Assembly: GCA_963701965.1 (NCBI GenBank)
Contig: OY969695.1
Span: 3,904,001-3,968,000 of the forward strand
Source: an uncultured Gemmatimonadales bacterium
GTDB lineage: Bacteria > Gemmatimonadota > Gemmatimonadetes > Gemmatimonadales > Gemmatimonadaceae
Reading direction: 5' to 3'
DNA: 64,000 nucleotides
A program made the position numbers and the translations under genes. This document shows, piece by piece, positions 1 to 64,000 of this stretch. The stretch's first letter is position 1; each line of letters starts with the position of its first letter. The notes below the pieces were generated by a model. It was not told the origin of the DNA and ran no database searches. It worked only from the letters and a program-made list of their open reading frames with translations.

Positions 1-72
1 AGAGCCAGACTTGCGGCGACGAAACGGATCGACATGTGGGAGTGCCTCGTCAAAGGGGGACCGAGCTGTATT

Positions 73-903
73 CTACGCCACGGCCTGGAGCGGCGCAGTG
101 GCGGGATTGCGGCGCAGGTACATCCAGAGCGCTCCGCCGGCCGAGAAGGCCAGCGCGATGAGTTGGGCGGTCGTGAGCGGCCCGAAGAAGCGGTCGTCCT
201 TGGCCCGGAAAAACTCGACTATGAAGCGCTCGATGCCGGCGAGGACACAATACAGCCCGAACAGCCAGCCTTCCGCGTGGCGGTGATTCCGGTTGCGCCA
301 CAGCACGAGGAACATGATAAATCCCATCGTGACCTCGAACAGCTGCGTGGGATAGACGGAGAGCACGTCGGTCGGCGCGACGTTGGCGCCGACCCGGACG
401 TGAAATTCCTCCGCCATGTTGGCAGCGGTCGACGGGGGCGCGCCCTCGGGGAACTGCACGGCCCAGTGAGACGTCCACGGGCGCCCGTAGTCGTCCCCGA
501 CCGCCCAACATCCGGTCCGCCCGATCGCGTAGGCCGCGGCCAGGCCCGGCGCGGCGGCGTCGCTGATCGTGGCGAATCGCCAACCCTTGAAGCGGATCAC
601 GGCCCAACTGGCGATGATCCCGCCGATCAAGCCGCCCCAGAACACGAAGCCGGCCCGATGAAAGATCTCCGTGAAATCCCCGCGCAGGATCGCGTAGTAC
701 ACCTTGGCCCCCACCAGGCCGCCGACCACGGCGCCGAGCAGGACGTCGTTCGTCACTTCCGGATCGCGTCCCCGTTCGGCCAGAATGTGGGCCGAGGAGA
801 TCTGCGCAATCCAGAACGCGAACAGCACGGCCAGACCAAAGCCGGTGAGCTGGAAGATCCAGACGTGAAACTCGAACGGGTGGTGCACGATGGACGTGGG
901 CAT
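73..903 (-). CDS. lgt: Prolipoprotein diacylglyceryl transferase
   Basis: Multi-TM protein with Lgt motifs GAKVYY, GFVFWGGLIGG, AIGRTGC, YPTQLFE, RFIVEFFR. Confidence 0.9.
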   Translation of the reverse strand: MPTSIVHHPFEFHVWIFQLTGFGLAVLFAFWIAQISSAHILAERGRDPEVTNDVLLGAVVGGLVGAKVYYAILRGDFTEIFHRAGFVFWGGLIGGIIASWAVIRFKGWRFATISDAAAPGLAAAYAIGRTGCWAVGDDYGRPWTSHWAVQFPEGAPPSTAANMAEEFHVRVGANVAPTDVLSVYPTQLFEVTMGFIMFLVLWRNRNHRHAEGWLFGLYCVLAGIERFIVEFFRAKDDRFFGPLTTAQLIALAFSAGGALWMYLRRNPATAPLQAVA

Positions 904-905
904 AT

Positions 906-1931
906 CTAGGCGGCTACCAGGCCGGGAAGAGGAAGCGTCGCGTAGGCATTGAGATCCGGCCCTCCGCGATCGCCGTGTGCGAGACGAAACAGTCCGGTGC
1001 GGGCGATCATCGCGGCATTGTCGGTCGCCAGTCGCGCGCCCGGCGCGAAGACTCCTACGCCATCGGGCCCCAGCCGTTCCCGCATGACATCCACGAGCGC
1101 CCGGTTGCAGGCCACGCCGCCGCCGAGCACGACGCGCTGGCGTGCATACGCGCGCGTGGCGCGCGCGGTTTTTTCGACCAGGGTCTCGATCAGCGCGTCC
1201 TGGAACCCCCGCGCGAGGTCGGCCGGGGCATGGGCGCCGAGGGCTTGCCGGACCGCGGTCTTGAGACCGCTGAACGACACGTCATAGTAGTCCGCGTCGC
1301 CGGGTCGCTGGTCGCGCCGGAGCATTGGTCGGGTGAAGCGGGCCCGCGACGGGTCGCCTGTTGCCGCCAACCGTTCGACATGCCGCCCGCCAGGGTAGGG
1401 CAGTCCCAGCATCTTGGCGACTTTGTCGAATGCTTCGCCCGCCGCATCGTCGCGCGTCGCGCCCAGCAGCCGGTACTCACCCCACGCGGCGACGTCGATC
1501 AACAAGGTGTGGCCGCCCGACACCAACAGGGCGGTGAAAGGGGGAACCGCGTCCGCGTGCTCGAGCGACGCGGCGAACAGGTGCCCCTCCATGTGGTGGA
1601 CGGGCACCAAGGGTACCCCGAGCGCCGCGGCCAGTCCCTTGGCGTAGCTCAACCCGACGAGCAGCGCGCCAATCAAACCCGGCGCGTGGGTCACCGCGAT
1701 AGCGTCGAGTTGCCCGATGGGAATCCCGGCCTCGGCGAGGGCCCGTTCGACCACGGGGACGATGCTCGTCATGTGCGCGCGGGCGGCAATCTCGGGAACG
1801 ACGCCGCCAAACACGGTGTGGACATCCTGGGAGAGAATCACCAGCGACCGCAGCGTCGCCCCGGCGCCCGCGCTCTCCATGACCGCGGCCAATGTCTCAT
1901 CGCAGGACGTCTCGAGCCCCAAGATGTGCAT
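906..1931 (-). CDS. tsaD: tRNA N6-adenosine threonylcarbamoyltransferase
   Basis: ILGLETSCDET, GGVVPEIAARAH, HHMEGH, SGGHT, DDAAGEAFDK, TDNAAMI. Confidence 0.97.
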   Translation of the reverse strand: MHILGLETSCDETLAAVMESAGAGATLRSLVILSQDVHTVFGGVVPEIAARAHMTSIVPVVERALAEAGIPIGQLDAIAVTHAPGLIGALLVGLSYAKGLAAALGVPLVPVHHMEGHLFAASLEHADAVPPFTALLVSGGHTLLIDVAAWGEYRLLGATRDDAAGEAFDKVAKMLGLPYPGGRHVERLAATGDPSRARFTRPMLRRDQRPGDADYYDVSFSGLKTAVRQALGAHAPADLARGFQDALIETLVEKTARATRAYARQRVVLGGGVACNRALVDVMRERLGPDGVGVFAPGARLATDNAAMIARTGLFRLAHGDRGGPDLNAYATLPLPGLVAA

Positions 1932-1935
1932 GCGG

Positions 1936-2046
1936 TCAGCGACGGAGGTGCGTGAAGAGCCACAAAGCGACGGCCAGAAAGAGCGCGACGGCCTTGTAGC
2001 CCAAACGTTCGGTGAAGGCCGCGACGAGCCACTTGCGCAGATTCAC
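1936..2046 (-). CDS. 36-aa membrane peptide resembling the N-terminal anchor of CdaR/YbbR
   Basis: GTG overlaps the upstream TGA (GTGA); VNLRKWLVAAFTERLGYKAVALFLAVALWLFTHLRR fills the gap to tsaD. Confidence 0.55.
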   Translation of the reverse strand: MNLRKWLVAAFTERLGYKAVALFLAVALWLFTHLRR

Positions 2047-2594
2047 GACGCCGGCTCCCGCAGCAGTTGCGCGATCAAGGCCCGATCGCCGGGCGAATCC
2101 CAATCCGAGGCGCCGATGACTTTCTTCCGGATGACGCCATCGCGCCCGATGACGAACGTCTCGGGAAACCCGGTCGTCTGATATTCGCGTGCCACGCCCA
2201 GCTTGGGATCCCACAGAATGTCGAACGTCAGCTGGTGCCGCGCCACGAACGCGCGGACGATCGAGTCGGTCGGTGTCGTGTCGACGCTGACGGCGACGAT
2301 CTTGAGGCCCTGGGACGCGAAGTCGCGGTACAGCCGCTCGATCGACGGCATCTCCACGACGCAGGGCGGACACCACGTCGCCCAAATGTTGAGCAGCACC
2401 ACCGAGCCCCGATAGTCGGCGAGACGGCGCGGGTGTGGGGTTTCACCTACCGTGGCGGCACTGAAGTCCGGCGCCCGCGACCCGGGCGAGACGAGGAAAA
2501 TTTCGTCCCTATCCCAGCGCAGCACCGCGAACACCCCCACCGCCAGTACGGCGATGAGTGCCGTCACGACGGCGACCTGCCGGCGCAGGGTCAC
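2043..2594 (-). CDS. TlpA/ResA-family thiol-disulfide oxidoreductase
   Basis: N-terminal TM, LLNIWATWCPPCVVEMP, GFPETFVIGRDG; GTG overlaps rpe stop. Confidence 0.9.
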   Translation of the reverse strand: MTLRRQVAVVTALIAVLAVGVFAVLRWDRDEIFLVSPGSRAPDFSAATVGETPHPRRLADYRGSVVLLNIWATWCPPCVVEMPSIERLYRDFASQGLKIVAVSVDTTPTDSIVRAFVARHQLTFDILWDPKLGVAREYQTTGFPETFVIGRDGVIRKKVIGASDWDSPGDRALIAQLLREPAS

Positions 2595-3259
2595 ACGACC
2601 TCCGCGGCCGCCCGCCGGCGCAGCTCCCCGATCTCGGCGCGCGGGTCCGGCGCGGAGAACAACGCGTTGCCCGCGACGAACGCGTTCGCTCCCGCACGAT
2701 AGCACGCGGAGATGACATCGCGGTTGATCCCGCCGTCCACTTCGAGGACCGCGCGGCTCCGCGTCGCCGTGAGCAACGCGCGCGCGCGCGCGATTTTGTC
2801 GACGCTCCCCGGGATGAACTGCTGTCCCCCGAACCCGGGGTTCACCGTCATGACCAGCACGGTATCGAGGTCGCCGGCGAGATCGGCGAGGGCTTCCACG
2901 GGCGTACCGGGATTGATCGCAACGCCCGCGGCACAACCCAGCTCCTGGATGTGGTGCACATGCCGGTGCACGTGCGGCGTCGCCTCGGCATGAATGATCA
3001 TCCGCGACGCCCCCGCGCCCGCGAAGGCGTCGATGTAGCGTTCGGGCTGCCACACCATGAGATGCACGTCGAGCGGCAACGCGGTCACGGAGCGAACGGC
3101 GGCGATCACCCCGGCGCCGAACGTGAGGTTGGGCACGAACTGCCCATCCATGACGTCGACGTGAAACCAGTCGGCGCCCCCTGCTTCCATCCGCGCGATG
3201 TCATCGGCCAGCCGCGCGAAATTCGCGCTCAGGATCGAGGGCAGGATGCGCACGCTCAC
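2591..3259 (-). CDS. rpe: Ribulose-phosphate 3-epimerase
   Basis: PSILSA, HVDVMDGQFVPNLTFG, DVHLMV, MTVNPGFGGQ, EVDGG. Confidence 0.97.
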   Translation of the reverse strand: MSVRILPSILSANFARLADDIARMEAGGADWFHVDVMDGQFVPNLTFGAGVIAAVRSVTALPLDVHLMVWQPERYIDAFAGAGASRMIIHAEATPHVHRHVHHIQELGCAAGVAINPGTPVEALADLAGDLDTVLVMTVNPGFGGQQFIPGSVDKIARARALLTATRSRAVLEVDGGINRDVISACYRAGANAFVAGNALFSAPDPRAEIGELRRRAAAEVV

Positions 3260-3993
3260 GGGAGCCGTCCCGCGACCGTGAGCGCGACGCCGCTGCCGGC
3301 TTGGACGGTCGATCCTCCGACCGGACTCTGAGCCATGATGGTCCCCTCGGGGTCCGCGGACGCGGAGTCGACCATGACGGCCCCGGCGTGGAGGCCGAGC
3401 TGCTCGATCGTGGACCGGGCCTGCGCGAATGGCTGGCCTACGAGATCGGGGAGGACCACCGTGGTCGGTCCCGAGCTCACGAGCATCGTCACGATCGACG
3501 GAAGCACGGCCATCGTACCGGCGACCGGCGTCGTCTCCAGGACTTCGCCGCGGGGCAGTGGACTCTCGTGCAGAGTCACGTCGCCCATCGTGAGGCCGAC
3601 CTTTTCCAGCAGGAGCTGCGCTTGCTGTTGGGTGAGCCCGACGACGTTGGGCACCTCGGTGCGCCGCTCGCCGGCACTCAAGTCGAGCACGATCTTCGAC
3701 CCGCGCGCGCCGGGCGCGCCCGCGTTCGGCGTCTGCTGCAACACGGTCGATTTCGGGCTGCCGACGTTGTACCGCGACTCGCCTTGCTCCGCCTTGAATC
3801 CGGCCGCGTTCAGCTTGTGCACGGCATCGTCATACGTCAGACCGAGCACGTTCGGAATCTTGAGCTCCTCGGGGACGAGCCGGGCGGGGAAGAGGAAAAA
3901 GAAGACCACCAGATAGGCGATCAAAAACCCGCCGCAGGCGGTGATCACGTACGGCAGGAGACGTCGAGCGTCGGCCAGCGACGGCCGGCTCAC
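3256..3993 (-). CDS. Membrane-anchored PASTA-domain protein (3 repeats)
   Basis: TM helix, then repeats IPNVLGL, VPNVVGL, LPDLVGQ. Confidence 0.88.
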   Translation of the reverse strand: MSRPSLADARRLLPYVITACGGFLIAYLVVFFFLFPARLVPEELKIPNVLGLTYDDAVHKLNAAGFKAEQGESRYNVGSPKSTVLQQTPNAGAPGARGSKIVLDLSAGERRTEVPNVVGLTQQQAQLLLEKVGLTMGDVTLHESPLPRGEVLETTPVAGTMAVLPSIVTMLVSSGPTTVVLPDLVGQPFAQARSTIEQLGLHAGAVMVDSASADPEGTIMAQSPVGGSTVQAGSGVALTVAGRLP

Positions 3994-5348
3994 GACAGGG
4001 CCGCCCTCCGGAGGCGCGCGGCAAACGCGCCATCAGTCCCGTGCCGTTGCGGCAGCACGCGGAGCCGCCCGGCATCGAGCACGGCGGCCGGTACGGCACC
4101 GTCGGGCGGCGGCTCCAAAGCCCAGTCGGGATGCTCGGCCAGAAACGCTTCGATCTGGGCGTCGTTCTCTTCGGGCTCGAGGGAGCACGTGGCGTAGATG
4201 AGCAGGCCGCCGGGGCGCACGATGTGCGCGGCCGCCCGCAAAATCCCGCGCTGCAGGCCACTCAATCCGATCAGATCGGACGCCTTGAGCCGCCAGCGGG
4301 CATCGGGATGACGCCGGAAGGTCCCGGTCCCGGTGCACGGCACGTCCACCAGCACGGCATCGACCGGGCTCAAGGGCGGCGCCTGTCCCTCGGCGGCCAC
4401 GACCTGCACGTTGCGCGCTTCGACGCGCCGCACGTTCGCTACCAGCCGCTGCAGGCGGGCGAACGAGCGGTCGGCAGCGATCACCAGCGCCGCGGTGCGG
4501 GTCAGCTCCAGTGTCTTTCCCCCGGGTGCGGCGCAGAGATCGGCGACGGTAGCGCCGGCCGGAATGCACGCGTACTGGGTCACCAGCGTCGCCGCCGGGT
4601 CTTGGATGAAGAACAAGCCCTGGCGAAAGGCGCCCAACTCGGTCAGCGCGGCGGGCGTGCTGATCTGGATGCTGTCGCGCACGAGCGGCGTCTCTTCCAC
4701 CCGCACGCCCGCCGATTCCAGCATCGCCTCCAATTGCTCGCGCACCACGCCGTAGGGGCGGATGACGATTGGGGCCTCGCGATTGTTGGCCCGCAGCAGC
4801 TGCCGGGTCTCGTCCGCGCCCCAGCGGCCCACCCATCGCGCGACCAGCCACCGCGGATGCGAGTACGACTGCGCCAGCGCGTCCAGGGGATCGCTGGGAC
4901 TCTGACTCTGCAGGCCGCCGGGCTCGTCGCGCTCCCGGTCGAGCCGGCGCAGCACCGCGTTCACCAACTTGCTGGCGCCGAGGCCGTGCCGCCGCTTCGC
5001 CAACTCGACGGTCTGGGCGATCGCGGCGTATGGCGGCACGCTGCCCATGAATAGGAGCTGATACGCGCCGAGGCGGAGCAGATCCGCGATGTCGGCGTCG
5101 AGCCGGGCGAGACCGCCGCGCACCCGCGCCGCGAGTAGGGCGTCGAGCTGCGAGCGGCGCCGGAGCATGCCATAGACGAGCTCCTGCGTCCACCGCCGGT
5201 CCCGGGCGTCGAGGCGATCGACCCGGGCCTCGAAGGCGGGGTCGAGCAGCGCTCCGCCCCGAAGCTCGGCACAGGTGTCGGCCGCCGCCACGCGCGAATC
5301 GGTCACGCCGCCAACTGGCGCGCGAACGGCCGAAGGCTGCTCGGTCAC
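3990..5348 (-). CDS. rsmB: 16S rRNA m5C967 methyltransferase
   Basis: NusB-like N-terminus (LVNAVLR), SHPRWL, DLCAAPGGK, DVPCTGTG, YATCSL; GTG overlaps thiG stop. Confidence 0.93.
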   Translation of the reverse strand: MTEQPSAVRAPVGGVTDSRVAAADTCAELRGGALLDPAFEARVDRLDARDRRWTQELVYGMLRRRSQLDALLAARVRGGLARLDADIADLLRLGAYQLLFMGSVPPYAAIAQTVELAKRRHGLGASKLVNAVLRRLDRERDEPGGLQSQSPSDPLDALAQSYSHPRWLVARWVGRWGADETRQLLRANNREAPIVIRPYGVVREQLEAMLESAGVRVEETPLVRDSIQISTPAALTELGAFRQGLFFIQDPAATLVTQYACIPAGATVADLCAAPGGKTLELTRTAALVIAADRSFARLQRLVANVRRVEARNVQVVAAEGQAPPLSPVDAVLVDVPCTGTGTFRRHPDARWRLKASDLIGLSGLQRGILRAAAHIVRPGGLLIYATCSLEPEENDAQIEAFLAEHPDWALEPPPDGAVPAAVLDAGRLRVLPQRHGTDGAFAARLRRAALS

Positions 5349-6139
5349 GTCAGGTGCCCGGTGGTCGGTGACGACGGCACGGCGACCTCCCGCCGCGGCA
5401 TGCGGCCCGCGAGATACGCCAGGCGCCCAGCCTCGATCCCGAGGCGCATGGCGTCGGCCATGAGGACCGGATCTTGCGCGGCGGCGATCCCTGTGTTCAT
5501 GAGTACGCCATCCACGCCCTGTTCCATCGTCAGGCAGGCATCGGAGGCCGTGCCCACGCCGGCATCGACGATGACGGGTACCGCCAGCCGGTGCTTGATC
5601 GTGCGGACCGAGTAGGGATTCAACAGACCAAGGCCGGACCCGATCGGCGATGCCAGCGGCATGACGGCGACCGCGCCGGCGTCCTCGAGGCGCAGGGCCG
5701 TGATCAGATCGTCGTTGGTGTAGGCCATGATCTTGAACCCCTCGGCGGCCAGCACGCGCGTCGCCTCCACGGTCCCAACAGGATCGGGCAGCAGGGTCTC
5801 TTGGTCGGCGATGACCTCGAGCTTGACCCACTCGTTGAACCCGGCGGCCCGGGCGAGACGCGCGTAGCGCGTCGCCTCGGCGACTGTCCCGCACCCGGCC
5901 GTATTGGCCAGTAGAAAAAACTTCGCTGGATCGAGGTGATGCAGCACACCGGCGTCTTTCGTCCGGTCGAGATCGACACGCCGAACCGCGACAGTCACGA
6001 CCTCGGCGCCCGAGGCCTCGATCGCGCGCACCATCAGGTCGTTCGACGCGTACTTGCCGGTGCCGACCATGAGACGCGACCGGAACTCGCGTCCGGCGAT
6101 CGTCAAGGCGTCGACATGCGGCAGGGTCAGGGTCGCCAC
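5345..6139 (-). CDS. thiG: Thiazole synthase
   Basis: SRLMVGTGKY, NTAGC, VKLEVI, MPLASPIGSGLG, DAGVG; start set at GTG 6139. Confidence 0.95.
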   Translation of the reverse strand: MATLTLPHVDALTIAGREFRSRLMVGTGKYASNDLMVRAIEASGAEVVTVAVRRVDLDRTKDAGVLHHLDPAKFFLLANTAGCGTVAEATRYARLARAAGFNEWVKLEVIADQETLLPDPVGTVEATRVLAAEGFKIMAYTNDDLITALRLEDAGAVAVMPLASPIGSGLGLLNPYSVRTIKHRLAVPVIVDAGVGTASDACLTMEQGVDGVLMNTGIAAAQDPVLMADAMRLGIEAGRLAYLAGRMPRREVAVPSSPTTGHLT

Positions 6140-6143
6140 GCCG

Positions 6144-6377
6144 TCACCCTCCGCCCACGAAGTGCACAAGCTCCAGCACGTCGCCCCCGCCCAGCGCGAG
6201 GGTCGCGAACCCCGTGCGGTCACGGAGGATAACGCCGTTGTGCTCGACGACGATCATGCGCGCGTCGAGGCCCAGCCCGTCGAGCAGTCCGGCCAGCGTC
6301 GTCCCCGCCGCGACGGCGCGGAGGCAGCCGTTCACGGTGAGAGGGACTCGCGCCTCTGGCGCCTCGACCGGGACCAT
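6144..6377 (-). CDS. thiS: Sulfur carrier protein
   Basis: LTVNG...VVEHNG...LELVHFVGGG with C-terminal GG; directly upstream of thiG. Confidence 0.92.
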   Translation of the reverse strand: MVPVEAPEARVPLTVNGCLRAVAAGTTLAGLLDGLGLDARMIVVEHNGVILRDRTGFATLALGGGDVLELVHFVGGG

Positions 6378-6418
6378 GGCCGAAATATAGCGCCGGGCGC
6401 CAAAAGGAGTCTCACGGG

Positions 6419-7834
6419 CTACACCAGCGTGCCCCCGAGGACCGCGTAGGCGATGGAGAAGTAGATCAGGAGTCCCGTGACGTCGACGAGCGTCGCCACG
6501 AACGGCGCCGAGGCGCTGGCGGGATCGAATCCCAGGCGCTTGAGGAGGAAGGGCAGCATCGAGCCGGCCAGCGACCCGAAACCGACGATCCCGATCAGCG
6601 CCACGCCGATCGTCGTGGCGATTAAGGGCCAGTGGGGGCCGTAGTCGAACAAGTGCAGATTCTGCCACAACGCGACCCGGATGAATCCGATGACGCCGAG
6701 GATGCCGCCCAGGGTCAGTCCGGTCGGCAGCTCCCGGGCGGCGATGCGCCACCAGTCGCCGAGGGTGATCTCGCGGAGTGCCAACGCCCGGATGATCAAT
6801 GACGTCGCCTGCGAGCCGGAGTTGCCGCCCGAGCTCATCACCAGCGGGATGAACAGGGACAGGACGACGGCGCGGGCGATGAGGCCCTCGAAGTGCTGCA
6901 TCGCGGTCGCGGTCAGCATCTCGCTCAGGAACAGCGCGCACAGCCACCCGGCGCGCTTGCGGATCATGAGGCCAAAGCCGATCTGCAGATAGGGCTCGTC
7001 GATGGCTTCCAAGCCGCCCATGCGGTGCACGTCCTCGGTCTGTTCGCGCACGATCGCGTCGATGACGTCGTCGAACGTGACGAGTCCGATCGGCCGGTGC
7101 TCCTCGTCGACGACGGGGATCGCGACCAGGTTGTACTTGGAGAGGAGGCGGGCGACGTCGTCGCGCGATGTCTCCGGGTGCACCTCGATCGGCGCCCGCG
7201 GTTGGCACGCCGACAGCACGGGCGTCGGTCCGTCGGCCACCAACAGCTCGCGCAGCGAGATGGCGTGTACGAGGTGCCCATCCCCGGGGTCCACGAGGTA
7301 CACGACGTAGATCGTCTCGGCGCCGTGGGCGTGGTGGCGCACGAAGTCGAGTGTCTGGGTCACCGTCCAGTCGCTGGGGACGGCCAGGAGCTCGGTCGTC
7401 ATGATGCCGCCAGCGGTGTCCGGCGCGTAGCGCAGTAGCAAGTCGAGCCCGCGGCGGGTCGGCGCGTCCAACGTGGGCAGCAGGCGTTGGCGGTCGCGCG
7501 CGGGAAGGTCGCGGAAGACATCGGCCAGCTGGTCGGCCGACATCGCCTCCAACAACCGGGTCGCCGCGGTCGTGTCGGCGTGGCCGATGATACCGGCTTT
7601 GTTCGTCAGCTCCGGCTGGTCGAGCACGGCGACGGCCTGCTCGAAGGGCAACGCCTCGATCAGCCGGGCCGCGCCCGCCTCGTCGGACATCCGGCTCAAG
7701 GCATCGGCGATCTCGGCCGGCCGCAGGTACCGCGACGCGCTCCGAAGGGCGTCCGGGCCGGCATTGGCGAGCTGGGTCAACGCCAGCGCGACGTCGAAGC
7801 GCTCACCGTGCGGGTGGGGTTCGGAAGGGGTCAT
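6419..7834 (-). CDS. mgtE: Magnesium transporter
   Basis: TAGGIMTTE, CBS pair, GGNSGSQA, DPASASAPFVATLVDVTG. Confidence 0.95.
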   Translation of the reverse strand: MTPSEPHPHGERFDVALALTQLANAGPDALRSASRYLRPAEIADALSRMSDEAGAARLIEALPFEQAVAVLDQPELTNKAGIIGHADTTAATRLLEAMSADQLADVFRDLPARDRQRLLPTLDAPTRRGLDLLLRYAPDTAGGIMTTELLAVPSDWTVTQTLDFVRHHAHGAETIYVVYLVDPGDGHLVHAISLRELLVADGPTPVLSACQPRAPIEVHPETSRDDVARLLSKYNLVAIPVVDEEHRPIGLVTFDDVIDAIVREQTEDVHRMGGLEAIDEPYLQIGFGLMIRKRAGWLCALFLSEMLTATAMQHFEGLIARAVVLSLFIPLVMSSGGNSGSQATSLIIRALALREITLGDWWRIAARELPTGLTLGGILGVIGFIRVALWQNLHLFDYGPHWPLIATTIGVALIGIVGFGSLAGSMLPFLLKRLGFDPASASAPFVATLVDVTGLLIYFSIAYAVLGGTLV

Positions 7835-7870
7835 GGCGAGAGTGCATAGTGTCGGGAGATCACGGCACCG

Positions 7871-8494
7871 TCACGGCGCGAACCCCCCAAGATAGGTCGC
7901 CACGGCTTGTTCGACGCCTGCCGGCGCGTCCCAAACACCGCGGACCACGGCCACTCCGTATGCCCCGGCGTCGCGCAACGCGGCGATGTCGGAGGGCCGA
8001 ACCCCGCCGATCGCGACGACGGGCACACGCGATACGGTGCCAACGGCACGGATAAACGAAAGGCCCCGGCCCCGACCCTCGTGTGAAGGGGTCGCGAACA
8101 CATGTCCGGCCATCACCCAATCGGCGCCGGCCTCGCTCGCCGCGACGGCTTCGTCGGCGGTGTGCACGCTGACCCCGACGCGGAGCGTCGGCGCCACGCG
8201 CCGGACTTCGGCGACGGTCAGCGATCGGCGACCCACCTGCACGCCGAGCGCCCGCGCCGCGCGCGCCACGTCCAACCGGTCGTTGACCACGAGCCACGCG
8301 CCGGCGCCGGCGGCGACCGGCGCTAGCGCCGCCGCGAGACCGTAGACCGTGCGGCCGGGGAGCCCGTGCCCGCGCAGGTGGAGCGCCCCTCGCGACCCCA
8401 GGGTCTGGAGCGCCACCCTCGCCCGCTCCACGAAGTCCGGTGCTTGCACGACGCGATCGTCGGTGACGACGTGCAGCATCGGCGCGACGATCAC
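7871..8494 (-). CDS. thiE: Thiamine-phosphate synthase / TenI family
   Basis: VVNDRLDVA, GVSVH, GHVFATPSH, VAIGG; GTG overlaps fmt stop; could be the TenI paralogue. Confidence 0.75.
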   Translation of the reverse strand: MIVAPMLHVVTDDRVVQAPDFVERARVALQTLGSRGALHLRGHGLPGRTVYGLAAALAPVAAGAGAWLVVNDRLDVARAARALGVQVGRRSLTVAEVRRVAPTLRVGVSVHTADEAVAASEAGADWVMAGHVFATPSHEGRGRGLSFIRAVGTVSRVPVVAIGGVRPSDIAALRDAGAYGVAVVRGVWDAPAGVEQAVATYLGGFAP

Positions 8495-9432
8495 GGGCCG
8501 AGCTGATCCCCGATGACGATCGCCCGCCCGCGGGCCCACTCGGCGGGCGTCATGCGCGGCTTGCCCGCCGGTTGGACGTACTGCACGACGATCGCGCCCT
8601 CGCCGCAGGCGACGGTCAGACCGGCATCATCGGCCGCGAGCACGGCGCCCGGTGGATGGCCATCGGCGGCATGGGCCGGGGCGGCTGGCGCGCCAAAGAG
8701 TTTGACCTCGGCGCCGCGCAGTGTCGTGAACGCGCCGGGTTTGGGATCGTAGGCGCGGATGACGCGCGAGACGCGGCTCGCCGGCTGCGTCCAATCGACG
8801 CGCGCATGATCGCGATCCACCTTCGGGGCATACGTGGCCGCCGCCTCGTCCTGGCGCTGCTCGATCGCCACGCCGAGCTGTACGAGGGCCAGGGCCTCGA
8901 TGAGCGCGAGCGCGCCCAACTCGGCCAGTCGCAGCGCCAACTCGCCGTACGTCTCATCGTCGGCGACGGGCGTGGCGCGCCGCAGCAGCATCGGGCCGGC
9001 GTCGAGTGCGGGGACCAGCCGCATGATCGTGACGCCCGTCTCCGTGCATCCGGCGAGGATCGCCGCCTGGATCGGCGCCGCGCCTCGGAGTTGGGGGAGC
9101 AGCGACGCGTGCACGTTGAAGGTGCCGAGCGGCGGCATGTCGATCAGCGCGGTCGACAGGATGCGGCCGTAGGCGACGACGATCGAGATATCGGGTTCCA
9201 AGGCCTCGACCGCGCGCAGAAACTCCGGAGTCCGCGGCTGCTCCGGCTGCAGGACCGGAATGCCTTCTTCGGTCGCGATCGCCTTGACAGGCGAGGGGAC
9301 GAGTCGGGAGCGCGATCGCCCCTGGGCGCGATCCGGTTGCGTAACGACGCCGACGACATCGTGCCCTTCCCCGATGAGGGCCAGGAGCGACGGCGCCGCG
9401 AACTCCGGTGTCCCCCAGAACAGGATGCGCAC
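8491..9432 (-). CDS. fmt: Methionyl-tRNA formyltransferase
   Basis: FWGTPEFA, VTQPDR, NVHASLLPQLRGAAPIQ, LDAGP. Confidence 0.97.
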   Translation of the reverse strand: MRILFWGTPEFAAPSLLALIGEGHDVVGVVTQPDRAQGRSRSRLVPSPVKAIATEEGIPVLQPEQPRTPEFLRAVEALEPDISIVVAYGRILSTALIDMPPLGTFNVHASLLPQLRGAAPIQAAILAGCTETGVTIMRLVPALDAGPMLLRRATPVADDETYGELALRLAELGALALIEALALVQLGVAIEQRQDEAAATYAPKVDRDHARVDWTQPASRVSRVIRAYDPKPGAFTTLRGAEVKLFGAPAAPAHAADGHPPGAVLAADDAGLTVACGEGAIVVQYVQPAGKPRMTPAEWARGRAIVIGDQLGP

Positions 9433-10017
9433 TTAGAGGTCGTCGGCCGTGCCAGGATCGTCGTCGCGGTGCCGGCGCGAGTCGCGGCCATTCTCTCCGG
9501 GCCGCACGGTGCGGAGCAGGGCAGGATAGGCGCCTTTCTCCTCGTCCCACAGCGCCAACGCCGCCTTTTTCTTGAGCACGCTCAGATAATCGATGAACAG
9601 CTTGCCGTGCAGATGATCGACCTCGTGCTGGATGCAGCGGGCCAGCAACTCGGCCGCCTCGATCTGAAACGGTCGACCCTCGCGATCGAGCGCCCGCACG
9701 ACGACATGCGCGGGGCGCTCCACATCACCGTAGATCTCGGGGATCGACAGACACCCTTCCTCGGCCTTGGCCGACCCCTCCACGTCCACGATCTCCGGGT
9801 TGACGAAGACGAGCGGATGCTGGCGATCCACGTCGATCACCGTCACCCGCTCGAGTCGTCCAACCTGCGGCGCCGCCAACCCGATCCCGTGGGCCGCGTA
9901 CATGGTCTCGAACATGTCGTCGATCAGTCGCTGCAGATCCTGGTCGATCGTCTCCACGGGCGTGGTCTCCTTGCGCAAAACCGGGGACCCCAGCACGTGG
10001 ATATCGAGCAGACTCAT
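9433..10017 (-). CDS. def: Peptide deformylase
   Basis: GIGLAAPQ, EGCLS, QHEVDH. Confidence 0.97.
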   Translation of the reverse strand: MSLLDIHVLGSPVLRKETTPVETIDQDLQRLIDDMFETMYAAHGIGLAAPQVGRLERVTVIDVDRQHPLVFVNPEIVDVEGSAKAEEGCLSIPEIYGDVERPAHVVVRALDREGRPFQIEAAELLARCIQHEVDHLHGKLFIDYLSVLKKKAALALWDEEKGAYPALLRTVRPGENGRDSRRHRDDDPGTADDL

Positions 10018-10359
10018 GTGCTCGCTCCCGTACCCCCGCTTTTCGCTTCCTGGACGACCGGGGTGGCGATGCGCGCGATGCGCCCGCGCTCGATGATGAG
10101 CCGGGACTCGCCCGACTTGATCGTGATGCGATCCTGGTCGCTGGCGGCCCCGTCGGCGTTCAGCGATTTGATGTGCACGATCTCGCCAATGATCCCGCCG
10201 GCGGTGACGATTTCATCGCCCTTCTTCACGGCGCGGATCGCCGCGTCGTGCTTCTTGCGCTGCTGCTGTTGCGGGCGCAGGAGCACGAAGTAAAAGAATG
10301 GCGAAGATCGCCGCGTACATGATGAGTTGCGGCGCGATCGGATTGGACGCAGAAGTCAT
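10014..10359 (-). CDS. yajC: Preprotein translocase subunit YajC (apparent +1 frameshift at about 10297)
   Basis: ATG 10359 overlaps tgt stop: MTSASNPIAPQLIMYAAIFAI, one extra base, then FYFVLLRPQQQQRK...KGDEIVTAGGIIG. Confidence 0.9.
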
Positions 10360-11489
10360 AGTGAGTGTTCGTAGCGGTCGAGCCAGCGCTCGGCGAAGCA
10401 GCGAAAGGTCCCCGTGGTCACGGCCGCGCGGGCGGACCGGACGAGCGACAGCAGGAAATGTACATTGTGCAGCGAGAGAAGGCGCGGCCCCAGCATCTCA
10501 TCGGATACGAACAGGTGCCGCAAGTACCCGCGCGAGAATCGCCGGCACGTCGGGCAATGGCAGTCCGGGTCGATCGGCCCCGTATCGGTCCGGAGCTCCG
10601 CGTTGCGCACGTTGACGCGCCCATCGTGCGTGAACGCCGTCCCGTTGCGCCCCATCCGGGTCGGGGCGACGCAATCGAACAGATCGATCCCGCGAGCGAT
10701 CCCGGCCAGCAAGTCCTCGGGAAAGCCGACGCCCATCAGGTACCGGGGCCGGTCGCGCGGGACCACCTCTTCCAGTGTATCCAGGACGTCATACATGACA
10801 GGCTTCGCCTCGCCGACGGACAGCCCTCCAATGCCGTAGCCCGGCCAGTCGGCCAGGTCTCTGACCGCTGCCGCCGCTCCGCGGCGCAGCGCCGCATGCG
10901 TGCCGCCCTGAAGCACGGGAAACAGCGCTTGGGTGAGAGGGGGGTCGTAGCCGCCGAGTTGCCCGAACGCGTCGCGGCATCGCGCCAACCAACGCACGCT
11001 CCGCTCGGAGGCTTCGCGGGCGAGCGCCAGGTCCGCCCCGCCGGGCACGACGTGATCGAATTGCATGATGACGTCGGCGCCCAGGGTGCGTTCGATCCCC
11101 ATGACCGACTCGGGCGTGAAGGTGCGGCGCGAGCCGTCGATATGACTCCGAAACTCCACGCCGTCCTCGTCGAGCGTGCGCAGGGTCTCCAAGGAGAACA
11201 CCTGAAATCCGCCTGAATCCGTCAGAATCGGCCCATCCCAGGCCATGAACCAATGGAGCCCGCCCAAGGCCCGCACCACCGCTTCGCCGGGTCGCAGGTG
11301 CAGGTGATAGGCGTTCGCCAGCAGCATGCTGGCGCCGGCCGCCGTCAACTCCGCGGGGTCGAGCGCCTTGACGGTGCCGAGCGTGCCGACGGGCATGAAC
11401 GCGGGCGTCGCCACGGCACCGTGCGGGGTCGCAAACGTCCCCGCCCGCGCCGCGCCGTCGCGGGCCTCAATGGCGAAGGTAAACGTCAC
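10356..11489 (-). CDS. tgt: tRNA-guanine transglycosylase
   Basis: TPAFMPVGT, TDSGGFQVFSL, YLMGVG, DCVAPTR, Zn motif CHCPTC; GTG overlaps queA stop. Confidence 0.96.
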   Translation of the reverse strand: MTFTFAIEARDGAARAGTFATPHGAVATPAFMPVGTLGTVKALDPAELTAAGASMLLANAYHLHLRPGEAVVRALGGLHWFMAWDGPILTDSGGFQVFSLETLRTLDEDGVEFRSHIDGSRRTFTPESVMGIERTLGADVIMQFDHVVPGGADLALAREASERSVRWLARCRDAFGQLGGYDPPLTQALFPVLQGGTHAALRRGAAAAVRDLADWPGYGIGGLSVGEAKPVMYDVLDTLEEVVPRDRPRYLMGVGFPEDLLAGIARGIDLFDCVAPTRMGRNGTAFTHDGRVNVRNAELRTDTGPIDPDCHCPTCRRFSRGYLRHLFVSDEMLGPRLLSLHNVHFLLSLVRSARAAVTTGTFRCFAERWLDRYEHSL

Positions 11490-12508
11490 ACGATCGCCAT
11501 GGCGTCGCCGTAGGAGTAGAACCGGTATCCCGCGGCGACGGCGTCGGCGTAGGCGCGCATCGTCAGATCGTAACCCGCGAGCGCGGCGACCAGCATCAGG
11601 AGAGTCGAGCGCGGGAGATGAAAGTTCGTGATGAGCTTGTCCACGACCCGCCAGCGGTAGGGCGGCCGGATGAAGAGACGCGTCTCTCCGGGGCCGGGGC
11701 CCGTGGCGCTTTCCAGCGTGCGCGCCGTCGTCGTTCCCACGGCCCACACCGCCGCGCCCCGGGCTTTGGCGCCGTCGATCGCGGCGAGCGTCTCCGGCGG
11801 GATGAAGTACTGCTCTTCATGCATCGCGTGGTCGGCGGGGTCGTCGGTCTCCACCGGCTTGAACGTCCCCGCGCCCACATGGAGCACGATCTCGGCGCGT
11901 TCGACGCCTCGCCGCGCGAGCGCGTCGAGTAGCGCCGGCGTAAAGTGTAAGCCAGCCGTCGGCGCCGCGACGGAGCCGTCCTCTCGCGCGTAGACCGTTT
12001 GATAGCGCGTACGGTCTTCCTCGCACGGCGCCCGCGTGATATACGGCGGCAACGGGACCGCACCATAGCGCTCCAGCGCCGCGGGCGCGGCGAGCGTCGT
12101 GTGCAATCGCACGATCCGGGTGCGCCGGTCCGTGACGCTTTCGATCTCGACGTCGAGATCGGGCGCCACGTGTACCATTCGGCCGGCGTGCAGTTTGCCG
12201 CCGGGATGGACCAGCGCCTCGAAGCGGGAGGCGTCGATCTGCCGCAGCAGGAAGACCTCGGCCGGGGCGCCCGAATCGCGGCGTCCGAGGAGGCGCGCGC
12301 GAATGACGCGGGTGGTGTTGACGATCAAGAGATCGCCGGGCGCCAGGAGATCGGGCAACTCGCGAAATGCCCGGTGCCCAATCGTCCCCCGCGACCGGTC
12401 GACGACCATCAGGCGGCTCGCGTCGCGCGGTTCGACGGGGGTCTGGGCAATACGCTCCGGCGGTAGCGCGTAGTCGTAGTCGGCCGTGCGGGTCCCGTCA
12501 GCCGTCAG
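11486..12508 (-). CDS. queA: S-adenosylmethionine:tRNA ribosyltransferase-isomerase (probable CTG start)
   Basis: [15 protein letters not shown] lies upstream of the listed ORF start; [33 protein letters not shown]. Confidence 0.95.
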
Positions 12509-13533
12509 AACAACTCCGACTGGGCGCGCGGATCGGCCGACACCGTGTACCCGAAGTGACGCAACGCCAAGGCCGTGGCTTGCCGGCCCCGCGCCGTCCG
12601 CTGCAAGAACCCGTTCAACACCAGAAACGGCTCGTACACCTCTTCGATGGTCTCGGCATCCTCGCCGACCGCCGCCGCCACCGTGCCCAGTCCCACCGGC
12701 CCACCGCCGAACTTGTCGATGATGGTCTTGAGGATTCGCGCGTCCATGTCGTCGAGCCCCAGCTGGTCGACGTCCAACATCGCCAGCGCATCGGCGGCCA
12801 CCGCCTGGGTGATGCGGCCATCGGCGCGAATCTGCGCATAGTCGCGCACGCGGCGCAGCAAGCGATTGGCGACGCGGGGCGTGCCGCGCGACCGGCGCGC
12901 GATCTCGTGCGCGCCGCCGGGTTCGATCGGCACCTCCAGCACGTCGGCGGTGCGCCGCACGATGTGCTCCAGATCGGCGTCGGGGTAGTAGTTGAGTCGG
13001 AGCTCGATACCGAACCGGGCCTTGAGCGGCGCCGTCATCATCCCCAGCCGCGTCGTCGCGCCGACGAGCGTGAACGGCTCGATCTGCATCGGCATCGTGC
13101 GCGCGTGGGGCCCGTCCGACAGGCGGATCTCGAACTTGAAGTCCTCCATGGCCGGGTACAGAAACTCTTCGATGATCGGCCGCAACCGGTGGATCTCGTC
13201 GATAAACAGGACATCGCGCTCGCGCAGATTGCTCAGCGTGCTGACGAGATCCAATGGCTTTTCGATCGTGGGGCCGGACTTGATGTAGATGTTCGCGCCC
13301 AGCTCACGGGCGATCAGCTCGGCCAGGGTCGTCTTGCCGAGGCCCGGTGGCCCATGGAACAGCGTATGGTCGAGCGGCTCCTGCCGCGCCAGAGCCGCGT
13401 CAATGCCGATCCGTAAGGCGTCCTTCGCCTTCTGCTGTCCGATGAACTCCGCCAGCCGCCGCGGACGCAACGACAGCTCGACGACTCCCTCGTCGGGGAG
13501 CTCCTGCGGCGTGGTGATCTCGGCGCGCGCCAT
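12505..13533 (-). CDS. ruvB: Holliday junction helicase RuvB
   Basis: [40 protein letters not shown]. Confidence 0.98.
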
Positions 13534-13570
13534 GGCACTCGAATATAAACCGAAGCGACGCGAAGCGGTT

Positions 13571-14752
13571 CTATGTCCGCTGGCCGACCTCCAGTCCGGC
13601 CAGGCGCTCCGCCGCCCGCTCCAGCGTCTCGCGCCGTTTGCAGAACGCGAACCGCACGATCGACCGTCCCAGCGTCTTGTCGTGGAAAAAGCTGGAGCCG
13701 GGCACCGACGCCACGCCGCCTTCGCGGGCCAGCCAGGTCGCGAAGGTGGTGTCGTCGTCCGACGACAGGGCCGAGAAGTCCGCCATGATGTAATAGGCGC
13801 CCGCTGGCTCCGTGAACGCGAAGCCGGCCGCGCGCAACGCGGCGGTCAGGACGCCGCGCCGCGCGCGGTAGTCGTTCGCCATATGGTTGAAGTAGTCCGC
13901 GTCGAACGCCAGGCCGACCGCGCCGGCAGCCTGCAGCGGCGCCGGCGCGCCGACCGTCAGGAAATCGTGGATTTTCCGGATCGCGTCCGTGGCCCGGCGC
14001 GGCGCGATGACGTAGCCCAACCGCCATCCCGTGCAGCTGAACGTCTTGGAGAGCCCGGAGATGGTCACCGTCCGCTCGCGCATCCCGTCGAAGGTCGCCA
14101 GCGGGTGGTGGTGCCCGCTGTACAGGATGTGTTCGTAGATCTCGTCCGTGAACGCCCACACATCGTGCTCCTGGCACAGCGCCGCGATCACCGCCAACTC
14201 ATCGCGCGTGAACACCCGTCCGCTGGGATTGTGCGGGGTGTTGACGACGATGGCTTTCGTGCGCGGCGAGAACGCGGCCCGCAACCGGTCGAGGTCCAGG
14301 CGCCAATCGGGAGGCTCGAGCGGAACGAAGACCGGCTTGGCGCCGGCCAGGATCGCATCCGGTCCGTAGTTCTCGTAGAACGGCTCGAAGACGATGACCT
14401 CGTCCCCGGGATCGATCATGGCCAGAAACGTGGCCGCCATGGCTTCCGTCGCGCCGCACGTGACGGTGATCTCCGTGTCGGGGTCGACCGGCATGTCATA
14501 CCACCGGCGGTACTTCTCGGCGATCGCCAGCCGGAGCGCCGAGGCGCCCCAGGTGATCGCGTACTGGTTGATGTCCCCGTGAATCGCCGCGCACGCCGCG
14601 TCCTTCATGGGTGCCGGCATCGGAAAATCCGGAAATCCCTGCGCCAGGTTGATCGCGCCGTAGCGCTGCGCGACCCGCGTCATCTCGCGGATCACGGACT
14701 CCGAGAACGTGCCGGCGCGTTGCGCGTGCACGGCGCTGCCCGCATTGCTCAC
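13571..14752 (-). CDS. PLP-dependent class I/II aminotransferase (YbdL/kynurenine aminotransferase-like)
   Basis: [43 protein letters not shown]. Confidence 0.9.
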
Positions 14753-15330
14753 GACGATCCCCCCGCCAAGGTCTTGATGGCTTGTCTCAGTTTTTCCGCC
14801 GTTGTCCCGCCGGTCGAAGCCCGCACCGCCCGTTCGGCATCCGCGCGCGCGTAGCCCAGCGATACCAGGCCACGAATGGCGTCGTCGAATGGCCCGTCGC
14901 CGCGCGGCGGCGCGCTCACGACGACGAGATCGTCCAATTTATCGGCGAGATCGAGGACGATCTGCTCGGCTTTCTTTCGTCCCACCCGCGGCACGGTCTG
15001 CAGCGTGGCGACATCCTTTTCCCGGATGACGCGGACCAGCCGGTCGGCAGTCAGCGAGGACAGCATGGCCAGGGCCAGGGCCGGCCCGACGCCCTTTGCG
15101 CCCAACAGTGCGCGAAAGACCGTCCGGTCGGCGGCCGTCGCGAACCCGTACAGCTGCCAGGCGTCTTCCTTCACCACCAGATGGGTGAACAGGGCGACGT
15201 CCTCGCCGACGGCCGGCAGCGTTTCGGCCACGCCGAGCGGCACGGCGACCTCGTACCCGAGGCCGGCGGCCACGATCTCGACGCGTTCGATGTCCTTCGC
15301 CACCAGGCGGCCCGCGATGCGCGCGATCAT
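14749..15330 (-). CDS. ruvA: Holliday junction binding protein RuvA
   Basis: MIARIAG, GLGYEV, LYGF, HhH motifs GVGPALAL and RVGRKKA, LVSLGY. Confidence 0.95.
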   Translation of the reverse strand: MIARIAGRLVAKDIERVEIVAAGLGYEVAVPLGVAETLPAVGEDVALFTHLVVKEDAWQLYGFATAADRTVFRALLGAKGVGPALALAMLSSLTADRLVRVIREKDVATLQTVPRVGRKKAEQIVLDLADKLDDLVVVSAPPRGDGPFDDAIRGLVSLGYARADAERAVRASTGGTTAEKLRQAIKTLAGGSS

Positions 15331-15803
15331 GCGCGCAGGCACCCGGTGAGCGCGGCCGCGACCCCGTCCGACGCGTCGGACGGTTGGGGGGCGCTCTCGA
15401 GGCGGAGGAGCCGCATGATCATCACCTGGACTTGCTCCTTGGTGGCATTGCCGGTGCCGGTGACGGCCTTCTTGATCTCCCGCGGCGGAAACTCCTGCAC
15501 GACGAGGCCGGCCTGCGCACCCGCGAGCAGGATGACCCCTCGCGCATGTCCGAGAACGACGGTGGTACGGACGTTCTTCGCGTAGAACACATCCTCGACC
15601 GCCAGCGCTTGCGGCGCGTGGCGGTCGATCAACGCGCGCACGCCCTCGTAGATGTCCCGGAGCCGCGTGGGCAGCAATGCGCTGGACGACGTACGGATCA
15701 CGCCGCACTCGACGAGCGAAGGCATGCTGGCCGGCGGGCCATCGCGCCGCACGACACCGTACCCGGTGACAGCCGTGCCGGGATCGAGCCCCAAGACGAT
15801 CAC
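15327..15803 (-). CDS. ruvC: Holliday junction resolvase
   Basis: LGLDPG, VEDVF, LGHARGV, GNATKEQV, DASDG. Confidence 0.96.
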   Translation of the reverse strand: MIVLGLDPGTAVTGYGVVRRDGPPASMPSLVECGVIRTSSSALLPTRLRDIYEGVRALIDRHAPQALAVEDVFYAKNVRTTVVLGHARGVILLAGAQAGLVVQEFPPREIKKAVTGTGNATKEQVQVMIMRLLRLESAPQPSDASDGVAAALTGCLRA

Positions 15804-15822
15804 CGGCCGGCAGTCGATGGGA

Positions 15823-16566
15823 CTAGGCGCCGGCCAAGTCCGGCACGTCCATATCGAAGTTCGCCTCGACTTTTTGCACGTCGTCGAGGTCTTCGAGCTC
15901 CTCGAGCAGTTTGAGCAGCGACTCGGCGGTCTTGCCTTCGACGCGCACGGTGTTCTTGGGCACCCACGACACCTCGGCGCCCTGGGTCTGGATTCCCCGC
16001 GCCTCCAATGCCGATTTGACGTTGACGAGGGTCGAAGGATCGGTCGTCACGATGTACTGATCGCCTTCCCGCTGCACATCCTCGGCTCCGGCGTCGAGCG
16101 CGGCCTCGTAGGTCGCGTCTTCCTCGTGCGCCGCCGCCTCGATGGCGATCTGCCCTTTGCGATCGAACATCCAGGCCACCGAGTTGGTGGCGCCCAGGTT
16201 GCCCCCGCCGCGGGACAGCTTGTGCCGGACTTCGGCGACAGTGCGCGTCGCGTTGTCGGTGACCGCCTGAATGATCAGGGCCACGCCTCCGGGTCCAAAG
16301 CCCTCGTACATGACGTCGGTGTAGTCGACGCCCTCGAGCTCTCCCGTTCCCTTCTTGACGGCCCGCTCGATGTTGTCTTTGGGCATCGACGCCGCCCGGG
16401 CGCTTTCGATCGCCGTCCTGAGCCGCGGGTTTCCGGCGGGATCGCCGCCCCCCTGCTTGGCGGCGATCGTGATCTCACGAATCAGCTTCGTGAAGTGGGC
16501 CCCGCGCTTGGCGTCGGCCGCCGCCTTGTAGTGCTTGATCTGCTTCCACTTACTGTGCCCGGCCAT
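15823..16566 (-). CDS. yebC: YebC/PmpR family protein
   Basis: MAGHSKW, NPRLR, YEGFGPGG, EDLDDVQ. Confidence 0.96.
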   Translation of the reverse strand: MAGHSKWKQIKHYKAAADAKRGAHFTKLIREITIAAKQGGGDPAGNPRLRTAIESARAASMPKDNIERAVKKGTGELEGVDYTDVMYEGFGPGGVALIIQAVTDNATRTVAEVRHKLSRGGGNLGATNSVAWMFDRKGQIAIEAAAHEEDATYEAALDAGAEDVQREGDQYIVTTDPSTLVNVKSALEARGIQTQGAEVSWVPKNTVRVEGKTAESLLKLLEELEDLDDVQKVEANFDMDVPDLAGA

Positions 16567-16573
16567 TCTTGAA

Positions 16574-17410
16574 CTATAACAGATCCTCGAACCGCATCCA
16601 CTGTTTGTAGAAGTACAGGTCGACGTACCCGGTCTGCCCCCCGCGGTTCTTCAAGGCGGAGAGCTCCGTGGCTCCTTCCACCGCCTGTCCACCGCCGTAC
16701 ATCTCCTCCCGAAAGAGGCCGAGGACGATATCGGCGTGCTGTTTGACCGCCTGATGCGGGCCGAAATCATCGAGCGTAGGGCGCGGGTCCGGCCGATGGC
16801 GCTCGAACCCCGGCAAGTGCGCGCTCACCAGCAGGACCAACCCCAAGTCCAGCGCCAGCGCCTTGAGCGGCCGGAGCGCGGCCTCGCTTTCGGCCAACCC
16901 TTGCAACGCATCGATGACGACGAGCCGCGTCCCCGGCACGGCGCGCACGGCCTCGGTCAGCGCGCCGAGATCCAATGGCAGGCGGTCGACAATGGTCGCC
17001 ACATCGCGGAGGCGCAGGGACGCCGCACCGGCGCCGGCCCGCGTGACGTCATCCAAAGCCCCGCGCCGCAGATCATCGACTCGCGCCCGGCCCTCCATGG
17101 CCAGCATGCGTTCATGGAGCCGATCCGGCGTCATCTCCGCCGACAGAAACCGGACGGCGTGCCCTCCGGCCGCCGCGTTCAAGGCCACGGAGAGGGCGAA
17201 AGCCGACTTGCCGCTGCCAATGTCGCCGCCGAGGACCACGAGGTCGCCACTGCGGAGGCCGCCGCCGAGGAGCCGGTCGACGCTCGGGAAGCCCGTGGGG
17301 ATGGTATCGGCGGGCGGGGCTCCGTCGGCCAGCGCGTCGATCCGGCGCATAAGCTGGGAGAGGGGGGAGATGTCGGGCGGTCGGGTCACGTGTGGTAGAC
17401 GAAGATCCAC
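16574..17410 (-). CDS. DnaB-like helicase, C-terminal RecA-type motor domain only (start uncertain, possibly GTG about 17389)
   Basis: IPTGFPSVDRLLGGGLRSGDL, Walker A GDIGSGKS, SAEM, VIDALQ, QHADIV, KNRGG; no N-terminal domain. Confidence 0.8.
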   Translation of the reverse strand: MDLRLPHVTRPPDISPLSQLMRRIDALADGAPPADTIPTGFPSVDRLLGGGLRSGDLVVLGGDIGSGKSAFALSVALNAAAGGHAVRFLSAEMTPDRLHERMLAMEGRARVDDLRRGALDDVTRAGAGAASLRLRDVATIVDRLPLDLGALTEAVRAVPGTRLVVIDALQGLAESEAALRPLKALALDLGLVLLVSAHLPGFERHRPDPRPTLDDFGPHQAVKQHADIVLGLFREEMYGGGQAVEGATELSALKNRGGQTGYVDLYFYKQWMRFEDLL

Positions 17411-17435
17411 CCCTAGGTGTTTTGTTTTTGCGGGG

Positions 17436-18995
17436 ATGAGCCGCCGGCTCCAGATTGGGCCGGTGCCCGCCGCGCCCTCTCCCTACAAGCCCGTTCCCGG
17501 GCCGGCGGACCGTGTCACGTTCTTTACCATGCAGCGCCGCCACCGGCGGGCGAGCTGGCGCTTCTCGGCGCTGGCCATTGCCGCGGTAGTTCTGACGGGC
17601 CTGCCGCTCAGCATCATCATCACGCCGCTCCTCTACGCCATCGTGTTGTTGGTGAGCGCGGGGGCGAACGCGATCCACCCGGGCGCGATCCCTCCCCGAT
17701 TTTGGGATGTGGCGCAGACGCTGCCGGCGATCGTGCCCCACACGATGGCGCTCCTGGGCGGCAAGTCCCAGCAGGTGCCGCTCCGCGAGATGTTCGTGGT
17801 TGGCGGCCTGCTGGTCGCGCCGGGCGCGCTTCTGCTGCTGGCGTTCTGGACGATGATCCGGGTGGTGTTTCACCGGGCCGGGGTCGGGGGCGTCCTGCTC
17901 ACCCTCGGCGCGCGCGATCCCGATCTCAACGACTTCGAGGAGCGCCAGCTCATGAACCTCGTCGAGGAGATGGCGATCGCGGCCGGAGTGCCGCCGCCCC
18001 GCGTCATGCTGATCGACCGCGGCGCGGCCGACGGCGCCGCCAATGCCGCGGCGGTGGGCTGGTCGATCGACGATGCCACCGTCGTCGTCACCCGACCCTT
18101 GCTCGACTCCCTGGAGCGGGATGAGACGCAGGCGGTCATGGGCCGGCTCATCGGCGCCATCGGCAACGGCGATCTCAAGATCGCGCTGATTATCCTCTCG
18201 ATCTATCAGGCCGTTGGTGTGGTGAGCCTGCTGCTCAACGCCGTGTTCGGGTTCCGCGCCTGGCGCACGCTCTTGCGATTCTTCCGGCTCGCGCTCTGGC
18301 CCCACCAGGCGGCCGAGCAGGACGCGGTCATGTCGGCGCTGGCGCGCGCGGCCAGCGAGGATCGGGACGTCGAAGCGTTCACGGCCCGCCAGCATCGCGG
18401 CGGATGTCTGTCGGTGCTGGCGCTGCCGCTCGTGCCCATCGAGTTGTCCGCGATGTCGATCAACGTCATCGTCTCGATGTCGACGTCGCTCTTCGTCGGC
18501 CAACTGATCGGCGCCATGTGGAGGCGCCGGCAGCTGTTGGCCGATGCCACCGCCGTGCAGTTGACGCGCAACCCGGACGGCCTGGCGACCGCGCTGGAGC
18601 GACTCGGTCGCATGCCCGTTGCCGTGCCCAAAGCGGCGCCCGTGGCGCATCTCTTCGCCACGTGGTCGGGACCCGCCGATGACTCCGTGTCCCGCTACAT
18701 GTTGGTGAAAACCGATCAGCGCCTCGCCAAGCTGCGGCAGATGGGCGCGCGCATCAACCTGACGTCGCGGAAGACATCGCTGCTCGGTCGGGTGCTGGTC
18801 CTCCTGTTCGTCGCGCCGTTCGTCGTGCTCACGGCGGTCGCGATGGCGGCGGCGTTTGTCGTCATGATGGGTCTCGACCTGCTCTTCATGCTCGTGTTGC
18901 TCGCTGCGCTCGCCGCCCTCGCCCATGCCGCGGCCGTATACGGGCCCCGGCTCCCCGCGATGCTCCACGCGCTCGCGCGGCGGTTCGTGCGTTAG
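17436..18995 (+). CDS. HtpX/M48-like membrane protein lacking the zinc-binding residues
   Basis: ERQLMNLVEEMAIAAGVPPPRV, NAAAVG, ADATAVQLTRNPDGLATAL; HEXXH position reads RLIGA. Confidence 0.8.
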   Translation: MSRRLQIGPVPAAPSPYKPVPGPADRVTFFTMQRRHRRASWRFSALAIAAVVLTGLPLSIIITPLLYAIVLLVSAGANAIHPGAIPPRFWDVAQTLPAIVPHTMALLGGKSQQVPLREMFVVGGLLVAPGALLLLAFWTMIRVVFHRAGVGGVLLTLGARDPDLNDFEERQLMNLVEEMAIAAGVPPPRVMLIDRGAADGAANAAAVGWSIDDATVVVTRPLLDSLERDETQAVMGRLIGAIGNGDLKIALIILSIYQAVGVVSLLLNAVFGFRAWRTLLRFFRLALWPHQAAEQDAVMSALARAASEDRDVEAFTARQHRGGCLSVLALPLVPIELSAMSINVIVSMSTSLFVGQLIGAMWRRRQLLADATAVQLTRNPDGLATALERLGRMPVAVPKAAPVAHLFATWSGPADDSVSRYMLVKTDQRLAKLRQMGARINLTSRKTSLLGRVLVLLFVAPFVVLTAVAMAAAFVVMMGLDLLFMLVLLAALAALAHAAAVYGPRLPAMLHALARRFVR

Positions 18996-19399
18996 CCTTC
19001 GAGATCCGCGAGCAAGCGCTCTAGCTCAGCCCGGCTCGGGGCGTCGAGGCCGCGTTGTGCCGCGTCGATGACGGCGCGGAGCGCGGTCTGAACGGCGGGC
19101 AGATCGCCATTGCCGGTCGCGTCGGCGAGCCGGGCAAACGGCGCGCGCATGGCGGCCGGCAGCGTCAGAGCGGAGAGCCAATGGCGGGCCGCCGTAGCGC
19201 GCGCCAAACGCGCGGGAGCCGCGAGCGCGTTCGGGGGTAGGACACCACTGACCAATCGCGCCGTGGCGAACGCGGCCAACGCGACTTCGCGATCGCCGCC
19301 AATCTGCCCGCGGCCGGCGAGCGCGGCCAACGCCGGAAACCGAAACGGCGTCTCGTGCAAGGCATACGGCGGGCGTGGGTGGTGGGAGTGCGCGAACAC
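18992..19399 (-). CDS. Hypothetical Ala-rich helical protein
   Basis: Fills the gap between genes; TACATT 6 nt before GTG; PPYAL...FRFPALAALAGR...GGDREVALA. Confidence 0.6.
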   Translation of the reverse strand: MFAHSHHPRPPYALHETPFRFPALAALAGRGQIGGDREVALAAFATARLVSGVLPPNALAAPARLARATAARHWLSALTLPAAMRAPFARLADATGNGDLPAVQTALRAVIDAAQRGLDAPSRAELERLLADLEG

Positions 19400-19438
19400 A
19401 TGACGAATGTAGAACGAACGGGTACATTGCGCAGTACG

Positions 19439-21007
19439 ATGGCACCGAGTCCGAAAGCCGTGCTGTGGGTCGACGACGAGGCGGAACTGCTGGAGTCGCA
19501 CCGCATCTTCTTGCGGGAGAGCGGTTACGACGTCGAGGTCGCAAGCAACGCCGACGACGCGGTGGAGCTGTTGCGCCGGCGCGCATTCGACATCGTGCTG
19601 CTGGACGAACAGATGCCGGGGAAACGCGGGCTCGACGCCTATCGCGAGTTCCGGGCGATCAACCCCACGCTGCCCGTGGTGATGGTCACGAAGAGCGAGG
19701 AGGACGCCACGCTCAACGAGGCCATCGGGGCCAACGTCCGCGACTATCTGATCAAGCCGATCAACCCGCGGCAAGTGCTCAGCGTCGTGCGCCGCGTGCT
19801 GGAAGGCCCACGCATCCGCCAGCAGGCCCTGGCCCGGCGGTTCGTCGAACGGTTCCGGGCGATCGAGCTGGAGCGGGCGCGCCCCCTCGACTGGCGCGGC
19901 TGGGTGACCCGGTACGCGGAGCTCATGTCGTGGGACGTCGAGTTGGCGGGCGCCGGCGAGACTGGATTGTATGAGTCTTTGCGCGGTCTCTATGCCGACA
20001 TGCACCGCGAGTTCGCGGCGTTCATGCTGCAGGAGTATCCCGCCTGGTTGCGCAATCTGGAGGGCGACCGGCCGCCGCTCTCCGTCGACGTCATCTCCGA
20101 ATTCCTGTCGCCCATCCTGGCGCGCGACCGCGCCGCGGTGTTCGTCGTCATCGACTGCCTGCGGCTCGACCAGTGGATGGTGCTCGAACCATTGCTGGCG
20201 CCGCTGTTCGACGTCGAGGTCACGCACCACTTCGCGGTGTTGCCCACCGCAACGCCCTACTCGCGCAACTCGCTCTTCAGCGGGCTCTTCCCCGGTGAGA
20301 TCGCCGCCCGATTCCCGGATTGGTGGGGCCCGGGCGATCGCGAGGACGAGTCGCTCAACGCGCACGAGCGCGATTTGCTGGAAGCGCACCTCAAAGAGCT
20401 GGGAAAGAACGTCGCGGTGCGCTATCAGAAGATCTCGACGGCGGCCGACTCCGACGAGCTGGATCGGCGCGTCAACTCGGCGATCGCTCCCGAAGGCGTC
20501 AGCGCCTTCGTCTTCAATTTCGTCGATCTGCTGACGCACGGTCGCAGCGAATCGGCGATTCTCTACGAGGTCGCGCGCGACGAGATCGCCCTGCGGCAGC
20601 TCACCCGCCAGTGGTTCCAACGCTCGGCGCTGTTTTCGGTCTTGCGGGAAGCGGCGCGTCGCAAAGTCTCGGTGCTGCTCACCAGCGATCATGGGTCGAT
20701 CCACTGCCAGACGCCGGCGACCGTGTACGCGAAGCGCGACGCCACCGCGAATCTGCGCTACAAGTTCGGCGAGGACGTCCGGGCCGAGCATCCGGAAGAT
20801 GCCCTGCTGTTTCCCAACGCTGATGCGCTGCGGCTCCCGCGACGCGGCTTGGGCGCGAACACGCTCCTGGCGGCCGGCGACACGTTCTTCGTCTATCCGA
20901 CGAAGCTCCGCGAGTATCAGAGCCGCTATCGCGGGTCGTTCCTGCACGGCGGAGTCACGCCAGAAGAGGTGATTCTCCCCGTGGCGCTGCTCACACCGCG
21001 GCGGTGA
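19439..21007 (+). CDS. PorX-like response regulator (REC + PglZ/alkaline-phosphatase-like domain)
   Basis: VLWVDDE, LLDEQMPG, MVTKSEE, IDCLR, LPTATPYSRN, NFVDLLTH, TSDHG, HGGVTPEE. Confidence 0.88.
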   Translation: MAPSPKAVLWVDDEAELLESHRIFLRESGYDVEVASNADDAVELLRRRAFDIVLLDEQMPGKRGLDAYREFRAINPTLPVVMVTKSEEDATLNEAIGANVRDYLIKPINPRQVLSVVRRVLEGPRIRQQALARRFVERFRAIELERARPLDWRGWVTRYAELMSWDVELAGAGETGLYESLRGLYADMHREFAAFMLQEYPAWLRNLEGDRPPLSVDVISEFLSPILARDRAAVFVVIDCLRLDQWMVLEPLLAPLFDVEVTHHFAVLPTATPYSRNSLFSGLFPGEIAARFPDWWGPGDREDESLNAHERDLLEAHLKELGKNVAVRYQKISTAADSDELDRRVNSAIAPEGVSAFVFNFVDLLTHGRSESAILYEVARDEIALRQLTRQWFQRSALFSVLREAARRKVSVLLTSDHGSIHCQTPATVYAKRDATANLRYKFGEDVRAEHPEDALLFPNADALRLPRRGLGANTLLAAGDTFFVYPTKLREYQSRYRGSFLHGGVTPEEVILPVALLTPRR

Positions 21008-22869
21008 GTAAGGGCGAAAGCTCCGCCCGGGCGTCGATCTATCGGCGGCTGCTGGGCTTTCTCCGGCCGCACGCCTGGCGGATGGCGGGCGCGGTGGGCT
21101 GCAGCATGGCCGCCGCCGTGCTCGACGCCTACGCGTTCGCGCTGCTGATCCCGTTCCTCAACGCGCTGTTCGGTCTCAAGACGCTGCTGCCGACGAACAA
21201 CGGGTGGCTGTCCCACCTGTTGGCCGTCACCATCGGGTCGTTGCTGAATCCAGCGGACAAGATGGGGTCGCTGGAGATCGTCATCGGCGTCATCGTGGTG
21301 ACGGTCACGATCAAGAACATCTTTGCCTGGCGGGGTGGGACGTTCGGCGCCCAGCTGCAGGAGTACGTGACGCGCGACATGCGGAACGCGGTCTACGCGC
21401 ACCTGCAACGGCTGCCCTTGGGTTATTTCACCCGCACGCGCGCCGGGCAGATCCTCTCCAAGGTCCTGACCGACACCGACCAGACCAAGGTGCTGATCAC
21501 CCAGGTGGTCACCCAAGGGTTGCAGAACGTCTCGCTCCTGGTCGCTTATATCGCGTTTCTCTTCGCTATCTCGGCGCACCTGACGCTCCTGGCCCTCGTC
21601 GTGGCGCCCGCGATCATCGGTGCGCTCCAGCCGTTGCTGCGCAAGCTGCGCAAGGGGCACCGCCGTCTGCGGAATGACTATGGCGAGATGATGAGCGTGG
21701 TTCAGGAATCGGTGAGCGGCATGCGGCTCGTGAAGTCGTTCGGTGCCGAGCCGTACGAGGAACGGCGGTTCGTCGACGCCAGCGGACGGTACTCGCGCGC
21801 GATGATGCGGCTCACCAATAGCGCGCTCCTGTCGCAGCCAATCACGGAGACGATGGGTACGATCGTCGCCGTCGGCCTGCTCTGGATCGGCGCCCGCCAG
21901 GTGCTGGTCGCGTCGACGCTCCAGGGTTCGCAGCTCATCGTCTTTCTCTCCGTCGTGATGCGCTTGCTGCAACCGCTCAAGCAGCTCACCCAACTTTGGA
22001 CCACGGCCGAAGTGTCCTTCGCCGCCGCCGATCGGGTGTTCGGCATCCTCGACGATACGACCGAGACGCAGCTCGATCGCGGCACGCGCCGGGTCGACGG
22101 CCTGCGGGACGCGGTCGTGTTCGACCACGTGTCGTTCTCGTATGATGCCGAGCCGGTGCTCGCCGATGTCGAGTTCACGGCGCGGCGGGGCGACGTGGTC
22201 GCCCTCGTCGGCCCGAGCGGCGCCGGCAAGAGCACGCTGGTCGACCTCATCCCCCGGTTCTATGAGCCGACCGCCGGGCGCATCCTGTTCGACGGCGTCG
22301 ACGCGGGCGACATTGCGCTGCCATCGCTGCGCGCGCTCACCGGTATCGTCAGTCAGGACACCGTGCTGTTCAACGATACGGTGCGCAACAACATTGCGTA
22401 TGGCGCCGAAGGCCGGTACAGCGAGGAGCAGATCGTCGCCGCGGCGCGGGCGGCCAACGCCCACGGCTTCATATTGGAATTGGAAGACGGGTACCAGACG
22501 TTGCTCGGCGAGCGGGGCACCCGCCTCTCCGGCGGCCAGCGCCAACGCATCGCGATCGCCCGCGCGCTCTTGGTCGATCCGCCGATCCTGATCCTGGACG
22601 AGGCCACATTGGCGCTGGACACCGAGTCCGAGCGGCTCGTGCAGGAAGCGATCGACCGGTTGTTGGCGGGGCGCACCGTGTTCGTCATCGCGCACCGGCT
22701 CTCGACCGTGCGGCACGCCGATCTCATCCTCGTGCTGGAGCGGGGGCGGGTGGTGGAGCGTGGAACGCACGATGCGCTGCTGGCCGAGCGCGGCGCGTAC
22801 TACCGGCTCCATGCGGCGCAGGAGCGGGATCCGGTGCGCGAGTCGGTCGAGGCGGCGGCCGCGCTCTAG
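21004..22869 (+). CDS. msbA: MsbA-like ABC exporter (TMD-NBD fusion)
   Basis: TM domain, GPSGAGKS, LSGGQRQR, LDEAT, IAHRLST; next to lipid A/LPS-type genes. Confidence 0.75.
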   Translation: MSKGESSARASIYRRLLGFLRPHAWRMAGAVGCSMAAAVLDAYAFALLIPFLNALFGLKTLLPTNNGWLSHLLAVTIGSLLNPADKMGSLEIVIGVIVVTVTIKNIFAWRGGTFGAQLQEYVTRDMRNAVYAHLQRLPLGYFTRTRAGQILSKVLTDTDQTKVLITQVVTQGLQNVSLLVAYIAFLFAISAHLTLLALVVAPAIIGALQPLLRKLRKGHRRLRNDYGEMMSVVQESVSGMRLVKSFGAEPYEERRFVDASGRYSRAMMRLTNSALLSQPITETMGTIVAVGLLWIGARQVLVASTLQGSQLIVFLSVVMRLLQPLKQLTQLWTTAEVSFAAADRVFGILDDTTETQLDRGTRRVDGLRDAVVFDHVSFSYDAEPVLADVEFTARRGDVVALVGPSGAGKSTLVDLIPRFYEPTAGRILFDGVDAGDIALPSLRALTGIVSQDTVLFNDTVRNNIAYGAEGRYSEEQIVAAARAANAHGFILELEDGYQTLLGERGTRLSGGQRQRIAIARALLVDPPILILDEATLALDTESERLVQEAIDRLLAGRTVFVIAHRLSTVRHADLILVLERGRVVERGTHDALLAERGAYYRLHAAQERDPVRESVEAAAAL

Positions 22870-22889
22870 AGCTCCGCGCAGCGGAGCTC
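22869..22889. repeat. Perfect 9-bp hairpin after the msbA stop
   Basis: GAGCTCCGC-gca-GCGGAGCTC. Confidence 0.7.
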
Positions 22890-22905
22890 AGTCCAACCGA
22901 TCGTG

Positions 22906-22950
22906 AAAAAAACTGGCAGGTGCGTTTTTCAGCACCCTGCTAGCTTTTTT
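22906..22950. terminator. Possible bidirectional intrinsic terminator
   Basis: A7-CTGGCAGG-TGC...GCA-C-CCTGCTAG-C-T6 imperfect stem flanked by A and T tracts. Confidence 0.5.
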
Positions 22951-22952
22951 AC

Positions 22953-24044
22953 GTGCGCGTACTCTTTTACCACTCCTCGTCCACCTGGACCGGCAGCGCG
23001 CGCGTCTTCGCGGCCGCGGCCCGGGGTCTGGCGGAGCGTGGCTATCAGATCACCTACGTCTGTCCGCCGGGCGGCGCCGTCGAGGCCCGCGTGGCCGCCG
23101 AAGGCTGCGATGTGATCGCGTTCGAGCCGGGTGGGGGCGCGGCGCTGGAGAGCTGGCGCCTCCATCACGTGTTCTTGGAGCGATTCGTCGAAACGGTCTT
23201 CGTGCACAGCGCCCATGAGCACGTCGTCGTGGCCGGTGCCGCGCGACTCGCGGGCCGCGGCGGCATTGTGCGCCGGACGCCGACGGGCGGGCATCTCGAT
23301 GACGAACGCGCCGCCCGTATCGCCATGCGGCTCGCCTCGACGGGTCTCCTCTTCACGACGGCGGCCGAGGCGCAGGCCGCCCCGGTGCTGCCGCGGGCCC
23401 GGGCGATCACCGTCGCCGAGCTGGGCGTGGATCCCGAGCGCTACGACGAGTTGCGGGCGGCGACGATCCGTTTTCCCGCTGGCGGCGTGCCCGGCCGCTC
23501 CATCGTCTGCGTGTACGACCCGGGCGGCAAGGCGCGGGCGGCGACCGTGCTCCGCACGATGGGCATGCTCGTGCCCCGCCATCCCGAGCTGCACCTGGTG
23601 CTGTTCGGCCCGGGAGCGGACCACGAGGATCTGCGCATGCACGCGGCGGCCTTGGGGATCTCGCACGCGGTCACCCACCTCGTCGCACGCGACGATGATC
23701 TCGCGGTCCTCCGCGGGGCGGACCTGGGTTGGGTCGTGGCCAGCGAGGACACCGCGGCGTTCGCCGTGCTCGATTTCATGGCTATGCGCATCCCGGTCCT
23801 CGTCGACAAGGGGACGGTCGCCAGCCGCTACGTAGCGGACGGGATCAGCGGCGTCGTGTTGCCGCCCGGCGACACGCCGTCGACGGCGGCCACGGTCGCC
23901 GAGCTGTTGACGCAGGATGAGCAGCGCTCGGCCATGGGGAGCGCGGCGCGCACCCGCGTCGCCCGCGAGTATACGGAACGGGCCATGCTCGATGCGATGC
24001 AGAAGGCGGCCGACGAAGCCAGGGATCGGAGCCGATGGAAGTGA
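22953..24044 (+). CDS. GT-B / GT4-like glycosyltransferase (divergent)
   Basis: MRVLFY start, LGVD, LVLFGPG, AVLDFMAMRIPVL, VADGISGVVLPPGD. Confidence 0.75.
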   Translation: MRVLFYHSSSTWTGSARVFAAAARGLAERGYQITYVCPPGGAVEARVAAEGCDVIAFEPGGGAALESWRLHHVFLERFVETVFVHSAHEHVVVAGAARLAGRGGIVRRTPTGGHLDDERAARIAMRLASTGLLFTTAAEAQAAPVLPRARAITVAELGVDPERYDELRAATIRFPAGGVPGRSIVCVYDPGGKARAATVLRTMGMLVPRHPELHLVLFGPGADHEDLRMHAAALGISHAVTHLVARDDDLAVLRGADLGWVVASEDTAAFAVLDFMAMRIPVLVDKGTVASRYVADGISGVVLPPGDTPSTAATVAELLTQDEQRSAMGSAARTRVAREYTERAMLDAMQKAADEARDRSRWK

Positions 24045-25219
24045 TGGCGGAGCGCCATTTGTTCGTCACGCAAGACTACGGGCCGGACCTGGGCGGCATC
24101 GCGCGAATGCACGTGGCGCTGTGCCGGCGCCTGGCCGCCGAGGGCGTGCGCGTGTCCACGGTCGCCCACCGCGACGCCGCGGCGTTCGACGCCGGCGAGG
24201 GGTATCCGATCGAGCGGCTGCCGTTTCCATTGGTCGACGCCAAGCGGGCCATGAATCAGTGGCAGTGGGCCGGGCGGCTCCTCCGGCACCGGCCGGCGAT
24301 CATCCACTGTGGCAACATCCGGCCCGCCGGATATCCGGTCTGGTACGCGCACCGCCGGGCGATCGTGCCGTACGTCGTGTACGTCTACGGGCTCGACTTG
24401 CTCAAGGAGCGGCGGAAGATCGCCGCCAACCCGTTCAAGCGATGGACGGCGCGGCGCATGCTCGGCGACGCGTCCGGCATCGTCGCCATCTCGGACTGGA
24501 CCGCCGAGCTGGCGCGTGCGGTGATGCGGCAGGCCGGGGTGCGGCACGCGCCTCCGGTGGCCGCTATCCCGCTCGGCACCGATCCCGATTTTTTCTCGCC
24601 GGGTCGCGACACCGGGATGCTGCGTCGGCGCTTCGCGCTCGGCGCCGCGCCCCTGTTGGTCACCGTCGCCCGGCTCAAGCCGCACAAGGGCCAAGACACC
24701 GCGATACGCGCGCTCGCGGCATTGCCAGCCGGGATTCGCTATCTCATCGTGGGAACGGGCGATGACGCGCAGCGTCTCGCCGCGATCGCCCGCGAAGCGG
24801 GCGTCGCCGATCGCGTCACCTTCGCCGGCGCTTTGTCCGACGATGACATTGCCGAGGCCTACGCGACGGCGACGGTCTACGTGGGACTCTCCCGGCAGGA
24901 AGGGGTCGAGGCCGAGGGCTTCGGGATCTCGTTCATCGAAGCCGCGGCCAGCGGCACGCCGAGCGTCGCGGGCGACTCGGCCGGCGTGCGTTCGGCGGTG
25001 CGCGATGGGGAGACCGGGATCCTCGTGGGGTCGATGGATGTCGCCGCCGCGGCCGCGGCCATCCGGTCTCTCATCGACGATGGGTCGCGGCGCGAGGCGA
25101 TGGGCCGCGCGGCGCGGCTGGCGGTGGAGACGTACTACAATTGGGACCGCGTCGGCCGCGAAGTCTCGGCGTTCGCCACGCGCGTGACGACGCTGGGCCG
25201 CGACGGCATCTGCGCGTGA
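24035..25219 (+). CDS. GT4 glycosyltransferase (PimB-like)
   Basis: TQDYGPDLGGI, VARLKPHKGQD, EGFGISFIEAAASG. Confidence 0.9.
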   Translation: MEVMAERHLFVTQDYGPDLGGIARMHVALCRRLAAEGVRVSTVAHRDAAAFDAGEGYPIERLPFPLVDAKRAMNQWQWAGRLLRHRPAIIHCGNIRPAGYPVWYAHRRAIVPYVVYVYGLDLLKERRKIAANPFKRWTARRMLGDASGIVAISDWTAELARAVMRQAGVRHAPPVAAIPLGTDPDFFSPGRDTGMLRRRFALGAAPLLVTVARLKPHKGQDTAIRALAALPAGIRYLIVGTGDDAQRLAAIAREAGVADRVTFAGALSDDDIAEAYATATVYVGLSRQEGVEAEGFGISFIEAAASGTPSVAGDSAGVRSAVRDGETGILVGSMDVAAAAAAIRSLIDDGSRREAMGRAARLAVETYYNWDRVGREVSAFATRVTTLGRDGICA

Positions 25220-26130
25220 CGACCCTCGCGCAGGCCGCCGAGTTCTACGCGTTGCGCGGCGCCGTGCGCGCGCTGGAGGCCCTCGACTGGGGGCGCGCCG
25301 GCGCGCTCGGCGCCGGTCTGGGCTCACTGGGCTACCGGCCGCTGGGCATCCGGAGGGCGGTCGTCGAACAGCAGATTACCGCGGCGTTCCCCGACATGGA
25401 TGCGGAGACGGTCCGCCGCACGGCGCGTGATGCCTATCGCCACTTGGGCCGCAACGTCGCCGAGATCGCGCTCACGCCGCGGCTCGGGCGCCAGGGACTC
25501 GTCGACCTCTTCGACCCGCCCGACAACTGGCCGTGGCTCGAAGAGGCCCTGGCCGCGGGCCGCGGCATCATCGCCGTCACCGGCCACGTCGGCAACTGGG
25601 AGCTGGGCGGCAGCTATACCGCCGCGCGCGGCATCCCGGTGGATGCGATCGCCCGCCGCCAGGCCAACCCACTGTTCGACCGGTACATCACCGAGACGCG
25701 CGGTCGCATTGGCATGGTCGTGGTCCACGACCACGAGGCGGTTCGGCGCACGACGCGCTCGCTGCGCGACGGCCGGTTGGTGGCGTTTGTCGCCGACCAG
25801 GGCCTCAAAGGCCTGGCGTCCGTGTTCGTGCCGTTCTTCGGACGCCCCGCCAAGACGCCGCGCGGGCCGGCGGTGTTCGCCAAACGCCTGGGCGCACCGG
25901 TGGTGTTCATGGCGGCGCTGCGCCAGCCGAACGGGCGCTTTCGGATGCACGTGGAGCCGATCGATGTCGCCGACACGGGCGACCGCGAAGCGGACGTCGA
26001 CACGACGGTGGCCCGCTATACCGCGGCGCTCGAGCGCGTCGTGCGACAGCATCCGGACCAGTACTTCTGGCACCATTGCCGGTGGCGCCGCCAACCGCCC
26101 GCCGCGCCATCGCCGGAGTCGCCGGGATGA
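25216..26130 (+). CDS. Lipid A biosynthesis acyltransferase family (LpxL/HtrB-like)
   Basis: TGHVGNWE, VADQG, VPFFG, PDQYFWHH; GTGA overlap. Confidence 0.88.
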   Translation: MTTLAQAAEFYALRGAVRALEALDWGRAGALGAGLGSLGYRPLGIRRAVVEQQITAAFPDMDAETVRRTARDAYRHLGRNVAEIALTPRLGRQGLVDLFDPPDNWPWLEEALAAGRGIIAVTGHVGNWELGGSYTAARGIPVDAIARRQANPLFDRYITETRGRIGMVVVHDHEAVRRTTRSLRDGRLVAFVADQGLKGLASVFVPFFGRPAKTPRGPAVFAKRLGAPVVFMAALRQPNGRFRMHVEPIDVADTGDREADVDTTVARYTAALERVVRQHPDQYFWHHCRWRRQPPAAPSPESPG

Positions 26131-26966
26131 GCCTTCGGCGCCGTCTGTTCGCGGACCCGCGGGCCGCCGTCGGGTTGGTGCTGATCGCGGCCATCGCCGC
26201 CGCGGCCATCGCGGCGCCGCTGATCGCGCACGGCGATCCCATCCAGCAAAATCTCGCGGGACGGTTGGCGCCGCCGTCCTGGCGACACTGGCTCGGCACC
26301 GATGGGGCGGGCCGCGACGTGTGGGCGCGCCTCGTCTACGGCGCCCGCGTCTCGCTGGCCGTCGGCTTCATCTCCCAAGCGATTGCGGTCACGCTCGGCC
26401 TGGTCTTCGGGCTCCTGGCCGGCTACTACGGACGCTGGGTCGATGAAGTGATCATGCGGCTCGCCGACGTGACGCTGGCGTTTCCGACGCTGCTGCTCCT
26501 GATCGCAATGGTCGCGGCGCTCCAACCCTCGCTGCTGGTCGTCTTCACGGCCGTGGGGCTCGTGGGGTGGGCCGGCATGGCGCGGCTGGTGCGAGGCCAG
26601 GTGCTCGTCGTCCGCGAGCTGGAGTTCGTCCAGGCGATCCGCGCCTTGGGCGCTCGCGACCGGCGCATCGTCGTGCGCCACGTCCTCCCCAACGTTCTGG
26701 CGCCGATCATCATCGCCGCGACGCTCGGCGTCGCGGGCGCCATCATGGCCGAGGCGGCCCTGTCGTTCCTCGGGCTCGGCGTCCAGCCGCCCACGCCGTC
26801 GTGGGGCTCGATGATCGCCGACGGCCGCGATCTCGCCCAGCTCCGCCATGCGCCCTGGACATCGGTCGCTCCCGGCCTCGCCATCGGCGCGGCCGTCATG
26901 GCGTTCAACCTGGTCGGCGACGCGCTGCGCGACGCGCTCGACCCGCGGTTCAGACGAACGCGATGA
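26127..26966 (+). CDS. Peptide/nickel ABC permease (DppC/OppC type), orphan
   Basis: HWLGTDGAGRD, GARVSL, RHVLPN, EAALSFLGLG, FNLVGDALRD. Confidence 0.9.
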   Translation: MSLRRRLFADPRAAVGLVLIAAIAAAAIAAPLIAHGDPIQQNLAGRLAPPSWRHWLGTDGAGRDVWARLVYGARVSLAVGFISQAIAVTLGLVFGLLAGYYGRWVDEVIMRLADVTLAFPTLLLLIAMVAALQPSLLVVFTAVGLVGWAGMARLVRGQVLVVRELEFVQAIRALGARDRRIVVRHVLPNVLAPIIIAATLGVAGAIMAEAALSFLGLGVQPPTPSWGSMIADGRDLAQLRHAPWTSVAPGLAIGAAVMAFNLVGDALRDALDPRFRRTR

Positions 26967-28236
26967 GCGTGCGGCTCCGGGCGCCCTTTCGCAGGATCAC
27001 GTAGCGCTCGTACAGCAAGTCGGCATCGGTGATCGCGGTGGCGTCCGCCGATATCCGGCGGTCATTCACGTAGAGCCCGCCCTGCTGGATCAGTCGTCGC
27101 GCCTCGCTGCGCGAGGCGACGATCTCCTGGCGCGTGGCCACGTCTATGACATCAACATTGAGACTGGGAGCGCCAGGGACGACGCCTGCCGCGATGCGTA
27201 CGAGATACTCTTCTCGCTTGACTGAGACGAACGGGATCTCGCGCGACAGGGAGAGGAGATCGTCGAGCGTGAGCGCGTTGGGGCTGCCCCCGAAGAGCAC
27301 GGCCGAGACGCGCGCCGCGCTTTGCGCGGCGGCGTCGCCGTGCACGCGCGTGGTGACGTCCCGCGCCAACGCACGCTGCGCCTCACGCCGCTCCGGGTGC
27401 GCGGCGAGATTGGCTTCGAGCGCCTCGATATCCTCGCGGGAGAGCAGCGTAAAAAACCGGAGATAGCGCCCGACGTCGCGATCGTCGACGTTGATCCAGA
27501 ACTGATAGAATTGATACGGCGACGTCTTCTTCGCATCGAGCCACACGGCGCCGGACTCGGTCTTCCCGAATTTCGTCCCTGACGCGGTGGTGACGAGCGG
27601 CAGCGTGAGGGCATGCGCCTCGGCGGCGGTCGTGCGCCGAATCAGCTCGATCCCCGCCGTGATGTTCCCCCACTGGTCGCTGCCGCCGATCTGGAGGCTC
27701 ACGCCGTACCGCCGGTGCAGCTCCAGAAAATCGTATGATTGCAGCAACATGTACGCGAACTCCGTGAACGAGATCCCGGCATCCATCCGGGACCGCACGG
27801 AGTCCTTCTGCAACATGTAGTTGACCGTGAAGTGCTTGCCGACGTCGCGCAAAAACCCGACCAGGTCGAGCCCGCCCAGCCACTCCGCGTTGTTCACCAG
27901 CGGCATGTCGGCAAACCGCGCGATCTGTTCGTGGATGCGCCGCGCGTTCTCGGCGATCGTATCGCCGTCGGCGAGGGGCCGCTCGTTGACCTTGCCACTG
28001 GGATCGCCGATGAGTCCAGTCCCGCCGCCCACGACCGCAATCGGCCGGTGGCCGGCGCGTTGTAGGTGCACGAGGCCCATGATGGGCAGCAGATGTCCGA
28101 GGTGCAGGCTATCGGCCGTCGGATCGAAGCCGCAGTAGCCGGTGATCGGACCCGCGGCCAGGCGGGCGGGGAGCCCTTCGGTGCGATCGCTCACCAGCCC
28201 GCGCCATACCAGCTCGCTCAGAAAATCGGTCGGCAC
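26950..28236 (-). CDS. tyrS: Tyrosine--tRNA ligase
   Basis: YCGFDPTADSLHLGH, GGSDQWGN, KFGKT, C-terminal S4 domain; start set at GTG 28236. Confidence 0.97.
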   Translation of the reverse strand: MPTDFLSELVWRGLVSDRTEGLPARLAAGPITGYCGFDPTADSLHLGHLLPIMGLVHLQRAGHRPIAVVGGGTGLIGDPSGKVNERPLADGDTIAENARRIHEQIARFADMPLVNNAEWLGGLDLVGFLRDVGKHFTVNYMLQKDSVRSRMDAGISFTEFAYMLLQSYDFLELHRRYGVSLQIGGSDQWGNITAGIELIRRTTAAEAHALTLPLVTTASGTKFGKTESGAVWLDAKKTSPYQFYQFWINVDDRDVGRYLRFFTLLSREDIEALEANLAAHPERREAQRALARDVTTRVHGDAAAQSAARVSAVLFGGSPNALTLDDLLSLSREIPFVSVKREEYLVRIAAGVVPGAPSLNVDVIDVATRQEIVASRSEARRLIQQGGLYVNDRRISADATAITDADLLYERYVILRKGARSRTLIAFV

Positions 28237-28298
28237 GACGCGCAAGATACGTGCGGCAATTTGCTTGCGCACGTTGAGCCGCCCGATAGCTTACGGAT

Positions 28299-28601
28299 AT
28301 GGCGGACGAGACGTACGACGACGCGCGGCGCCGGACGCTCGAGCAGCTTTTGCTCACGCTCGCCGCGCGCATTCGCGATCTCCACGGCCGCGGCGAGCTC
28401 CTGTCCCACGCCGCCGAACTGATGAAGCTGATCGGCGACGCCAAGAGCGAATTGTTTCACTACGAAGTCCGGGCCACGTACGACACCCCCGAGATCGCCG
28501 AGAGCCGGCGCATCGTGTCCGACGCGCAAGCCTCCGGTGACCCCAATTGGGAGTCCAAGGAGTGGACCGCGGACGACGAAGACGGACCACCTTCATGGTA
28601 G
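28299..28601 (+). CDS. Hypothetical acidic protein (100 aa)
   Basis: High-GC codon usage; TAGCTT 6 nt before ATG; leads the dsbA-VKOR unit. Confidence 0.7.
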   Translation: MADETYDDARRRTLEQLLLTLAARIRDLHGRGELLSHAAELMKLIGDAKSELFHYEVRATYDTPEIAESRRIVSDAQASGDPNWESKEWTADDEDGPPSW

Positions 28602-28608
28602 CGCACTG

Positions 28609-29328
28609 ATGGCAGCTAACCGTGGGCGCACCACCGCGCCTCCGCCCCGGGCGCGCTTCCTGGCGTCCCTCGGCCTGCTGGTCGTCGTCGGCATCATCGC
28701 GATCGCCTACGCCAGCAAGAAGTCCGCGCCGCCGGTCATCTCGACGACGCCGGTCGATCCCGCGACGCTGGGCCCGGCCCAGGGCTACCTGCTCGGTCGC
28801 GCCGATGCGCCGGTGCAGATCCTGGAGTTCGCCGACTTCGAGTGCCCCGCCTGCGGCTCGTTCGCCGTCGTCACCGAGCCCGATGTCCGGAAGCGCATCG
28901 TCGATGCCGGACTGGCCAGCTATCGGTACTTCGATTTTCCGCTGCCCATGCACAAGAACACGTGGTACGCGTCCAACGCCGCCGCGTGCGCCAACGATCA
29001 GGGCAAGTTCTGGGAGATGCACGACCAGCTCTTTCTCAACCAGCCCGAGTGGAACTCGGAGGCCACCAGCAACCCGACCACGGTGCTGCAAGGCTACGCG
29101 AAGGTCCTCGGTCTCGACGTCGACAAGTGGCGCGCGTGCTATGACGCCCAGACGCATCTCCGCGACATCCAGGCCAACAAAGCCGAGGGTGAGCGCCGCA
29201 AGGTGAACCAGACCCCGACGTTCGTGATCGGCGATCACCAGATTGCCGGTCTGCTACCGTACGATCAGTTCAAGGCGTACGTCGACTCGGCCGCGACGGC
29301 CAAGAAGCGAGTTGCGGTCGCGCCGTGA
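28609..29328 (+). CDS. Membrane-anchored DsbA-family oxidoreductase
   Basis: EFADFECPAC, DFPLPMH, QGKFWEMHD, cis-Pro loop QTPTF. Confidence 0.9.
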   Translation: MAANRGRTTAPPPRARFLASLGLLVVVGIIAIAYASKKSAPPVISTTPVDPATLGPAQGYLLGRADAPVQILEFADFECPACGSFAVVTEPDVRKRIVDAGLASYRYFDFPLPMHKNTWYASNAAACANDQGKFWEMHDQLFLNQPEWNSEATSNPTTVLQGYAKVLGLDVDKWRACYDAQTHLRDIQANKAEGERRKVNQTPTFVIGDHQIAGLLPYDQFKAYVDSAATAKKRVAVAP

Positions 29329-29747
29329 CGCGGCGCATGCTGATCGCAGTCCTCGCCGTCGTTGGGTTGTTCGTCTCGCTGTATCTCACGCTCTATAAGC
29401 TCGGCTACATTGGCACGCTGAGCTGCTCGATCGGATCGTGCGAGACGGTCAACACCAGCCGGTATTCGCGACTCCTCGGCGCGCCCGTGGCCGCCTGGGG
29501 CGTGGGATTCTACGTCGTGATGTTGGGGATCTCCGTCGCCGGCTCGATGCCCGCCTACGAGACGTGCCGGCGCGTCTCGCGCCTCTTGCTCGTCGCGTCG
29601 ACGGGCGGACTGCTGTTCTCCGCGTACCTGACGTCGCTCGAGCTCTTCGTGATCCACGCCATCTGCATGTGGTGCGTGATCTCCGCGATCCTGGTGGCGG
29701 CGATCTTCGTCCTCAGCCTGCTCGAGGACCGCGCTACGCGCGCTTGA
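29325..29747 (+). CDS. Vitamin K epoxide reductase (VKOR) family protein
   Basis: CSIGSCETV loop cysteines, FSAYLT, ICMWC. Confidence 0.9.
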   Translation: MTRRMLIAVLAVVGLFVSLYLTLYKLGYIGTLSCSIGSCETVNTSRYSRLLGAPVAAWGVGFYVVMLGISVAGSMPAYETCRRVSRLLLVASTGGLLFSAYLTSLELFVIHAICMWCVISAILVAAIFVLSLLEDRATRA

Positions 29748-30144
29748 CGGTGCGGGATCGGGCGTCCGATGCGTCATTGAGACGGAGACGCGGTTTGCCG
29801 TCTTCGTCGGTCGCTGCCGCGCTCCCGTCGGCGGCGGCCGCCGCCCGCTCCAACTCGCGCGACCGTCTCCGGTAGGGCACCAAGTCCTGGCCCAGCGCCA
29901 CCAGCGCGCGGGTCGCCACGGTACTGGCCAGCGGTTCGGGAACGCCCATCACCCGGATATACGTGTCGATCGCGCGATCGAACGACATCTCCTCCGCCAA
30001 CGTGTCGACGAAGAGCAGGGCGTTGTCGACGTGCGCGCGAATGATGGCTTCCTCGCCCCGGGCGACGGCCAACCGCATCCGTCGTTCGGCGGCGGCGCTC
30101 AGCTTGCGGGGAAAGATCGACTCGGGGAAGAGCTTCGTGAACAT
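29734..30144 (-). CDS. Hypothetical protein (136 aa)
   Basis: Coding-like composition (HVDNALLFVD...AIDTY); follows acs. Confidence 0.65.
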   Translation of the reverse strand: MFTKLFPESIFPRKLSAAAERRMRLAVARGEEAIIRAHVDNALLFVDTLAEEMSFDRAIDTYIRVMGVPEPLASTVATRALVALGQDLVPYRRRSRELERAAAAADGSAAATDEDGKPRLRLNDASDARSRTVKRA

Positions 30145-30166
30145 GACGTCCGCCGGATAGGGGGAC

Positions 30167-32116
<1,950 letters not shown>

Positions 32117-32215
32117 GCCCCCGAAATCTCGCATCGCCGCCCGGTCTCTGCCACGACGACGGCAACTCGTAGGGATTTCTCATCTTACCCGCGCCCGTCG
32201 TAGATTCCCCAGGCT

Positions 32216-32923
32216 GTGCCACCCGCCATCGTCGCCGACCACCTCTCGCGCCGCTTTGGCCGTCGCTGGGCGTTGGCCGGTGTGAGTCTCTCGGTCGATG
32301 CCGGCGACTGTCTGGCGGTGTTTGGACCGAACGGCGCCGGCAAAACGACGCTCCTCCGTGTGTTGGCTGGACTGCTCGTGCCCACTGGGGGCACCGCCAG
32401 CGTCGCCGGGATCGCCCTGCCGGGCGGCGCGTCGCTGCGCGCGGCCGTGGGGCTGATCTCCCATCAGTCGATGTTGTATCCGGAGTTGACCGCGCGCGAG
32501 AACGTCGAGTTTTCGGCGCGCCTGTATGGGGTACCGGATCCCCGCGCCGCCGCCGACCTGGCGCTCGATCGCATGCTGGTGCTCGACCGGGCCGACACGC
32601 CGGTCCGCCAGCTCAGTCGCGGACTGGCCCAACGGGTGTCGATCGCGCGGGCGTTCGTCCACAACCCGAGCGTGGTGTTGCTCGACGAGCCATTCACCGG
32701 ACTCGACGCGCCCGGCGCCCGCGCGCTCGCCGATGCCCTGGGCGCGCTGTCGCGCGCCGGCGCGGCGTTGATGCTCGTCACGCACAACATCGATGAAGGG
32801 TTCGCGCTGGCCACGCGGGTCGCCGTACTGCGGGATGGGGCGTTCGTGCGCGATGAGCCGGCCGCTGGTCTTGACCAGGCCGCGTTTGCCCGGTGGTACC
32901 GCAATGACGGACGTGGGACATGA
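32216..32923 (+). CDS. ccmA: Heme exporter ATP-binding protein
   Basis: GPNGAGKTT, LSRG, LDEPFTGLD; precedes ccmB and ccmC. Confidence 0.88.
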   Translation: MPPAIVADHLSRRFGRRWALAGVSLSVDAGDCLAVFGPNGAGKTTLLRVLAGLLVPTGGTASVAGIALPGGASLRAAVGLISHQSMLYPELTARENVEFSARLYGVPDPRAAADLALDRMLVLDRADTPVRQLSRGLAQRVSIARAFVHNPSVVLLDEPFTGLDAPGARALADALGALSRAGAALMLVTHNIDEGFALATRVAVLRDGAFVRDEPAAGLDQAAFARWYRNDGRGT

Positions 32924-33612
32924 CGCGCCGGCCGCCGGGACTGATCGCCGCGGCGCTGCTCATCGCCCGGAAAGACCTCACGGTCGAGTTCCGCAACCGC
33001 AGCGCGTTCTTCTCGGCGGCGATCTTCGCCGTGCTGAGCGCCACGATTTTTTTCTTTGCCTGGGACCCGACCGCGGTCGGCCCTGGCGACTTGGCGCCCG
33101 GGGTGCTGTGGGTCATTTTTACGTTCTCGGGGTTGCTCGGCTTGCACCGCTCATTCGGAGCCGAGTCGGCCGACCGGGCGATTGACGGCCTGTTGGTCGC
33201 GCCGATCGAGCGGGAAGCCATCTTTCTCGGCAAGGCGATCGGGAACCTTGTGTTCGTCCTCGGCGTCCAGATCCTCACGATCCCCGCGGTCGGTCTCCTC
33301 TATCAGGTGCCGCTGCTCGGCATCGCGTGGCCACTGGCGGGCATCGCGCTCCTGGCGGCGATCGGCCTCGTCGTCGTCGGCACGCTGTTCAGCGCCATGA
33401 CGGTGAATACCCGGTTTGCCGAGCTGCTCCTTCCGGTGCTGTCGCTCCCGTTCTTCGTGCCGATCGTCATCGCGGCGGCGCAAGCCACGGCGCGACTTCT
33501 GAGCGGCCGCCCGGTGAGTGAGGTCAGCGGTTTTCTACAGCTGCTCGCGGCGTTCGATCTCGTCTTCGTGGCCGCGTGCACGGTGGCGTTCCCCTATATA
33601 CTGGAACGATGA
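32920..33612 (+). CDS. ccmB: Heme exporter permease
   Basis: KDLTVEFR, PGVLW, IFLGK, LLLPVLSLP. Confidence 0.9.
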   Translation: MTRRPPGLIAAALLIARKDLTVEFRNRSAFFSAAIFAVLSATIFFFAWDPTAVGPGDLAPGVLWVIFTFSGLLGLHRSFGAESADRAIDGLLVAPIEREAIFLGKAIGNLVFVLGVQILTIPAVGLLYQVPLLGIAWPLAGIALLAAIGLVVVGTLFSAMTVNTRFAELLLPVLSLPFFVPIVIAAAQATARLLSGRPVSEVSGFLQLLAAFDLVFVAACTVAFPYILER

Positions 33613-34295
33613 TCACCATGGAACGGACGCGGTTGTGGCCTTTCGATCTGACGGCGGTGCTCGCCGCGCTGGCCCTTATCGCCCTGGGAGTGTTGGCGGT
33701 CCTGTACACGCCGGTCGAGGCGGCACAGGGACCCGCCCAAAAGATCTTCTACGTGCACGCGCCGACGGCGTTCGTCGCGCTGTATGTCGCCTTTCCCATC
33801 ATGGCGCTCACCAGCGCGGTCTACCTGTGGCTCCATGACGAGCGCCTCGATCTCGTGGCCGAGAGCTCGGCGGAGGTCGGGCTCGCCTTCACCAGCGTCG
33901 TGCTCACGACCGGGCCGATTTGGGGGCGCACGGTCTGGGGCGCCTGGTGGACGTGGGACGCCCGCCTGACCTCCACGCTGTTTCTGTGGTTCCTGATTGC
34001 CGGCTACTTGGTGTTGCGCGGTGCCATCGAGGACCGGGCCATGCGCGCGCGCTACTCCGCGGTCCTCGCCCTTCTCGCCGTGCCGTTGATCATCTTCATT
34101 CACATCAGCGTCTATCTCTTCCGGACGCTGCATCCCATGCCGATCGTGCTCAAACCGTCGGCGCCGTCGCTTCCTGGCGAGATGCTGCGCACGATGCTCT
34201 TCGGGTTTGTCACCATGCTCTTGCTCTACGTGGCGCTCCTCCGGGCCCGATACCGTCTCGCGCTCGCGCGCGCCCAGGCCGAGGACCCGGTATGA
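33609..34295 (+). CDS. ccmC: Cytochrome c biogenesis protein CcmC
   Basis: KIFYVHAP, WWD motif GPIWGRTVWGAWWTWDARLT, RTLHP. Confidence 0.92.
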   Translation: MITMERTRLWPFDLTAVLAALALIALGVLAVLYTPVEAAQGPAQKIFYVHAPTAFVALYVAFPIMALTSAVYLWLHDERLDLVAESSAEVGLAFTSVVLTTGPIWGRTVWGAWWTWDARLTSTLFLWFLIAGYLVLRGAIEDRAMRARYSAVLALLAVPLIIFIHISVYLFRTLHPMPIVLKPSAPSLPGEMLRTMLFGFVTMLLLYVALLRARYRLALARAQAEDPV

Positions 34296-34401
34296 CTCCC
34301 GAGAATGTCGCGTATCTCGAAGCGGCGTACATCATCGCCGCGGTGATCTATGGTCTGTATGCGCTCAGCATCGGTGGCGCGGACGGCGCTTTCGGCGGTG
34401 A
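34292..34401 (+). CDS. ccmD: CcmD-like small membrane protein (apparent 1-nt deletion at about 34372)
   Basis: ATGA-coupled to ccmC; MTPENVAYLEAAYIIAAVIYGLYALSI; restoring one T gives WWRGRRFRR-stop overlapping the next GTG. Confidence 0.7.
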
Positions 34402-35906
34402 CCGCGGTCCGCGGCACCGTCTACCTGGTGGGCGCGGGGCCCGGTGATCCTGGTCTCCTCACGCTCCGCGCGCACGCGCTACTGGAGAGTTGCCAGGCCG
34501 TGGTCTACGACGCGCTGGCCAATCCTCGACTGGTCGCCCAGGTGCCGGAACGACACGCCGTGGGCAAGCGCGGAGGAGACGACACCTCGGCGGCGCAGGC
34601 CGACATCAACGCGCTGCTGGTGAGACTGGCGCGGGAAGGGAAGAGCGTCGTCCGACTCAAGGGCGGCGATCCACTGGTGTTCGGACGCGGCGGAGAGGAG
34701 GCGCTCGCGCTCGCCGCGGCCAGCATCCCGTTCGAGATCGTGCCGGGCGTCACGGCGGGCGTTGCCGCGCCGGCTTACGCTGGCATCCCCGTCACGCACC
34801 GGGGCGTCGCCACCGCGGTGACCTTCGTGACGGGAAGCGAAGATCCCGCCAAGCCCGACGCGCAGACGGATTGGCGCGCGCTGGCCCGCGCCGGCGGCAC
34901 GTTGGTTCTGTACATGGGCGTGCGCCGATTGCGCGAGATCGCCGCCGCGTTGGTCGAGGGAGGGCGGAGCCCGGGCACGCCCGCGGCAGCCATCCAGTGG
35001 GGGACGCTCCCCGCCCAGCGCACGGTGATCAGCACGCTGGCCCAGCTCGCCGACCAGGTTGAAACGGCCGGGCTGACGGCGCCGGTCATCACCATCATCG
35101 GCGACACCGTCGGTCTGCGCGAGCAGATCGCGTGGTTCGAGCGACGGCCTTTGTTTGGCCGCCGTGTCGTCGTCACCCGCGCCACGGCGCGGGCTGGCGC
35201 GCTGGCCGACCAGCTCCGTGATCAGGGCGCCGAAGTACTGGCGATGCCCGCGACGCGGATCGAACCGCTCGATCCCCATCTCCTGCGCGACGTCATGGAT
35301 CGCCTGTCGACCTACGACCACCTGATCGTCACCAGCCAAACGACCGTTGACGTGCTCTGGGAGGCGCTCCGCGACGCCAAGCTCGACGCCCGGGCGCTCG
35401 CCGACCTCACCATCAGCGCCATCGGCCCCGCGACCGCGGAAGCGTTGCGGGCCATCGGCATCGTGCCCGACATCGTACCCGATCGCGCGGTGGCCGAGCG
35501 TATTGTCGCCGCGCTCGAGGCGCGGGGAGGGATGCGGCGCGCGCGGGTGTTGTTTCCGTGTGCCGAGGGAGCGCGCGACATTGTCGCCAAAGGCCTCACG
35601 GCCCTGGGCGCCATTGTCGACGTCGTCCCCGCGTACCGGTCCGTGGCCGATGGCGTCGACGCCGCGCCACTCCGGGAGGCACTGGCCGACGGCCGGATCG
35701 ACCTGGTGACGTTCACGTCCGCTTCGACGGTGCACGGATATGTGGAGGCCGTTGGCGCCGACCTGGCCCGCCGCGCGGTCGCCGCGAGCATCGGTCCCAT
35801 CACCAGCGACGCGGCGCGCGCCGCCGGGATCGACGTCGTTGTCGAGTCACCCGTCGCGTCGATCGACGCATTCGTCGGCGCCATTGCCGCGCACTATGCC
35901 GGTTAG
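34398..35906 (+). CDS. cobA: Fused uroporphyrinogen-III C-methyltransferase / uroporphyrinogen-III synthase (CobA-HemD)
   Basis: YLVGAGPGDPGLLT, RLKGGDP, PGVT; then RPLFGRRVVVTR, FTSASTV, IGPIT. Confidence 0.92.
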   Translation: MTAVRGTVYLVGAGPGDPGLLTLRAHALLESCQAVVYDALANPRLVAQVPERHAVGKRGGDDTSAAQADINALLVRLAREGKSVVRLKGGDPLVFGRGGEEALALAAASIPFEIVPGVTAGVAAPAYAGIPVTHRGVATAVTFVTGSEDPAKPDAQTDWRALARAGGTLVLYMGVRRLREIAAALVEGGRSPGTPAAAIQWGTLPAQRTVISTLAQLADQVETAGLTAPVITIIGDTVGLREQIAWFERRPLFGRRVVVTRATARAGALADQLRDQGAEVLAMPATRIEPLDPHLLRDVMDRLSTYDHLIVTSQTTVDVLWEALRDAKLDARALADLTISAIGPATAEALRAIGIVPDIVPDRAVAERIVAALEARGGMRRARVLFPCAEGARDIVAKGLTALGAIVDVVPAYRSVADGVDAAPLREALADGRIDLVTFTSASTVHGYVEAVGADLARRAVAASIGPITSDAARAAGIDVVVESPVASIDAFVGAIAAHYAG

Positions 35907-36837
35907 GATCGGCACGCGGGTGTCGGCGTTGGCGCTGGAGCAAGCGCGACTCGTCCTGGTCGCGCTGGCGGCGCGTGGCGTCCCGGCCGAATTGGTGCAG
36001 TTCACGACGACCGGGGACCAGCGCCTCGACGCGCCGCTCCGGGGCATTGGCGCCAAGGGCCTGTTCACGAAGGAGTTGGAGGTGGCCCTCGCCGACGGCG
36101 CGATCGACTGCGCCGTGCATTCGCTCAAGGATCTGCCCACCGAATCGCCGGCCGGGCTGGCGGTGGTCGCCGTTCTGGCCCGCGAGGACCCCCGCGATGT
36201 GGTGGTCGTCGGGCCGGCCGTGGCCGCCGTCGGCCTCGCCGGTCTCCCGGCGCACGCGCGCGTCGGAACGTCGAGTCTGCGGCGCCGGGCGCAGCTTCGG
36301 GCGCTACGGCCCGACCTCGATGTCGTCGAGCTGCGCGGCAACGTGCCCACGCGGCTGCGCAAGGTCGACGAAGGACAGGTCGCCGCCGCCATCCTCGCCG
36401 CTGCCGGCCTCCACCGACTCGGCGCCCAAGCGCGCATTACGGCGTACTTGGATACGCCGGGGTGGCTCCCCGCCGCGGGTCAGGGGGCGATCGCCGTACA
36501 GGCGCGGGTCGCGGATGCCGCCCTCTTGTCGGCGTTGGGCCCGCTCAACGATCCGGCGACGTTGACCGCGGTGACCGCCGAACGGGCGTTCCTTGCTGCG
36601 CTCGACGGCGGGTGTCAGGTCCCGATCGGCGCCGCCGTGCTCGGCGACACGCTGTACGGGATGATCGCCGACATCGACGGGCGCCGCGTGCTCCGGGGCC
36701 AGTCCCCGCTCGACCGCGCGGATCCGGCGGCCGCCGGCGTGGCGCTCGCCGACCGCTTGCGCGGCGAGGGCGCGACCGACATCCTGCGCGCGCTCCGCGC
36801 CGACCAGGCCGACCTGCCCGCGCCGCAGCCGGAGTAA
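35896..36837 (+). CDS. hemC: Hydroxymethylbilane synthase
   Basis: KGLFTKELE, VHSLKD, GTSSLRR, RGNV, GGCQVP. Confidence 0.95.
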   Translation: MPVRIGTRVSALALEQARLVLVALAARGVPAELVQFTTTGDQRLDAPLRGIGAKGLFTKELEVALADGAIDCAVHSLKDLPTESPAGLAVVAVLAREDPRDVVVVGPAVAAVGLAGLPAHARVGTSSLRRRAQLRALRPDLDVVELRGNVPTRLRKVDEGQVAAAILAAAGLHRLGAQARITAYLDTPGWLPAAGQGAIAVQARVADAALLSALGPLNDPATLTAVTAERAFLAALDGGCQVPIGAAVLGDTLYGMIADIDGRRVLRGQSPLDRADPAAAGVALADRLRGEGATDILRALRADQADLPAPQPE

Positions 36838-36846
36838 GTTTCGACC

Positions 36847-37830
36847 ATGATCGTGCCGACCGTCCGGCCGCGCCGCCTGCGGCGTTCCGCGGCGCTCCGA
36901 CGCCTGGTGCGCGAGACGCATCTCGACGCCGCGCAGCTCGTCCTGCCCGTTTTCGTGCGCCTGGGCGCGAACGTCCGCCAGCCCGTGGCCTCGATGCCCG
37001 GCGTCGCCCAGACGTCGGTCGACGAGATGCTGCGGGACGCGAGCGCCGCGGCCGATGCCGGCGTGGGCGGTGTGATCCTGTTCGGGCTGCCCGAGTCGAA
37101 GGACGCGGTGGGGTCCGAGGCGTGGGACGAGCACGGCGCGGTGCAGCAAAGCGTGCGGGCTCTCAAGCGGGAGTTTCCCGAGCTCGTCGTGATCACCGAC
37201 GTGTGTCTGTGCGAGTATACCTCCCACGGCCACTGTGGCGTGCTCCGCGACGGGAACGTCGACAACGACGCCACGCTAGCCTTGCTGGCCCGGGCCGCGC
37301 TCTCGCATGCCGAGGCGGGAGCGGACATCGTGGCTCCCAGCGACATGATGGATGGCCGCATTGCCGCGATTCGCGAGGCGCTCGATGCGTCGGGCCACAC
37401 CGATACGGTCCTCTTGAGCTACGCCGCCAAGTACGCCTCGGCGTTTTACGGTCCGTTCCGCGAAGCCGCCGAGTCCACGCCGCAGACCGGCGATCGCCGC
37501 GGGTACCAGATGGACGCCGCCAACGGCGATGAGGCGCTCCGCGAAGTCGCGCTCGACATTGCGCAGGGCGCCGACGCCATCATGGTCAAGCCCGCCGGAC
37601 CCTATCTCGACATCGTGCGGCGCGTCAAAGACGCCACCGGGTACCCCGTCGCCGCCTATCAGGTGAGCGGCGAGTACGCCATGCTGTGCGCGGCCGCCGA
37701 GCGGGGGTGGCTCGATTGCGATCGCGCCATGATGGAGTCGTTGATCGGCATTCGGCGCGCGGGCGCCGATTTCATTCTGACCTATTTCGCCACGACGGCC
37801 GCGCGGCTGATCCGGCAGGGGTGGGAGTAA
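36847..37830 (+). CDS. hemB: Porphobilinogen synthase (Zn type)
   Basis: [41 protein letters not shown]. Confidence 0.97.
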
Positions 37831-37831
37831 C

Positions 37832-38867
37832 ATGCGGTATCGCACGTTCCCGGGGACCGGCGTCACGGTCAGCGAGATCGGGTTCGGCAACTGGACGACG
37901 GCGACCGGCTGGTGGGGCGAGCACGACGATGCCTCGGCCGTCGCGCTGCATCGCCAGGCTCTGGACGACCACGGGATTACGTTCTTCGACACCGCCGATG
38001 CCTACGGCAACGGACGCGGTGAACGCCAACTCGCCGAAGCGTTTCGCGGCCGCCGCCCGGACGTCGTCTACGCCACGAAGATCGGGTACGACATTTATGA
38101 CGCCGAGGCGCTGCGCGCCCGGCGGGGCCAGTCCGAGCTGCCGATGCGGACGGACCCCGCGTATCTGCGTCATGCGGTCGAGCAGTGTTTGGGCCGGCTC
38201 GAGACCGACTACATTGACGTGCTGCAGATTCACAACGTGAAGATGGAGCACGTGCGCGACGCCCAGCTGTGGGACACGCTGCGCACGCTCAAGGCCGAGG
38301 GGAAGATCCGGGTGTGGGGCGCCGCGTTCGGTCCCGCGATCGGTTGGCTCTACGAGGCCGTCGAGCTGTGCGAGCGGGAGACGGACATCGGGATGATCCA
38401 GATGATCTGGAACGTGCTCGAGCAGCACCCCGGCACGGCGATGATCGACGCCGCCCGTCACACCGCGCCGGAGTGCGCGTTCACCGTGCGCGTGCCCCAC
38501 GCGTCGGGGATGCTCGAGGGGAAATACACCGAGGACACGGTGTTCCCGGAGAACGACCATCGGCGTCATCGGCCGCGCTCGTGGCTGATCAACGGCCTGC
38601 AGAAGATCCGGACGCTCGATTTTCTGACGACCGACCGGACGCTGGGGCAGGCCTCGTTGGGCCTGGCTCCTGCGCGAGCCATTGGTCGTGTCGGCGTTGC
38701 CGAACATTGACGACGCCGGGCAGCTCGCCGAGTTCGCGGCGGCGGCCGATCAGCCGGCGTTGTCCCCGGCGCAGCTCCAGCACGTGGCGGCGCTGGCCGA
38801 GAACAATTTCGGGGTGACGGAGCCGCCGATGGCGTACAAGGGCACCATGCAGCGGGCCGGCGTGTGA
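37832..38867 (+). CDS. Aldo/keto reductase (apparent +1 frameshift at about 38660)
   Basis: FFDTADAYG, ATK, LETDYIDVLQIH; removing one G of GGG 38659-61 continues ASLAWLLREPLVVSALPNI to the stop at 38867. Confidence 0.85.
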
Positions 38868-40550
38868 AAGGCTTCGCTCTCGGTGCGGCCCTCGTTCTGG
38901 CGGCCTGCGCTCCGCGCTCCGACGGGTATGATCTGATCATTGCCGGTGGGCACGTCGTGGACGGCACGGGGAATCCGTGGTTTACGGGCGACGTGGCCAT
39001 TCGCGGGGACCGCATTGTCCGCGTCGCGCCAGCCGGCGTCCTGGCCGGCGCGCCGGCGGCGCGGCGGATCGACGCCACCGGTCTGGTCGTCGCGCCGGGC
39101 ATCATCGACATCCAGGGCCAGTCCGATTCGGCCTTTCTCCTGGGCGATGGCCGGGTCGTCAGCAAGGTGACCCAAGGCATCACCACGGAGATCCTGGGCG
39201 AAGGCGACACGCCGGCGCCCGCGAATGCCCGGACCCTGGCGCTCGATGCCGCGAACGACACGACCATGGCCCGCGTGGACGCCGGGTTTGCCGGCACGCA
39301 TGGCTTCGATCGCTGGCTCACGGCCATGGGTCAGCACGGCATCTCCGGAGAACGTGGGCTCGTTCGTCGGCGCGGCCACGATCCGCAAGTATGGCAAGGG
39401 GGCCGACACGGGCGCGGCGACGCCGGCGCAGCTCGACACCATGCAGGCCGCCGTGCGGCGCGCGATGGTCGACGGCGCCTTCGGCCTCGGGAGCGCCTTG
39501 ATCTATCCGCCGGGCGCGTACGCGTCGACGGACGAGCTCATCGCCGAAGCCAAGGCGTCGTCCCCGTATCACGGCGTGTACATCACGCACATGCGGTCCG
39601 AAGGTGATCATTTGCTGGACGCCGTGGCCGAGGCGATGCGCATTGGTCGCGAAGGGAGCGTCCCGGTCGAGATCTATCACCTCAAGGCCGCCGGCGTCCG
39701 CAACTGGCCGCTCATGACAAAGGTCATCGCGGCCATCGACTCGGCCCGCGCCGCGGGACAGGACATCGGCGCCGACATGTATCCGTACGAAGCCGGAGCC
39801 ACCGCGCTCGTCGCCTGCCTGCCGCCCTGGAGCGCCGCGGGCGACAGCACGCTCGCCAACATCGCCGATCCGGCCACGCGGAAACGCATCACGGCGGACC
39901 TCTTGAACACGCACACGGCGTGGGAGAGCCTCTGCCAGCTGGCCACACCCCAAGGCGTGATGGTGGTGGGTCTCCGCGCGCCGGCCGACCAGCCGTACGA
40001 AGGGCTCCGCCTCGCCGAGATCGCGACCCGCGAGCACACGACGTGGACGGAGGCGCTCATGAACGTCGTGGCCCGCGAGAAGGGGCTGGCCGGGGCCGAA
40101 TTCTTCATCGCCAGCGAGAAGAACATCACGCTGCAGATGCAGCAGCCGTGGCTCAAGTTCGGCACGGACGCCGACGGCACGGACCCGGATTCGCTCAAAG
40201 GCCTGGCCCACCCCCGGAGCTACGGCGCGTATCCGCGCATCCTCGGCCGCTACGTGCGCGACCAGCACGTGCTCGGGCTGGAAGACGCGGTGCGCAAGAT
40301 GACGTCGGCGGTCGCCGAACGGCTGTCGATCTTCGACCGCGGCACGCTCCGCGAAGGGGCCTACGCGGACGTCATCGTCTTTGATCCGGCCACCGTCATC
40401 GACCGGGCCACGTACGACAAGCCGAATCAGATCTCGGTTGGCATGCGCGAGGTGTTGGTGAATGGCGTCGAGGTCGTGCGGGACGGCAAGCACACGGGCG
40501 CCAAGCCCGGCCGCGTCGTGCGCGGACCGGGCTACACTCCGCAGGCCTGA
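38864..40550 (+). CDS. N-acyl-D-amino-acid deacylase family lipoprotein (apparent +1 frameshift at about 39345)
   Basis: Lipobox LAAC, VVDGTG, QGITT, LIYPPG, THMRSE, HPRSYG, ADVIVFD; split across two ORFs. Confidence 0.85.
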
Positions 40551-40553
40551 CCG

Positions 40554-42646
40554 TTAGCGGGCGGCCGCGCGCTCCGACGTTCCCAGGTGCCGGTCGAAGT
40601 ACTCGGCGGCCGCGTTGAGCACCCGCACCCAACTCCGATAGAGGAGCAGATCGTGCACCTCATTGGGGATGATCATCTGCTCGAAATCGATGCCGTGCGC
40701 GCGGAGGCCCTCGATCAGCTCGGGCGCTTGCGCATACGGCACGTTGCGATCGTCATCGGCCTGGATCACGAGCACCGGTGAGCGCCAGTCCTTGATCGAG
40801 GCCATGGCCGAGGACTGCCAGGCCATGCGCGCGGGAGCGACCGTGGTGTCCGTGGGCGGCGGGAAGAGCATTGCCCGCCAATCGTGCACACCCGCGTAGT
40901 CCACGCCGGCGGCGTACAGATCGGAGAAGCGCGCCAGCGCCAAGGCGGTCATCAGCCCTCCGTAGCTCGCGCCCCACACGCCGAGCTTTCCCGGGTCGAC
41001 GTCCGCGCGGGTGCGGAGATAGAGGCCCGCGCCCTGGATGTCGTTGGCCTCGCTGGAGCCCGCGGGACCGAAGTCCGGTGGCCGGCGGAAGTTCAAGCCG
41101 TAGCCGATGCCGCCGCGATAGTTCACCGAGAGCACGACGTAGCCCCGGCTCGCCAGGTACTGATTCATGGCGTACATGTAGCTGTAGGCATCCATTCGGT
41201 GCCATCCCAGGAGCATTTGCCGGATGGGGCCCCCGTGGAAAAACACGATGGCCGGGTGTCGCGCGGCCGGTCCGTTCGGCACGAACAGTTGCCCGTGGAT
41301 CATGAGGCCGTCCGCCGACGAGAAGACCACCTGCTGCGGCACCACCAGCTTCGGCGCCGGGAAATCGGCCGGGATCGCGTCACTCGCCAGGTCGGTGATC
41401 TGGCCATTCGACGTCACGATCGCGACGTGCATCGGGCGTCGCGCATCGGACCGCAGGATCGCGGCGGCTTTGCCGTCGCTGATCCCGGCCGGATACGTCT
41501 CGATCCCCTGTCCTGGCGTCAACTCCGCCGGAGCGCCGCCCGATAGCGCGACCCGCCACACATGCTGGCGGTCGATGTCGCCGGCATTGCCGGCATAGAG
41601 CATGGCCGACCGGTCGGCCGTCATTGCCGCGGCGAAAATCTCGCACTCACCGCTGGTGAGCGCGACCGGCGCGCCGCCCCGCGCGGAAATCGCGTACAGC
41701 TGGAGCCAGCCCGTGCGCTCCCACGGGAACACAATGCGGTCGCCGGCGCCCCACGCCAGCTGCTGCTCGGACTGCAGGGGCTGAAAGATGCTGCCGGCCT
41801 GTTCGCCGGCGTGCCACAGCTCGTGCCCCTGACCCGTGGCCGCATCGGCGATCCAGATCGACCAGGGTCGCCCGGTGCGCGACTGCAGGAAGAAATCCTC
41901 GTGACCGACCGGTACGCGTACGAAGGCGAGGCGCGTCCCATCGGGCGACCACTCCGGGTGCGCGTCGCGGTCGACGCTGGGCGCCATCCAGACGACGGAC
42001 TTCTGTGCCACGTCGTAGACGCCGACGAGACTATGGTCGTTGCGCTGGCTCACAAACGCGAGGCGCGCCCCGTCCGGCGACCACGCCAACGAGAGCATGT
42101 GTCCCTTCTCGACGATGAGCGCCTCCGCCTTGCCACTGCCGTCCAGGTGCGCGGCCCAGATTTGCCCCTGGGCGAGATACGCGACCAGGTCCCCCTTGGG
42201 CGACACGGCGGGTGCGCGGCCGTCGCCGAGCTTCCTCGGCGTCGGATCCGAGACGGCAGCCGTCCAGAATGCTCTGGTCAATGTCGCCTTTGGGTGAGCT
42301 CAGGAGGTTCGTGCGGGTCCCGGCACCCAAGCTCCCGCGCACGTAGATCACCCGCTCGCCATCCGCGCTCCACGCCAGGTCACCGATCTCCTGGCCGTCA
42401 TCTCCGCTGTACGCGGTCAGGGCGCGGCCGTGATACGATCCATCGGCGGACGGCTCGGCGATCCAGACATTGCGGCTGCCTTTGGCGTCGAACACCCAGG
42501 CCACGCGGTTCTTGGCCGGTGCGGCGATGAGATCCGACGGGAACGGGGCGCTCAGCACCTGATCGATGGTGAATCCACGATCCTGCCCCGCGGCGATCGC
42601 TGGGGTCAACAGGACGCCGATAGCGAACCATTCTCGCGAGCTTCAT
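40554..42646 (-). CDS. S9 family serine peptidase with beta-propeller (two apparent frameshifts, about 42631 and 42269)
   Basis: Signal peptide after repair, WSPDG repeats, HGGP, GASYGG, DDRNV, EVH. Confidence 0.85.
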
Positions 42647-43765
42647 GTGAGCATCTCCTGGCGTACGGTCAGGTTCTCGATGCGATCGGCATCCACGGTC
42701 ACACCGAGACCGGGTCGATCGAGTGGTACGTGCACCATTCCTTCGGCGTCCATCGTCCACTCCGGCGTGACGACGTCACGTTCCCAATATCGCGCGCTGG
42801 GACTCAGGTCGCCGGGCAGTGAAAAATTGGGCAATGAGGCCAGCGCCACGTTGTACGCCCGCCCAATGCCGCTCTCCAGCATGCCGCCGCACCACACCGG
42901 GATGTCCGAGCGCTGACACAGATCATGAATCGCGCGCGCGGCGGCGAAGCCGCCCACGCGGCCGGGCTTGATATTGACAATGCGGCCGCTGCCGAGGGTG
43001 ATCATGTCCTCGGCGCGGTCGAGGCTCGTGATCGACTCGTCGAGGCACAGGCGCGTCCGCAGGCGCCGTTGGAGCGCGGCGTGCCGCACCAGATCGTCCT
43101 GGCCAAGCGGTTGCTCGATCATCAGGAGATTGAACGCGTCCAGCTCCGCCAGGTGATCCGCGTCGCCAATGGTGTAGGCCGAGTTGGCGTCGACCATGAT
43201 GTCGGCCTGGGGCCCAAGCGCGTGGCGAACGGCGGCCACGTAGGCGAGATCTTTGCCCGGCGCGATCTTGAGTTTGATCTTCTGGTAGTGCGCGTCGCGC
43301 GCGGCGCACGCGCGCGCGACCAAGGCGTCGGGCGTGGCTTGGATGCCGAGGGAAATGCCCGTGACGACGCGGTCGCGGGTGCCGCCCAGGAGACGAGAGA
43401 GGGGCACGTCCGCGCGCAGCGCGGCGAGAGCCCAGGCGCCCATCTCCACCGTGGCCTTCGCCATGTTGTGCCCGCGGAAGTCGCGATCGAGCGCGACCGA
43501 TACGTGCGCAGGGTCGGGAAACGCGGTGTGGAGGACGCGGGGCGCGATCCATTCGCGGATCGCGTACCACGCCGTGTCGATCGTCTCCGCCGTGTACATT
43601 CGGTTGGTCGAACGCGACGCATTCGGCCCAGACCGAGGCGCCGTCGCCATCGGCGATCTCCAGCACGAGAATGCGGCGCTCGCTGACGACGCCGCACGAG
43701 ATGCGGAATGGTTCCTTGAGCGCGAGGCGGATCTCGCGGAGGGCGAGCTGTTCGATCTGGAACAT
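42643..43765 (-). CDS. o-succinylbenzoate synthase / N-succinylamino acid racemase (apparent frameshift at about 43599)
   Basis: KIKLK, VDAN, IEQP, LDES, NIKPGRVGG, WCGGMLESGIGR, PGDLS. Confidence 0.88.
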
Positions 43766-43770
43766 GAGCG

Positions 43771-44548
43771 TCAGGTTCGGGACAGCAGGTAGTACGCGTG
43801 TTGGGTCGCCTCGTCCCGGAGCAGGGACTCGACGCGGAAACCGTGGGCCAGCGTCCATTGGAACGCCGGGCGCGTGCGGGTGCGCCAGGCGGCCGCCGCA
43901 GGCGCGTCGGCGCGGAGGACGGCGCCAATGTCGAGGGGGATGGCGATGCGGACGTGCGTGAGGCCATCCAACGCCGGGTTGTCCACCGGCTCGGGACCGA
44001 CGAGCGGCGCATCGGCATCGGTGGCCGAGGCGCGCCGGGGGCGGGGGGCGCCCGTGAGGTCCCAGGAGACGATGAGGCGGTCCGTGTCGTTCAGCCCTTG
44101 GAAGAGCGCCGAGTGTGCGGCACCGTACATGTTCGGCACGTACTCGACGACGTCGACGCCGAGGCGATTCAGATTCAGGTGGGCGTTCTTGGCCTGGAGT
44201 GGGTCGAACGTCCAGTCAGATGCGCCGGACGCCGAGCGTGCACAGCACCTGGCGCTGGTATTCCTTGAGCTGTCGCCCGATACCGCGATTGCGCGCCGTC
44301 TCGCGGACGCCGAGCTGGTGGGACCAGTGGACGATCTCGCCGCGCTCGACGCCGGTGAGGCCGAAGATGAACCCGAGGAGCGTACCGTCGGTGTCGAAGG
44401 CGCCGGCGGCAATGCCGCCGACCTTCTGCACGATCTTGAGAATCACCGTGGGGACGACGTCCGAGTAGTCCGCGCCCCACACCGCCTGCTGCAGGGCGAC
44501 GCAGGCGAGCTGGTCCTGGGTCGTTTCCAGCGGGCGGATGATCGTCAC
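43771..44548 (-). CDS. GNAT N-acyl(succinyl)transferase (apparent frameshift at about 44217)
   Basis: LQQAVWG, WSHQLGV, GIGRQLK, then WTFDPLQAKNAHLN..LG, NMYG, TDRL. Confidence 0.82.
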
Positions 44549-44589
44549 GGCGTGCGTGCCGCTGTGAAGGTGGCTTGACGGGGAGCATC

Positions 44590-44608
44590 GCTGTATACAG
44601 CAAGTATA
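44590..44608. promoter_or_regulatory. Putative GntR operator next to a minus-strand -10 box
   Basis: Perfect palindrome GCTGTATACAGC (44590-44601); TATACT on minus strand 44608-44603; divergent from the GntR gene. Confidence 0.6.
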
Positions 44609-44661
44609 CCTGGAAGGCCGCCGTTTAGCCGATATTATACGGTATCCCTTCCCGTTACCCG

Positions 44662-45393
44662 ATGCCGAGTCGCTCAACAATCCGCACATTGGCGGCTCAT
44701 AAGCCGGGTCGTGGCGATCGGACGGCGTACGCGTATACGCAACTGAGGGAGATGATCGTGCATGGCCGGCTCGCGCCGGGCATGCGGGTCATCGAGAACA
44801 ATGTGGCCGCGCTCCTGGACGTCAGTCGCACCCCCGTCCGGAGCGCGCTCCATCGACTGGAGCAAGAGGGCTACATTGTGAGCGCCGGTTGGGACAACGA
44901 GCGCCGGCTGATGGTGGCGCCAATGACCGAAGCCAATGTGCGCGAGCTCTTTCAGATCATCGGCGAGGTCGAAGGTCTCGCGGCGCGCCTGGCGGCGAAA
45001 CGGCCGCCCAAGCAACGGGCGGCCCTCAGCGCCCGCCTGCGGAAGATCAATGAGGAGCTGGCGGTCATCGAGCGGGCGGCGCGTCTGGACCCGGTCCGTT
45101 ACTTCCAGCTCGACCTGACATTCCACCGGACGTACGTCGAGGCCGGCGCCGGCCCGCGGCTCCTGGCGCTGCATGACGCGATCAAGCCACAGTCGGAACG
45201 CTACAACCACCTGTACACGACCGCCCTGACGGCGGCCGCCAAGATGTCGGTCGTCGAGCACGAGGCGATCATCAAGGCGATCGAGGCCGGAAAGGCCCCG
45301 GCGGCCCACGTGGCCGTGCAGCGGAACTGGTGGCACGCCGCGGCGCGCCTGGGGAGTGTGATCGCGTCGCTCAATGAGCAGGGGCCGTGGTAA
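44662..45393 (+). CDS. GntR family (FCD) transcriptional regulator
   Basis: LAPGMRV, VSRTPVRSAL wHTH; FHRT, EHEAII. Confidence 0.92.
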   Translation: MPSRSTIRTLAAHKPGRGDRTAYAYTQLREMIVHGRLAPGMRVIENNVAALLDVSRTPVRSALHRLEQEGYIVSAGWDNERRLMVAPMTEANVRELFQIIGEVEGLAARLAAKRPPKQRAALSARLRKINEELAVIERAARLDPVRYFQLDLTFHRTYVEAGAGPRLLALHDAIKPQSERYNHLYTTALTAAAKMSVVEHEAIIKAIEAGKAPAAHVAVQRNWWHAAARLGSVIASLNEQGPW

Positions 45394-46644
45394 TCAACCC
45401 GCTCGCTGAAAGACCAAGGACGCGTTGATCCCGCCGAACCCGAACGAATTGGAGAGCACGTAGTCGACGCGCCGTGGCCGGCCGGTCGCGGGGATGTAAT
45501 CGAGATCGCACGAAGCGTCGGCCTGTTCCAGATTGATCGTGGGCGGCAGCCACTCATGCTGCAGGCTGAGCGCGCAGATCGCTGCCTCGATGGCACCCGA
45601 TGCGCCGAGGGCATGACCGTAATAGCCCTTGGTGCCACTCACCGGCATGCGATACGCCCAGTCGCCGAACACCTGCTTGATCGCCGCCGTCTCCGTCGGG
45701 TCGTTGAGTGGCGTCGAGCTCCCATGCGCATTCACGTACCCGATCTCCTGGGGCGTGACCTCGGCGTCTCGAAGGGCCAGGCGAATCGAGCGGGCCGCCT
45801 GCTCTCCGGAGGGGAGCGGCGCCGTCATGTGATACGCATCATTGGTCGTGCCGTAGCCAATGATCTCGGCGTAGATCGGCGCGCCGCGGGCCACCGCGCG
45901 CGTGTACTCTTCCAGCACCAGCACCACGGCCGCCTCGCCCATGACGAACCCATCGCGGTCCTTGTCGAACGGTCGCGACGCATGCGTGGGGTCGTCGTTC
46001 CGCGTCGACATCGCCCGGATGAGCGCGAACGCGCCGTAGCAGAGTGGGGCCAGCGGCGTCTCGGCGGCGCCGCACAGCATGATGTCGGCGTATCCATCGC
46101 GGATCTGCCGAAAGGCCTCGCCGACCGCCATCGTCCCCGACGCGCAACTCATCGCGTTCGTCGAGTTGGGCCCCGAGATGCCGAACTCGATCGCGATGTT
46201 GCAGCTCGACGCGCCGCCGTACACGGCGAGCGCGACGATCGGGTCGACGGCGCGCAGGCCGGCGCTCAGGAAGCGCCCCAGTTGCTCCTCGGCGAACGCG
46301 ACGCCGCCCAACGCCGATCCCATCATGGCGCCGGCCCGGTCGCGATCCTCGCGCGCCAGGTCGAGTCCCGAGTCGGCCAGCGCCATGCGGGCCGCGACGA
46401 CGGAAAACTGCCCAAACCGGTCCAGTCGCTTGGCCCGCTTCGACTCGACGTGGTCACTGGCCACGAAATCCCGGACTTCGGCGGCCGTCTTGCTGCGGAA
46501 CGGCGTGGCATCGAACCGGGTGACCGGCCCGACGGCCGATCGCTCGCCGCGGAGACCCTCCCACAAACCGTCCCGCGTGAGGCCAATTGGTGTCACGGGG
46601 CCGATGCCCGTGACGGCCACGCGGCGGCGGCGGCCGTTATTCAT
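45394..46644 (-). CDS. Beta-ketoacyl-ACP synthase II-like ketosynthase
   Basis: VAVTGIG, MSCASG (Cys), NAHGSST and GHALGASG (His, His), SNSFGFGG. Confidence 0.9.
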   Translation of the reverse strand: MNNGRRRRVAVTGIGPVTPIGLTRDGLWEGLRGERSAVGPVTRFDATPFRSKTAAEVRDFVASDHVESKRAKRLDRFGQFSVVAARMALADSGLDLAREDRDRAGAMMGSALGGVAFAEEQLGRFLSAGLRAVDPIVALAVYGGASSCNIAIEFGISGPNSTNAMSCASGTMAVGEAFRQIRDGYADIMLCGAAETPLAPLCYGAFALIRAMSTRNDDPTHASRPFDKDRDGFVMGEAAVVLVLEEYTRAVARGAPIYAEIIGYGTTNDAYHMTAPLPSGEQAARSIRLALRDAEVTPQEIGYVNAHGSSTPLNDPTETAAIKQVFGDWAYRMPVSGTKGYYGHALGASGAIEAAICALSLQHEWLPPTINLEQADASCDLDYIPATGRPRRVDYVLSNSFGFGGINASLVFQRAG

Positions 46645-47154
46645 GCGCCCTCTCCGCGCTCAGCCACAGCGGCCAGGCCCGCCAGAGTGCGCGATGCGAT
46701 GCCGTGCACGAAGATCGGTCCGACCACGGCGCGCGCGGCCACCGGGCCGATGACCGGCCACGGCGGCCCGTTCCAGACGTGCGTGATGCGTACGTGCGTG
46801 TGGCGCGAGTCGGCCAGCGGTTCAAACGACCAGAGAACGTCCATGCCCGTGGTAATACCCTCAATGTGACGGAACCGGATGGAGACGTCGAGATCGTCTC
46901 CACCCTCTCCCCGACACGTTTTCATTCTCAGATACCCACCACGTTGGCCAATTAATCCATCCGCCCCCGAATGGACGGTTCGCGGACATCTCTACAATGT
47001 CCCGGTTGCGAAACCGGACGAACCGATAATGCGGCAGCAGAGCCGGCCAACGTTCAACGTCTCGAGCTAGTGCGAATATTCGTGCCCGCGGCGCGCGAAC
47101 GACCAATTCGTCGATGACCGTCATGCGACGGTCGGTAGGCATGGGTCCGATCAT
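46641..47154 (-). CDS. SRPBCC/polyketide cyclase-like protein (apparent +1 frameshift at about 46925)
   Basis: IFALARDVERWPALLPHY, VEMSANR, WWVSE then MKT..IRFRHIEGITTGMDVLWSF; ATGA-coupled at both ends. Confidence 0.78.
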
Positions 47155-47867
47155 GGCGAGCCCGGAGACCAGCTCGCGGTAATGCGGAATCCCGGATGCC
47201 GCCGGACACTGGCCGCACACCCCGTCGCGTTCTGGATCACCGCACCGAGCTCGTCCGGAGAAAATCCGCGCCGGATCGAGACCATACCGTCGTGCCGGCT
47301 CACGGGATGAAATCCCAACACGAAGGACGAGAGCCACAAGCCGACAATGGCGAGCTCGGATCGCACCAGGTCGCTCACGATGACGCGGACGCGGGCTACG
47401 CGGTCGAGCTCCTGTACCAGGCGCCGGGCGTCATCCCCAAAGAAATGGTGGAGCACCTGGGAGCAGATGACGATGTCCACACTGCGATTGGCGAAAGGCA
47501 AAGCACGACCATCGCCCACCACCGCCGTGGTGGTGTCGGCTCGCCCTGCCGCCGCCAACCATTCCGCCGCTTCCAGCCCAATGGTCTGCAGCCCGACGCC
47601 ACTGCGGGCCGCCATCTCCCGGGCGCGCTTCGGGATGTCACCGAGACCGGTGCCGACGTCCAGCAGTGACGCGCACCGCGGGAGTCGTGGCAAGCGTGGC
47701 AGGGTGTCCGAGAGCTCGGACAGCACCGCCCGGGTGCCTCCGAACAAGGCGTTGGCGAGCGCGACGTCGCGCAGCGAGCGACGCGCCAGCCCGGGATCGA
47801 TGTCCGGGTCATCCAGTACTTCGACCCCTTGGGGCCGTCGCTCACCGTTCGATCTGTGCGTACCCAC
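47151..47867 (-). CDS. SAM-dependent methyltransferase (start uncertain)
   Basis: EVLDDP, NALFGG, LLDVGTGLGD, SQVLHHF, DLVRS, HDGMVSIRRGF. Confidence 0.85.
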   Translation of the reverse strand: MGTHRSNGERRPQGVEVLDDPDIDPGLARRSLRDVALANALFGGTRAVLSELSDTLPRLPRLPRCASLLDVGTGLGDIPKRAREMAARSGVGLQTIGLEAAEWLAAAGRADTTTAVVGDGRALPFANRSVDIVICSQVLHHFFGDDARRLVQELDRVARVRVIVSDLVRSELAIVGLWLSSFVLGFHPVSRHDGMVSIRRGFSPDELGAVIQNATGCAASVRRHPGFRITASWSPGSP

Positions 47868-48318
47868 CTCGGTAGTACAGCAGCGGCGTCGCCGCGCGGG
47901 TCTCCGCGCGCTCCACCTCTCCGATGAATATGGTGTGGTCGCCGCCCGGAATGGCTTGCGTCAGTCGGCATTCGAGGAAGGCGAGTACGTCGTCGAGGAT
48001 CGGGGCGCCCGACGCGCCGCGCGAAAACCCCACGCCCTCGAACCGATCCGTCTCGGGCGCCGCGAATCGCCGGCCGATCGCTTCCTGTGCCTCTGACAGA
48101 ATGTTGACGGCGAAGTGCGTCGCGGTCTCGAGCGCGGGCAAGAGCGACGCGTCGTGGTCGATGCACACGAGCACGAGCGGCGGTTCCAGGCTGAGCGAGG
48201 CGAACGCGTTCACCGTCAATCCATGATCCTGCGCCTGGGCGTCGCGGGCGGTCACGACGGTGACCCCAGTTGCGAAGCGGCCCAGCACGCTGCGAAACGC
48301 ATCGGGGTCGAGAGTCAC
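47842..48318 (-). CDS. Flavin reductase family protein
   Basis: FRSVLGRFATGVTVVT, SLSLEPPL, GGDHTIFIG, PLLYYRGGY. Confidence 0.93.
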   Translation of the reverse strand: MTLDPDAFRSVLGRFATGVTVVTARDAQAQDHGLTVNAFASLSLEPPLVLVCIDHDASLLPALETATHFAVNILSEAQEAIGRRFAAPETDRFEGVGFSRGASGAPILDDVLAFLECRLTQAIPGGDHTIFIGEVERAETRAATPLLYYRGGYAQIER

Positions 48319-49520
48319 GAGGCGAGCAGTTTGAGCAGGTAAGAGGGGCGGAGGACCTCCCGTGCCGGCACGAAGTCGCCGGCGACGCCCACCAGCAGAT
48401 CGGCCATGTCCGGGTGCCGGGACAGCGCCAGGGCCGCGCGGTTCATGACCGCCGGATAGTGGACGGCGACACCGATGGCCCGTTCGACCAACCACTTCGC
48501 GCCGAACTCGTGCTGCCGGCAGCGCTCGTACGCCGCGAGCGCGATATCCGCGCGCCGTGCCGTCGTCGCGCGCGCCGCTTCCACCGCGTACGGGAGCACG
48601 AGCTCCCCGCCACGCAGGGCGGCATAGATGCCCTCGCCGGTAAACGGGTCGAAGAAATCGGCGGCGTCGCCCACGAGGGCTGCCCCCGGCGCCCACGCTC
48701 TCAGCGCATGCTGCGCGAATGGTCCGGTCACCCGCACTGGCGAGACGCGCGTCGCGCCGTCGAACCGCGGCGCCAGGTGGGGGCGGCGGGCCAGCCACGC
48801 CTGGAGGAACGCCGCCGGCTCGCCGCGGATGAGCCGCGCCGAACGCGCGGGCACGACGAGCGCGACGTTCGTCGCGCCATTCCCCACATTGGCGAGCCCC
48901 ACGTAGCCATCGCGTTCCACGTGCATCTCGCCGCAGGCGCCGATGCGCGACACGCCCCGGTAGTGCGTCACCAGCGCGATCCGCCGCGGCCAGGCGCGCG
49001 CGTGGGCCAACTGCAGCCGCCGCGCGACCGTCGATCGCAGCCCATCGGCGCCCACGACGAGGCGCGCACGCATCGTCCCCGTGGCTGTCGTGACTCCCAC
49101 GACCCGGCCGCCGTCTCGCCGCACGTCCATTACGCGGACGCCTTCGGCGACGCGCGCGCCCAAGGCGCGCGCGCGAGAGAGGAGCAGGGCGTCGAGATCG
49201 TATCGCCGCAAGGCCAGGCCCCGATCGCGAAAACCGCGGAAGCCGTGAGCGGCGGCGAATTCCCCGTGGATCTCCGCGCCATTGGGCGCGCGCACGACCA
49301 TGCCGGACAGCTGCGCGGCGCCGAGGGCTTCCGCGTGCTCGAGCGCGCCCATGTCCGCGAGGATACGCGAGGCCTGCGGACTCAAGTACTCGGCGCACGC
49401 CTTGTCGCGCGGAAAATTCGCCCGGTCGAGCACCAGGACGTCGACGCCGGCGCGCGCCAGTGCCCACGCGGTTGCCGCCCCCGCCGGTCCACCGCCCACG
49501 ACAATGACCTCGGCTTCCAT
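48315..49520 (-). CDS. FAD-dependent oxidoreductase (geranylgeranyl reductase/monooxygenase-like)
   Basis: VGGGPAG, FPRDKACAE, GADGLRS, VGDAADFFDPFTGEGI. Confidence 0.88.
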   Translation of the reverse strand: MEAEVIVVGGGPAGAATAWALARAGVDVLVLDRANFPRDKACAEYLSPQASRILADMGALEHAEALGAAQLSGMVVRAPNGAEIHGEFAAAHGFRGFRDRGLALRRYDLDALLLSRARALGARVAEGVRVMDVRRDGGRVVGVTTATGTMRARLVVGADGLRSTVARRLQLAHARAWPRRIALVTHYRGVSRIGACGEMHVERDGYVGLANVGNGATNVALVVPARSARLIRGEPAAFLQAWLARRPHLAPRFDGATRVSPVRVTGPFAQHALRAWAPGAALVGDAADFFDPFTGEGIYAALRGGELVLPYAVEAARATTARRADIALAAYERCRQHEFGAKWLVERAIGVAVHYPAVMNRAALALSRHPDMADLLVGVAGDFVPAREVLRPSYLLKLLAS

Positions 49521-50317
49521 CAGCGTGCGATCCCTCCCCAGACACTGGCCGCCGCGCCGAGGGCGCTACTCACGGTGTTGACGCCATTGTTCGTAAGCCA
49601 CGGGACCCCGCCCACGACCGTCGTCGCGGCGCCGCAGGAGTGCACGGCACGTTCCGTCGCCGCCCCACATTTGGCGCACCATCGCCGCGCTTGTACGGTC
49701 GCTCCCAGGATCGAGTCCACGGTCGATCCGATTACACCGCCCACCACCGCGGCGATGGCTATCAAAAGCGGCCAACGCATCGCGACGGCCGTTCCGGCCA
49801 CAAAAATGGCGCCGGCGACCGCGGCCAGCGTGCCCGGGAGACTCACGCCACCAGATGTGCCGGGCGGCACGACGCGACCCGTACGAATCGAGCGCGGCCG
49901 GGTCGCCACCAACGTGCCGACTTCGGTAGCCCACGTGTCGGATGTCGACGCGGCCAGCGCCCCGGCGCCCAGCGCCTGCCAAACCGGCGCGGGATGGACG
50001 ATAAACGCGACGGCGCAGGCCGTGAACACACCGCCGTTGGCCAACACCTGGACGGCGTCCCGCGCGCCGCCTTTCGCGACGACCGATCCGGTGCGCGCGT
50101 CCTTTACCGCGCGGCCGAGACGCGAGAGGAGCGTGGACGCGAGAAAGAACGCGATCAAGAGCGCGCCCCAGTCCCAGCCGGCGGCCACGCACAGGGTGCC
50201 GACGATCGTGGCGCACGCCGCACCGGTCGCCGAGAGCGCGTGTGCGCGCCGCGCGGCGAGCGCGATGGCGAGCGCCACGACGAGTCCACCCGCGGCACGG
50301 ATACCGAGCGCGCTCAC
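49520..50317 (-). CDS. DUF92 (TMEM19/VTE6-like) membrane protein
   Basis: RDAVQVLANGG, DTWATEVG, PPGTSGGVS, DSILGATVQ, NNGVN. Confidence 0.9.
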   Translation of the reverse strand: MSALGIRAAGGLVVALAIALAARRAHALSATGAACATIVGTLCVAAGWDWGALLIAFFLASTLLSRLGRAVKDARTGSVVAKGGARDAVQVLANGGVFTACAVAFIVHPAPVWQALGAGALAASTSDTWATEVGTLVATRPRSIRTGRVVPPGTSGGVSLPGTLAAVAGAIFVAGTAVAMRWPLLIAIAAVVGGVIGSTVDSILGATVQARRWCAKCGAATERAVHSCGAATTVVGGVPWLTNNGVNTVSSALGAAASVWGGIAR

Positions 50318-50387
50318 GCTCCAAGTATAACGGCGCTCAAGTCCGCTTGAATGCGCTGCAGCGCGGCCTTAGCTTCGCACCATCGGT

Positions 50388-51014
50388 ATGCCGCCATCGA
50401 CGGTCGACGCCTTACTCCCTCTCAGTTTTCTCGAAGCCGTTCGGAACGTCGACTCCCCGCAGGACGATCTGGAAGCGGAACTCGTGCCGGAGTTACGGAA
50501 CAAGCGCCTGGGCCTGAGCGAAACGGTCTATGCGCAGATCCGCCGGTATACGGCCGCGGCCAAGCGCAGCCATCGCACGCCTCAAGAGGAGGCGGTGGCG
50601 CTGGCGCGCCTCATTGGCCGCCGGTCCGACGCGGCCGAGGTCTTCGAGTCGGCGGGCCGCATCCTGGCTCGCGAGTCCTTGGCGACGACGTCGCCCATGA
50701 CCCGCCAAGTCATCCTCGTCCTGCCATCGCTCCTCGCCCGACCGCTGGCGCTCCGTCAGGCGCGGCGGATCGCGACGCGGTTCCTGAACGGCACGATCTC
50801 CCGGGTCGGCAGCGCCCTGGTCCTCGACGTGCCGGTGTCGGTGACGCTCGACTCGGCGCCCAACGAACGCGGTTGCGCGTACTACGAATCGGTGCTGCGG
50901 GAGCTCGTGCGCCTGCTCGTCGGGGGCACGGGCGCCGTGGAACACGTGCGGTGCGCCAGTCGGGGCGAAGGCACGTGCGAGTGGCGCGCCGAGTGGCGCT
51001 CGACGGAGCGGTAG
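50388..51014 (+). CDS. Hypothetical protein with V4R-like C-terminus
   Basis: GCAYYESVL...EHVRCASRGEGTCEW three-Cys pattern. Confidence 0.65.
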   Translation: MPPSTVDALLPLSFLEAVRNVDSPQDDLEAELVPELRNKRLGLSETVYAQIRRYTAAAKRSHRTPQEEAVALARLIGRRSDAAEVFESAGRILARESLATTSPMTRQVILVLPSLLARPLALRQARRIATRFLNGTISRVGSALVLDVPVSVTLDSAPNERGCAYYESVLRELVRLLVGGTGAVEHVRCASRGEGTCEWRAEWRSTER

Positions 51015-52187
51015 TTGCTGAGCCCGGCCACGCTTCCCGCGATCCAGTCCGCGCTCGCCGAGATGGGCGTCGACGGCTGGCTGCTGTTCGATTTTCGCGG
51101 GGTCAACCCGATCGCCGCCGCCGTCATCGGGCTCGACGGCTTGGTGACGCGCCGGGTGTTCGCGTTCGTCCCGGCGACCGGCGCGCCGGTGGCGATCACG
51201 CACGCGATCGAGCAGGGGCCGTGGTGGCGATGGCCCGATGGCTGGGGGCGGGAGGTCTACAGCGGGTGGCGCACGCTGGAGGCGGTGCTGGCGCGGTGTG
51301 TTCAGGGGAAGCGGGTGGCCATGGAGTACTCGCCCGGCGATGGCGTCCCCTATGTCGACCGCATCCCAGCGGGGGTGCTCGACATGGTCCGGGCGGCGGG
51401 AGCGGAGGTCGTGTCGTCCGCGGATCTGGTCACGCGCTTTTATGCCGTGTGGACACCGGCGCAGATCGCCGACCATAGCCGCACGGCCGAGATCCTGGCC
51501 GCGGTGGCGCACGAAGCGATCGCGCTGGCCGGGGCCCAGAAGATGACGGAATACGCGCTCCAGCGCTGGATCCTGGAGCGCTTCGCCCGCGCGGGATTGG
51601 TGACGGACCACGGTCCGATCGTGGCGATCGGTCCCAATGCGGCCAATCCGCACTACGAGCCGGCCGAGGAAAGCGCGGCGGCGATCGATCGTGGGGATGT
51701 GCTGCTGATCGATCTGTTCGCCAAGGCCGCTGGCGGCATCTACGCGGATCAGACGTGGATGGGCGTCCTCGGCGCGCCTGACACCCGGACCATCACGGTG
51801 TGGGACGCGGTGCGCGATGCGCGCGACGCGGCGATCGCACTCCTCGGCGCCCGGATCGCCAGCGGGCAGCCCGTGCGCGGCGGCGAAGGGGATGATGCGG
51901 CGCGGGCGGTGATCACCGCGCGCGGATTCGGCCCGCACTTTACGCATCGGACCGGGCATTCGATCGACGCGTGGGATTTGCATGGCTCCGGCCCGAATCT
52001 CGACAACCTGGAGTCCCGCGACGACCGCTTGCTGCTTCCGGGTTCGGCGTTCTCGATCGAACCGGGCGTGTACTTGCCCGGCACGCTGGGCGTCCGCAGC
52101 GAAGTCAATGCGATCGTGCCCGTTTCGGGAGCGACGAATCTGCTGATCACGCCCGCGGCGCCGCAGCGCGATCTCATTATCGCCTGA
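51015..52187 (+). CDS. M24 (Xaa-Pro) peptidase
   Basis: ANPHY, LIDL, YADQT, HRTGH, SIEPGVY, RSE. Confidence 0.9.
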   Translation: MLSPATLPAIQSALAEMGVDGWLLFDFRGVNPIAAAVIGLDGLVTRRVFAFVPATGAPVAITHAIEQGPWWRWPDGWGREVYSGWRTLEAVLARCVQGKRVAMEYSPGDGVPYVDRIPAGVLDMVRAAGAEVVSSADLVTRFYAVWTPAQIADHSRTAEILAAVAHEAIALAGAQKMTEYALQRWILERFARAGLVTDHGPIVAIGPNAANPHYEPAEESAAAIDRGDVLLIDLFAKAAGGIYADQTWMGVLGAPDTRTITVWDAVRDARDAAIALLGARIASGQPVRGGEGDDAARAVITARGFGPHFTHRTGHSIDAWDLHGSGPNLDNLESRDDRLLLPGSAFSIEPGVYLPGTLGVRSEVNAIVPVSGATNLLITPAAPQRDLIIA

Positions 52188-52262
52188 CGCGCCGCCTATA
52201 GTCGCGAGAAGTCGCCTCCCGGGGCCGCGCCTGTGCGCGGCGCCGGGCGGTAGTCTCCCGGG

Positions 52263-53546
52263 ATGCGCTGGCTGGCCTTGGCCGTCGTCATCGCGGCGGC
52301 GCCGGCGTGGGCCGTCGCCCAGACGAGCAGCCATTCGCACGCGCATCTGCGCGTGTTCCTCGACTGCTCGGAGACCGTGACGTGCGACTCGGCGTACACG
52401 CGGGTGGCGATCGGGTTCGTCACCTACGTGCGGGATCCGGTCGCCGCCGACGTGCACGTGTTGCTGACGGCCGAGCCTACGGGCTCGGGGGGGCAGGTGA
52501 CGACCGCGCGGTTCATGGGGCGGGCGGCGCTATCCGGGCTCGCGGACACGCTGGATGTCGCGACCAATCGCGGGGCGACGGACGATGAGCAGCGGCGGGC
52601 CATCGTGCAGCTGGTCAGCGTGGGGTTGGTGCGCTTCGCGGCCCGCGCGGGGTTGGTGCCGGATCTGACGATCGGCTACGCGCCGATCGGGTCGACGGCG
52701 CCGCGCGGCGGTGGGCCCGACCCGTGGCACGCGTGGGTGTTCGGTCTCGGCATCGTGGGGCAGGCCAGTGGACAGCAGTACGCGCAGGCCTCCGTCCTCC
52801 AAGGGTCGTTGACCGCCGATCACGTCACCGAGGGCTGGAAAATCGATGTGGCGTTCGCCGACGCGTACAGCGCCAGCGCGGTGCACGTGGACAGCGTCCA
52901 GTCGACGACCATCCAACGCACTTTGATCGGGACGGCGCAGGTCGTGAAGAGCATGACGGCGCACTGGTCGGCGGGCTTCGTCAGCTCGGCGTCGTCCTCG
53001 ACGTTTCTCAACGAAGAACTGGCCGCGCATTTCGCGCCGGCGGTCGAATACGACCTCTTTCCCTACGCCGAGGCGACGCACCACCAGCTCACGTTCCTGT
53101 ACGCCATCGGCGGGACGTATTTCCGGTATGACTCGCGGACCATCTTCGACCGCCTCGCCGAGACGCGGCCCGATCAGACGCTGACGGTCGCCCTGGGCGC
53201 AACGGAGCCCTGGGGCTCACTCACCGCGGCGCTCCAGGCCGCGGCCTTCGTCGACGACATTCGTCAGAATCGCCAGGTGCTGTCCGGGGATTTTCGCGTG
53301 CGGCTCTTCTCCGGGTTGAGCCTCACCGTCGACCCCTCGGTCTCGTCCATCCACGACCAGATCTATCTGCCCGCGGGCACGGCGAGCCGCGATGACATTC
53401 TCCTCGCCCGCCGCCAACTGGCCACGGCCTACCAATACACGGTCAGCGTGGGTCTCACGTTCACGTTTGGCAGCATCTTCAACGGTGTCGTCAACCCCCG
53501 CTTCAACCGGGCAATGACGGCGGGAACGGCGTATTCGCCCTACTGA
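52263..53546 (+). CDS. Secreted, probable outer-membrane beta-barrel protein
   Basis: Signal peptide, VFLDC..CD, alternating beta-strand pattern, terminal FGSIFNGVVNPRF. Confidence 0.65.
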   Translation: MRWLALAVVIAAAPAWAVAQTSSHSHAHLRVFLDCSETVTCDSAYTRVAIGFVTYVRDPVAADVHVLLTAEPTGSGGQVTTARFMGRAALSGLADTLDVATNRGATDDEQRRAIVQLVSVGLVRFAARAGLVPDLTIGYAPIGSTAPRGGGPDPWHAWVFGLGIVGQASGQQYAQASVLQGSLTADHVTEGWKIDVAFADAYSASAVHVDSVQSTTIQRTLIGTAQVVKSMTAHWSAGFVSSASSSTFLNEELAAHFAPAVEYDLFPYAEATHHQLTFLYAIGGTYFRYDSRTIFDRLAETRPDQTLTVALGATEPWGSLTAALQAAAFVDDIRQNRQVLSGDFRVRLFSGLSLTVDPSVSSIHDQIYLPAGTASRDDILLARRQLATAYQYTVSVGLTFTFGSIFNGVVNPRFNRAMTAGTAYSPY

Positions 53547-53580
53547 CGTAGGGCGATACTCGCTGCGCACAGCTGCGCGC

Positions 53581-54540
53581 TCAGCGCCAGACGGCGGGAT
53601 CTTCGAGTCCGAGCCGCCACAGCGCCAGCGTGGTGACGCCGAGTCCACGGACCCGCCGGGCGAGCGTATCGAGGAGCACGGCGTCGGCGACCCACACGGC
53701 TGACGAGTCGGGCCCGGTGGCGTGGAGATTGAGCGACGCCGGATCGCGCGCGAGCGCCGTGTGCCAGGTGCCCGCCAGCCGCTGGGCGTCGTCAAGGCCG
53801 ACGACAATACCCGCGCGTCGCGACGGCCAGTGGTATCCGTACACCGGGAGCGCGACGACGACGTGTTTGACGCGAGTCGGCCCACCCGCCTCGGCCAACC
53901 GCGCGCGGACCAGGTTGACCGTCCAGTCGGGCGAGGCAATGGGTCCGGGTGGCGCCGTCTGCCAATGCTCGTCGTATGCCATGACAATGACGCGATCGGC
54001 GTGCGACAGGATCGCGCGGACCGGATACGCCGCCGAGTCCACGCCGACCACGGTGACACTCACCGGCGCCACATGCCGCGCGTGCGCGGCCCGCGCCAGC
54101 GCTCCCACCGTGGCCAGATATGCGCCCGTATCGGCGGGCTTCACGTCCTCGAAGTCGATGACGAGCCCCTGATAGTGTCCGGCCGCCAGCATCCCGGCGA
54201 CTGCCTCGGCGGCCCGCTCCGCCAGCGTCGAGTCGGCGCCGAGGCGCCTTATGACCTCCGGCCGAAACCGTCCCCCGGAGGCGTTCGTCACCATCGCGAA
54301 GCGTGGTGCCGGCCCGCTCGGCGCGCTGTCCGGGTAGAGAAGCGACGGCTGGCCGGCGCTATCGAGCCCGATCCACGCCGAGATCACGGCGCCCAACGCC
54401 GCATCGTGCTGGCGGACGCTGGCTGTGCTGCGCGCGTCCCAGGGCGCGGTGAACCCCCAGTACCTCGTGGTGGCGGAGGCCAATGTCAGCGTCAACACAA
54501 CCGCGAGCCCCCCTCTCCGCGCCCACATCCACCGGCTCAT
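53581..54540 (-). CDS. Secreted glycoside hydrolase family 18-like protein
   Basis: GLVIDFE, VMAYDEH, PGPIAS, LPVYGYHW, LWRLGLED. Confidence 0.85.
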   Translation of the reverse strand: MSRWMWARRGGLAVVLTLTLASATTRYWGFTAPWDARSTASVRQHDAALGAVISAWIGLDSAGQPSLLYPDSAPSGPAPRFAMVTNASGGRFRPEVIRRLGADSTLAERAAEAVAGMLAAGHYQGLVIDFEDVKPADTGAYLATVGALARAAHARHVAPVSVTVVGVDSAAYPVRAILSHADRVIVMAYDEHWQTAPPGPIASPDWTVNLVRARLAEAGGPTRVKHVVVALPVYGYHWPSRRAGIVVGLDDAQRLAGTWHTALARDPASLNLHATGPDSSAVWVADAVLLDTLARRVRGLGVTTLALWRLGLEDPAVWR

Positions 54541-54554
54541 ATTTGCTCGATCGC

Positions 54555-55358
54555 ATGCGTGTACAGCTGCTGCTCGCCGGTCTCGCGCTCGTCGCGTGTT
54601 CGCCCGCCGAGTCGACCCCCGCCTCTACGGCTGCCCACAATGGCGTGCGGCAACCCGTCGACCCATCTCCCATCGCGCCAGGACGGCGGCCGTACGAGTT
54701 GGCGTCCGCGACGACCTACGGCCGGCTCGCCGGCGCCGTGACCTTCTCCGGCCCGACCCCGGCCGACACTGTCACCCACGTGGTGACCGACGTCGACGTG
54801 TGCGGCGCGACCCTCGTCGACGTCTCGGTGCGCGCGCGCGGCCCACGCCTGGCTGGCGCGGTCGTGTGGATCTCGGGCGTGCCCGCCGGCAAGCACCTGC
54901 CGTTCACCAAGCGGTTCGACGTGATGACCCAGGGCTGTCGCCTCAATCCCCGCGTGCAGGCCGCGGTCATCGGCGGGACCGTCAATGTCCGGAGCGCCGA
55001 CGCCACGACGCATCGCACGACCTTCGCGCGCAACGGCGATACGGTGGCCACCGTGAGCGAGACCGAGGACGGCCAGATCGTGCCCAACGAGGCCATCTTG
55101 GCCAAGGCCGGCCTCGTGGAAATCCGCTGCGCGCTCCACCCCTGGACGCACGGCTGGATCGCCGTGTTCGATCATCCCTACTTCGCGATGTCGAATGACG
55201 ACGGCGCGTTCACGATCGACTCCGTCCCGCCGGGGCGCTATCGCGTCACCGTGTGGCACGAGCGATTCGGCACCGTCGACGACAGCGTGACGATCGGCGC
55301 CGACGTTACCACCACGCTCAACTTGGCGTTCCGGCCACCAGCTCACCGCTCCCCCTGA
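54555..55358 (+). CDS. Lipoprotein with cupredoxin-like and carboxypeptidase-regulatory-like domains
   Basis: Lipobox LVAC; QGCRLNPRV, CALHPW, HPYFA, VPPGRY, WHE. Confidence 0.72.
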   Translation: MRVQLLLAGLALVACSPAESTPASTAAHNGVRQPVDPSPIAPGRRPYELASATTYGRLAGAVTFSGPTPADTVTHVVTDVDVCGATLVDVSVRARGPRLAGAVVWISGVPAGKHLPFTKRFDVMTQGCRLNPRVQAAVIGGTVNVRSADATTHRTTFARNGDTVATVSETEDGQIVPNEAILAKAGLVEIRCALHPWTHGWIAVFDHPYFAMSNDDGAFTIDSVPPGRYRVTVWHERFGTVDDSVTIGADVTTTLNLAFRPPAHRSP

Positions 55359-57099
55359 ACTGTCCCCGATAGAGGCGCGCGTAGGTACCATCGCGCGCCA
55401 GCAACACCTCGTGCGTGCCCTCCTCGACCAACCGTCCCCGGTCCAGCACCAGGACCCGGTCGGCCCGGCGCACGGTGCTCAAGCGGTGCGCGATGATCAA
55501 CGTCGACCGGCGCACGAGCAGCTCTTCCATGGCCTGTTCCACCAGGCGCTCGCTCTCGTTGTCCAGACTCGATGTCGCCTCGTCGAGCACCACGACCGCG
55601 GGATCTTTCAGGAATACGCGGGCGATCGCGATCCGTTGCCGCTGGCCGCCGGAGAGCTTGACGCCCCGTTCGCCGACGCGCGTCTCCAGTCCATCGGCCA
55701 GCCGCTCGATGAACTCCCAGGCGTGGGCGGCGCGGGCCGCGGCTTCCGTGTCGGCCTCCGACGCGCCGGGGCGCGCGTAGGCGATGTTCTCGCGGATCGT
55801 GCCGCTGAACAAGGCCGGCTCCTGGGGCACGATGCCGATCGTGCCCCGCAGGTCGGCGAACGACAACACCCGCACGTCGTGTCCATCGAGCGTGACGCGC
55901 CCTCCGGTCACATCCCAGAACCGCGGCAGCAGCGACGCGATCGTCGTCTTCCCGGCGCCGGACGGACCGACCAGGGCCACGACTTCGCCGGGCGCGATCG
56001 TCAGCGACACGTCGTGCAGCGCGTCGCTCGACTCCGGCGCATAGCGAAACGACACCCGCTCGAACTGCACCAGCCCCCGCACCGGACGGATCAACGGTTC
56101 GGGCGTCTCCGGTTCGGCGACCGTCGGCGTCATGGCCAGGAGCTCGAACACGCGCGTCGCGGCGCCCGCCGCCTCCTGATAGTTGCCGAACTGCGCGACC
56201 AACGTCCCGATCGCCGCGGCGACGGTGAAGGCGTAGAGGAGGAACGCCACCAACCCGCCGGGACTGAGCGCGCCGGCGAGCACGAGACGCCCGCCTTGCC
56301 AGAGCACCGCCACGACACCGGCGAACGACACGAACCCGACGACACCAAAGAACAGGGCGCGCAACATCGACCAATGCACCGCGGCGTCCACGACGACGCT
56401 CAACAGGGACCCGTAGCGCCGCGCTTCCTCTTCTTCGCGCACGAACCCTTGCACGGTCCGGATCTGCGAGAAGGCCTCGTCCGCGTGCCCCATCGCCTCG
56501 GCGACCTTGTCTTGCACGCCAGTGCTGGCCCGCCGGAGCGTCCGGCCGATGGACCAGGCGGCGAACACGACGAGGGGCGTGACGGCGAGGGTCGTCAGCG
56601 CCAGCGTGGGATGCGTCTGCGTGAGGAGTATCAGTCCGCCAATGAGAAAAATCACCTGGCGGGACGCTTCCGACACGTTGGTGTTGAGCAGCGCTTGCAA
56701 GATGGCGAGATCGGCCGAGAGGCGACTCGTCAACTCGCCCGTGCGGCGTTCCGTGAAGAACGAGGGCGAGAGGTGAATGACGTGCGCGAACACATCCTCG
56801 CGCAGCTGCGCGATCACGCGCTCCGTCGTGCTCGACAGCAGGTAGACCTGCACGAAGGTCATGATGCCCTGAAACGCGAACAGCGCGACCAGGGCGAGCG
56901 CGACGCCGTTCAGGAGATGCGCGTCGTGCCGCTGGAATGCCGCGTCGAGGAGGACCTTCACCTGCTGGGGGAAGATCAGCTGGACGGCGGCCGCGGCCAG
57001 CAGACACACTCCGGCGATCGCCAACCGACCCGCGTACGGACGAATGAGCGGCGCGAGCCTCTTGAGCGGCTCGGGCGACGCGACCCGCTGTCGGGTCAG
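55318..57099 (-). CDS. ABC exporter (TMD-NBD fusion); probable CTG start
   Basis: RTGELTSRL, GPSGAGKT, LSGGQRQR, DEATSSLD, IAHRLST. Confidence 0.9.
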   Translation of the reverse strand: MTRQRVASPEPLKRLAPLIRPYAGRLAIAGVCLLAAAAVQLIFPQQVKVLLDAAFQRHDAHLLNGVALALVALFAFQGIMTFVQVYLLSSTTERVIAQLREDVFAHVIHLSPSFFTERRTGELTSRLSADLAILQALLNTNVSEASRQVIFLIGGLILLTQTHPTLALTTLAVTPLVVFAAWSIGRTLRRASTGVQDKVAEAMGHADEAFSQIRTVQGFVREEEEARRYGSLLSVVVDAAVHWSMLRALFFGVVGFVSFAGVVAVLWQGGRLVLAGALSPGGLVAFLLYAFTVAAAIGTLVAQFGNYQEAAGAATRVFELLAMTPTVAEPETPEPLIRPVRGLVQFERVSFRYAPESSDALHDVSLTIAPGEVVALVGPSGAGKTTIASLLPRFWDVTGGRVTLDGHDVRVLSFADLRGTIGIVPQEPALFSGTIRENIAYARPGASEADTEAAARAAHAWEFIERLADGLETRVGERGVKLSGGQRQRIAIARVFLKDPAVVVLDEATSSLDNESERLVEQAMEELLVRRSTLIIAHRLSTVRRADRVLVLDRGRLVEEGTHEVLLARDGTYARLYRGQFRGSGELVAGTPS

Positions 57100-57986
57100 A
57101 GGGGTACCCGCCGGTCGATGACCATGGCGACGAAGAGGAGCGCCAGGTAGAGCAGGGAGTACTTGTATACGGACCACGCGGGCTTCTGGAAGTCCGCGGC
57201 CCGTCGTACGGCCAGCACGCCGGCGAGGAGGATGGCCCAGAGGACGAGCGCGCTCACGAGATAGACCAAGCCCAACGCGCCGAACGCGACGGGGAGGACC
57301 GTCACCGCGCCCAACACCAGCGTGTACCACAGCATCTGGGACTTGGTCTCGGCCTCGCCCCAGACCAGTGGCGCCATCGGCACGCCGGCCCGCGCGTAGT
57401 CGCGCTGTTTGAGGAGCGCCAGGGCCCAGAAATGCGGGGGCGTCCAGTAGAACACGATCAGAAAGAGATACAGCGCGGCCAAATCCAGGCGGCCGGTGAC
57501 GGCGGCCCAACCGACCAGTGGCGGGAACGCGCCCGCGGCGCCGCCGATGACGATGTTCTGCGGGGTCGCGCGCTTGAGCCACCGCGTGTAGATGAAGACG
57601 TAGAAATAGAAGCCGGCGAGCGCCAGGGCGGCGGTCAGCACGTTCACGAAGTGCGCGAGGAGCCCCGTGGCCGCGGTGGCCAACGCGATGCCGAAGGCCA
57701 GCACCGCGGGCGCCGCCATGCGGCCGCTCGGGATCGGGCGCAGGCGCGTCCGGGCCATGAGATCGTCGATGTCGCGGTCCAGGTACATGTTGACCGCGTT
57801 GGCGCCCCCCGCCATGAGGTAGCCGCCCAGCGACACGATCAGCACGAGCCCCACGCTCGGATGTCCAGCGACGAACATCGGCGCCACGGTCGTCACCAGC
57901 AGCAGGGAAATGATCCGCGGCTTGGTGAGGGCGACCAGGTCCGCGAGCATGGACCGCGGCCGGTCCTGAACGTCGGCCCGGATCAC
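57096..57986 (-). CDS. ctaB: Protoheme IX farnesyltransferase (alternative start ATG 57950)
   Basis: LTKPRI, NMYLDRDID..M.RT..RP, YTRWLKR, WTPPHFWAL. Confidence 0.95.
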   Translation of the reverse strand: MIRADVQDRPRSMLADLVALTKPRIISLLLVTTVAPMFVAGHPSVGLVLIVSLGGYLMAGGANAVNMYLDRDIDDLMARTRLRPIPSGRMAAPAVLAFGIALATAATGLLAHFVNVLTAALALAGFYFYVFIYTRWLKRATPQNIVIGGAAGAFPPLVGWAAVTGRLDLAALYLFLIVFYWTPPHFWALALLKQRDYARAGVPMAPLVWGEAETKSQMLWYTLVLGAVTVLPVAFGALGLVYLVSALVLWAILLAGVLAVRRAADFQKPAWSVYKYSLLYLALLFVAMVIDRRVPL

Positions 57987-58903
57987 GTGGCGCTCCAGGT
58001 CAACGCCGCCGCCGGCTCGGGCGTGGCGGCCGGCACGCCGCGGCGCGCCAACGCGGCGCTGCCGAACGCGCTGATCCAGACCAGCGTTCCCACGGCCTGG
58101 TGCAGTGATTGGAACGGCGCCGGCAGATGCAGCTCCACCATCGCGGCGGCGACGACCACTTGGAGGACCACGACGAAGAACGTCCAGCGCGTGGCCAGCA
58201 CGATCGTACGGCCTTCCTGCCGCCGGCGGGCGCCGAGGGCGACGCCGAACAGGTGGAAGAACAGCACGACGGCCAGGACGCGGTGGGTGACCTGGAGCGC
58301 CAGCGGTGTCCCGCCCGCCAGGACACTGCGACACCACGGGAATCCCTGACACGACTGGGCGGCCGCCGGCACGTTCGCTACCAGAGCACCGAAGACGACG
58401 ACAATGAATGCCATCACGGCTCCGGCGCGCGCCGCGCGATACGTGCGCGGCGCCGCGTCACCCGGCGCCACCTGGGCTGCGCCGAGGCCGCCGCTCCGCA
58501 TCGCGGCCAGCATGAGCGCGGCCAGGAGCAACATGGCGAGCCCGTAGTGGACGACGATGATGTACGGGTTGGACAGGGAGAGCTCGACGATTACCGCGCC
58601 CACGCCGGCCGCCGTGATCGCCGTGCCCAGCGCCAGCGCCGCGGGCCGGAACGCACTGGCGCGCTGCCGGTAGGCGCTCACGCAGAGGGCGACCAATGCC
58701 ACGATCAGCGTCGCCGCCAGCAGCCGGTGCGTGTACTCGATCACCGTGGCAGTCTGCGCGAAGCTGGGTACCAGGGCGCTGTTGCAGTCCGGCCAATGCT
58801 CGCCGCAGCCCATGCCCGAACCGCTGATGCGCACGATGGCGCCGACGACGATGTGGGCGTAGGCGACGCCCAGCGCCAGCGAGGCGAGAGACCGCAGACG
58901 CAT
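57983..58903 (-). CDS. ctaA: Heme A synthase (COX15/CtaA)
   Basis: GAIVR..GSGMGC..WPDC, EYTHR, VVH, THR, LH. Confidence 0.9.
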   Translation of the reverse strand: MRLRSLASLALGVAYAHIVVGAIVRISGSGMGCGEHWPDCNSALVPSFAQTATVIEYTHRLLAATLIVALVALCVSAYRQRASAFRPAALALGTAITAAGVGAVIVELSLSNPYIIVVHYGLAMLLLAALMLAAMRSGGLGAAQVAPGDAAPRTYRAARAGAVMAFIVVVFGALVANVPAAAQSCQGFPWCRSVLAGGTPLALQVTHRVLAVVLFFHLFGVALGARRRQEGRTIVLATRWTFFVVVLQVVVAAAMVELHLPAPFQSLHQAVGTLVWISAFGSAALARRGVPAATPEPAAALTWSAT

Positions 58904-58915
58904 GCCGAGTCGCCG

Positions 58916-59122
58916 TTACGTCGCCGTCGCGGCGCGCAGGACGTGCCAGGTCCAGATCAGGACGCCGAGGAGGCCGATCGCCGGGACGGCCGCCCACGTG
59001 GCGTCGACCAGCCAACGCGAGTCGCGGCGGCCGCGGACGACCGACCGGACGATCGCCGCGTGCGCGATCAGGCAGCCGGTGGCGGCAATCCAGAAGAGCG
59101 TGTGGAGCAACGTCGTTCGCAT
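58916..59122 (-). CDS. Small two-TM protein
   Basis: Two hydrophobic helices, LVDATWAAVPAIGL; leads ctaA-ctaB. Confidence 0.6.
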   Translation of the reverse strand: MRTTLLHTLFWIAATGCLIAHAAIVRSVVRGRRDSRWLVDATWAAVPAIGLLGVLIWTWHVLRAATAT

Positions 59123-59196
59123 GACCACGGGAAAGATGGTCGGCCACGACGCGCTTTCCCAGTTTCGGCTCGCCCTTTTGTCCAGTATGCTCCGGG

Positions 59197-60573
59197 ATGG
59201 CAGATGGCGCCCCTGGCGCTCAGCTTCGCCGGCGCCTCGGGCTCGGGAGCGCCACCGCGGTGCTCATCGGCTCGACGATCGGCTCCGGGATCTTCCGGAC
59301 CCCCGCCGGGGTGGCGGCGCGCCTCCCGGGGCCGCTGCCCATGCTCGCCGTGTGGGCGACCGGCGGCCTGTTCGCGCTCTGTGGCGCGTTGACGCTCGCC
59401 GAAGTCGCCGGCGCGCTGCCGGAGACCGGCGGTCCCTATGTGTTCATTCGCGAGGCCTGGGGTCGGGCGGCGGCGTTCGTCTTCGGCTGGTCGGAACTGG
59501 TGATCATTCGCGCCGCGTCCCTGGGTGCGATCTCCACGACGTTCGCCGAATATCTGTTCCGCTTGATCGATCAGGTCACTGGCCGCGCCCCGCATCCCCA
59601 CCCGATCCACGCCGTGGCCGCGATCGCGATCGCCGTCACCGCCGTGTTCAACTACCTGGGTCTGGGGCTCAGCGCGGCGGTACAGAACGTCACGACGCTC
59701 GCCAAGTACGGCGGACTCCTGTTGCTCGTTCTGGTGGCCGCCGTGGTCGGCTTCGGCTCCGGGGGTGCGCGGCATTTCGCGCCCGCGGCGCCCGCGGGCA
59801 GCTTCACGCCGGCGGCCTTCGGCTTGGCGCTGGTGTCGGTCCTGTGGGCGTTCGACGGCTGGGCCGACCTGTCATTCGTGTCGGGGGAGGTCGCCGATCC
59901 CCGCCGCGTCCTCCCCCGCGCCATCATCGGCGGGACGTTGGCCGTGATCGCGATCTATCTCCTGGCCAACGTGTCGTACCTCGCCGTGCTCCCGATCGGA
60001 GACATTCGCGCCTCGCCGCTGGTCGCCGCCGACGTCGCCCAGCGCACCGTGGGCGGCTGGGGCACGATCTTCGTGTCGGCGACGGTCGTCGTGTCCACGT
60101 TCGGCACGCTCAACGCGACCCTCATCACGGCGCCGCGCATCTTTTACGCGATGGCCGCCGACGGGCTGCTCGCCCGGCGCGTCGCCGCCGTCCATCCGCG
60201 CTTCGGTACGCCCTACGTGGCGGTGGTTCTCGCGGCATTGCTCGGCATCGGGTTCGTGCTGCTCCGGACGTTCGACCAGCTGGCCGATACGTTCGTGACG
60301 GCGATCGTGCCGTTCTACGCGCTGAGTGTCGCCTCGGTCTTCGTGCTCCGCCGCCGTGCCGGCTACGCGCCGCCGTTCCGGGTGCCCGGCTATCCCTTGG
60401 TGCCCGCGCTCTTCGTGCTGGCCACCGCGTTTCTGTTGGTCAACGCCGTCGCCAGTCCGGCCAGCCGGTGGCCGACGCTCGCGGTGTACGCCGTCGTCTT
60501 GGCTGGTCTCCCCGTCTACGCGCTCACCGTCAGAAGATATGCACGTTCACGTATTTCCTCGGATGTTGCTTGA
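59197..60573 (+). CDS. APC-family amino acid permease
   Basis: IGSTIGSGIF, GGPYVF, WAFDGW, PRIFYAMA, HPRFGTP. Confidence 0.93.
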   Translation: MADGAPGAQLRRRLGLGSATAVLIGSTIGSGIFRTPAGVAARLPGPLPMLAVWATGGLFALCGALTLAEVAGALPETGGPYVFIREAWGRAAAFVFGWSELVIIRAASLGAISTTFAEYLFRLIDQVTGRAPHPHPIHAVAAIAIAVTAVFNYLGLGLSAAVQNVTTLAKYGGLLLLVLVAAVVGFGSGGARHFAPAAPAGSFTPAAFGLALVSVLWAFDGWADLSFVSGEVADPRRVLPRAIIGGTLAVIAIYLLANVSYLAVLPIGDIRASPLVAADVAQRTVGGWGTIFVSATVVVSTFGTLNATLITAPRIFYAMAADGLLARRVAAVHPRFGTPYVAVVLAALLGIGFVLLRTFDQLADTFVTAIVPFYALSVASVFVLRRRAGYAPPFRVPGYPLVPALFVLATAFLLVNAVASPASRWPTLAVYAVVLAGLPVYALTVRRYARSRISSDVA

Positions 60574-61411
60574 AGTCGGCGGTGAGCGAGTCGAGCCGTC
60601 CGAGGAGGGAGTGCACGTCGTTGTAGAGCGCCGGGTCGTTCACCAGCTTGCCCGCGGAACCGCCGCCGGTGTCGATCTTGGCGACGACGGCGTCGAGGTG
60701 CGACGTCGTGTTGGCCAGATTGTTGGTGAGCGAGTTGAGGTTGGCGCTCGACGCGCGGAGATTCTGCACCGTGGAGTCGACCGCCGCCGAGTCGATCGCC
60801 GAGACGGCGCGATTGAGCGACGCCATGGTCTTGGAGAGTTGCTTCGACTGGTCGGAGGCGATCTGTCCCAGCATGCCGACGAGCTGATTGGTCCGATGGA
60901 GGGTCTCGCGCAGGTCGCCAATGGCGCCGCCCTGCACCAGCTCCACCTGCACGGCCTTTGACACGTCGCCCAACCGTCCGCTGATCGAGTCGAACTTGAT
61001 GATCAGGTCCCCGATGCCCGGTTGCGGCCGGCCCGCGGGCAGCGTGTCGCCGATCGGGATGTAGTTGCGCGACGGGCGATCGGGCTTGAGCGTCACCATC
61101 TGGTCGCCGAAGATCCCGTTGGCTTCGATGTTCGCCGTGGTGGAGACCGGGATGCGGTATTTCTTCTCGATGCTCAGGCGCACGCTGACGGTCCCGTCGG
61201 GCACCAGCTCGACGTCATCGACGTAGCCGACGCTCACGCCCGACAGCAGGACCGGCTGCCCTTGCTTGACGCCGGCGCCCCAGCGAAACCGGGCGTAGAG
61301 CGGATAGCCGGACGCGAATCCGCCGCGGACCAGCCATACGGTGCCGAAGACGAGGACCGCGATGGCCACGACCATGACGAGTCCCACCAGAACGGAATCG
61401 CGTCGATTCAT
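60530..61411 (-). CDS. MlaD/MCE-domain protein
   Basis: TM helix, GVKQGQPVLLSGVSVGYV, helical tail, GKLVNDPALY. Confidence 0.88.
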   Translation of the reverse strand: MNRRDSVLVGLVMVVAIAVLVFGTVWLVRGGFASGYPLYARFRWGAGVKQGQPVLLSGVSVGYVDDVELVPDGTVSVRLSIEKKYRIPVSTTANIEANGIFGDQMVTLKPDRPSRNYIPIGDTLPAGRPQPGIGDLIIKFDSISGRLGDVSKAVQVELVQGGAIGDLRETLHRTNQLVGMLGQIASDQSKQLSKTMASLNRAVSAIDSAAVDSTVQNLRASSANLNSLTNNLANTTSHLDAVVAKIDTGGGSAGKLVNDPALYNDVHSLLGRLDSLTADFKQHPRKYVNVHIF

Positions 61412-62232
61412 TGGAGATACTTGGCCAGGGCCGCGGCCGTGAGCGCGTCGAGCACGAGAATCCAGACCGAGGTGATGACGACCGCCTTGGCCGTCGAGCG
61501 TCCCACACCCTCGGCGCCCGCGCTCGTCACATATCCCTCGTACGAGCACAGAAAGCTGATGGCGCCCCCGAACATGAACGCTTTGACGAGACTATAGAAC
61601 ACTTGGAACGATGTGAATCCCAGCCGGAGCCCGTCGCGAAAGTCGAACCACTTGATGTCGGTGCCCAGGATCGCCGTGAGGTAGGCCGCCACGATGCCCG
61701 TGGCGTCGGCGAAAATGACGAGGAGGGGCAGCATGACCAACCCGGCAATCACACGCGGGACGACGAGATACGCCAGGGGGTCGTAGGCCAACGTCTCGAG
61801 GGCGTCGATCTGCTCCGTCACCCGCATGGTGCCGATCTCCGCGGTCATCTGGGCGCCGACCCGTCCCGCCAGCACCAGGCCCGTGAGCAGGGGACCAAGT
61901 TCGAGCACGAGACTCTGGCGGGTAACGAGGCCGACAACCGACAGCTGAATGCCCGGGAAGAGCTGGTAGCGGGACTGGAACGAGATGACGCTCCCGATGA
62001 ACGCCGACACCAGCACGACGAGGGGGAGCGAGTCGACGCCGACGGCCTTGAGCTGCTTGATCATCTCCGGACCGTAGGTCCGGGGCTCGGCCAAGGCGCG
62101 CATCATGTCGCCGGCGAAAAACGTCCGGTCGCCGACCCCGCGCAGCGTCCGCAGGACGGCGTCCGTCGTGCGCGTCCAGGCGCGCCATGCGATCCCCGGG
62201 GCGCGCGGTTGGGGCAGCGCGGCGCTGGTCAC
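61408..62232 (-). CDS. mlaE: MlaE-family ABC permease
   Basis: ELGPLLT, GRVGA, EIGTMRVTEQIDAL, GAEGVGRST. Confidence 0.9.
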   Translation of the reverse strand: MTSAALPQPRAPGIAWRAWTRTTDAVLRTLRGVGDRTFFAGDMMRALAEPRTYGPEMIKQLKAVGVDSLPLVVLVSAFIGSVISFQSRYQLFPGIQLSVVGLVTRQSLVLELGPLLTGLVLAGRVGAQMTAEIGTMRVTEQIDALETLAYDPLAYLVVPRVIAGLVMLPLLVIFADATGIVAAYLTAILGTDIKWFDFRDGLRLGFTSFQVFYSLVKAFMFGGAISFLCSYEGYVTSAGAEGVGRSTAKAVVITSVWILVLDALTAAALAKYLQ

Positions 62233-63311
62233 GTGCGAACGCGGGCCAGGAGATAGGCGCCGGCGAGTCCGAACAGCAGGTTGGGCACCCAGGCCGCGAG
62301 ATCCGGGGGAATCAGCCCCTTGCTTCCGACGCCCTTGGTCAACTGGATGAGCATGAGGAACGCGATCGTGGTCGCCAGGCTGACGCCGACGCCATAGGCG
62401 GCGCCCCCGCGCTGGGTGCTGGTGGCCAGGGCGGCGCCGAACATCACGATGATGATGCAGGTGACGGGCACCGCGATCTTCTGCGCGCGCTCCACCCGCA
62501 GCTCGCCGGCGTCGCTGCCCGACCGCTCCGCCGCGCGGATATACCGCGTCAGGTCCTGATACCCCATGTCCTCGGGCTTGCGCGGGATCGCCATGAGATC
62601 AGCCGGGGTCTCTTGGAACCGGTTGTCGTGCACGGAGTCGAACTGCACCGTGAAGTTAGTGGTCGTATCGGGGACAATGTGCAAGACGCCGCGCGCCAGC
62701 GCCCACCCCCGGCCGTTGCTCCACGTGCCGTGATTCGCAGTGAGGATCACGGTAGGGTAATCCCGCCCGTTCCCTTTTCGTTCGATCTCGAGCCCGTCAA
62801 TGGTATGGCGTTGGGAGCTGAGGGCGCCGACGCGGTAGACGCGCCCTTCCGTCGCGGCATAGGTGAAGTTGTACCGGTCTGTGCCCGTCTTGAACTGGGA
62901 CTCTTCCAGGAGGTCGTTGCGCTTGGCGTTGGTGATCGGCACCAAGACGGAGAGGCCCAGACCGATGAGGCACGCGAAGGTGGCGCCGACATAGATGGGG
63001 GCGGTCATCCGATAGAAACTGATCCCCGTGGCCTTGGCGGCCGTGATCTCCGAATGGCGCGTGAACGCGCCGATCGAGAAAACCGTGGCGAAGAGCACCG
63101 CGGCCGGCAGCACGAGGAACATCGAGTCGGGGAGCCAGAACAGATAGCTCAACAGGATGTTGCCCGGCGGGATATTGCGGTTCAGATAGTCGTTGAGGTG
63201 GTCGACCAGGTCGATCACGATCACGAGGACCGGAAACCCGAGCCAGGTCGTCATGAAGATCTTCCACCACTCGGAGAAGACGTAGCGGTCGAGCGGCCGG
63301 GGACCCAGCAC
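62229..63311 (-). CDS. lptG: LptF/LptG-family permease (LptG position)
   Basis: LDRYV, SEITAAKATGIS, PEDM, AAWVPN. Confidence 0.85.
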   Translation of the reverse strand: MLGPRPLDRYVFSEWWKIFMTTWLGFPVLVIVIDLVDHLNDYLNRNIPPGNILLSYLFWLPDSMFLVLPAAVLFATVFSIGAFTRHSEITAAKATGISFYRMTAPIYVGATFACLIGLGLSVLVPITNAKRNDLLEESQFKTGTDRYNFTYAATEGRVYRVGALSSQRHTIDGLEIERKGNGRDYPTVILTANHGTWSNGRGWALARGVLHIVPDTTTNFTVQFDSVHDNRFQETPADLMAIPRKPEDMGYQDLTRYIRAAERSGSDAGELRVERAQKIAVPVTCIIIVMFGAALATSTQRGGAAYGVGVSLATTIAFLMLIQLTKGVGSKGLIPPDLAAWVPNLLFGLAGAYLLARVRT

Positions 63312-64000
63312 CTAGACGCTCTCCGCGGACAGCGCGGCGCGCCGGCGGTGCCCCGGCACCAGCTTCGCGAGACGCCGGCCCATTCGGTCCCTGAACTCGG
63401 TCCAATCGCTCCCGCGCGACGTGCTGCTTTCGCGGCCGATGCGCGTGAGCAGGAAGAGGCCGATGGCGCCGAGCACGATGTTCGATGCCCACATCGCCAC
63501 CCACGGGGCGACGTCGCCCCGCTGGGCCAAGGGCTCGCCCGCGATCAGGCCGACGTAATACAGCGCGAAGACGCCCAGGCTCACGCCGAGGACCATCCCC
63601 ACTCCGCCGCGCGGAAACCGCAGCGCGATCGGCGCGCCGAGGATCACGAACGTCATGCAGGCGACCGAGATGGCGAACAGCTTGTGGATTTGGTTGTCGT
63701 ACAGATTCCGGGTCCGCTTCCCCTCGTCGACTCGCGCCCGCGTCGCCTCGATGCTGCTGGTGAGGGTCGTCAGCATGATCGATGCGGGGGACTGGATAAA
63801 AGGCGGCCGATAGACAGGCGTTGGGGGCAACGGCGCTTTCGGCAGCCGAATGGGAGGGCGCTGCGCCACTTGGTGCGGGGGTCTGACCAGTATTGGCTTG
63901 ACGGCCGGCTTTACGGCATGCCGGAGGGGCGGCGTAGCCGGTTTGAACACCGGCGGCGGCGCGGGCGCCGGTGCCGGGGCCGGGGCCGGTGGGGCGGCGC
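63312..64000 (-). CDS. lptF: LptF/LptG-family permease, C-terminal part (runs off the window edge)
   Basis: IHKLFAISVAC..F..LGAPIA, RGG.G, AMWASN; directly upstream of lptG. Confidence 0.8.
   Translation of the reverse strand, partial: AAPPAPAPAPAPAPPPVFKPATPPLRHAVKPAVKPILVRPPHQVAQRPPIRLPKAPLPPTPVYRPPFIQSPASIMLTTLTSSIEATRARVDEGKRTRNLYDNQIHKLFAISVACMTFVILGAPIALRFPRGGVGMVLGVSLGVFALYYVGLIAGEPLAQRGDVAPWVAMWASNIVLGAIGLFLLTRIGRESSTSRGSDWTEFRDRMGRRLAKLVPGHRRRAALSAESV

Follow-up and report, generated by a model that had tools for sequence, protein, structure and literature searches.

Why should a bacterial genome carry a series of broken genes in which the break falls repeatedly on the same short word? 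The question is raised by a window of 64,000 nucleotides from a Gemmatimonadaceae genome (G000), in which an earlier note had placed eight of nine clear frameshifts on or just after CATC/GATG. We propose that the clustered frameshifts are very likely errors in the consensus of an assembly made from long reads, probably nanopore, arising through a probable one-strand N6-methyladenine, AG(m6A)TG; both the platform and the modification are what we infer. In the living cell these genes are probably uninterrupted.

Frameshifts in the window

The frameshifts were checked by DNA alignments to the loci of relatives:

5350..5356, minus strand: -1 frameshift near 5353, off motif (homology and DNA alignment)
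10296..10300, minus strand: yajC, +1 frameshift, AGAATG for true AGATG/CATCT (one-base gap in aligned relative)
34369..34372, plus strand: small ORF (putative ccmD), -1 frameshift, CATC versus CATCT in a relative
38659..38661, plus strand: aldo/keto reductase, +1 frameshift at GGG, off motif (DNA alignment to relatives, homology)
39340..39346, plus strand: amidohydrolase (aminoacylase), +1 frameshift within CATCTCC or directly behind it (identical one-base gap in 5 aligned loci, of which two represent a single stretch in one genome)
42267..42271, minus strand: S9 peptidase, +1 frameshift at CATTCTGG (protein homology; Pfam S9)
42629..42633, minus strand: S9 peptidase signal peptide, inferred +1 frameshift at GAGAATGG (three-frame reading only)
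43597..43601, minus strand: NSAR, +1 frameshift at CCGAATG, true CCGATG (homology and DNA alignment to relatives)
44216..44222, minus strand: putative GNAT gene, +1 frameshift within 3 nt after CATCT (homology and DNA alignment to relatives)
46923..46927, minus strand: putative SRPBCC gene, +1 frameshift, CATTCT for relatives' CATCT (one-base gap, 2 loci)

The eight motif strings listed by the earlier note were all found in place, and seven of the eight motif frameshifts were confirmed against the relatives' sequences, the eighth being deduced from the reading frame. The yajC gene has AAAAGAATGG where a relative has AAAAG-ATCAGG, and its downstream piece matches positions 16-56 of Pfam YajC. 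One T is missing from the putative ccmD (CATC-GG versus the relative's CATCTGG), and the putative SRPBCC gene reads TTCATTCTC against TTCAT-CTC in relatives. For the S9 peptidase, a blastx frame change from -2 to -3 against a protein of the relative G003 places the shift at 42267 only to within about 6 nt of CATTCT, as DNA of relatives aligns poorly at this point. At 42629, where no relative aligned, the +1 shift is read from the frames: an ATG overlapping the upstream stop enters the signal-peptide frame only across GAGAATGG.

In line with the earlier note, the true word in NSAR is CCGATG and not AGATG, and this GATG word lies outside both main motifs, CATCT/AGATG and CATCGAG/CTCGATG. The one exception named by that note, the aldo/keto reductase, indeed lies away from CATC and shows an extra base in alignments to relatives, while the off-motif shift near 5353 had been missed. 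The density of motif errors in the window is above the genome average. No Rfam match was found within the window.

The error word across the genome

Among 97 frameshifts located by homology across the genome, 60 fell in the CATCT/AGATG or CATCGAG/CTCGATG classes versus 3.0 by chance (300 random placements), and 34 were free of the motifs. An independent codon-model caller gave CATTCT beside 97 of its 730 calls (4.5 expected) and CATTCGAG, of the CATCGAG class, 12 times versus 0.4 expected. This genome-wide count, which the earlier note had suggested, shows that indels concentrate at the motif words. While the clustering on CATC/GATG stands, that 4-mer is too broad (CATTCA 2 versus 3.5 expected; CATTCC 11 versus 5.4), and the error motif is CATCT/AGATG together with CATCGAG/CTCGATG, not all CATC. 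Errors at GATC, CCWGG, CATG, CATCA and CATCC were at or near background. Small excesses were seen at CTCGAG (30 versus 14) and CATCAG (11 versus 4 for +1, 11 versus 2 for -1). Motif errors showed no bias to gene strand (60:36 versus a background of 3596:2527). In whole-genome k-mer bias, CATTC and CATCT were no outliers, the errors being too few to appear there.

The commonest error is AGAATG for AGATG, among varied one-base events, +1 and -1, that span positions 3-7 of CATCT. The miscall rate ranges from 0 to 6% with the flanking bases, from 0/787 at CATCTTC to 6.0% at CATCTGG; CATCTG is more error-prone than CATCTC, and the most error-prone context, CATTCTGG, is the one found in the S9 peptidase at 42267..42271. 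Because the rate varies with the flanks, the true methylated motif may exceed the error motif, with a GATG core as one example. Such strong flank dependence also favors a weakness of the base-caller or polisher at AGATG that is independent of modification and would hit any genome sequenced alike, an explanation which we consider improbable in view of the controls described below.

Substitution footprints were also sought. There was no excess of G-to-A changes (CAA before ATG 0.153 versus 0.148, and likewise for AAA before ATG). TTG after CAT was raised, but equally so in short-read loci, and ATT usage had the same pattern in G003; neither was kept as a footprint.

Short-read loci, the foreign segment and long-contig relatives

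As controls we used 78 loci representing the same gene neighborhood in related genomes, which are mostly short-read (the platform being read from contig names) and thus serve as a proxy from other organisms. None of 1,090 CATCT sites in these loci was in error, versus 16.0 expected after recall correction, and the genomes behind them carry the D12-class methyltransferase gene discussed below. A second control lies within the assembly itself, a single 5.12-Mb contig in which about 115 frameshifts are called per Mb. This contig is chimeric: its first 327 kb come from another organism and were mis-joined, with the putative junction at 327.4-328.6 kb. In this foreign segment 5 times more frameshifts are called per Mb, yet none of its 418 sites was in error, versus 5.9 expected (P 0.003). 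Since motif errors are missing from both the short-read loci of relatives and the foreign segment, the errors look like artefacts.

These results leave very little room for real indels produced in vivo by a motif-targeted mutational process, which would mean about 200 broken genes (extrapolated). The process would have struck conserved genes such as yajC, although the relatives' orthologues are intact at the same sites and their mostly short-read loci hold no such error; it would also have to produce a variety of one-base +1 and -1 events around one word in long-contig assemblies only. The earlier note had ranked in-vivo mutation as the less likely reading, and the intact orthologues and clean loci agree with that ranking.

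We scanned three long-contig genomes for frameshifts, G000, G003 and G007, leaving out G016 (long contigs, D12 gene present), G001, and the long-contig G020, G026, G028 and G029, which like G007 are without the D12 gene. G003 has motif errors too (CATTCT 32 versus 3.9 expected; CATTCGAG 5 versus 0.55), so the motif is common to G000 and at least one relative. In G007 we found two CATTCTGG frameshifts versus 0.12 by chance, one of them confirmed by homology. Errors thus occur in all three genomes sampled, including G007, which lacks a recognizable D12 gene, as a weak base-caller would predict. On the other hand, a weakness of that kind should have struck the foreign segment of the same contig as well, and the G007 rate is below that of G000 (2 versus 9.1 expected, P 0.006). 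As a gauge of the site avoidance that accompanies type II restriction-modification, the observed/expected ratio of AGATG is 0.83 in G000, 0.87 in G003, 0.86 in G007 and 0.93 in the foreign segment.

G003 also has a private error word, GACGTC read as GAACGTC or GACGTTC (104 versus 6.1 expected), whereas G000 has 6 of these versus 6.1 expected; GACGTC is depleted in G003 only (0.71 versus 0.99). M.AatII methylates G(m6A)CGTC, as given by Clark et al. 2012 (PMC3287169), so that both its word and its methylated A fit the private word and the doubled base. The M.AatII word is not the motif of G000, and a beta-class methyltransferase of G003, without a match in G000, is AatII-type only as a possibility. 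Because the A doubled in G003 is the one that M.AatII methylates, the doubled A of AGAATG points to AG(m6A)TG in G000. That doubled-A errors also mark a different, strain-private and known m6A word further argues against a general weakness of the base-caller. Errors fall on about 8.5% of the sites of the palindrome but on 0.9-1.5% of those of the asymmetric word, as expected for two-strand versus one-strand marks. The clean foreign segment and the restriction of GACGTC errors to G003 make the errors specific to organism or strain, although the two cases in G007 weaken this slightly.

Taken together, the genome-wide enrichment, the clean short-read loci and foreign segment, and the strain-private second motif of a relative support the modification reading. 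The proposal of the earlier note, read errors at a modified non-palindromic motif containing CATC/GATG with the enzyme outside the window, fits every test run.

The probable mark and its candidate writers

In the mechanism that we propose, reads of the modified strand would go wrong at the methyl-A and at the bases directly 5' of it: the A would mostly be doubled, and at times a base 1-3 nt away would be gained or lost. At about 98% of sites the unmodified strand would set the consensus right. The earlier note had allowed methylation, phosphorothioate or similar, and of these methylation holds up, with m6A likely, because genes for phosphorothioate, m5C and deazaguanine marks were not found. 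The searches returned no PF00145 (m5C) methyltransferase gene, no DndB and no DndD over cut-off in 31 genomes; in G000 and G003, no gene of the PAPS-reductase family (DndC/SspD type) turned up, SspB and SspC lying outside the search. A single TGT match, the gene adjoining yajC, was found with no DpdA-type paralogue, although the Pfam model may miss a divergent DpdA. G000 is 95% complete, and these absences are not proven.

Another base or chemistry on AGATG, namely C(m6A)TCT on the opposite strand, m4C, phosphorothioate or 7-deazaguanine, is unlikely. It would accommodate errors covering positions 3-7 of CATCT, and it has a precedent in C(6mA)TCTC, validated in Acinetobacter pittii (PMC11610603); moreover, L131, a beta-class enzyme resembling type III, comes from a family with m4C writers among its members (Pfam N6_N4_Mtase). 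However, CAATCT is outside the top enriched words, whereas in the GACGTC pattern the methyl-A is doubled; the modification genes named above were not found; and L131 has no match in five same-genus genomes, yet the motif is shared with G003.

The m6A reading has several published parallels. Lohde et al. 2024 (PMC11610573) describe native nanopore error contexts CARATG, CRATG and RACG, with CARATG/CATYTG in Acinetobacter junii, a CRATG-containing motif in Citrobacter freundii and RACG in Klebsiella pneumoniae. Those Oxford Nanopore Kit 14 errors have strain-specific motifs with a purine-A core, as here, but they are A/G and C/T substitutions, and the paper's text never uses the words 'indel' or 'frameshift', while here we see single-base indels. 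That these published contexts yield substitutions, and that a matching G-to-A excess is absent here, counts against the reading. At Dcm CCWGG sites (Wick et al. 2019, PMC6591954), a methylation motif on which the base-caller had not been trained made up about 70% of the consensus errors in nanopore assemblies, as against 60/97 here; Dcm involves m5C, a near-palindrome and a known enzyme, whereas here the word is asymmetric, the mark an inferred m6A and the enzymes candidates. The Hammerhead work places methylation errors on one strand only, and the A. pittii word, asymmetric and overlapping CATCT, has its errors confined to the modified strand (PMC11610603); in that species CATCTC contains the methyl-A and the errors are read mismatches, while the present pattern points to the A of AGATG. 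The artefact class is already known, but for this lineage we found no published account of the motif. In the literature searched we found no report of insertion-type 6mA errors or of AGATG methylation in Gemmatimonadota, and supplements or REBASE may hold the motif.

The writer is probably one of two methyltransferases that G000 has in common with relatives:

G000 2,304,933-2,306,024, minus strand: D12-class methyltransferase L134
G000 near 2.258-2.261 Mb: gamma-class methyltransferase beside an SNF2 helicase, order-wide

The orphan L134 has a nearly even chance of being the writer. It is a single-domain enzyme in conserved core synteny, flanked by CoA-transferase-like and sigma-factor-like genes in about 70 of 80 loci, and unnamed PADLOC type II models match it along its full length. 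Its catalytic motif DPPY is invariant (9/9). The gene is present in 5 of 5 genus relatives and was not found in G007; the G007 motif frameshifts count against this enzyme and leave room for a weak modification-independent error. PDB sequence searches with the D12 enzyme gave no match. The D12-class enzymes M.FokI and M.NlaIII target GGATG and CATG, and an xATG target would fit L134 by analogy; unlike them, L134 is a single-domain orphan, and no nuclease was recognized beside its gene, judging from the printed protein starts.

The gamma-class enzyme is a more doubtful candidate. It occurs in 31 of 31 genomes, with intact catalytic motifs DPACGSG and NPPW (6/6), and had only a weak MmeI match in a PDB sequence search. 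Some other enzyme is slightly less probable still. L131 and the type IIG enzyme L132 were rejected, as neither has an orthologue-level match in five same-genus genomes and the motif is shared with G003; L135 is an 88-aa D12 fragment. L132 might still be the writer of CATCGAG, in G000 only, although errors at that word occur in G003 as well (5 versus 0.55).

It is possible, if rather doubtful, that a lineage within the Gemmatimonadaceae passes on by vertical descent a one-strand AG(m6A)TG mark, made by the core-synteny orphan or by the order-wide methyltransferase-SNF2 pair. If so, assembly errors alone would reveal a housekeeping methylome like those of Dam and CcrM, but with an asymmetric word. 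The only published methylome that we found for the phylum Gemmatimonadota, that of Gemmatirosa kalamazoonensis KBS708 (PMC3974934), is from the same family as the relatives of G000 and has three m6A motifs, RGATCY, ATGCAC and CCAGN7TCA; neither AGATG nor CTCGATG is listed, an argument against a mark common to the whole family. What the present analysis adds is a testable motif, AG(m6A)TG, and, as its candidate writers, two conserved methyltransferases. In G000, false breaks would affect an estimated 125 genes when the AGAATG type is counted and about 200 (extrapolated) for all motif classes; like the foreign 327 kb at the start of the contig, they mislead annotation and the counting of pseudogenes.

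Frameshifts in the window and across the genome

The window (G000:C1:3,904,001-3,968,000) lies in a single contig of 5.12 Mb of the Gemmatimonadales source genome (G000), and its named homologues place it in the Gemmatimonadaceae; DNA identity between G000 and same-genus genomes is about 72%. All tests were carried out on assemblies. The earlier note held that frameshifts in the window cluster on the 4-mer CATC/GATG, possibly as read errors at a modified base, and the eight motif words it quoted are present where it placed them. DNA alignment with relatives showed a single-base gap in yajC, ccmD (the T of CATCT is missing), aminoacylase, NSAR, GNAT and SRPBCC, and an off-motif single-base gap in the aldo/keto reductase gene. 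In the S9 peptidase gene, the shift at 42267 is a frame change relative to the protein of G003, a long-contig relative, and that at 42629 was called from reading frames alone. A tenth frameshift (-1, near 5353, off-motif, upstream of the RsmB domains) was absent from the earlier note. Pfam confirmed yajC, S9 peptidase, aldo/keto reductase and amidohydrolase as gene names, and left NSAR, GNAT, SRPBCC and ccmD unconfirmed.

For a genome-wide census, 2.39 Mb of G003 (total about 5.7 Mb) supplied 1,948 proteins for alignment to G000, and the 1,461 best matches with identity of at least 45%, spanning 1.43 Mb, were kept. They revealed 97 distinct frameshifts.

Table. Classes of the 97 frameshifts; 300 random placements gave the chance values
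CATTCT: 34 (chance 0.33)
CATCT with an extra base directly after: 12 (chance 0.78)
CATCT with one base missing: 7 (chance 1.88)
CATTCGAG: 7 (chance 0.02)
Other CATTC: 2 (chance 1.49)
Near CATCT: 1 (chance 0.63)
Motif-free: 34 (chance 91.9)

A six-frame Viterbi codon model recovered 70 of these 97 (simulated recall 0.72) and made 730 calls in total, many of them false or within a foreign segment. AGAATG/CATTCT and its extensions were the most enriched words at these calls in G000, with 97 CATTCT observed versus 4.5 expected, 12 CATTCGAG versus 0.4, 11 CATTCC versus 5.4 and 2 CATTCA versus 3.5. No gene-strand bias of the motif errors was found among the calls. In the native DNA of G000, CATCT errors number 93, beside 6,122 coding sites that are intact, a rate of 1.5%; by flank, CATCTGG is highest at 6.0%, and CATCTTC has none in 787. 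Both approaches found the motif words enriched genome-wide. Because of the enriched-word and error-rate counts, we take CATCT/AGATG and CATCGAG/CTCGATG as the error motif; CATC/GATG is the core common to both words, although most CATC words are unaffected.

Foreign DNA and related genomes as controls

The contig begins with a segment made by the same assembly process (562 frameshift calls per Mb).

G000:C1:1 to ~327,450, foreign-looking segment, outside the window

These first 327 kb look like another organism's DNA, and the segment may be betaproteobacterial. Its tetranucleotide profile is shifted (distance 1.7-4.2 versus a median of 0.9), duplicated tRNAs point to it, and it holds a second full valS and second copies of Pol I, FtsK, RarA, PPK, DXS and PurD (38-54% identity; names assigned by eye). 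The junction at 327.4-328.6 kb interrupts a clpC-like gene. CATCT errors were found at 0 of 418 sites in the segment, with 5.9 expected (P 0.003). Likewise, 78 of 80 D12-gene loci of relatives, mostly with short-read-type contig names and with two suspected long-read records excluded, had 0 errors at 1,090 CATCT sites, with 16.0 expected after recall correction.

G003, which has Mb-size contigs, also has CATTCT (32 versus 3.9 expected) and CATCGAG-type errors (5 versus 0.55), and an extra error word, GACGTC read as GAACGTC or GACGTTC (104 versus 6.1), with no counterpart in G000 in the same codon-model scan. In G007, another relative, 400 kb of 3.8 Mb contained two CATTCTGG frameshifts (chance expectation 0.12), of which homology confirmed one; at the rate of G000, 9.1 would be expected. 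G000, G003, G007 and the relatives' loci are related, so these samples are not independent. In an 11-kb locus from a 4.0-Mb contig (L199), the sole frameshift call, near 9380, is at GCGAATG, a GATG-derived word; this is a single case.

We conclude that the pattern is real and very likely an assembly artefact recording an m6A motif. Methylation-driven consensus errors tied to motifs are established in the cited sections of PMC6591954, PMC11610573 and PMC11610603, and the G000 errors, known here from assemblies alone, work like them in their testable features. We found no published report of an AGATG motif in Gemmatimonadota; supplements or REBASE may hold one.

The probable marked base

The commonest error in all three words is doubling of the A that follows G. 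In GACGTC this is the base methylated by M.AatII, according to the cited part of PMC3287169; by this analogy, the mark in G000 would be AG(m6A)TG and CTCG(m6A)TG. GACGTC is depleted in G003 only. Errors hit about 8.5% of palindrome sites and 0.9-1.5% of those of the asymmetric word, a difference consistent with a one-strand mark. Nanopore error contexts in the cited part of PMC11610573 include CARATG and RACG, as substitutions. Two points count against AG(m6A)TG: no matching substitution excess was found in G000; and C(6mA)TCTC, on the opposite strand, is a known motif in the cited part of PMC11610603.

Candidate writers

The earlier note proposed searching for methyltransferase, dnd/ssp and dpd genes. 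Family searches of G000, whose 95% completeness limits claims of absence, found four amino-methyltransferases and no m5C methyltransferase, DndB, DndD match over the cut-off, PAPS-reductase-family gene or second TGT.

L131:1000-3114, type III Mod-like methyltransferase, 3.9-kb locus without a visible Res gene
L132:682-3150, single-chain HsdR_N-methyltransferase-specificity protein
L134:1222-2316 (G000 2,304,933-2,306,024), orphan D12 methyltransferase
L160:1501-4710 and next gene (G000 ~2,258,024-2,263,452), 1,069-aa Eco57I/MmeI-like gamma-class N6 methyltransferase, then SNF2 helicase
L130:18212-19066 (G003), beta-class type II methyltransferase, no match in G000

The type III-like and type IIG enzymes (L131, L132) were set aside as writers: they have no orthologue-level match within the genus, being private to G000, while G003 shares the motif. 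Neither has an obvious error motif of its own.

The D12 orphan is present in 5/5 genus and 11/18 family relatives (12/31 overall), with no match in G007 and 239 matching stretches in GTDB. Its DPPY is invariant, and its synteny is kept, with a CoA-transferase-like neighbour in 73/80 loci and a sigma-factor-like neighbour in 68/80. Enzymes for GGATG and CATG belong to the same subfamily as this orphan. The gamma-class methyltransferase itself matches in 31/31 genomes across the order with catalytic motifs intact, a distribution unusual for a restriction-type gene; the methyltransferase-helicase pair weakly resembles the DISARM DrmMI and DrmD models. Both tallies include unpublished genome G012, on which no other result depends. 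The two G007 errors favour the gamma-class enzyme. AGATG is absent from the methylome of Gemmatirosa (PMC3974934), a point against a family-wide mark. We tentatively place the D12 orphan first, at somewhat short of an even chance; the gamma-class enzyme is a less probable writer, and another enzyme slightly less probable still. That a one-strand AG(m6A)TG mark is vertically inherited and written by a conserved orphan enzyme seems less likely than not.

The beta-class methyltransferase of G003 is a candidate writer behind its private GACGTC errors; G001, G004 and G005 have similar-sized matches, compared by family and size. G005, alone among six genus genomes, has two adjacent PAPS-reductase-family matches (G005:C25:14493-17160), possibly a cluster for sulfate assimilation or of phosphorothioate type.

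Follow-up and report, generated by a model that had tools for sequence, protein, structure and literature searches.

What might a lone elongation-type ketosynthase (KS) synthesize in an uncultured Gemmatimonadales bacterium, when its gene shares an operon with those for an SRPBCC protein, a methyltransferase, an FAD-dependent oxidoreductase, a flavin reductase, and a DUF92 membrane protein? The operon lies in a stretch of 64,000 nucleotides (hereafter the window) of the genome G000. Four of its genes form a conserved core, which we predict, with a probability of about one in two, to make a long-chain alkylresorcinol-type (possibly hydroquinone or quinone) membrane lipid, the KS and a cyclase taking the place of a type III polyketide synthase (PKS).

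Organization and distribution of the operon

The six coupled genes run on the minus strand from position 50317 to 45394 in the order DUF92, FAD enzyme, flavin reductase, methyltransferase, SRPBCC, and KS (Table 1). Their junctions overlap, in this order, by 1, 4, 26, 4, and 4 nt. The methyltransferase starts at 47867; a candidate ATG/GTG codon at 47845 was rejected as out of frame. As the initial annotation stated, no acyl carrier protein (ACP), chain-length factor (CLF), FabG, or FabZ is encoded among the six genes.

Table 1. Features of the operon in the window.
Feature	Positions	Strand	Remarks
TATACT, −10-like hexamer	50324..50329	−	6 nt ahead of the DUF92 GTG; no −35
DUF92 membrane protein, 265 aa, accessory, position specific to Gemmatimonadales	49520..50317	−	PF01940, 7e-63
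FAD-dependent oxidoreductase, geranylgeranyl-reductase/halogenase fold, 401 aa, HidB-like, core gene	48315..49520	−	PF01494; TIGR02032 below cut-off
Flavin reductase, HpaC-like, 158 aa, accessory	47842..48318	−	PF01613, 1e-47
Class I SAM methyltransferase, 238 aa, core gene	47151..47867	−	Best NCBIfam PRK06202, below its cut-off
SRPBCC/START protein, TcmN/WhiE/ZhuI aromatase-cyclase type, core gene	46641..47154	−	Frameshifted near 46926
Stand-alone elongation-type KS, 416 aa, Cys167/His307/His344, core gene	45394..46644	−	TIGR03150 519 bits vs cut-off 494

The locus had been described as six overlapping minus-strand genes under one TATACT box. The coupling of the genes and the hexamer both stand, but the SRPBCC gene is not a single open reading frame, and a sigma-70 scan found no full promoter upstream of DUF92. 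The arrangement of TATACT, 6 nt, and GTG recurs in four genomes of the same genus (G001, G003, G004, and G005; one seen twice) and is absent from all 12 other loci compared. Throughout G000, strong −10 hexamers are most frequent 6 nt before start codons (97, compared with 71 at 7 nt and about 33–64 at most other spacings). Because of the spacing shared by the four same-genus genomes and this genome-wide peak, TATACT is the probable promoter of a leaderless start.

The conserved core consists of the methyltransferase, FAD enzyme, SRPBCC, and KS genes and occurs also in Chloroflexota-labeled and other lineages. These genes follow one another in that order in 25 of the 39 metagenome loci with room for them, and likewise in three other Gemmatimonadota families (six loci). 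A synteny search shows the genes to be co-conserved across the order Gemmatimonadales, with the four-gene core extending beyond the phylum. The initial annotation had listed DUF92 and the flavin reductase with the other genes of its candidate pathway. DUF92 is present in 23 of 24 relatives with room for it and in 56 of 61 loci, and the flavin reductase in 72 of 73 Gemmatimonadales loci; each is found in 0 of 80 metagenome loci of non-Gemmatimonadales type. Judged by this distribution, the two are lineage add-ons and not part of the core. An aquaporin gene is often added in the Gemmatimonadales copies, where gene order is also rearranged. A KS-cyclase pair without an adjacent methyltransferase or FAD enzyme occurs in L179, L185, L186, and the L206 group, and in single database proteins the cyclase is fused to the methyltransferase or the FAD enzyme (P0003, P0131). 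Searches of plasmids with two members of the cyclase family gave no matches, and an Atlas search returned only unnamed SRPBCC clusters. No published description of the cassette was found in the literature covered, which consisted of titles and abstract openings, with most subscription papers beyond scope.

The SRPBCC protein of the window is encoded in two overlapping frames (97 and 94 aa) separated by a one-base break at about 46926. The two halves are in one frame in all 29 relatives holding both. As 4 of 36 genes tested in the G000 assembly are frameshifted, the break is likely an assembly error. A pathway decaying here through a truly broken cyclase gene, or a grouping that reflects inherited gene order without one pathway, is therefore given very little weight: the remaining five operon genes are intact, start and stop junctions overlap, and the four-gene core has different neighbors in other phyla. 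Conserved order in itself extends to unrelated genes, as synteny within the Gemmatimonadales is equally strong (56 of 57) for the divergent genes of a V4R protein and an M24 peptidase.

The ketosynthase and its putative cyclase

The catalytic Cys-His-His set attributed to the KS by the initial annotation is present (Cys167, His307, and His344) and, together with Lys339, is kept in all 37 cassette KSs aligned. The cassette KS has KS-alpha-like motifs (GSALG, EAPL, HGSST, and HALGA) and shares a basic helix with both FabF and KS-alpha. It is 44% identical to the FabF of G000, and its closest solved structures are those of FabF. A separate canonical locus, which the initial annotation proposed to look for, exists at 5.03 Mb in G000, where acpP and fabF lie within plsX-fabH-fabD-fabG-acpP-fabF; the cassette KS is not the housekeeping FabF of the genome. 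The KS of this fab operon scores 618 bits against TIGR03150, compared with 519 for the cassette KS. Thus, the cassette KS shares the Cys-His-His residues of housekeeping FabF (KAS II) and passes the FabF model, but differs from it in having remodeled pocket motifs, a location outside the fab operon, and a separate phylogenetic position.

In three trees, the KSs of the cassette fall into a clade separate from both FabF and KS-alpha (support 98/98, 100/99, and 100/100), and the cassette KS does not group with housekeeping FabF. CLFs were left out of the two later trees and the Apilactobacillus KS out of the outgroup tree. A sister relation to KS-alpha has good support in two trees (95/76 and 93/92, unrooted), but this is lost once outgroups are added (48/88). 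In an AU test, an origin of the cassette KS from Gemmatimonadota FabF was not rejected (p 0.149). In 30 relatives and in the metagenome loci, each cassette has a single KS, with no CLF beside it. At L192, a further and distant KS is encoded 2.2 kb downstream; it does not group with CLF. KS and cyclase are lost together: in all eight genomes examined that lack the cyclase, KS scores do not rise above FabF level (420–467 bits, vs 534–804 for cassette KSs).

The partner of the KS resembles the monodomain aromatase/cyclases (ARO/CYCs) of aromatic type II PKSs. A profile search with the SRPBCC protein gave WhiE, BexL, and TcmN as matches. The predicted structure of an intact orthologue (pLDDT 89) has ZhuI, BexL, TcmN, and StfQ as its top fold matches (Z 18.5–19.5, rmsd 1.9–2.3, 146–149 residues aligned), with Z 19.5 to ZhuI. 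The helix-grip fold and equivalents of TcmN W28 and Y35 are present. At the positions of TcmN R69 and R82, however, all 20 Gemmatimonadales sequences have an invariant Met69 and His81, and a back-pocket arginine has been reported to be critical in active ARO/CYCs (PMC12664062). The earlier assignment as a polyketide cyclase/aromatase holds for the ZhuI/TcmN-like fold and not for the two arginines. Function cannot be read from the fold alone, since other helix-grip proteins score nearly as well, as seen for thebaine synthase (Z 18.1). Source databases label the family RatA/Coq10-like, but ARO/CYCs rank first by both profile and fold, and 1t17, presumably a Coq10-like protein, matches with an E value of 0.11. 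In relation to aromatic type II PKSs with monodomain ARO/CYCs (TcmN, WhiE-ORFVI, and ZhuI), then, the cassette is alike in its elongation-type KS, some KS-alpha-like motifs, and helix-grip cyclase, and differs in the absence of a CLF and an ACP, in the replacement of R69/R82 by Met/His, and in a KS outside the KS-alpha clade.

The missing arginines and the RatA/Coq10-like label would fit a KS that does not iterate, but carries out one extension or a head-to-head joining of acyl-ACPs. The SRPBCC protein would then be a dehydratase, a releasing enzyme, or a Coq10-like lipid carrier, and the product a non-aromatic or pyrone-type modified lipid. The position of the KS above the FabF cut-off and nearest to FabF structures is in keeping with this, as are the 10 of 78 metagenome loci that, like G130 and G181, have the cyclase but no KS. 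Literature searches found no characterized homodimeric FabF-type KS that iterates without reduction. DarB provides a precedent for head-to-head KSs (PMC6836626). According to the same source, DarABC and BrtCD also use a stand-alone KS and a separate aromatase to form a resorcinol, some of these clusters lack an ACP, and DarB belongs to a distinct head-to-head class that has lost elongation. The cassette KS scores as FabF-type and has an SRPBCC partner; family scans of the cassette name FabF and SRPBCC and no Dar model, and by these scans and descriptions it would differ from DarA and DarB. We consider a non-iterative KS rather unlikely, though worth keeping in view, given the first rank of ARO/CYCs, the poor match to 1t17, the correspondence of the tailoring genes to those of resorcinol operons, and the absence of a recurrent ketoreductase or dehydratase partner among the called neighbors.

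Tailoring enzymes and type III PKS operons

The cassette methyltransferase belongs to the same family as methyltransferases linked to type III PKSs, with E16, D19, D70, G74, H140, H141, D193, and S197 invariant in all 33 cassette proteins and all 9 type III-linked ones compared. The KxC motif of the cassette FAD enzyme likewise occurs in six of eight FAD enzymes linked to type III PKSs. Homologous methyltransferase/FAD pairs adjoin type III PKSs in records of Deinococcus, Sphingobium, and Paenibacillus. Five Gemmatimonadota genomes that gave no match to the cyclase (L158, L159, L161, L163, and L164) also have such pairs beside type III PKSs. These pairs lend support to the earlier idea that KS plus cyclase replaces a type III PKS, a substitution that we predict from gene neighborhoods. 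Type III PKSs occur in 13 of 86 genomes that lack the cyclase versus 3 of 165 that have it (kin not independent), and none was found in G000 (95% complete) or in 160 cassette loci. The methyltransferase tree, which excludes those of L196, L231, and L165, interleaves the cassette and type III PKS-linked kinds (4 changes, 2 forced), while the FAD enzymes of the two kinds of operon form separate groups (support 80). G024 holds both the cassette and a methyltransferase-type III PKS pair. An in-situ swap of the type III PKS for KS and cyclase was rejected, as in G143 and G163 the operons with a type III PKS occupy another locus and not the position of the cassette.

Among known systems, hidABC (Cyanobium hierridins) and the planctomycete mtr-fdo-t3pks operons (PMC6836626, PMC8086630, PMC10896814) similarly have a class I methyltransferase and an FAD oxidoreductase before the chain-building enzyme. 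Their order of methyltransferase, oxidoreductase, and PKS is that of most non-Gemmatimonadales cassettes, and neither they nor the cassettes have a dedicated ACP. The likeness of the methyltransferase and FAD families was drawn through type III PKS-linked pairs of other loci, not HidA and HidB themselves, and the cassette has a FabF-type KS and TcmN-type cyclase in place of the type III PKS. The type III PKS of operons with this order makes alkylresorcinols, which their methyltransferase methylates (PMC10896814, PMC6836626), and the planctomycete oxidoreductase showed no activity that could be assigned (PMC10896814). These operons are closer analogues than srsABC of Streptomyces griseus, to which the locus had first been compared. 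SrsA is a type III PKS and SrsB a membrane ICMT-type methyltransferase. The cassette shares with srsABC the logic of a synthase, a methyltransferase, and a flavoprotein acting toward a phenolic or quinone lipid, but has a soluble class I methyltransferase and no type III PKS.

Six of the best seven PDB matches of the FAD enzyme are named halogenases (8zop, E 1e-30). Together with the flavin reductase, which adjoins in 72 of 73 Gemmatimonadales loci, it might form a two-component halogenase yielding a halogenated polyketide; hierridin C is chlorinated, by an enzyme that is unknown. A WxWxIP motif and a catalytic Lys are hallmarks of flavin-dependent halogenases. In the cassette FAD enzyme, GYVGLA stands at the place of the WxWxIP-type motif and Leu at that of the conserved Lys. 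Assignment as a halogenase was dropped for want of this motif and Lys, and with no flavin reductase outside Gemmatimonadales, a halogenated product is highly improbable. Assignment as a true geranylgeranyl reductase (GGR) was also rejected, on scores under the TIGR02032 (geranylgeranyl reductase family) cut-off of 158.8 (139.7 for the window enzyme and 158.3 for that of L260).

The GGR family is nonetheless the best NCBIfam match of the FAD enzyme, which has the KxC motif, and DUF92 is, we assume, of the VTE6 family. A prenyl-quinone could be pictured from these, in which KS and cyclase make an acetate-primed, orsellinate-type short ring that undergoes UbiA-type prenylation, methylation, and oxidation, with DUF92 recycling prenyl phosphates and the GGR-like flavoprotein saturating the tail. 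UbiA-family genes do occur in four loci immediately upstream and in the same orientation (L211, L223, L255, and L259) and are convergent, along with an O-methyltransferase, in five (L206, L212, L224, L226, and L228), but these nine loci amount to two sets of close kin. The Gemmatimonadales cassette has no prenyltransferase, and futalosine-pathway-like genes, identified by eye, are already present behind fabF in G000. The possible prenyl link that the initial annotation drew through DUF92 is weak because DUF92 is not a core gene (0 of 80 loci outside the Gemmatimonadales type). A prenyl-quinone product is accordingly improbable.

Proposed pathway and its implications

In the alkylresorcinol-type pathway that we favor, a homodimeric KS would take a fatty acyl chain from the AcpP of the host and add three malonyl units without reduction. 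The SRPBCC protein would hold the resulting tetraketide for C2–C7 aldol closure to an alkylresorcylate or alkylresorcinol. The methyltransferase would place a C- or O-methyl group on the ring product and the FAD enzyme hydroxylate or otherwise oxidize the ring, supplied in Gemmatimonadales with reduced flavin by the flavin reductase. DUF92 would be an accessory membrane protein.

At the cassette loci, many of which are on short contigs, tblastn with AcpP found no ACP (0/80 and 0/80), and small open reading frames contained no ACP motif. The native-looking part of G000 encodes no ACP other than AcpP. Two extra ACPs of this genome (126 kb and 145 kb) were set aside as candidate partners because their block has odd composition and duplicate housekeeping genes. 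ACP-less resorcinol clusters (brt) are considered to draw on primary metabolism (PMC6836626).

A broader and distinctly more speculative reading is that the cassette represents a widespread, overlooked class of aromatic PKS, having a single homodimeric KS, no CLF, and no ACP of its own, with a TcmN-type cyclase setting chain length and ring closure. Such a system might correspond, among living bacteria, to the stage that preceded the KS-alpha/CLF duplication. In most Gemmatimonadales, it might be the source of an unknown membrane lipid, phenolic or quinone in type and redox-active. The cyclase, and with it the cassette, is found in about nine in ten sampled genomes (152 of 170) of this common soil order. 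In annotations, the KS passes as an ordinary FabF and the cyclase as a RatA toxin. Surveys of type II PKSs that require a KS-CLF pair within 2 kb (PMC10132072) would miss the cassette. If the proposed pathway is correct, bacterial resorcinol lipids would have a further enzymatic origin besides type III PKSs and DarAB. The pathway would also mean that unreduced polyketides can be built by a FabF-like homodimer, a point of relevance to the origin of aromatic type II PKSs. The four core genes are small and make easy expression targets. One full copy of the cassette falls into the same 90% cluster as the cultured Sphaerobacter thermophilus.

Operon organisation and identity of the ketosynthase

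The cassette consists of six consecutive minus-strand genes that, as the initial annotation had it, overlap one another, by 1, 4, 26, 4, and 4 nt in open reading frame analysis of the window. The TATACT box that it placed before the operon is present 6 nt upstream of the first GTG, as also in four genomes of the same genus, and this spacing is the genome-wide peak; no -35 element was found. In three related loci (L043, L044, and L189), an ECF sigma factor and an RsrA-type anti-sigma factor (TIGR03988, above cut-off) head the operon upstream of DUF92; the window lacks this pair. It also lacks the aquaporin-family (MIP) gene of some relatives, and a GntR regulator abuts the ketosynthase (KS) stop instead.

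Cassette genes and other features (window positions unless a contig or locus is named)
Feature	Coordinates	Assignment or observation
DUF92	49520..50317	DUF92
FAD enzyme	48315..49520	FAD-binding oxidoreductase
Flavin reductase	47842..48318	flavin reductase
Methyltransferase (MT)	47151..47867	class I methyltransferase; best model PRK06202, score under cut-off
Cyclase (SRPBCC)	46641..47154	Polyketide_cyc
KS	45394..46644	beta-ketoacyl synthase
V4R-domain protein and M24 peptidase	50388-52187	divergent; V4R protein with weak BchJ-like match
Aldo-keto reductase-like gene	37832-38817	frameshifted, versus 19/19 homologous queries
Amidohydrolase-like gene	38864-40550	split-looking ORF
Peptidase gene	40554-42609	split-looking ORF
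MIP gene, example	L043:2307-2987	downstream of KS, same strand
Second MT	G000:C1 853449-854114 (L057:7447-8160)	alone beside TetR-like gene
Block of atypical tetranucleotide composition	G000:C1 ~20-300 kb (L056, L058)	second copies of rpmG, rpmB, trxB, ftsK, lolA, and rarA; two ACPs; aryl-polyene-like gene set
Family names of the six cassette genes are from Pfam/NCBIfam; G000 is the genome that holds the window.

The cyclase gene is split by an extra base near position 46926 into frames of 97 and 94 amino acids. All 29 relatives holding both halves have them in a single frame, and frameshifts affect 4 of 36 tested genes of the single-contig assembly, so the break in the cyclase gene is likely an assembly error. 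That the cassette is a dead copy, or encodes no real pathway, is highly improbable.

The KS is distinct from the housekeeping FabF. Alignment shows that it retains the proposed Cys-His-His residues (Cys167, His307, and His344) along with Lys339. The separate canonical fabF-acpP locus that the initial annotation had suggested looking for lies at 5.03 Mb (plsX-fabH-fabD-fabG-acpP-fabF, the first four genes being identified by eye from translations), and an additional FabF-like gene occurs at 3.57 Mb. All 30 relatives searched carry an orthologue of the window KS (64–87% identity), and most have a second KS at 42–48% identity; those to which the genome collection gives a name belong to Gemmatimonadaceae or Gemmatimonadales. 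In the phylogenetic comparison with housekeeping FabF, cassette KSs form one separate clade in three trees (support 98/98, 37 rows; 100/99; and 100/100). Several of their motif sites are closer to KS-alpha than to FabF. Support for a sister relationship to KS-alpha was 95/76 and 93/92 in trees lacking distant outgroups and 48/88 once these were included, and the AU test does not reject descent from Gemmatimonadota FabF (p-AU 0.149). Two plasmid operons with an acyl carrier protein (ACP), a FabF-like KS, a type III-like PKS, and a FAD enzyme, from Sphingobium (L140) and Streptomyces (L274), have KSs outside the cassette clade.

Distribution of the cassette and its core

The KS gene adjoins the cyclase gene in 30 of 30 relatives. 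Among loci on sufficiently long contigs, MT is found in 28/29, flavin reductase in 26/27, FAD enzyme in 26/26, and DUF92 in 23/24. The co-conservation at issue for the cassette was likewise evident in 80 loci found through the cyclase (KS, 79/79; MT, 77/78; flavin reductase, 72/73; FAD enzyme, 69/71; DUF92, 56/61; aquaporin, 38/66), none of which has an ACP or a type III PKS (0/80 each). Inherited gene order accounts for part of this synteny, because the divergent V4R and M24 peptidase genes, although unrelated to the cassette, are conserved beside it in 56 of 57 loci. In 8 of 58 loci (for example, L036, L047, and L175), a B12 radical SAM gene, whose best model, TIGR04072, scores below cut-off, lies between the DUF92 and FAD genes.

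Across the phylum, the cyclase occurs in 165 of 251 genomes: 152/170 in the order, 2/16 and 2/38 in two other families, and 0/18 in four more. The eight cyclase-less genomes checked likewise lack the cassette KS, and two genomes (G130 and G181) have the cyclase and lack that KS. One unpublished genome (G012) contributes a single row to the tallies, to alignments A1 and A5, and to two trees, and is the sole basis of no claim.

Outside Gemmatimonadales, the core is four genes: MT, FAD enzyme, SRPBCC, and KS. Six loci, drawn from three further families of Gemmatimonadota, show this order. Distant cyclase homologues identified 80 metagenome loci, many on short contigs; among those with room, KS follows in 68/78, the FAD enzyme precedes in 43/65 and MT in 30/44, and 25/39 have the full set. 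DUF92, flavin reductase, ACP, type III PKS, and aquaporin were each found in 0/80 of these loci, many of them on short contigs. The cyclase of L198 clusters with Sphaerobacter thermophilus proteins, the KSs of L196 and L206 cluster with Chloroflexota, and that of L231 shares 70–80% identity with proteins that carry the labels Bacillati ANGP1 and Armatimonadetes; further cyclase-family members bear the labels Paenibacillus catalpae and Candidatus Velthaea. In L261, L263, and L268, an ABC transporter and a CrtC-like lipocalin, possibly an export set, follow the cassette; the L261 and L263 cyclases are 57% identical to a Candidatus Velthaea protein. Seven KS-less loci (L197, L202, L234, L238, L239, L248, and L254) have the cyclase homologue beside an ICMT-type methyltransferase or a P450.

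We found no description of the cassette in the open-access literature searched, and consider it real and uncharacterised. A type II PKS catalogue demands a KS-chain-length factor pair within 2 kb and lists 14 phyla, Gemmatimonadota not among them (PMC10132072).

Cyclase, tailoring enzymes, and proposed pathway

A 20-sequence cyclase profile matches WhiE-ORFVI, BexL, and TcmN (E 3e-7 to 2e-5). For an intact orthologue, the predicted structure (pLDDT 89) has ZhuI as its top fold match (Z 19.5, rmsd 1.9, 149 aligned), with BexL, TcmN, and StfQ within 1 Z and thebaine synthase at Z 18.1. Equivalents of W28 and Y35 are invariant. The back-pocket arginine of known aromatase/cyclases (ARO/CYCs) is reported to be critical (PMC12664062). 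R69 and R82 are replaced by Met and His in the cassette cyclase, which by this test falls outside the ARO/CYCs. Because fold, profile, W28, and Y35 match but the arginines are replaced, the cyclase likely works in an ARO/CYC-like manner on a different, probably shorter substrate.

The nearest structures to the FAD enzyme are halogenases, but it lacks their tryptophan motif and lysine, so a halogenase function is very unlikely. It carries a KxC motif, which 6 of 8 FAD enzymes linked to type III PKSs share. The enzyme scores below the GGR cut-off. By analogy with HidB, it is a putative hydroxylase. DUF92 we take to be the VTE6 family; the parts of the VTE6 literature returned by search make no mention of DUF92.

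The MT and FAD enzyme recall type III PKS operons. The best plasmid matches of the MT come from Deinococcus and Sphingobium, where they lie within type III PKS-MT-FAD operons; the trio also occurs in an unannotated Paenibacillus record and in five genomes of Gemmatimonadota that gave no cyclase match. Cassette and type III PKS-linked MTs have invariant residues in common and interleave in a quick tree; the FAD enzymes form two weakly supported groups. Type III PKSs occur in 13 of 86 cyclase-less genomes versus 3 of 165 cyclase-bearing ones, kin not being independent; none matched in G000 (95% complete). The second G000 MT (53% identical) nests among the family's cassette MTs, and the B12 radical SAM gene of some cassettes also adjoins a type III PKS in genome G045. 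Planctomycete operons with the gene order MT-oxidoreductase-PKS are reported to yield pentadecyl- and heptadecylresorcinol carrying one probable C-methyl group, the oxidoreductase role being left unresolved there (PMC10896814). HidA is reported to methylate 5-pentadecylresorcinol, and HidB is a proposed hydroxylase (PMC6836626; PMC8086630).

We favour, at a probability of about one half, a pathway in which the KS would act iteratively using host AcpP, its product would be converted by the cyclase to an alkylresorcinol-type ring, and this ring would then be methylated and oxidised. Within the native-looking part of G000, acpP is the sole ACP gene; the other two lie inside the atypical block with duplicate housekeeping genes, which looks like another bacterium's DNA joined into the contig. 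A non-iterative KS working with a carrier or dehydratase is a less probable arrangement. Less probable again is a prenylated short-chain ring, to which the UbiA genes that adjoin nine loci from two groups of kin would point.
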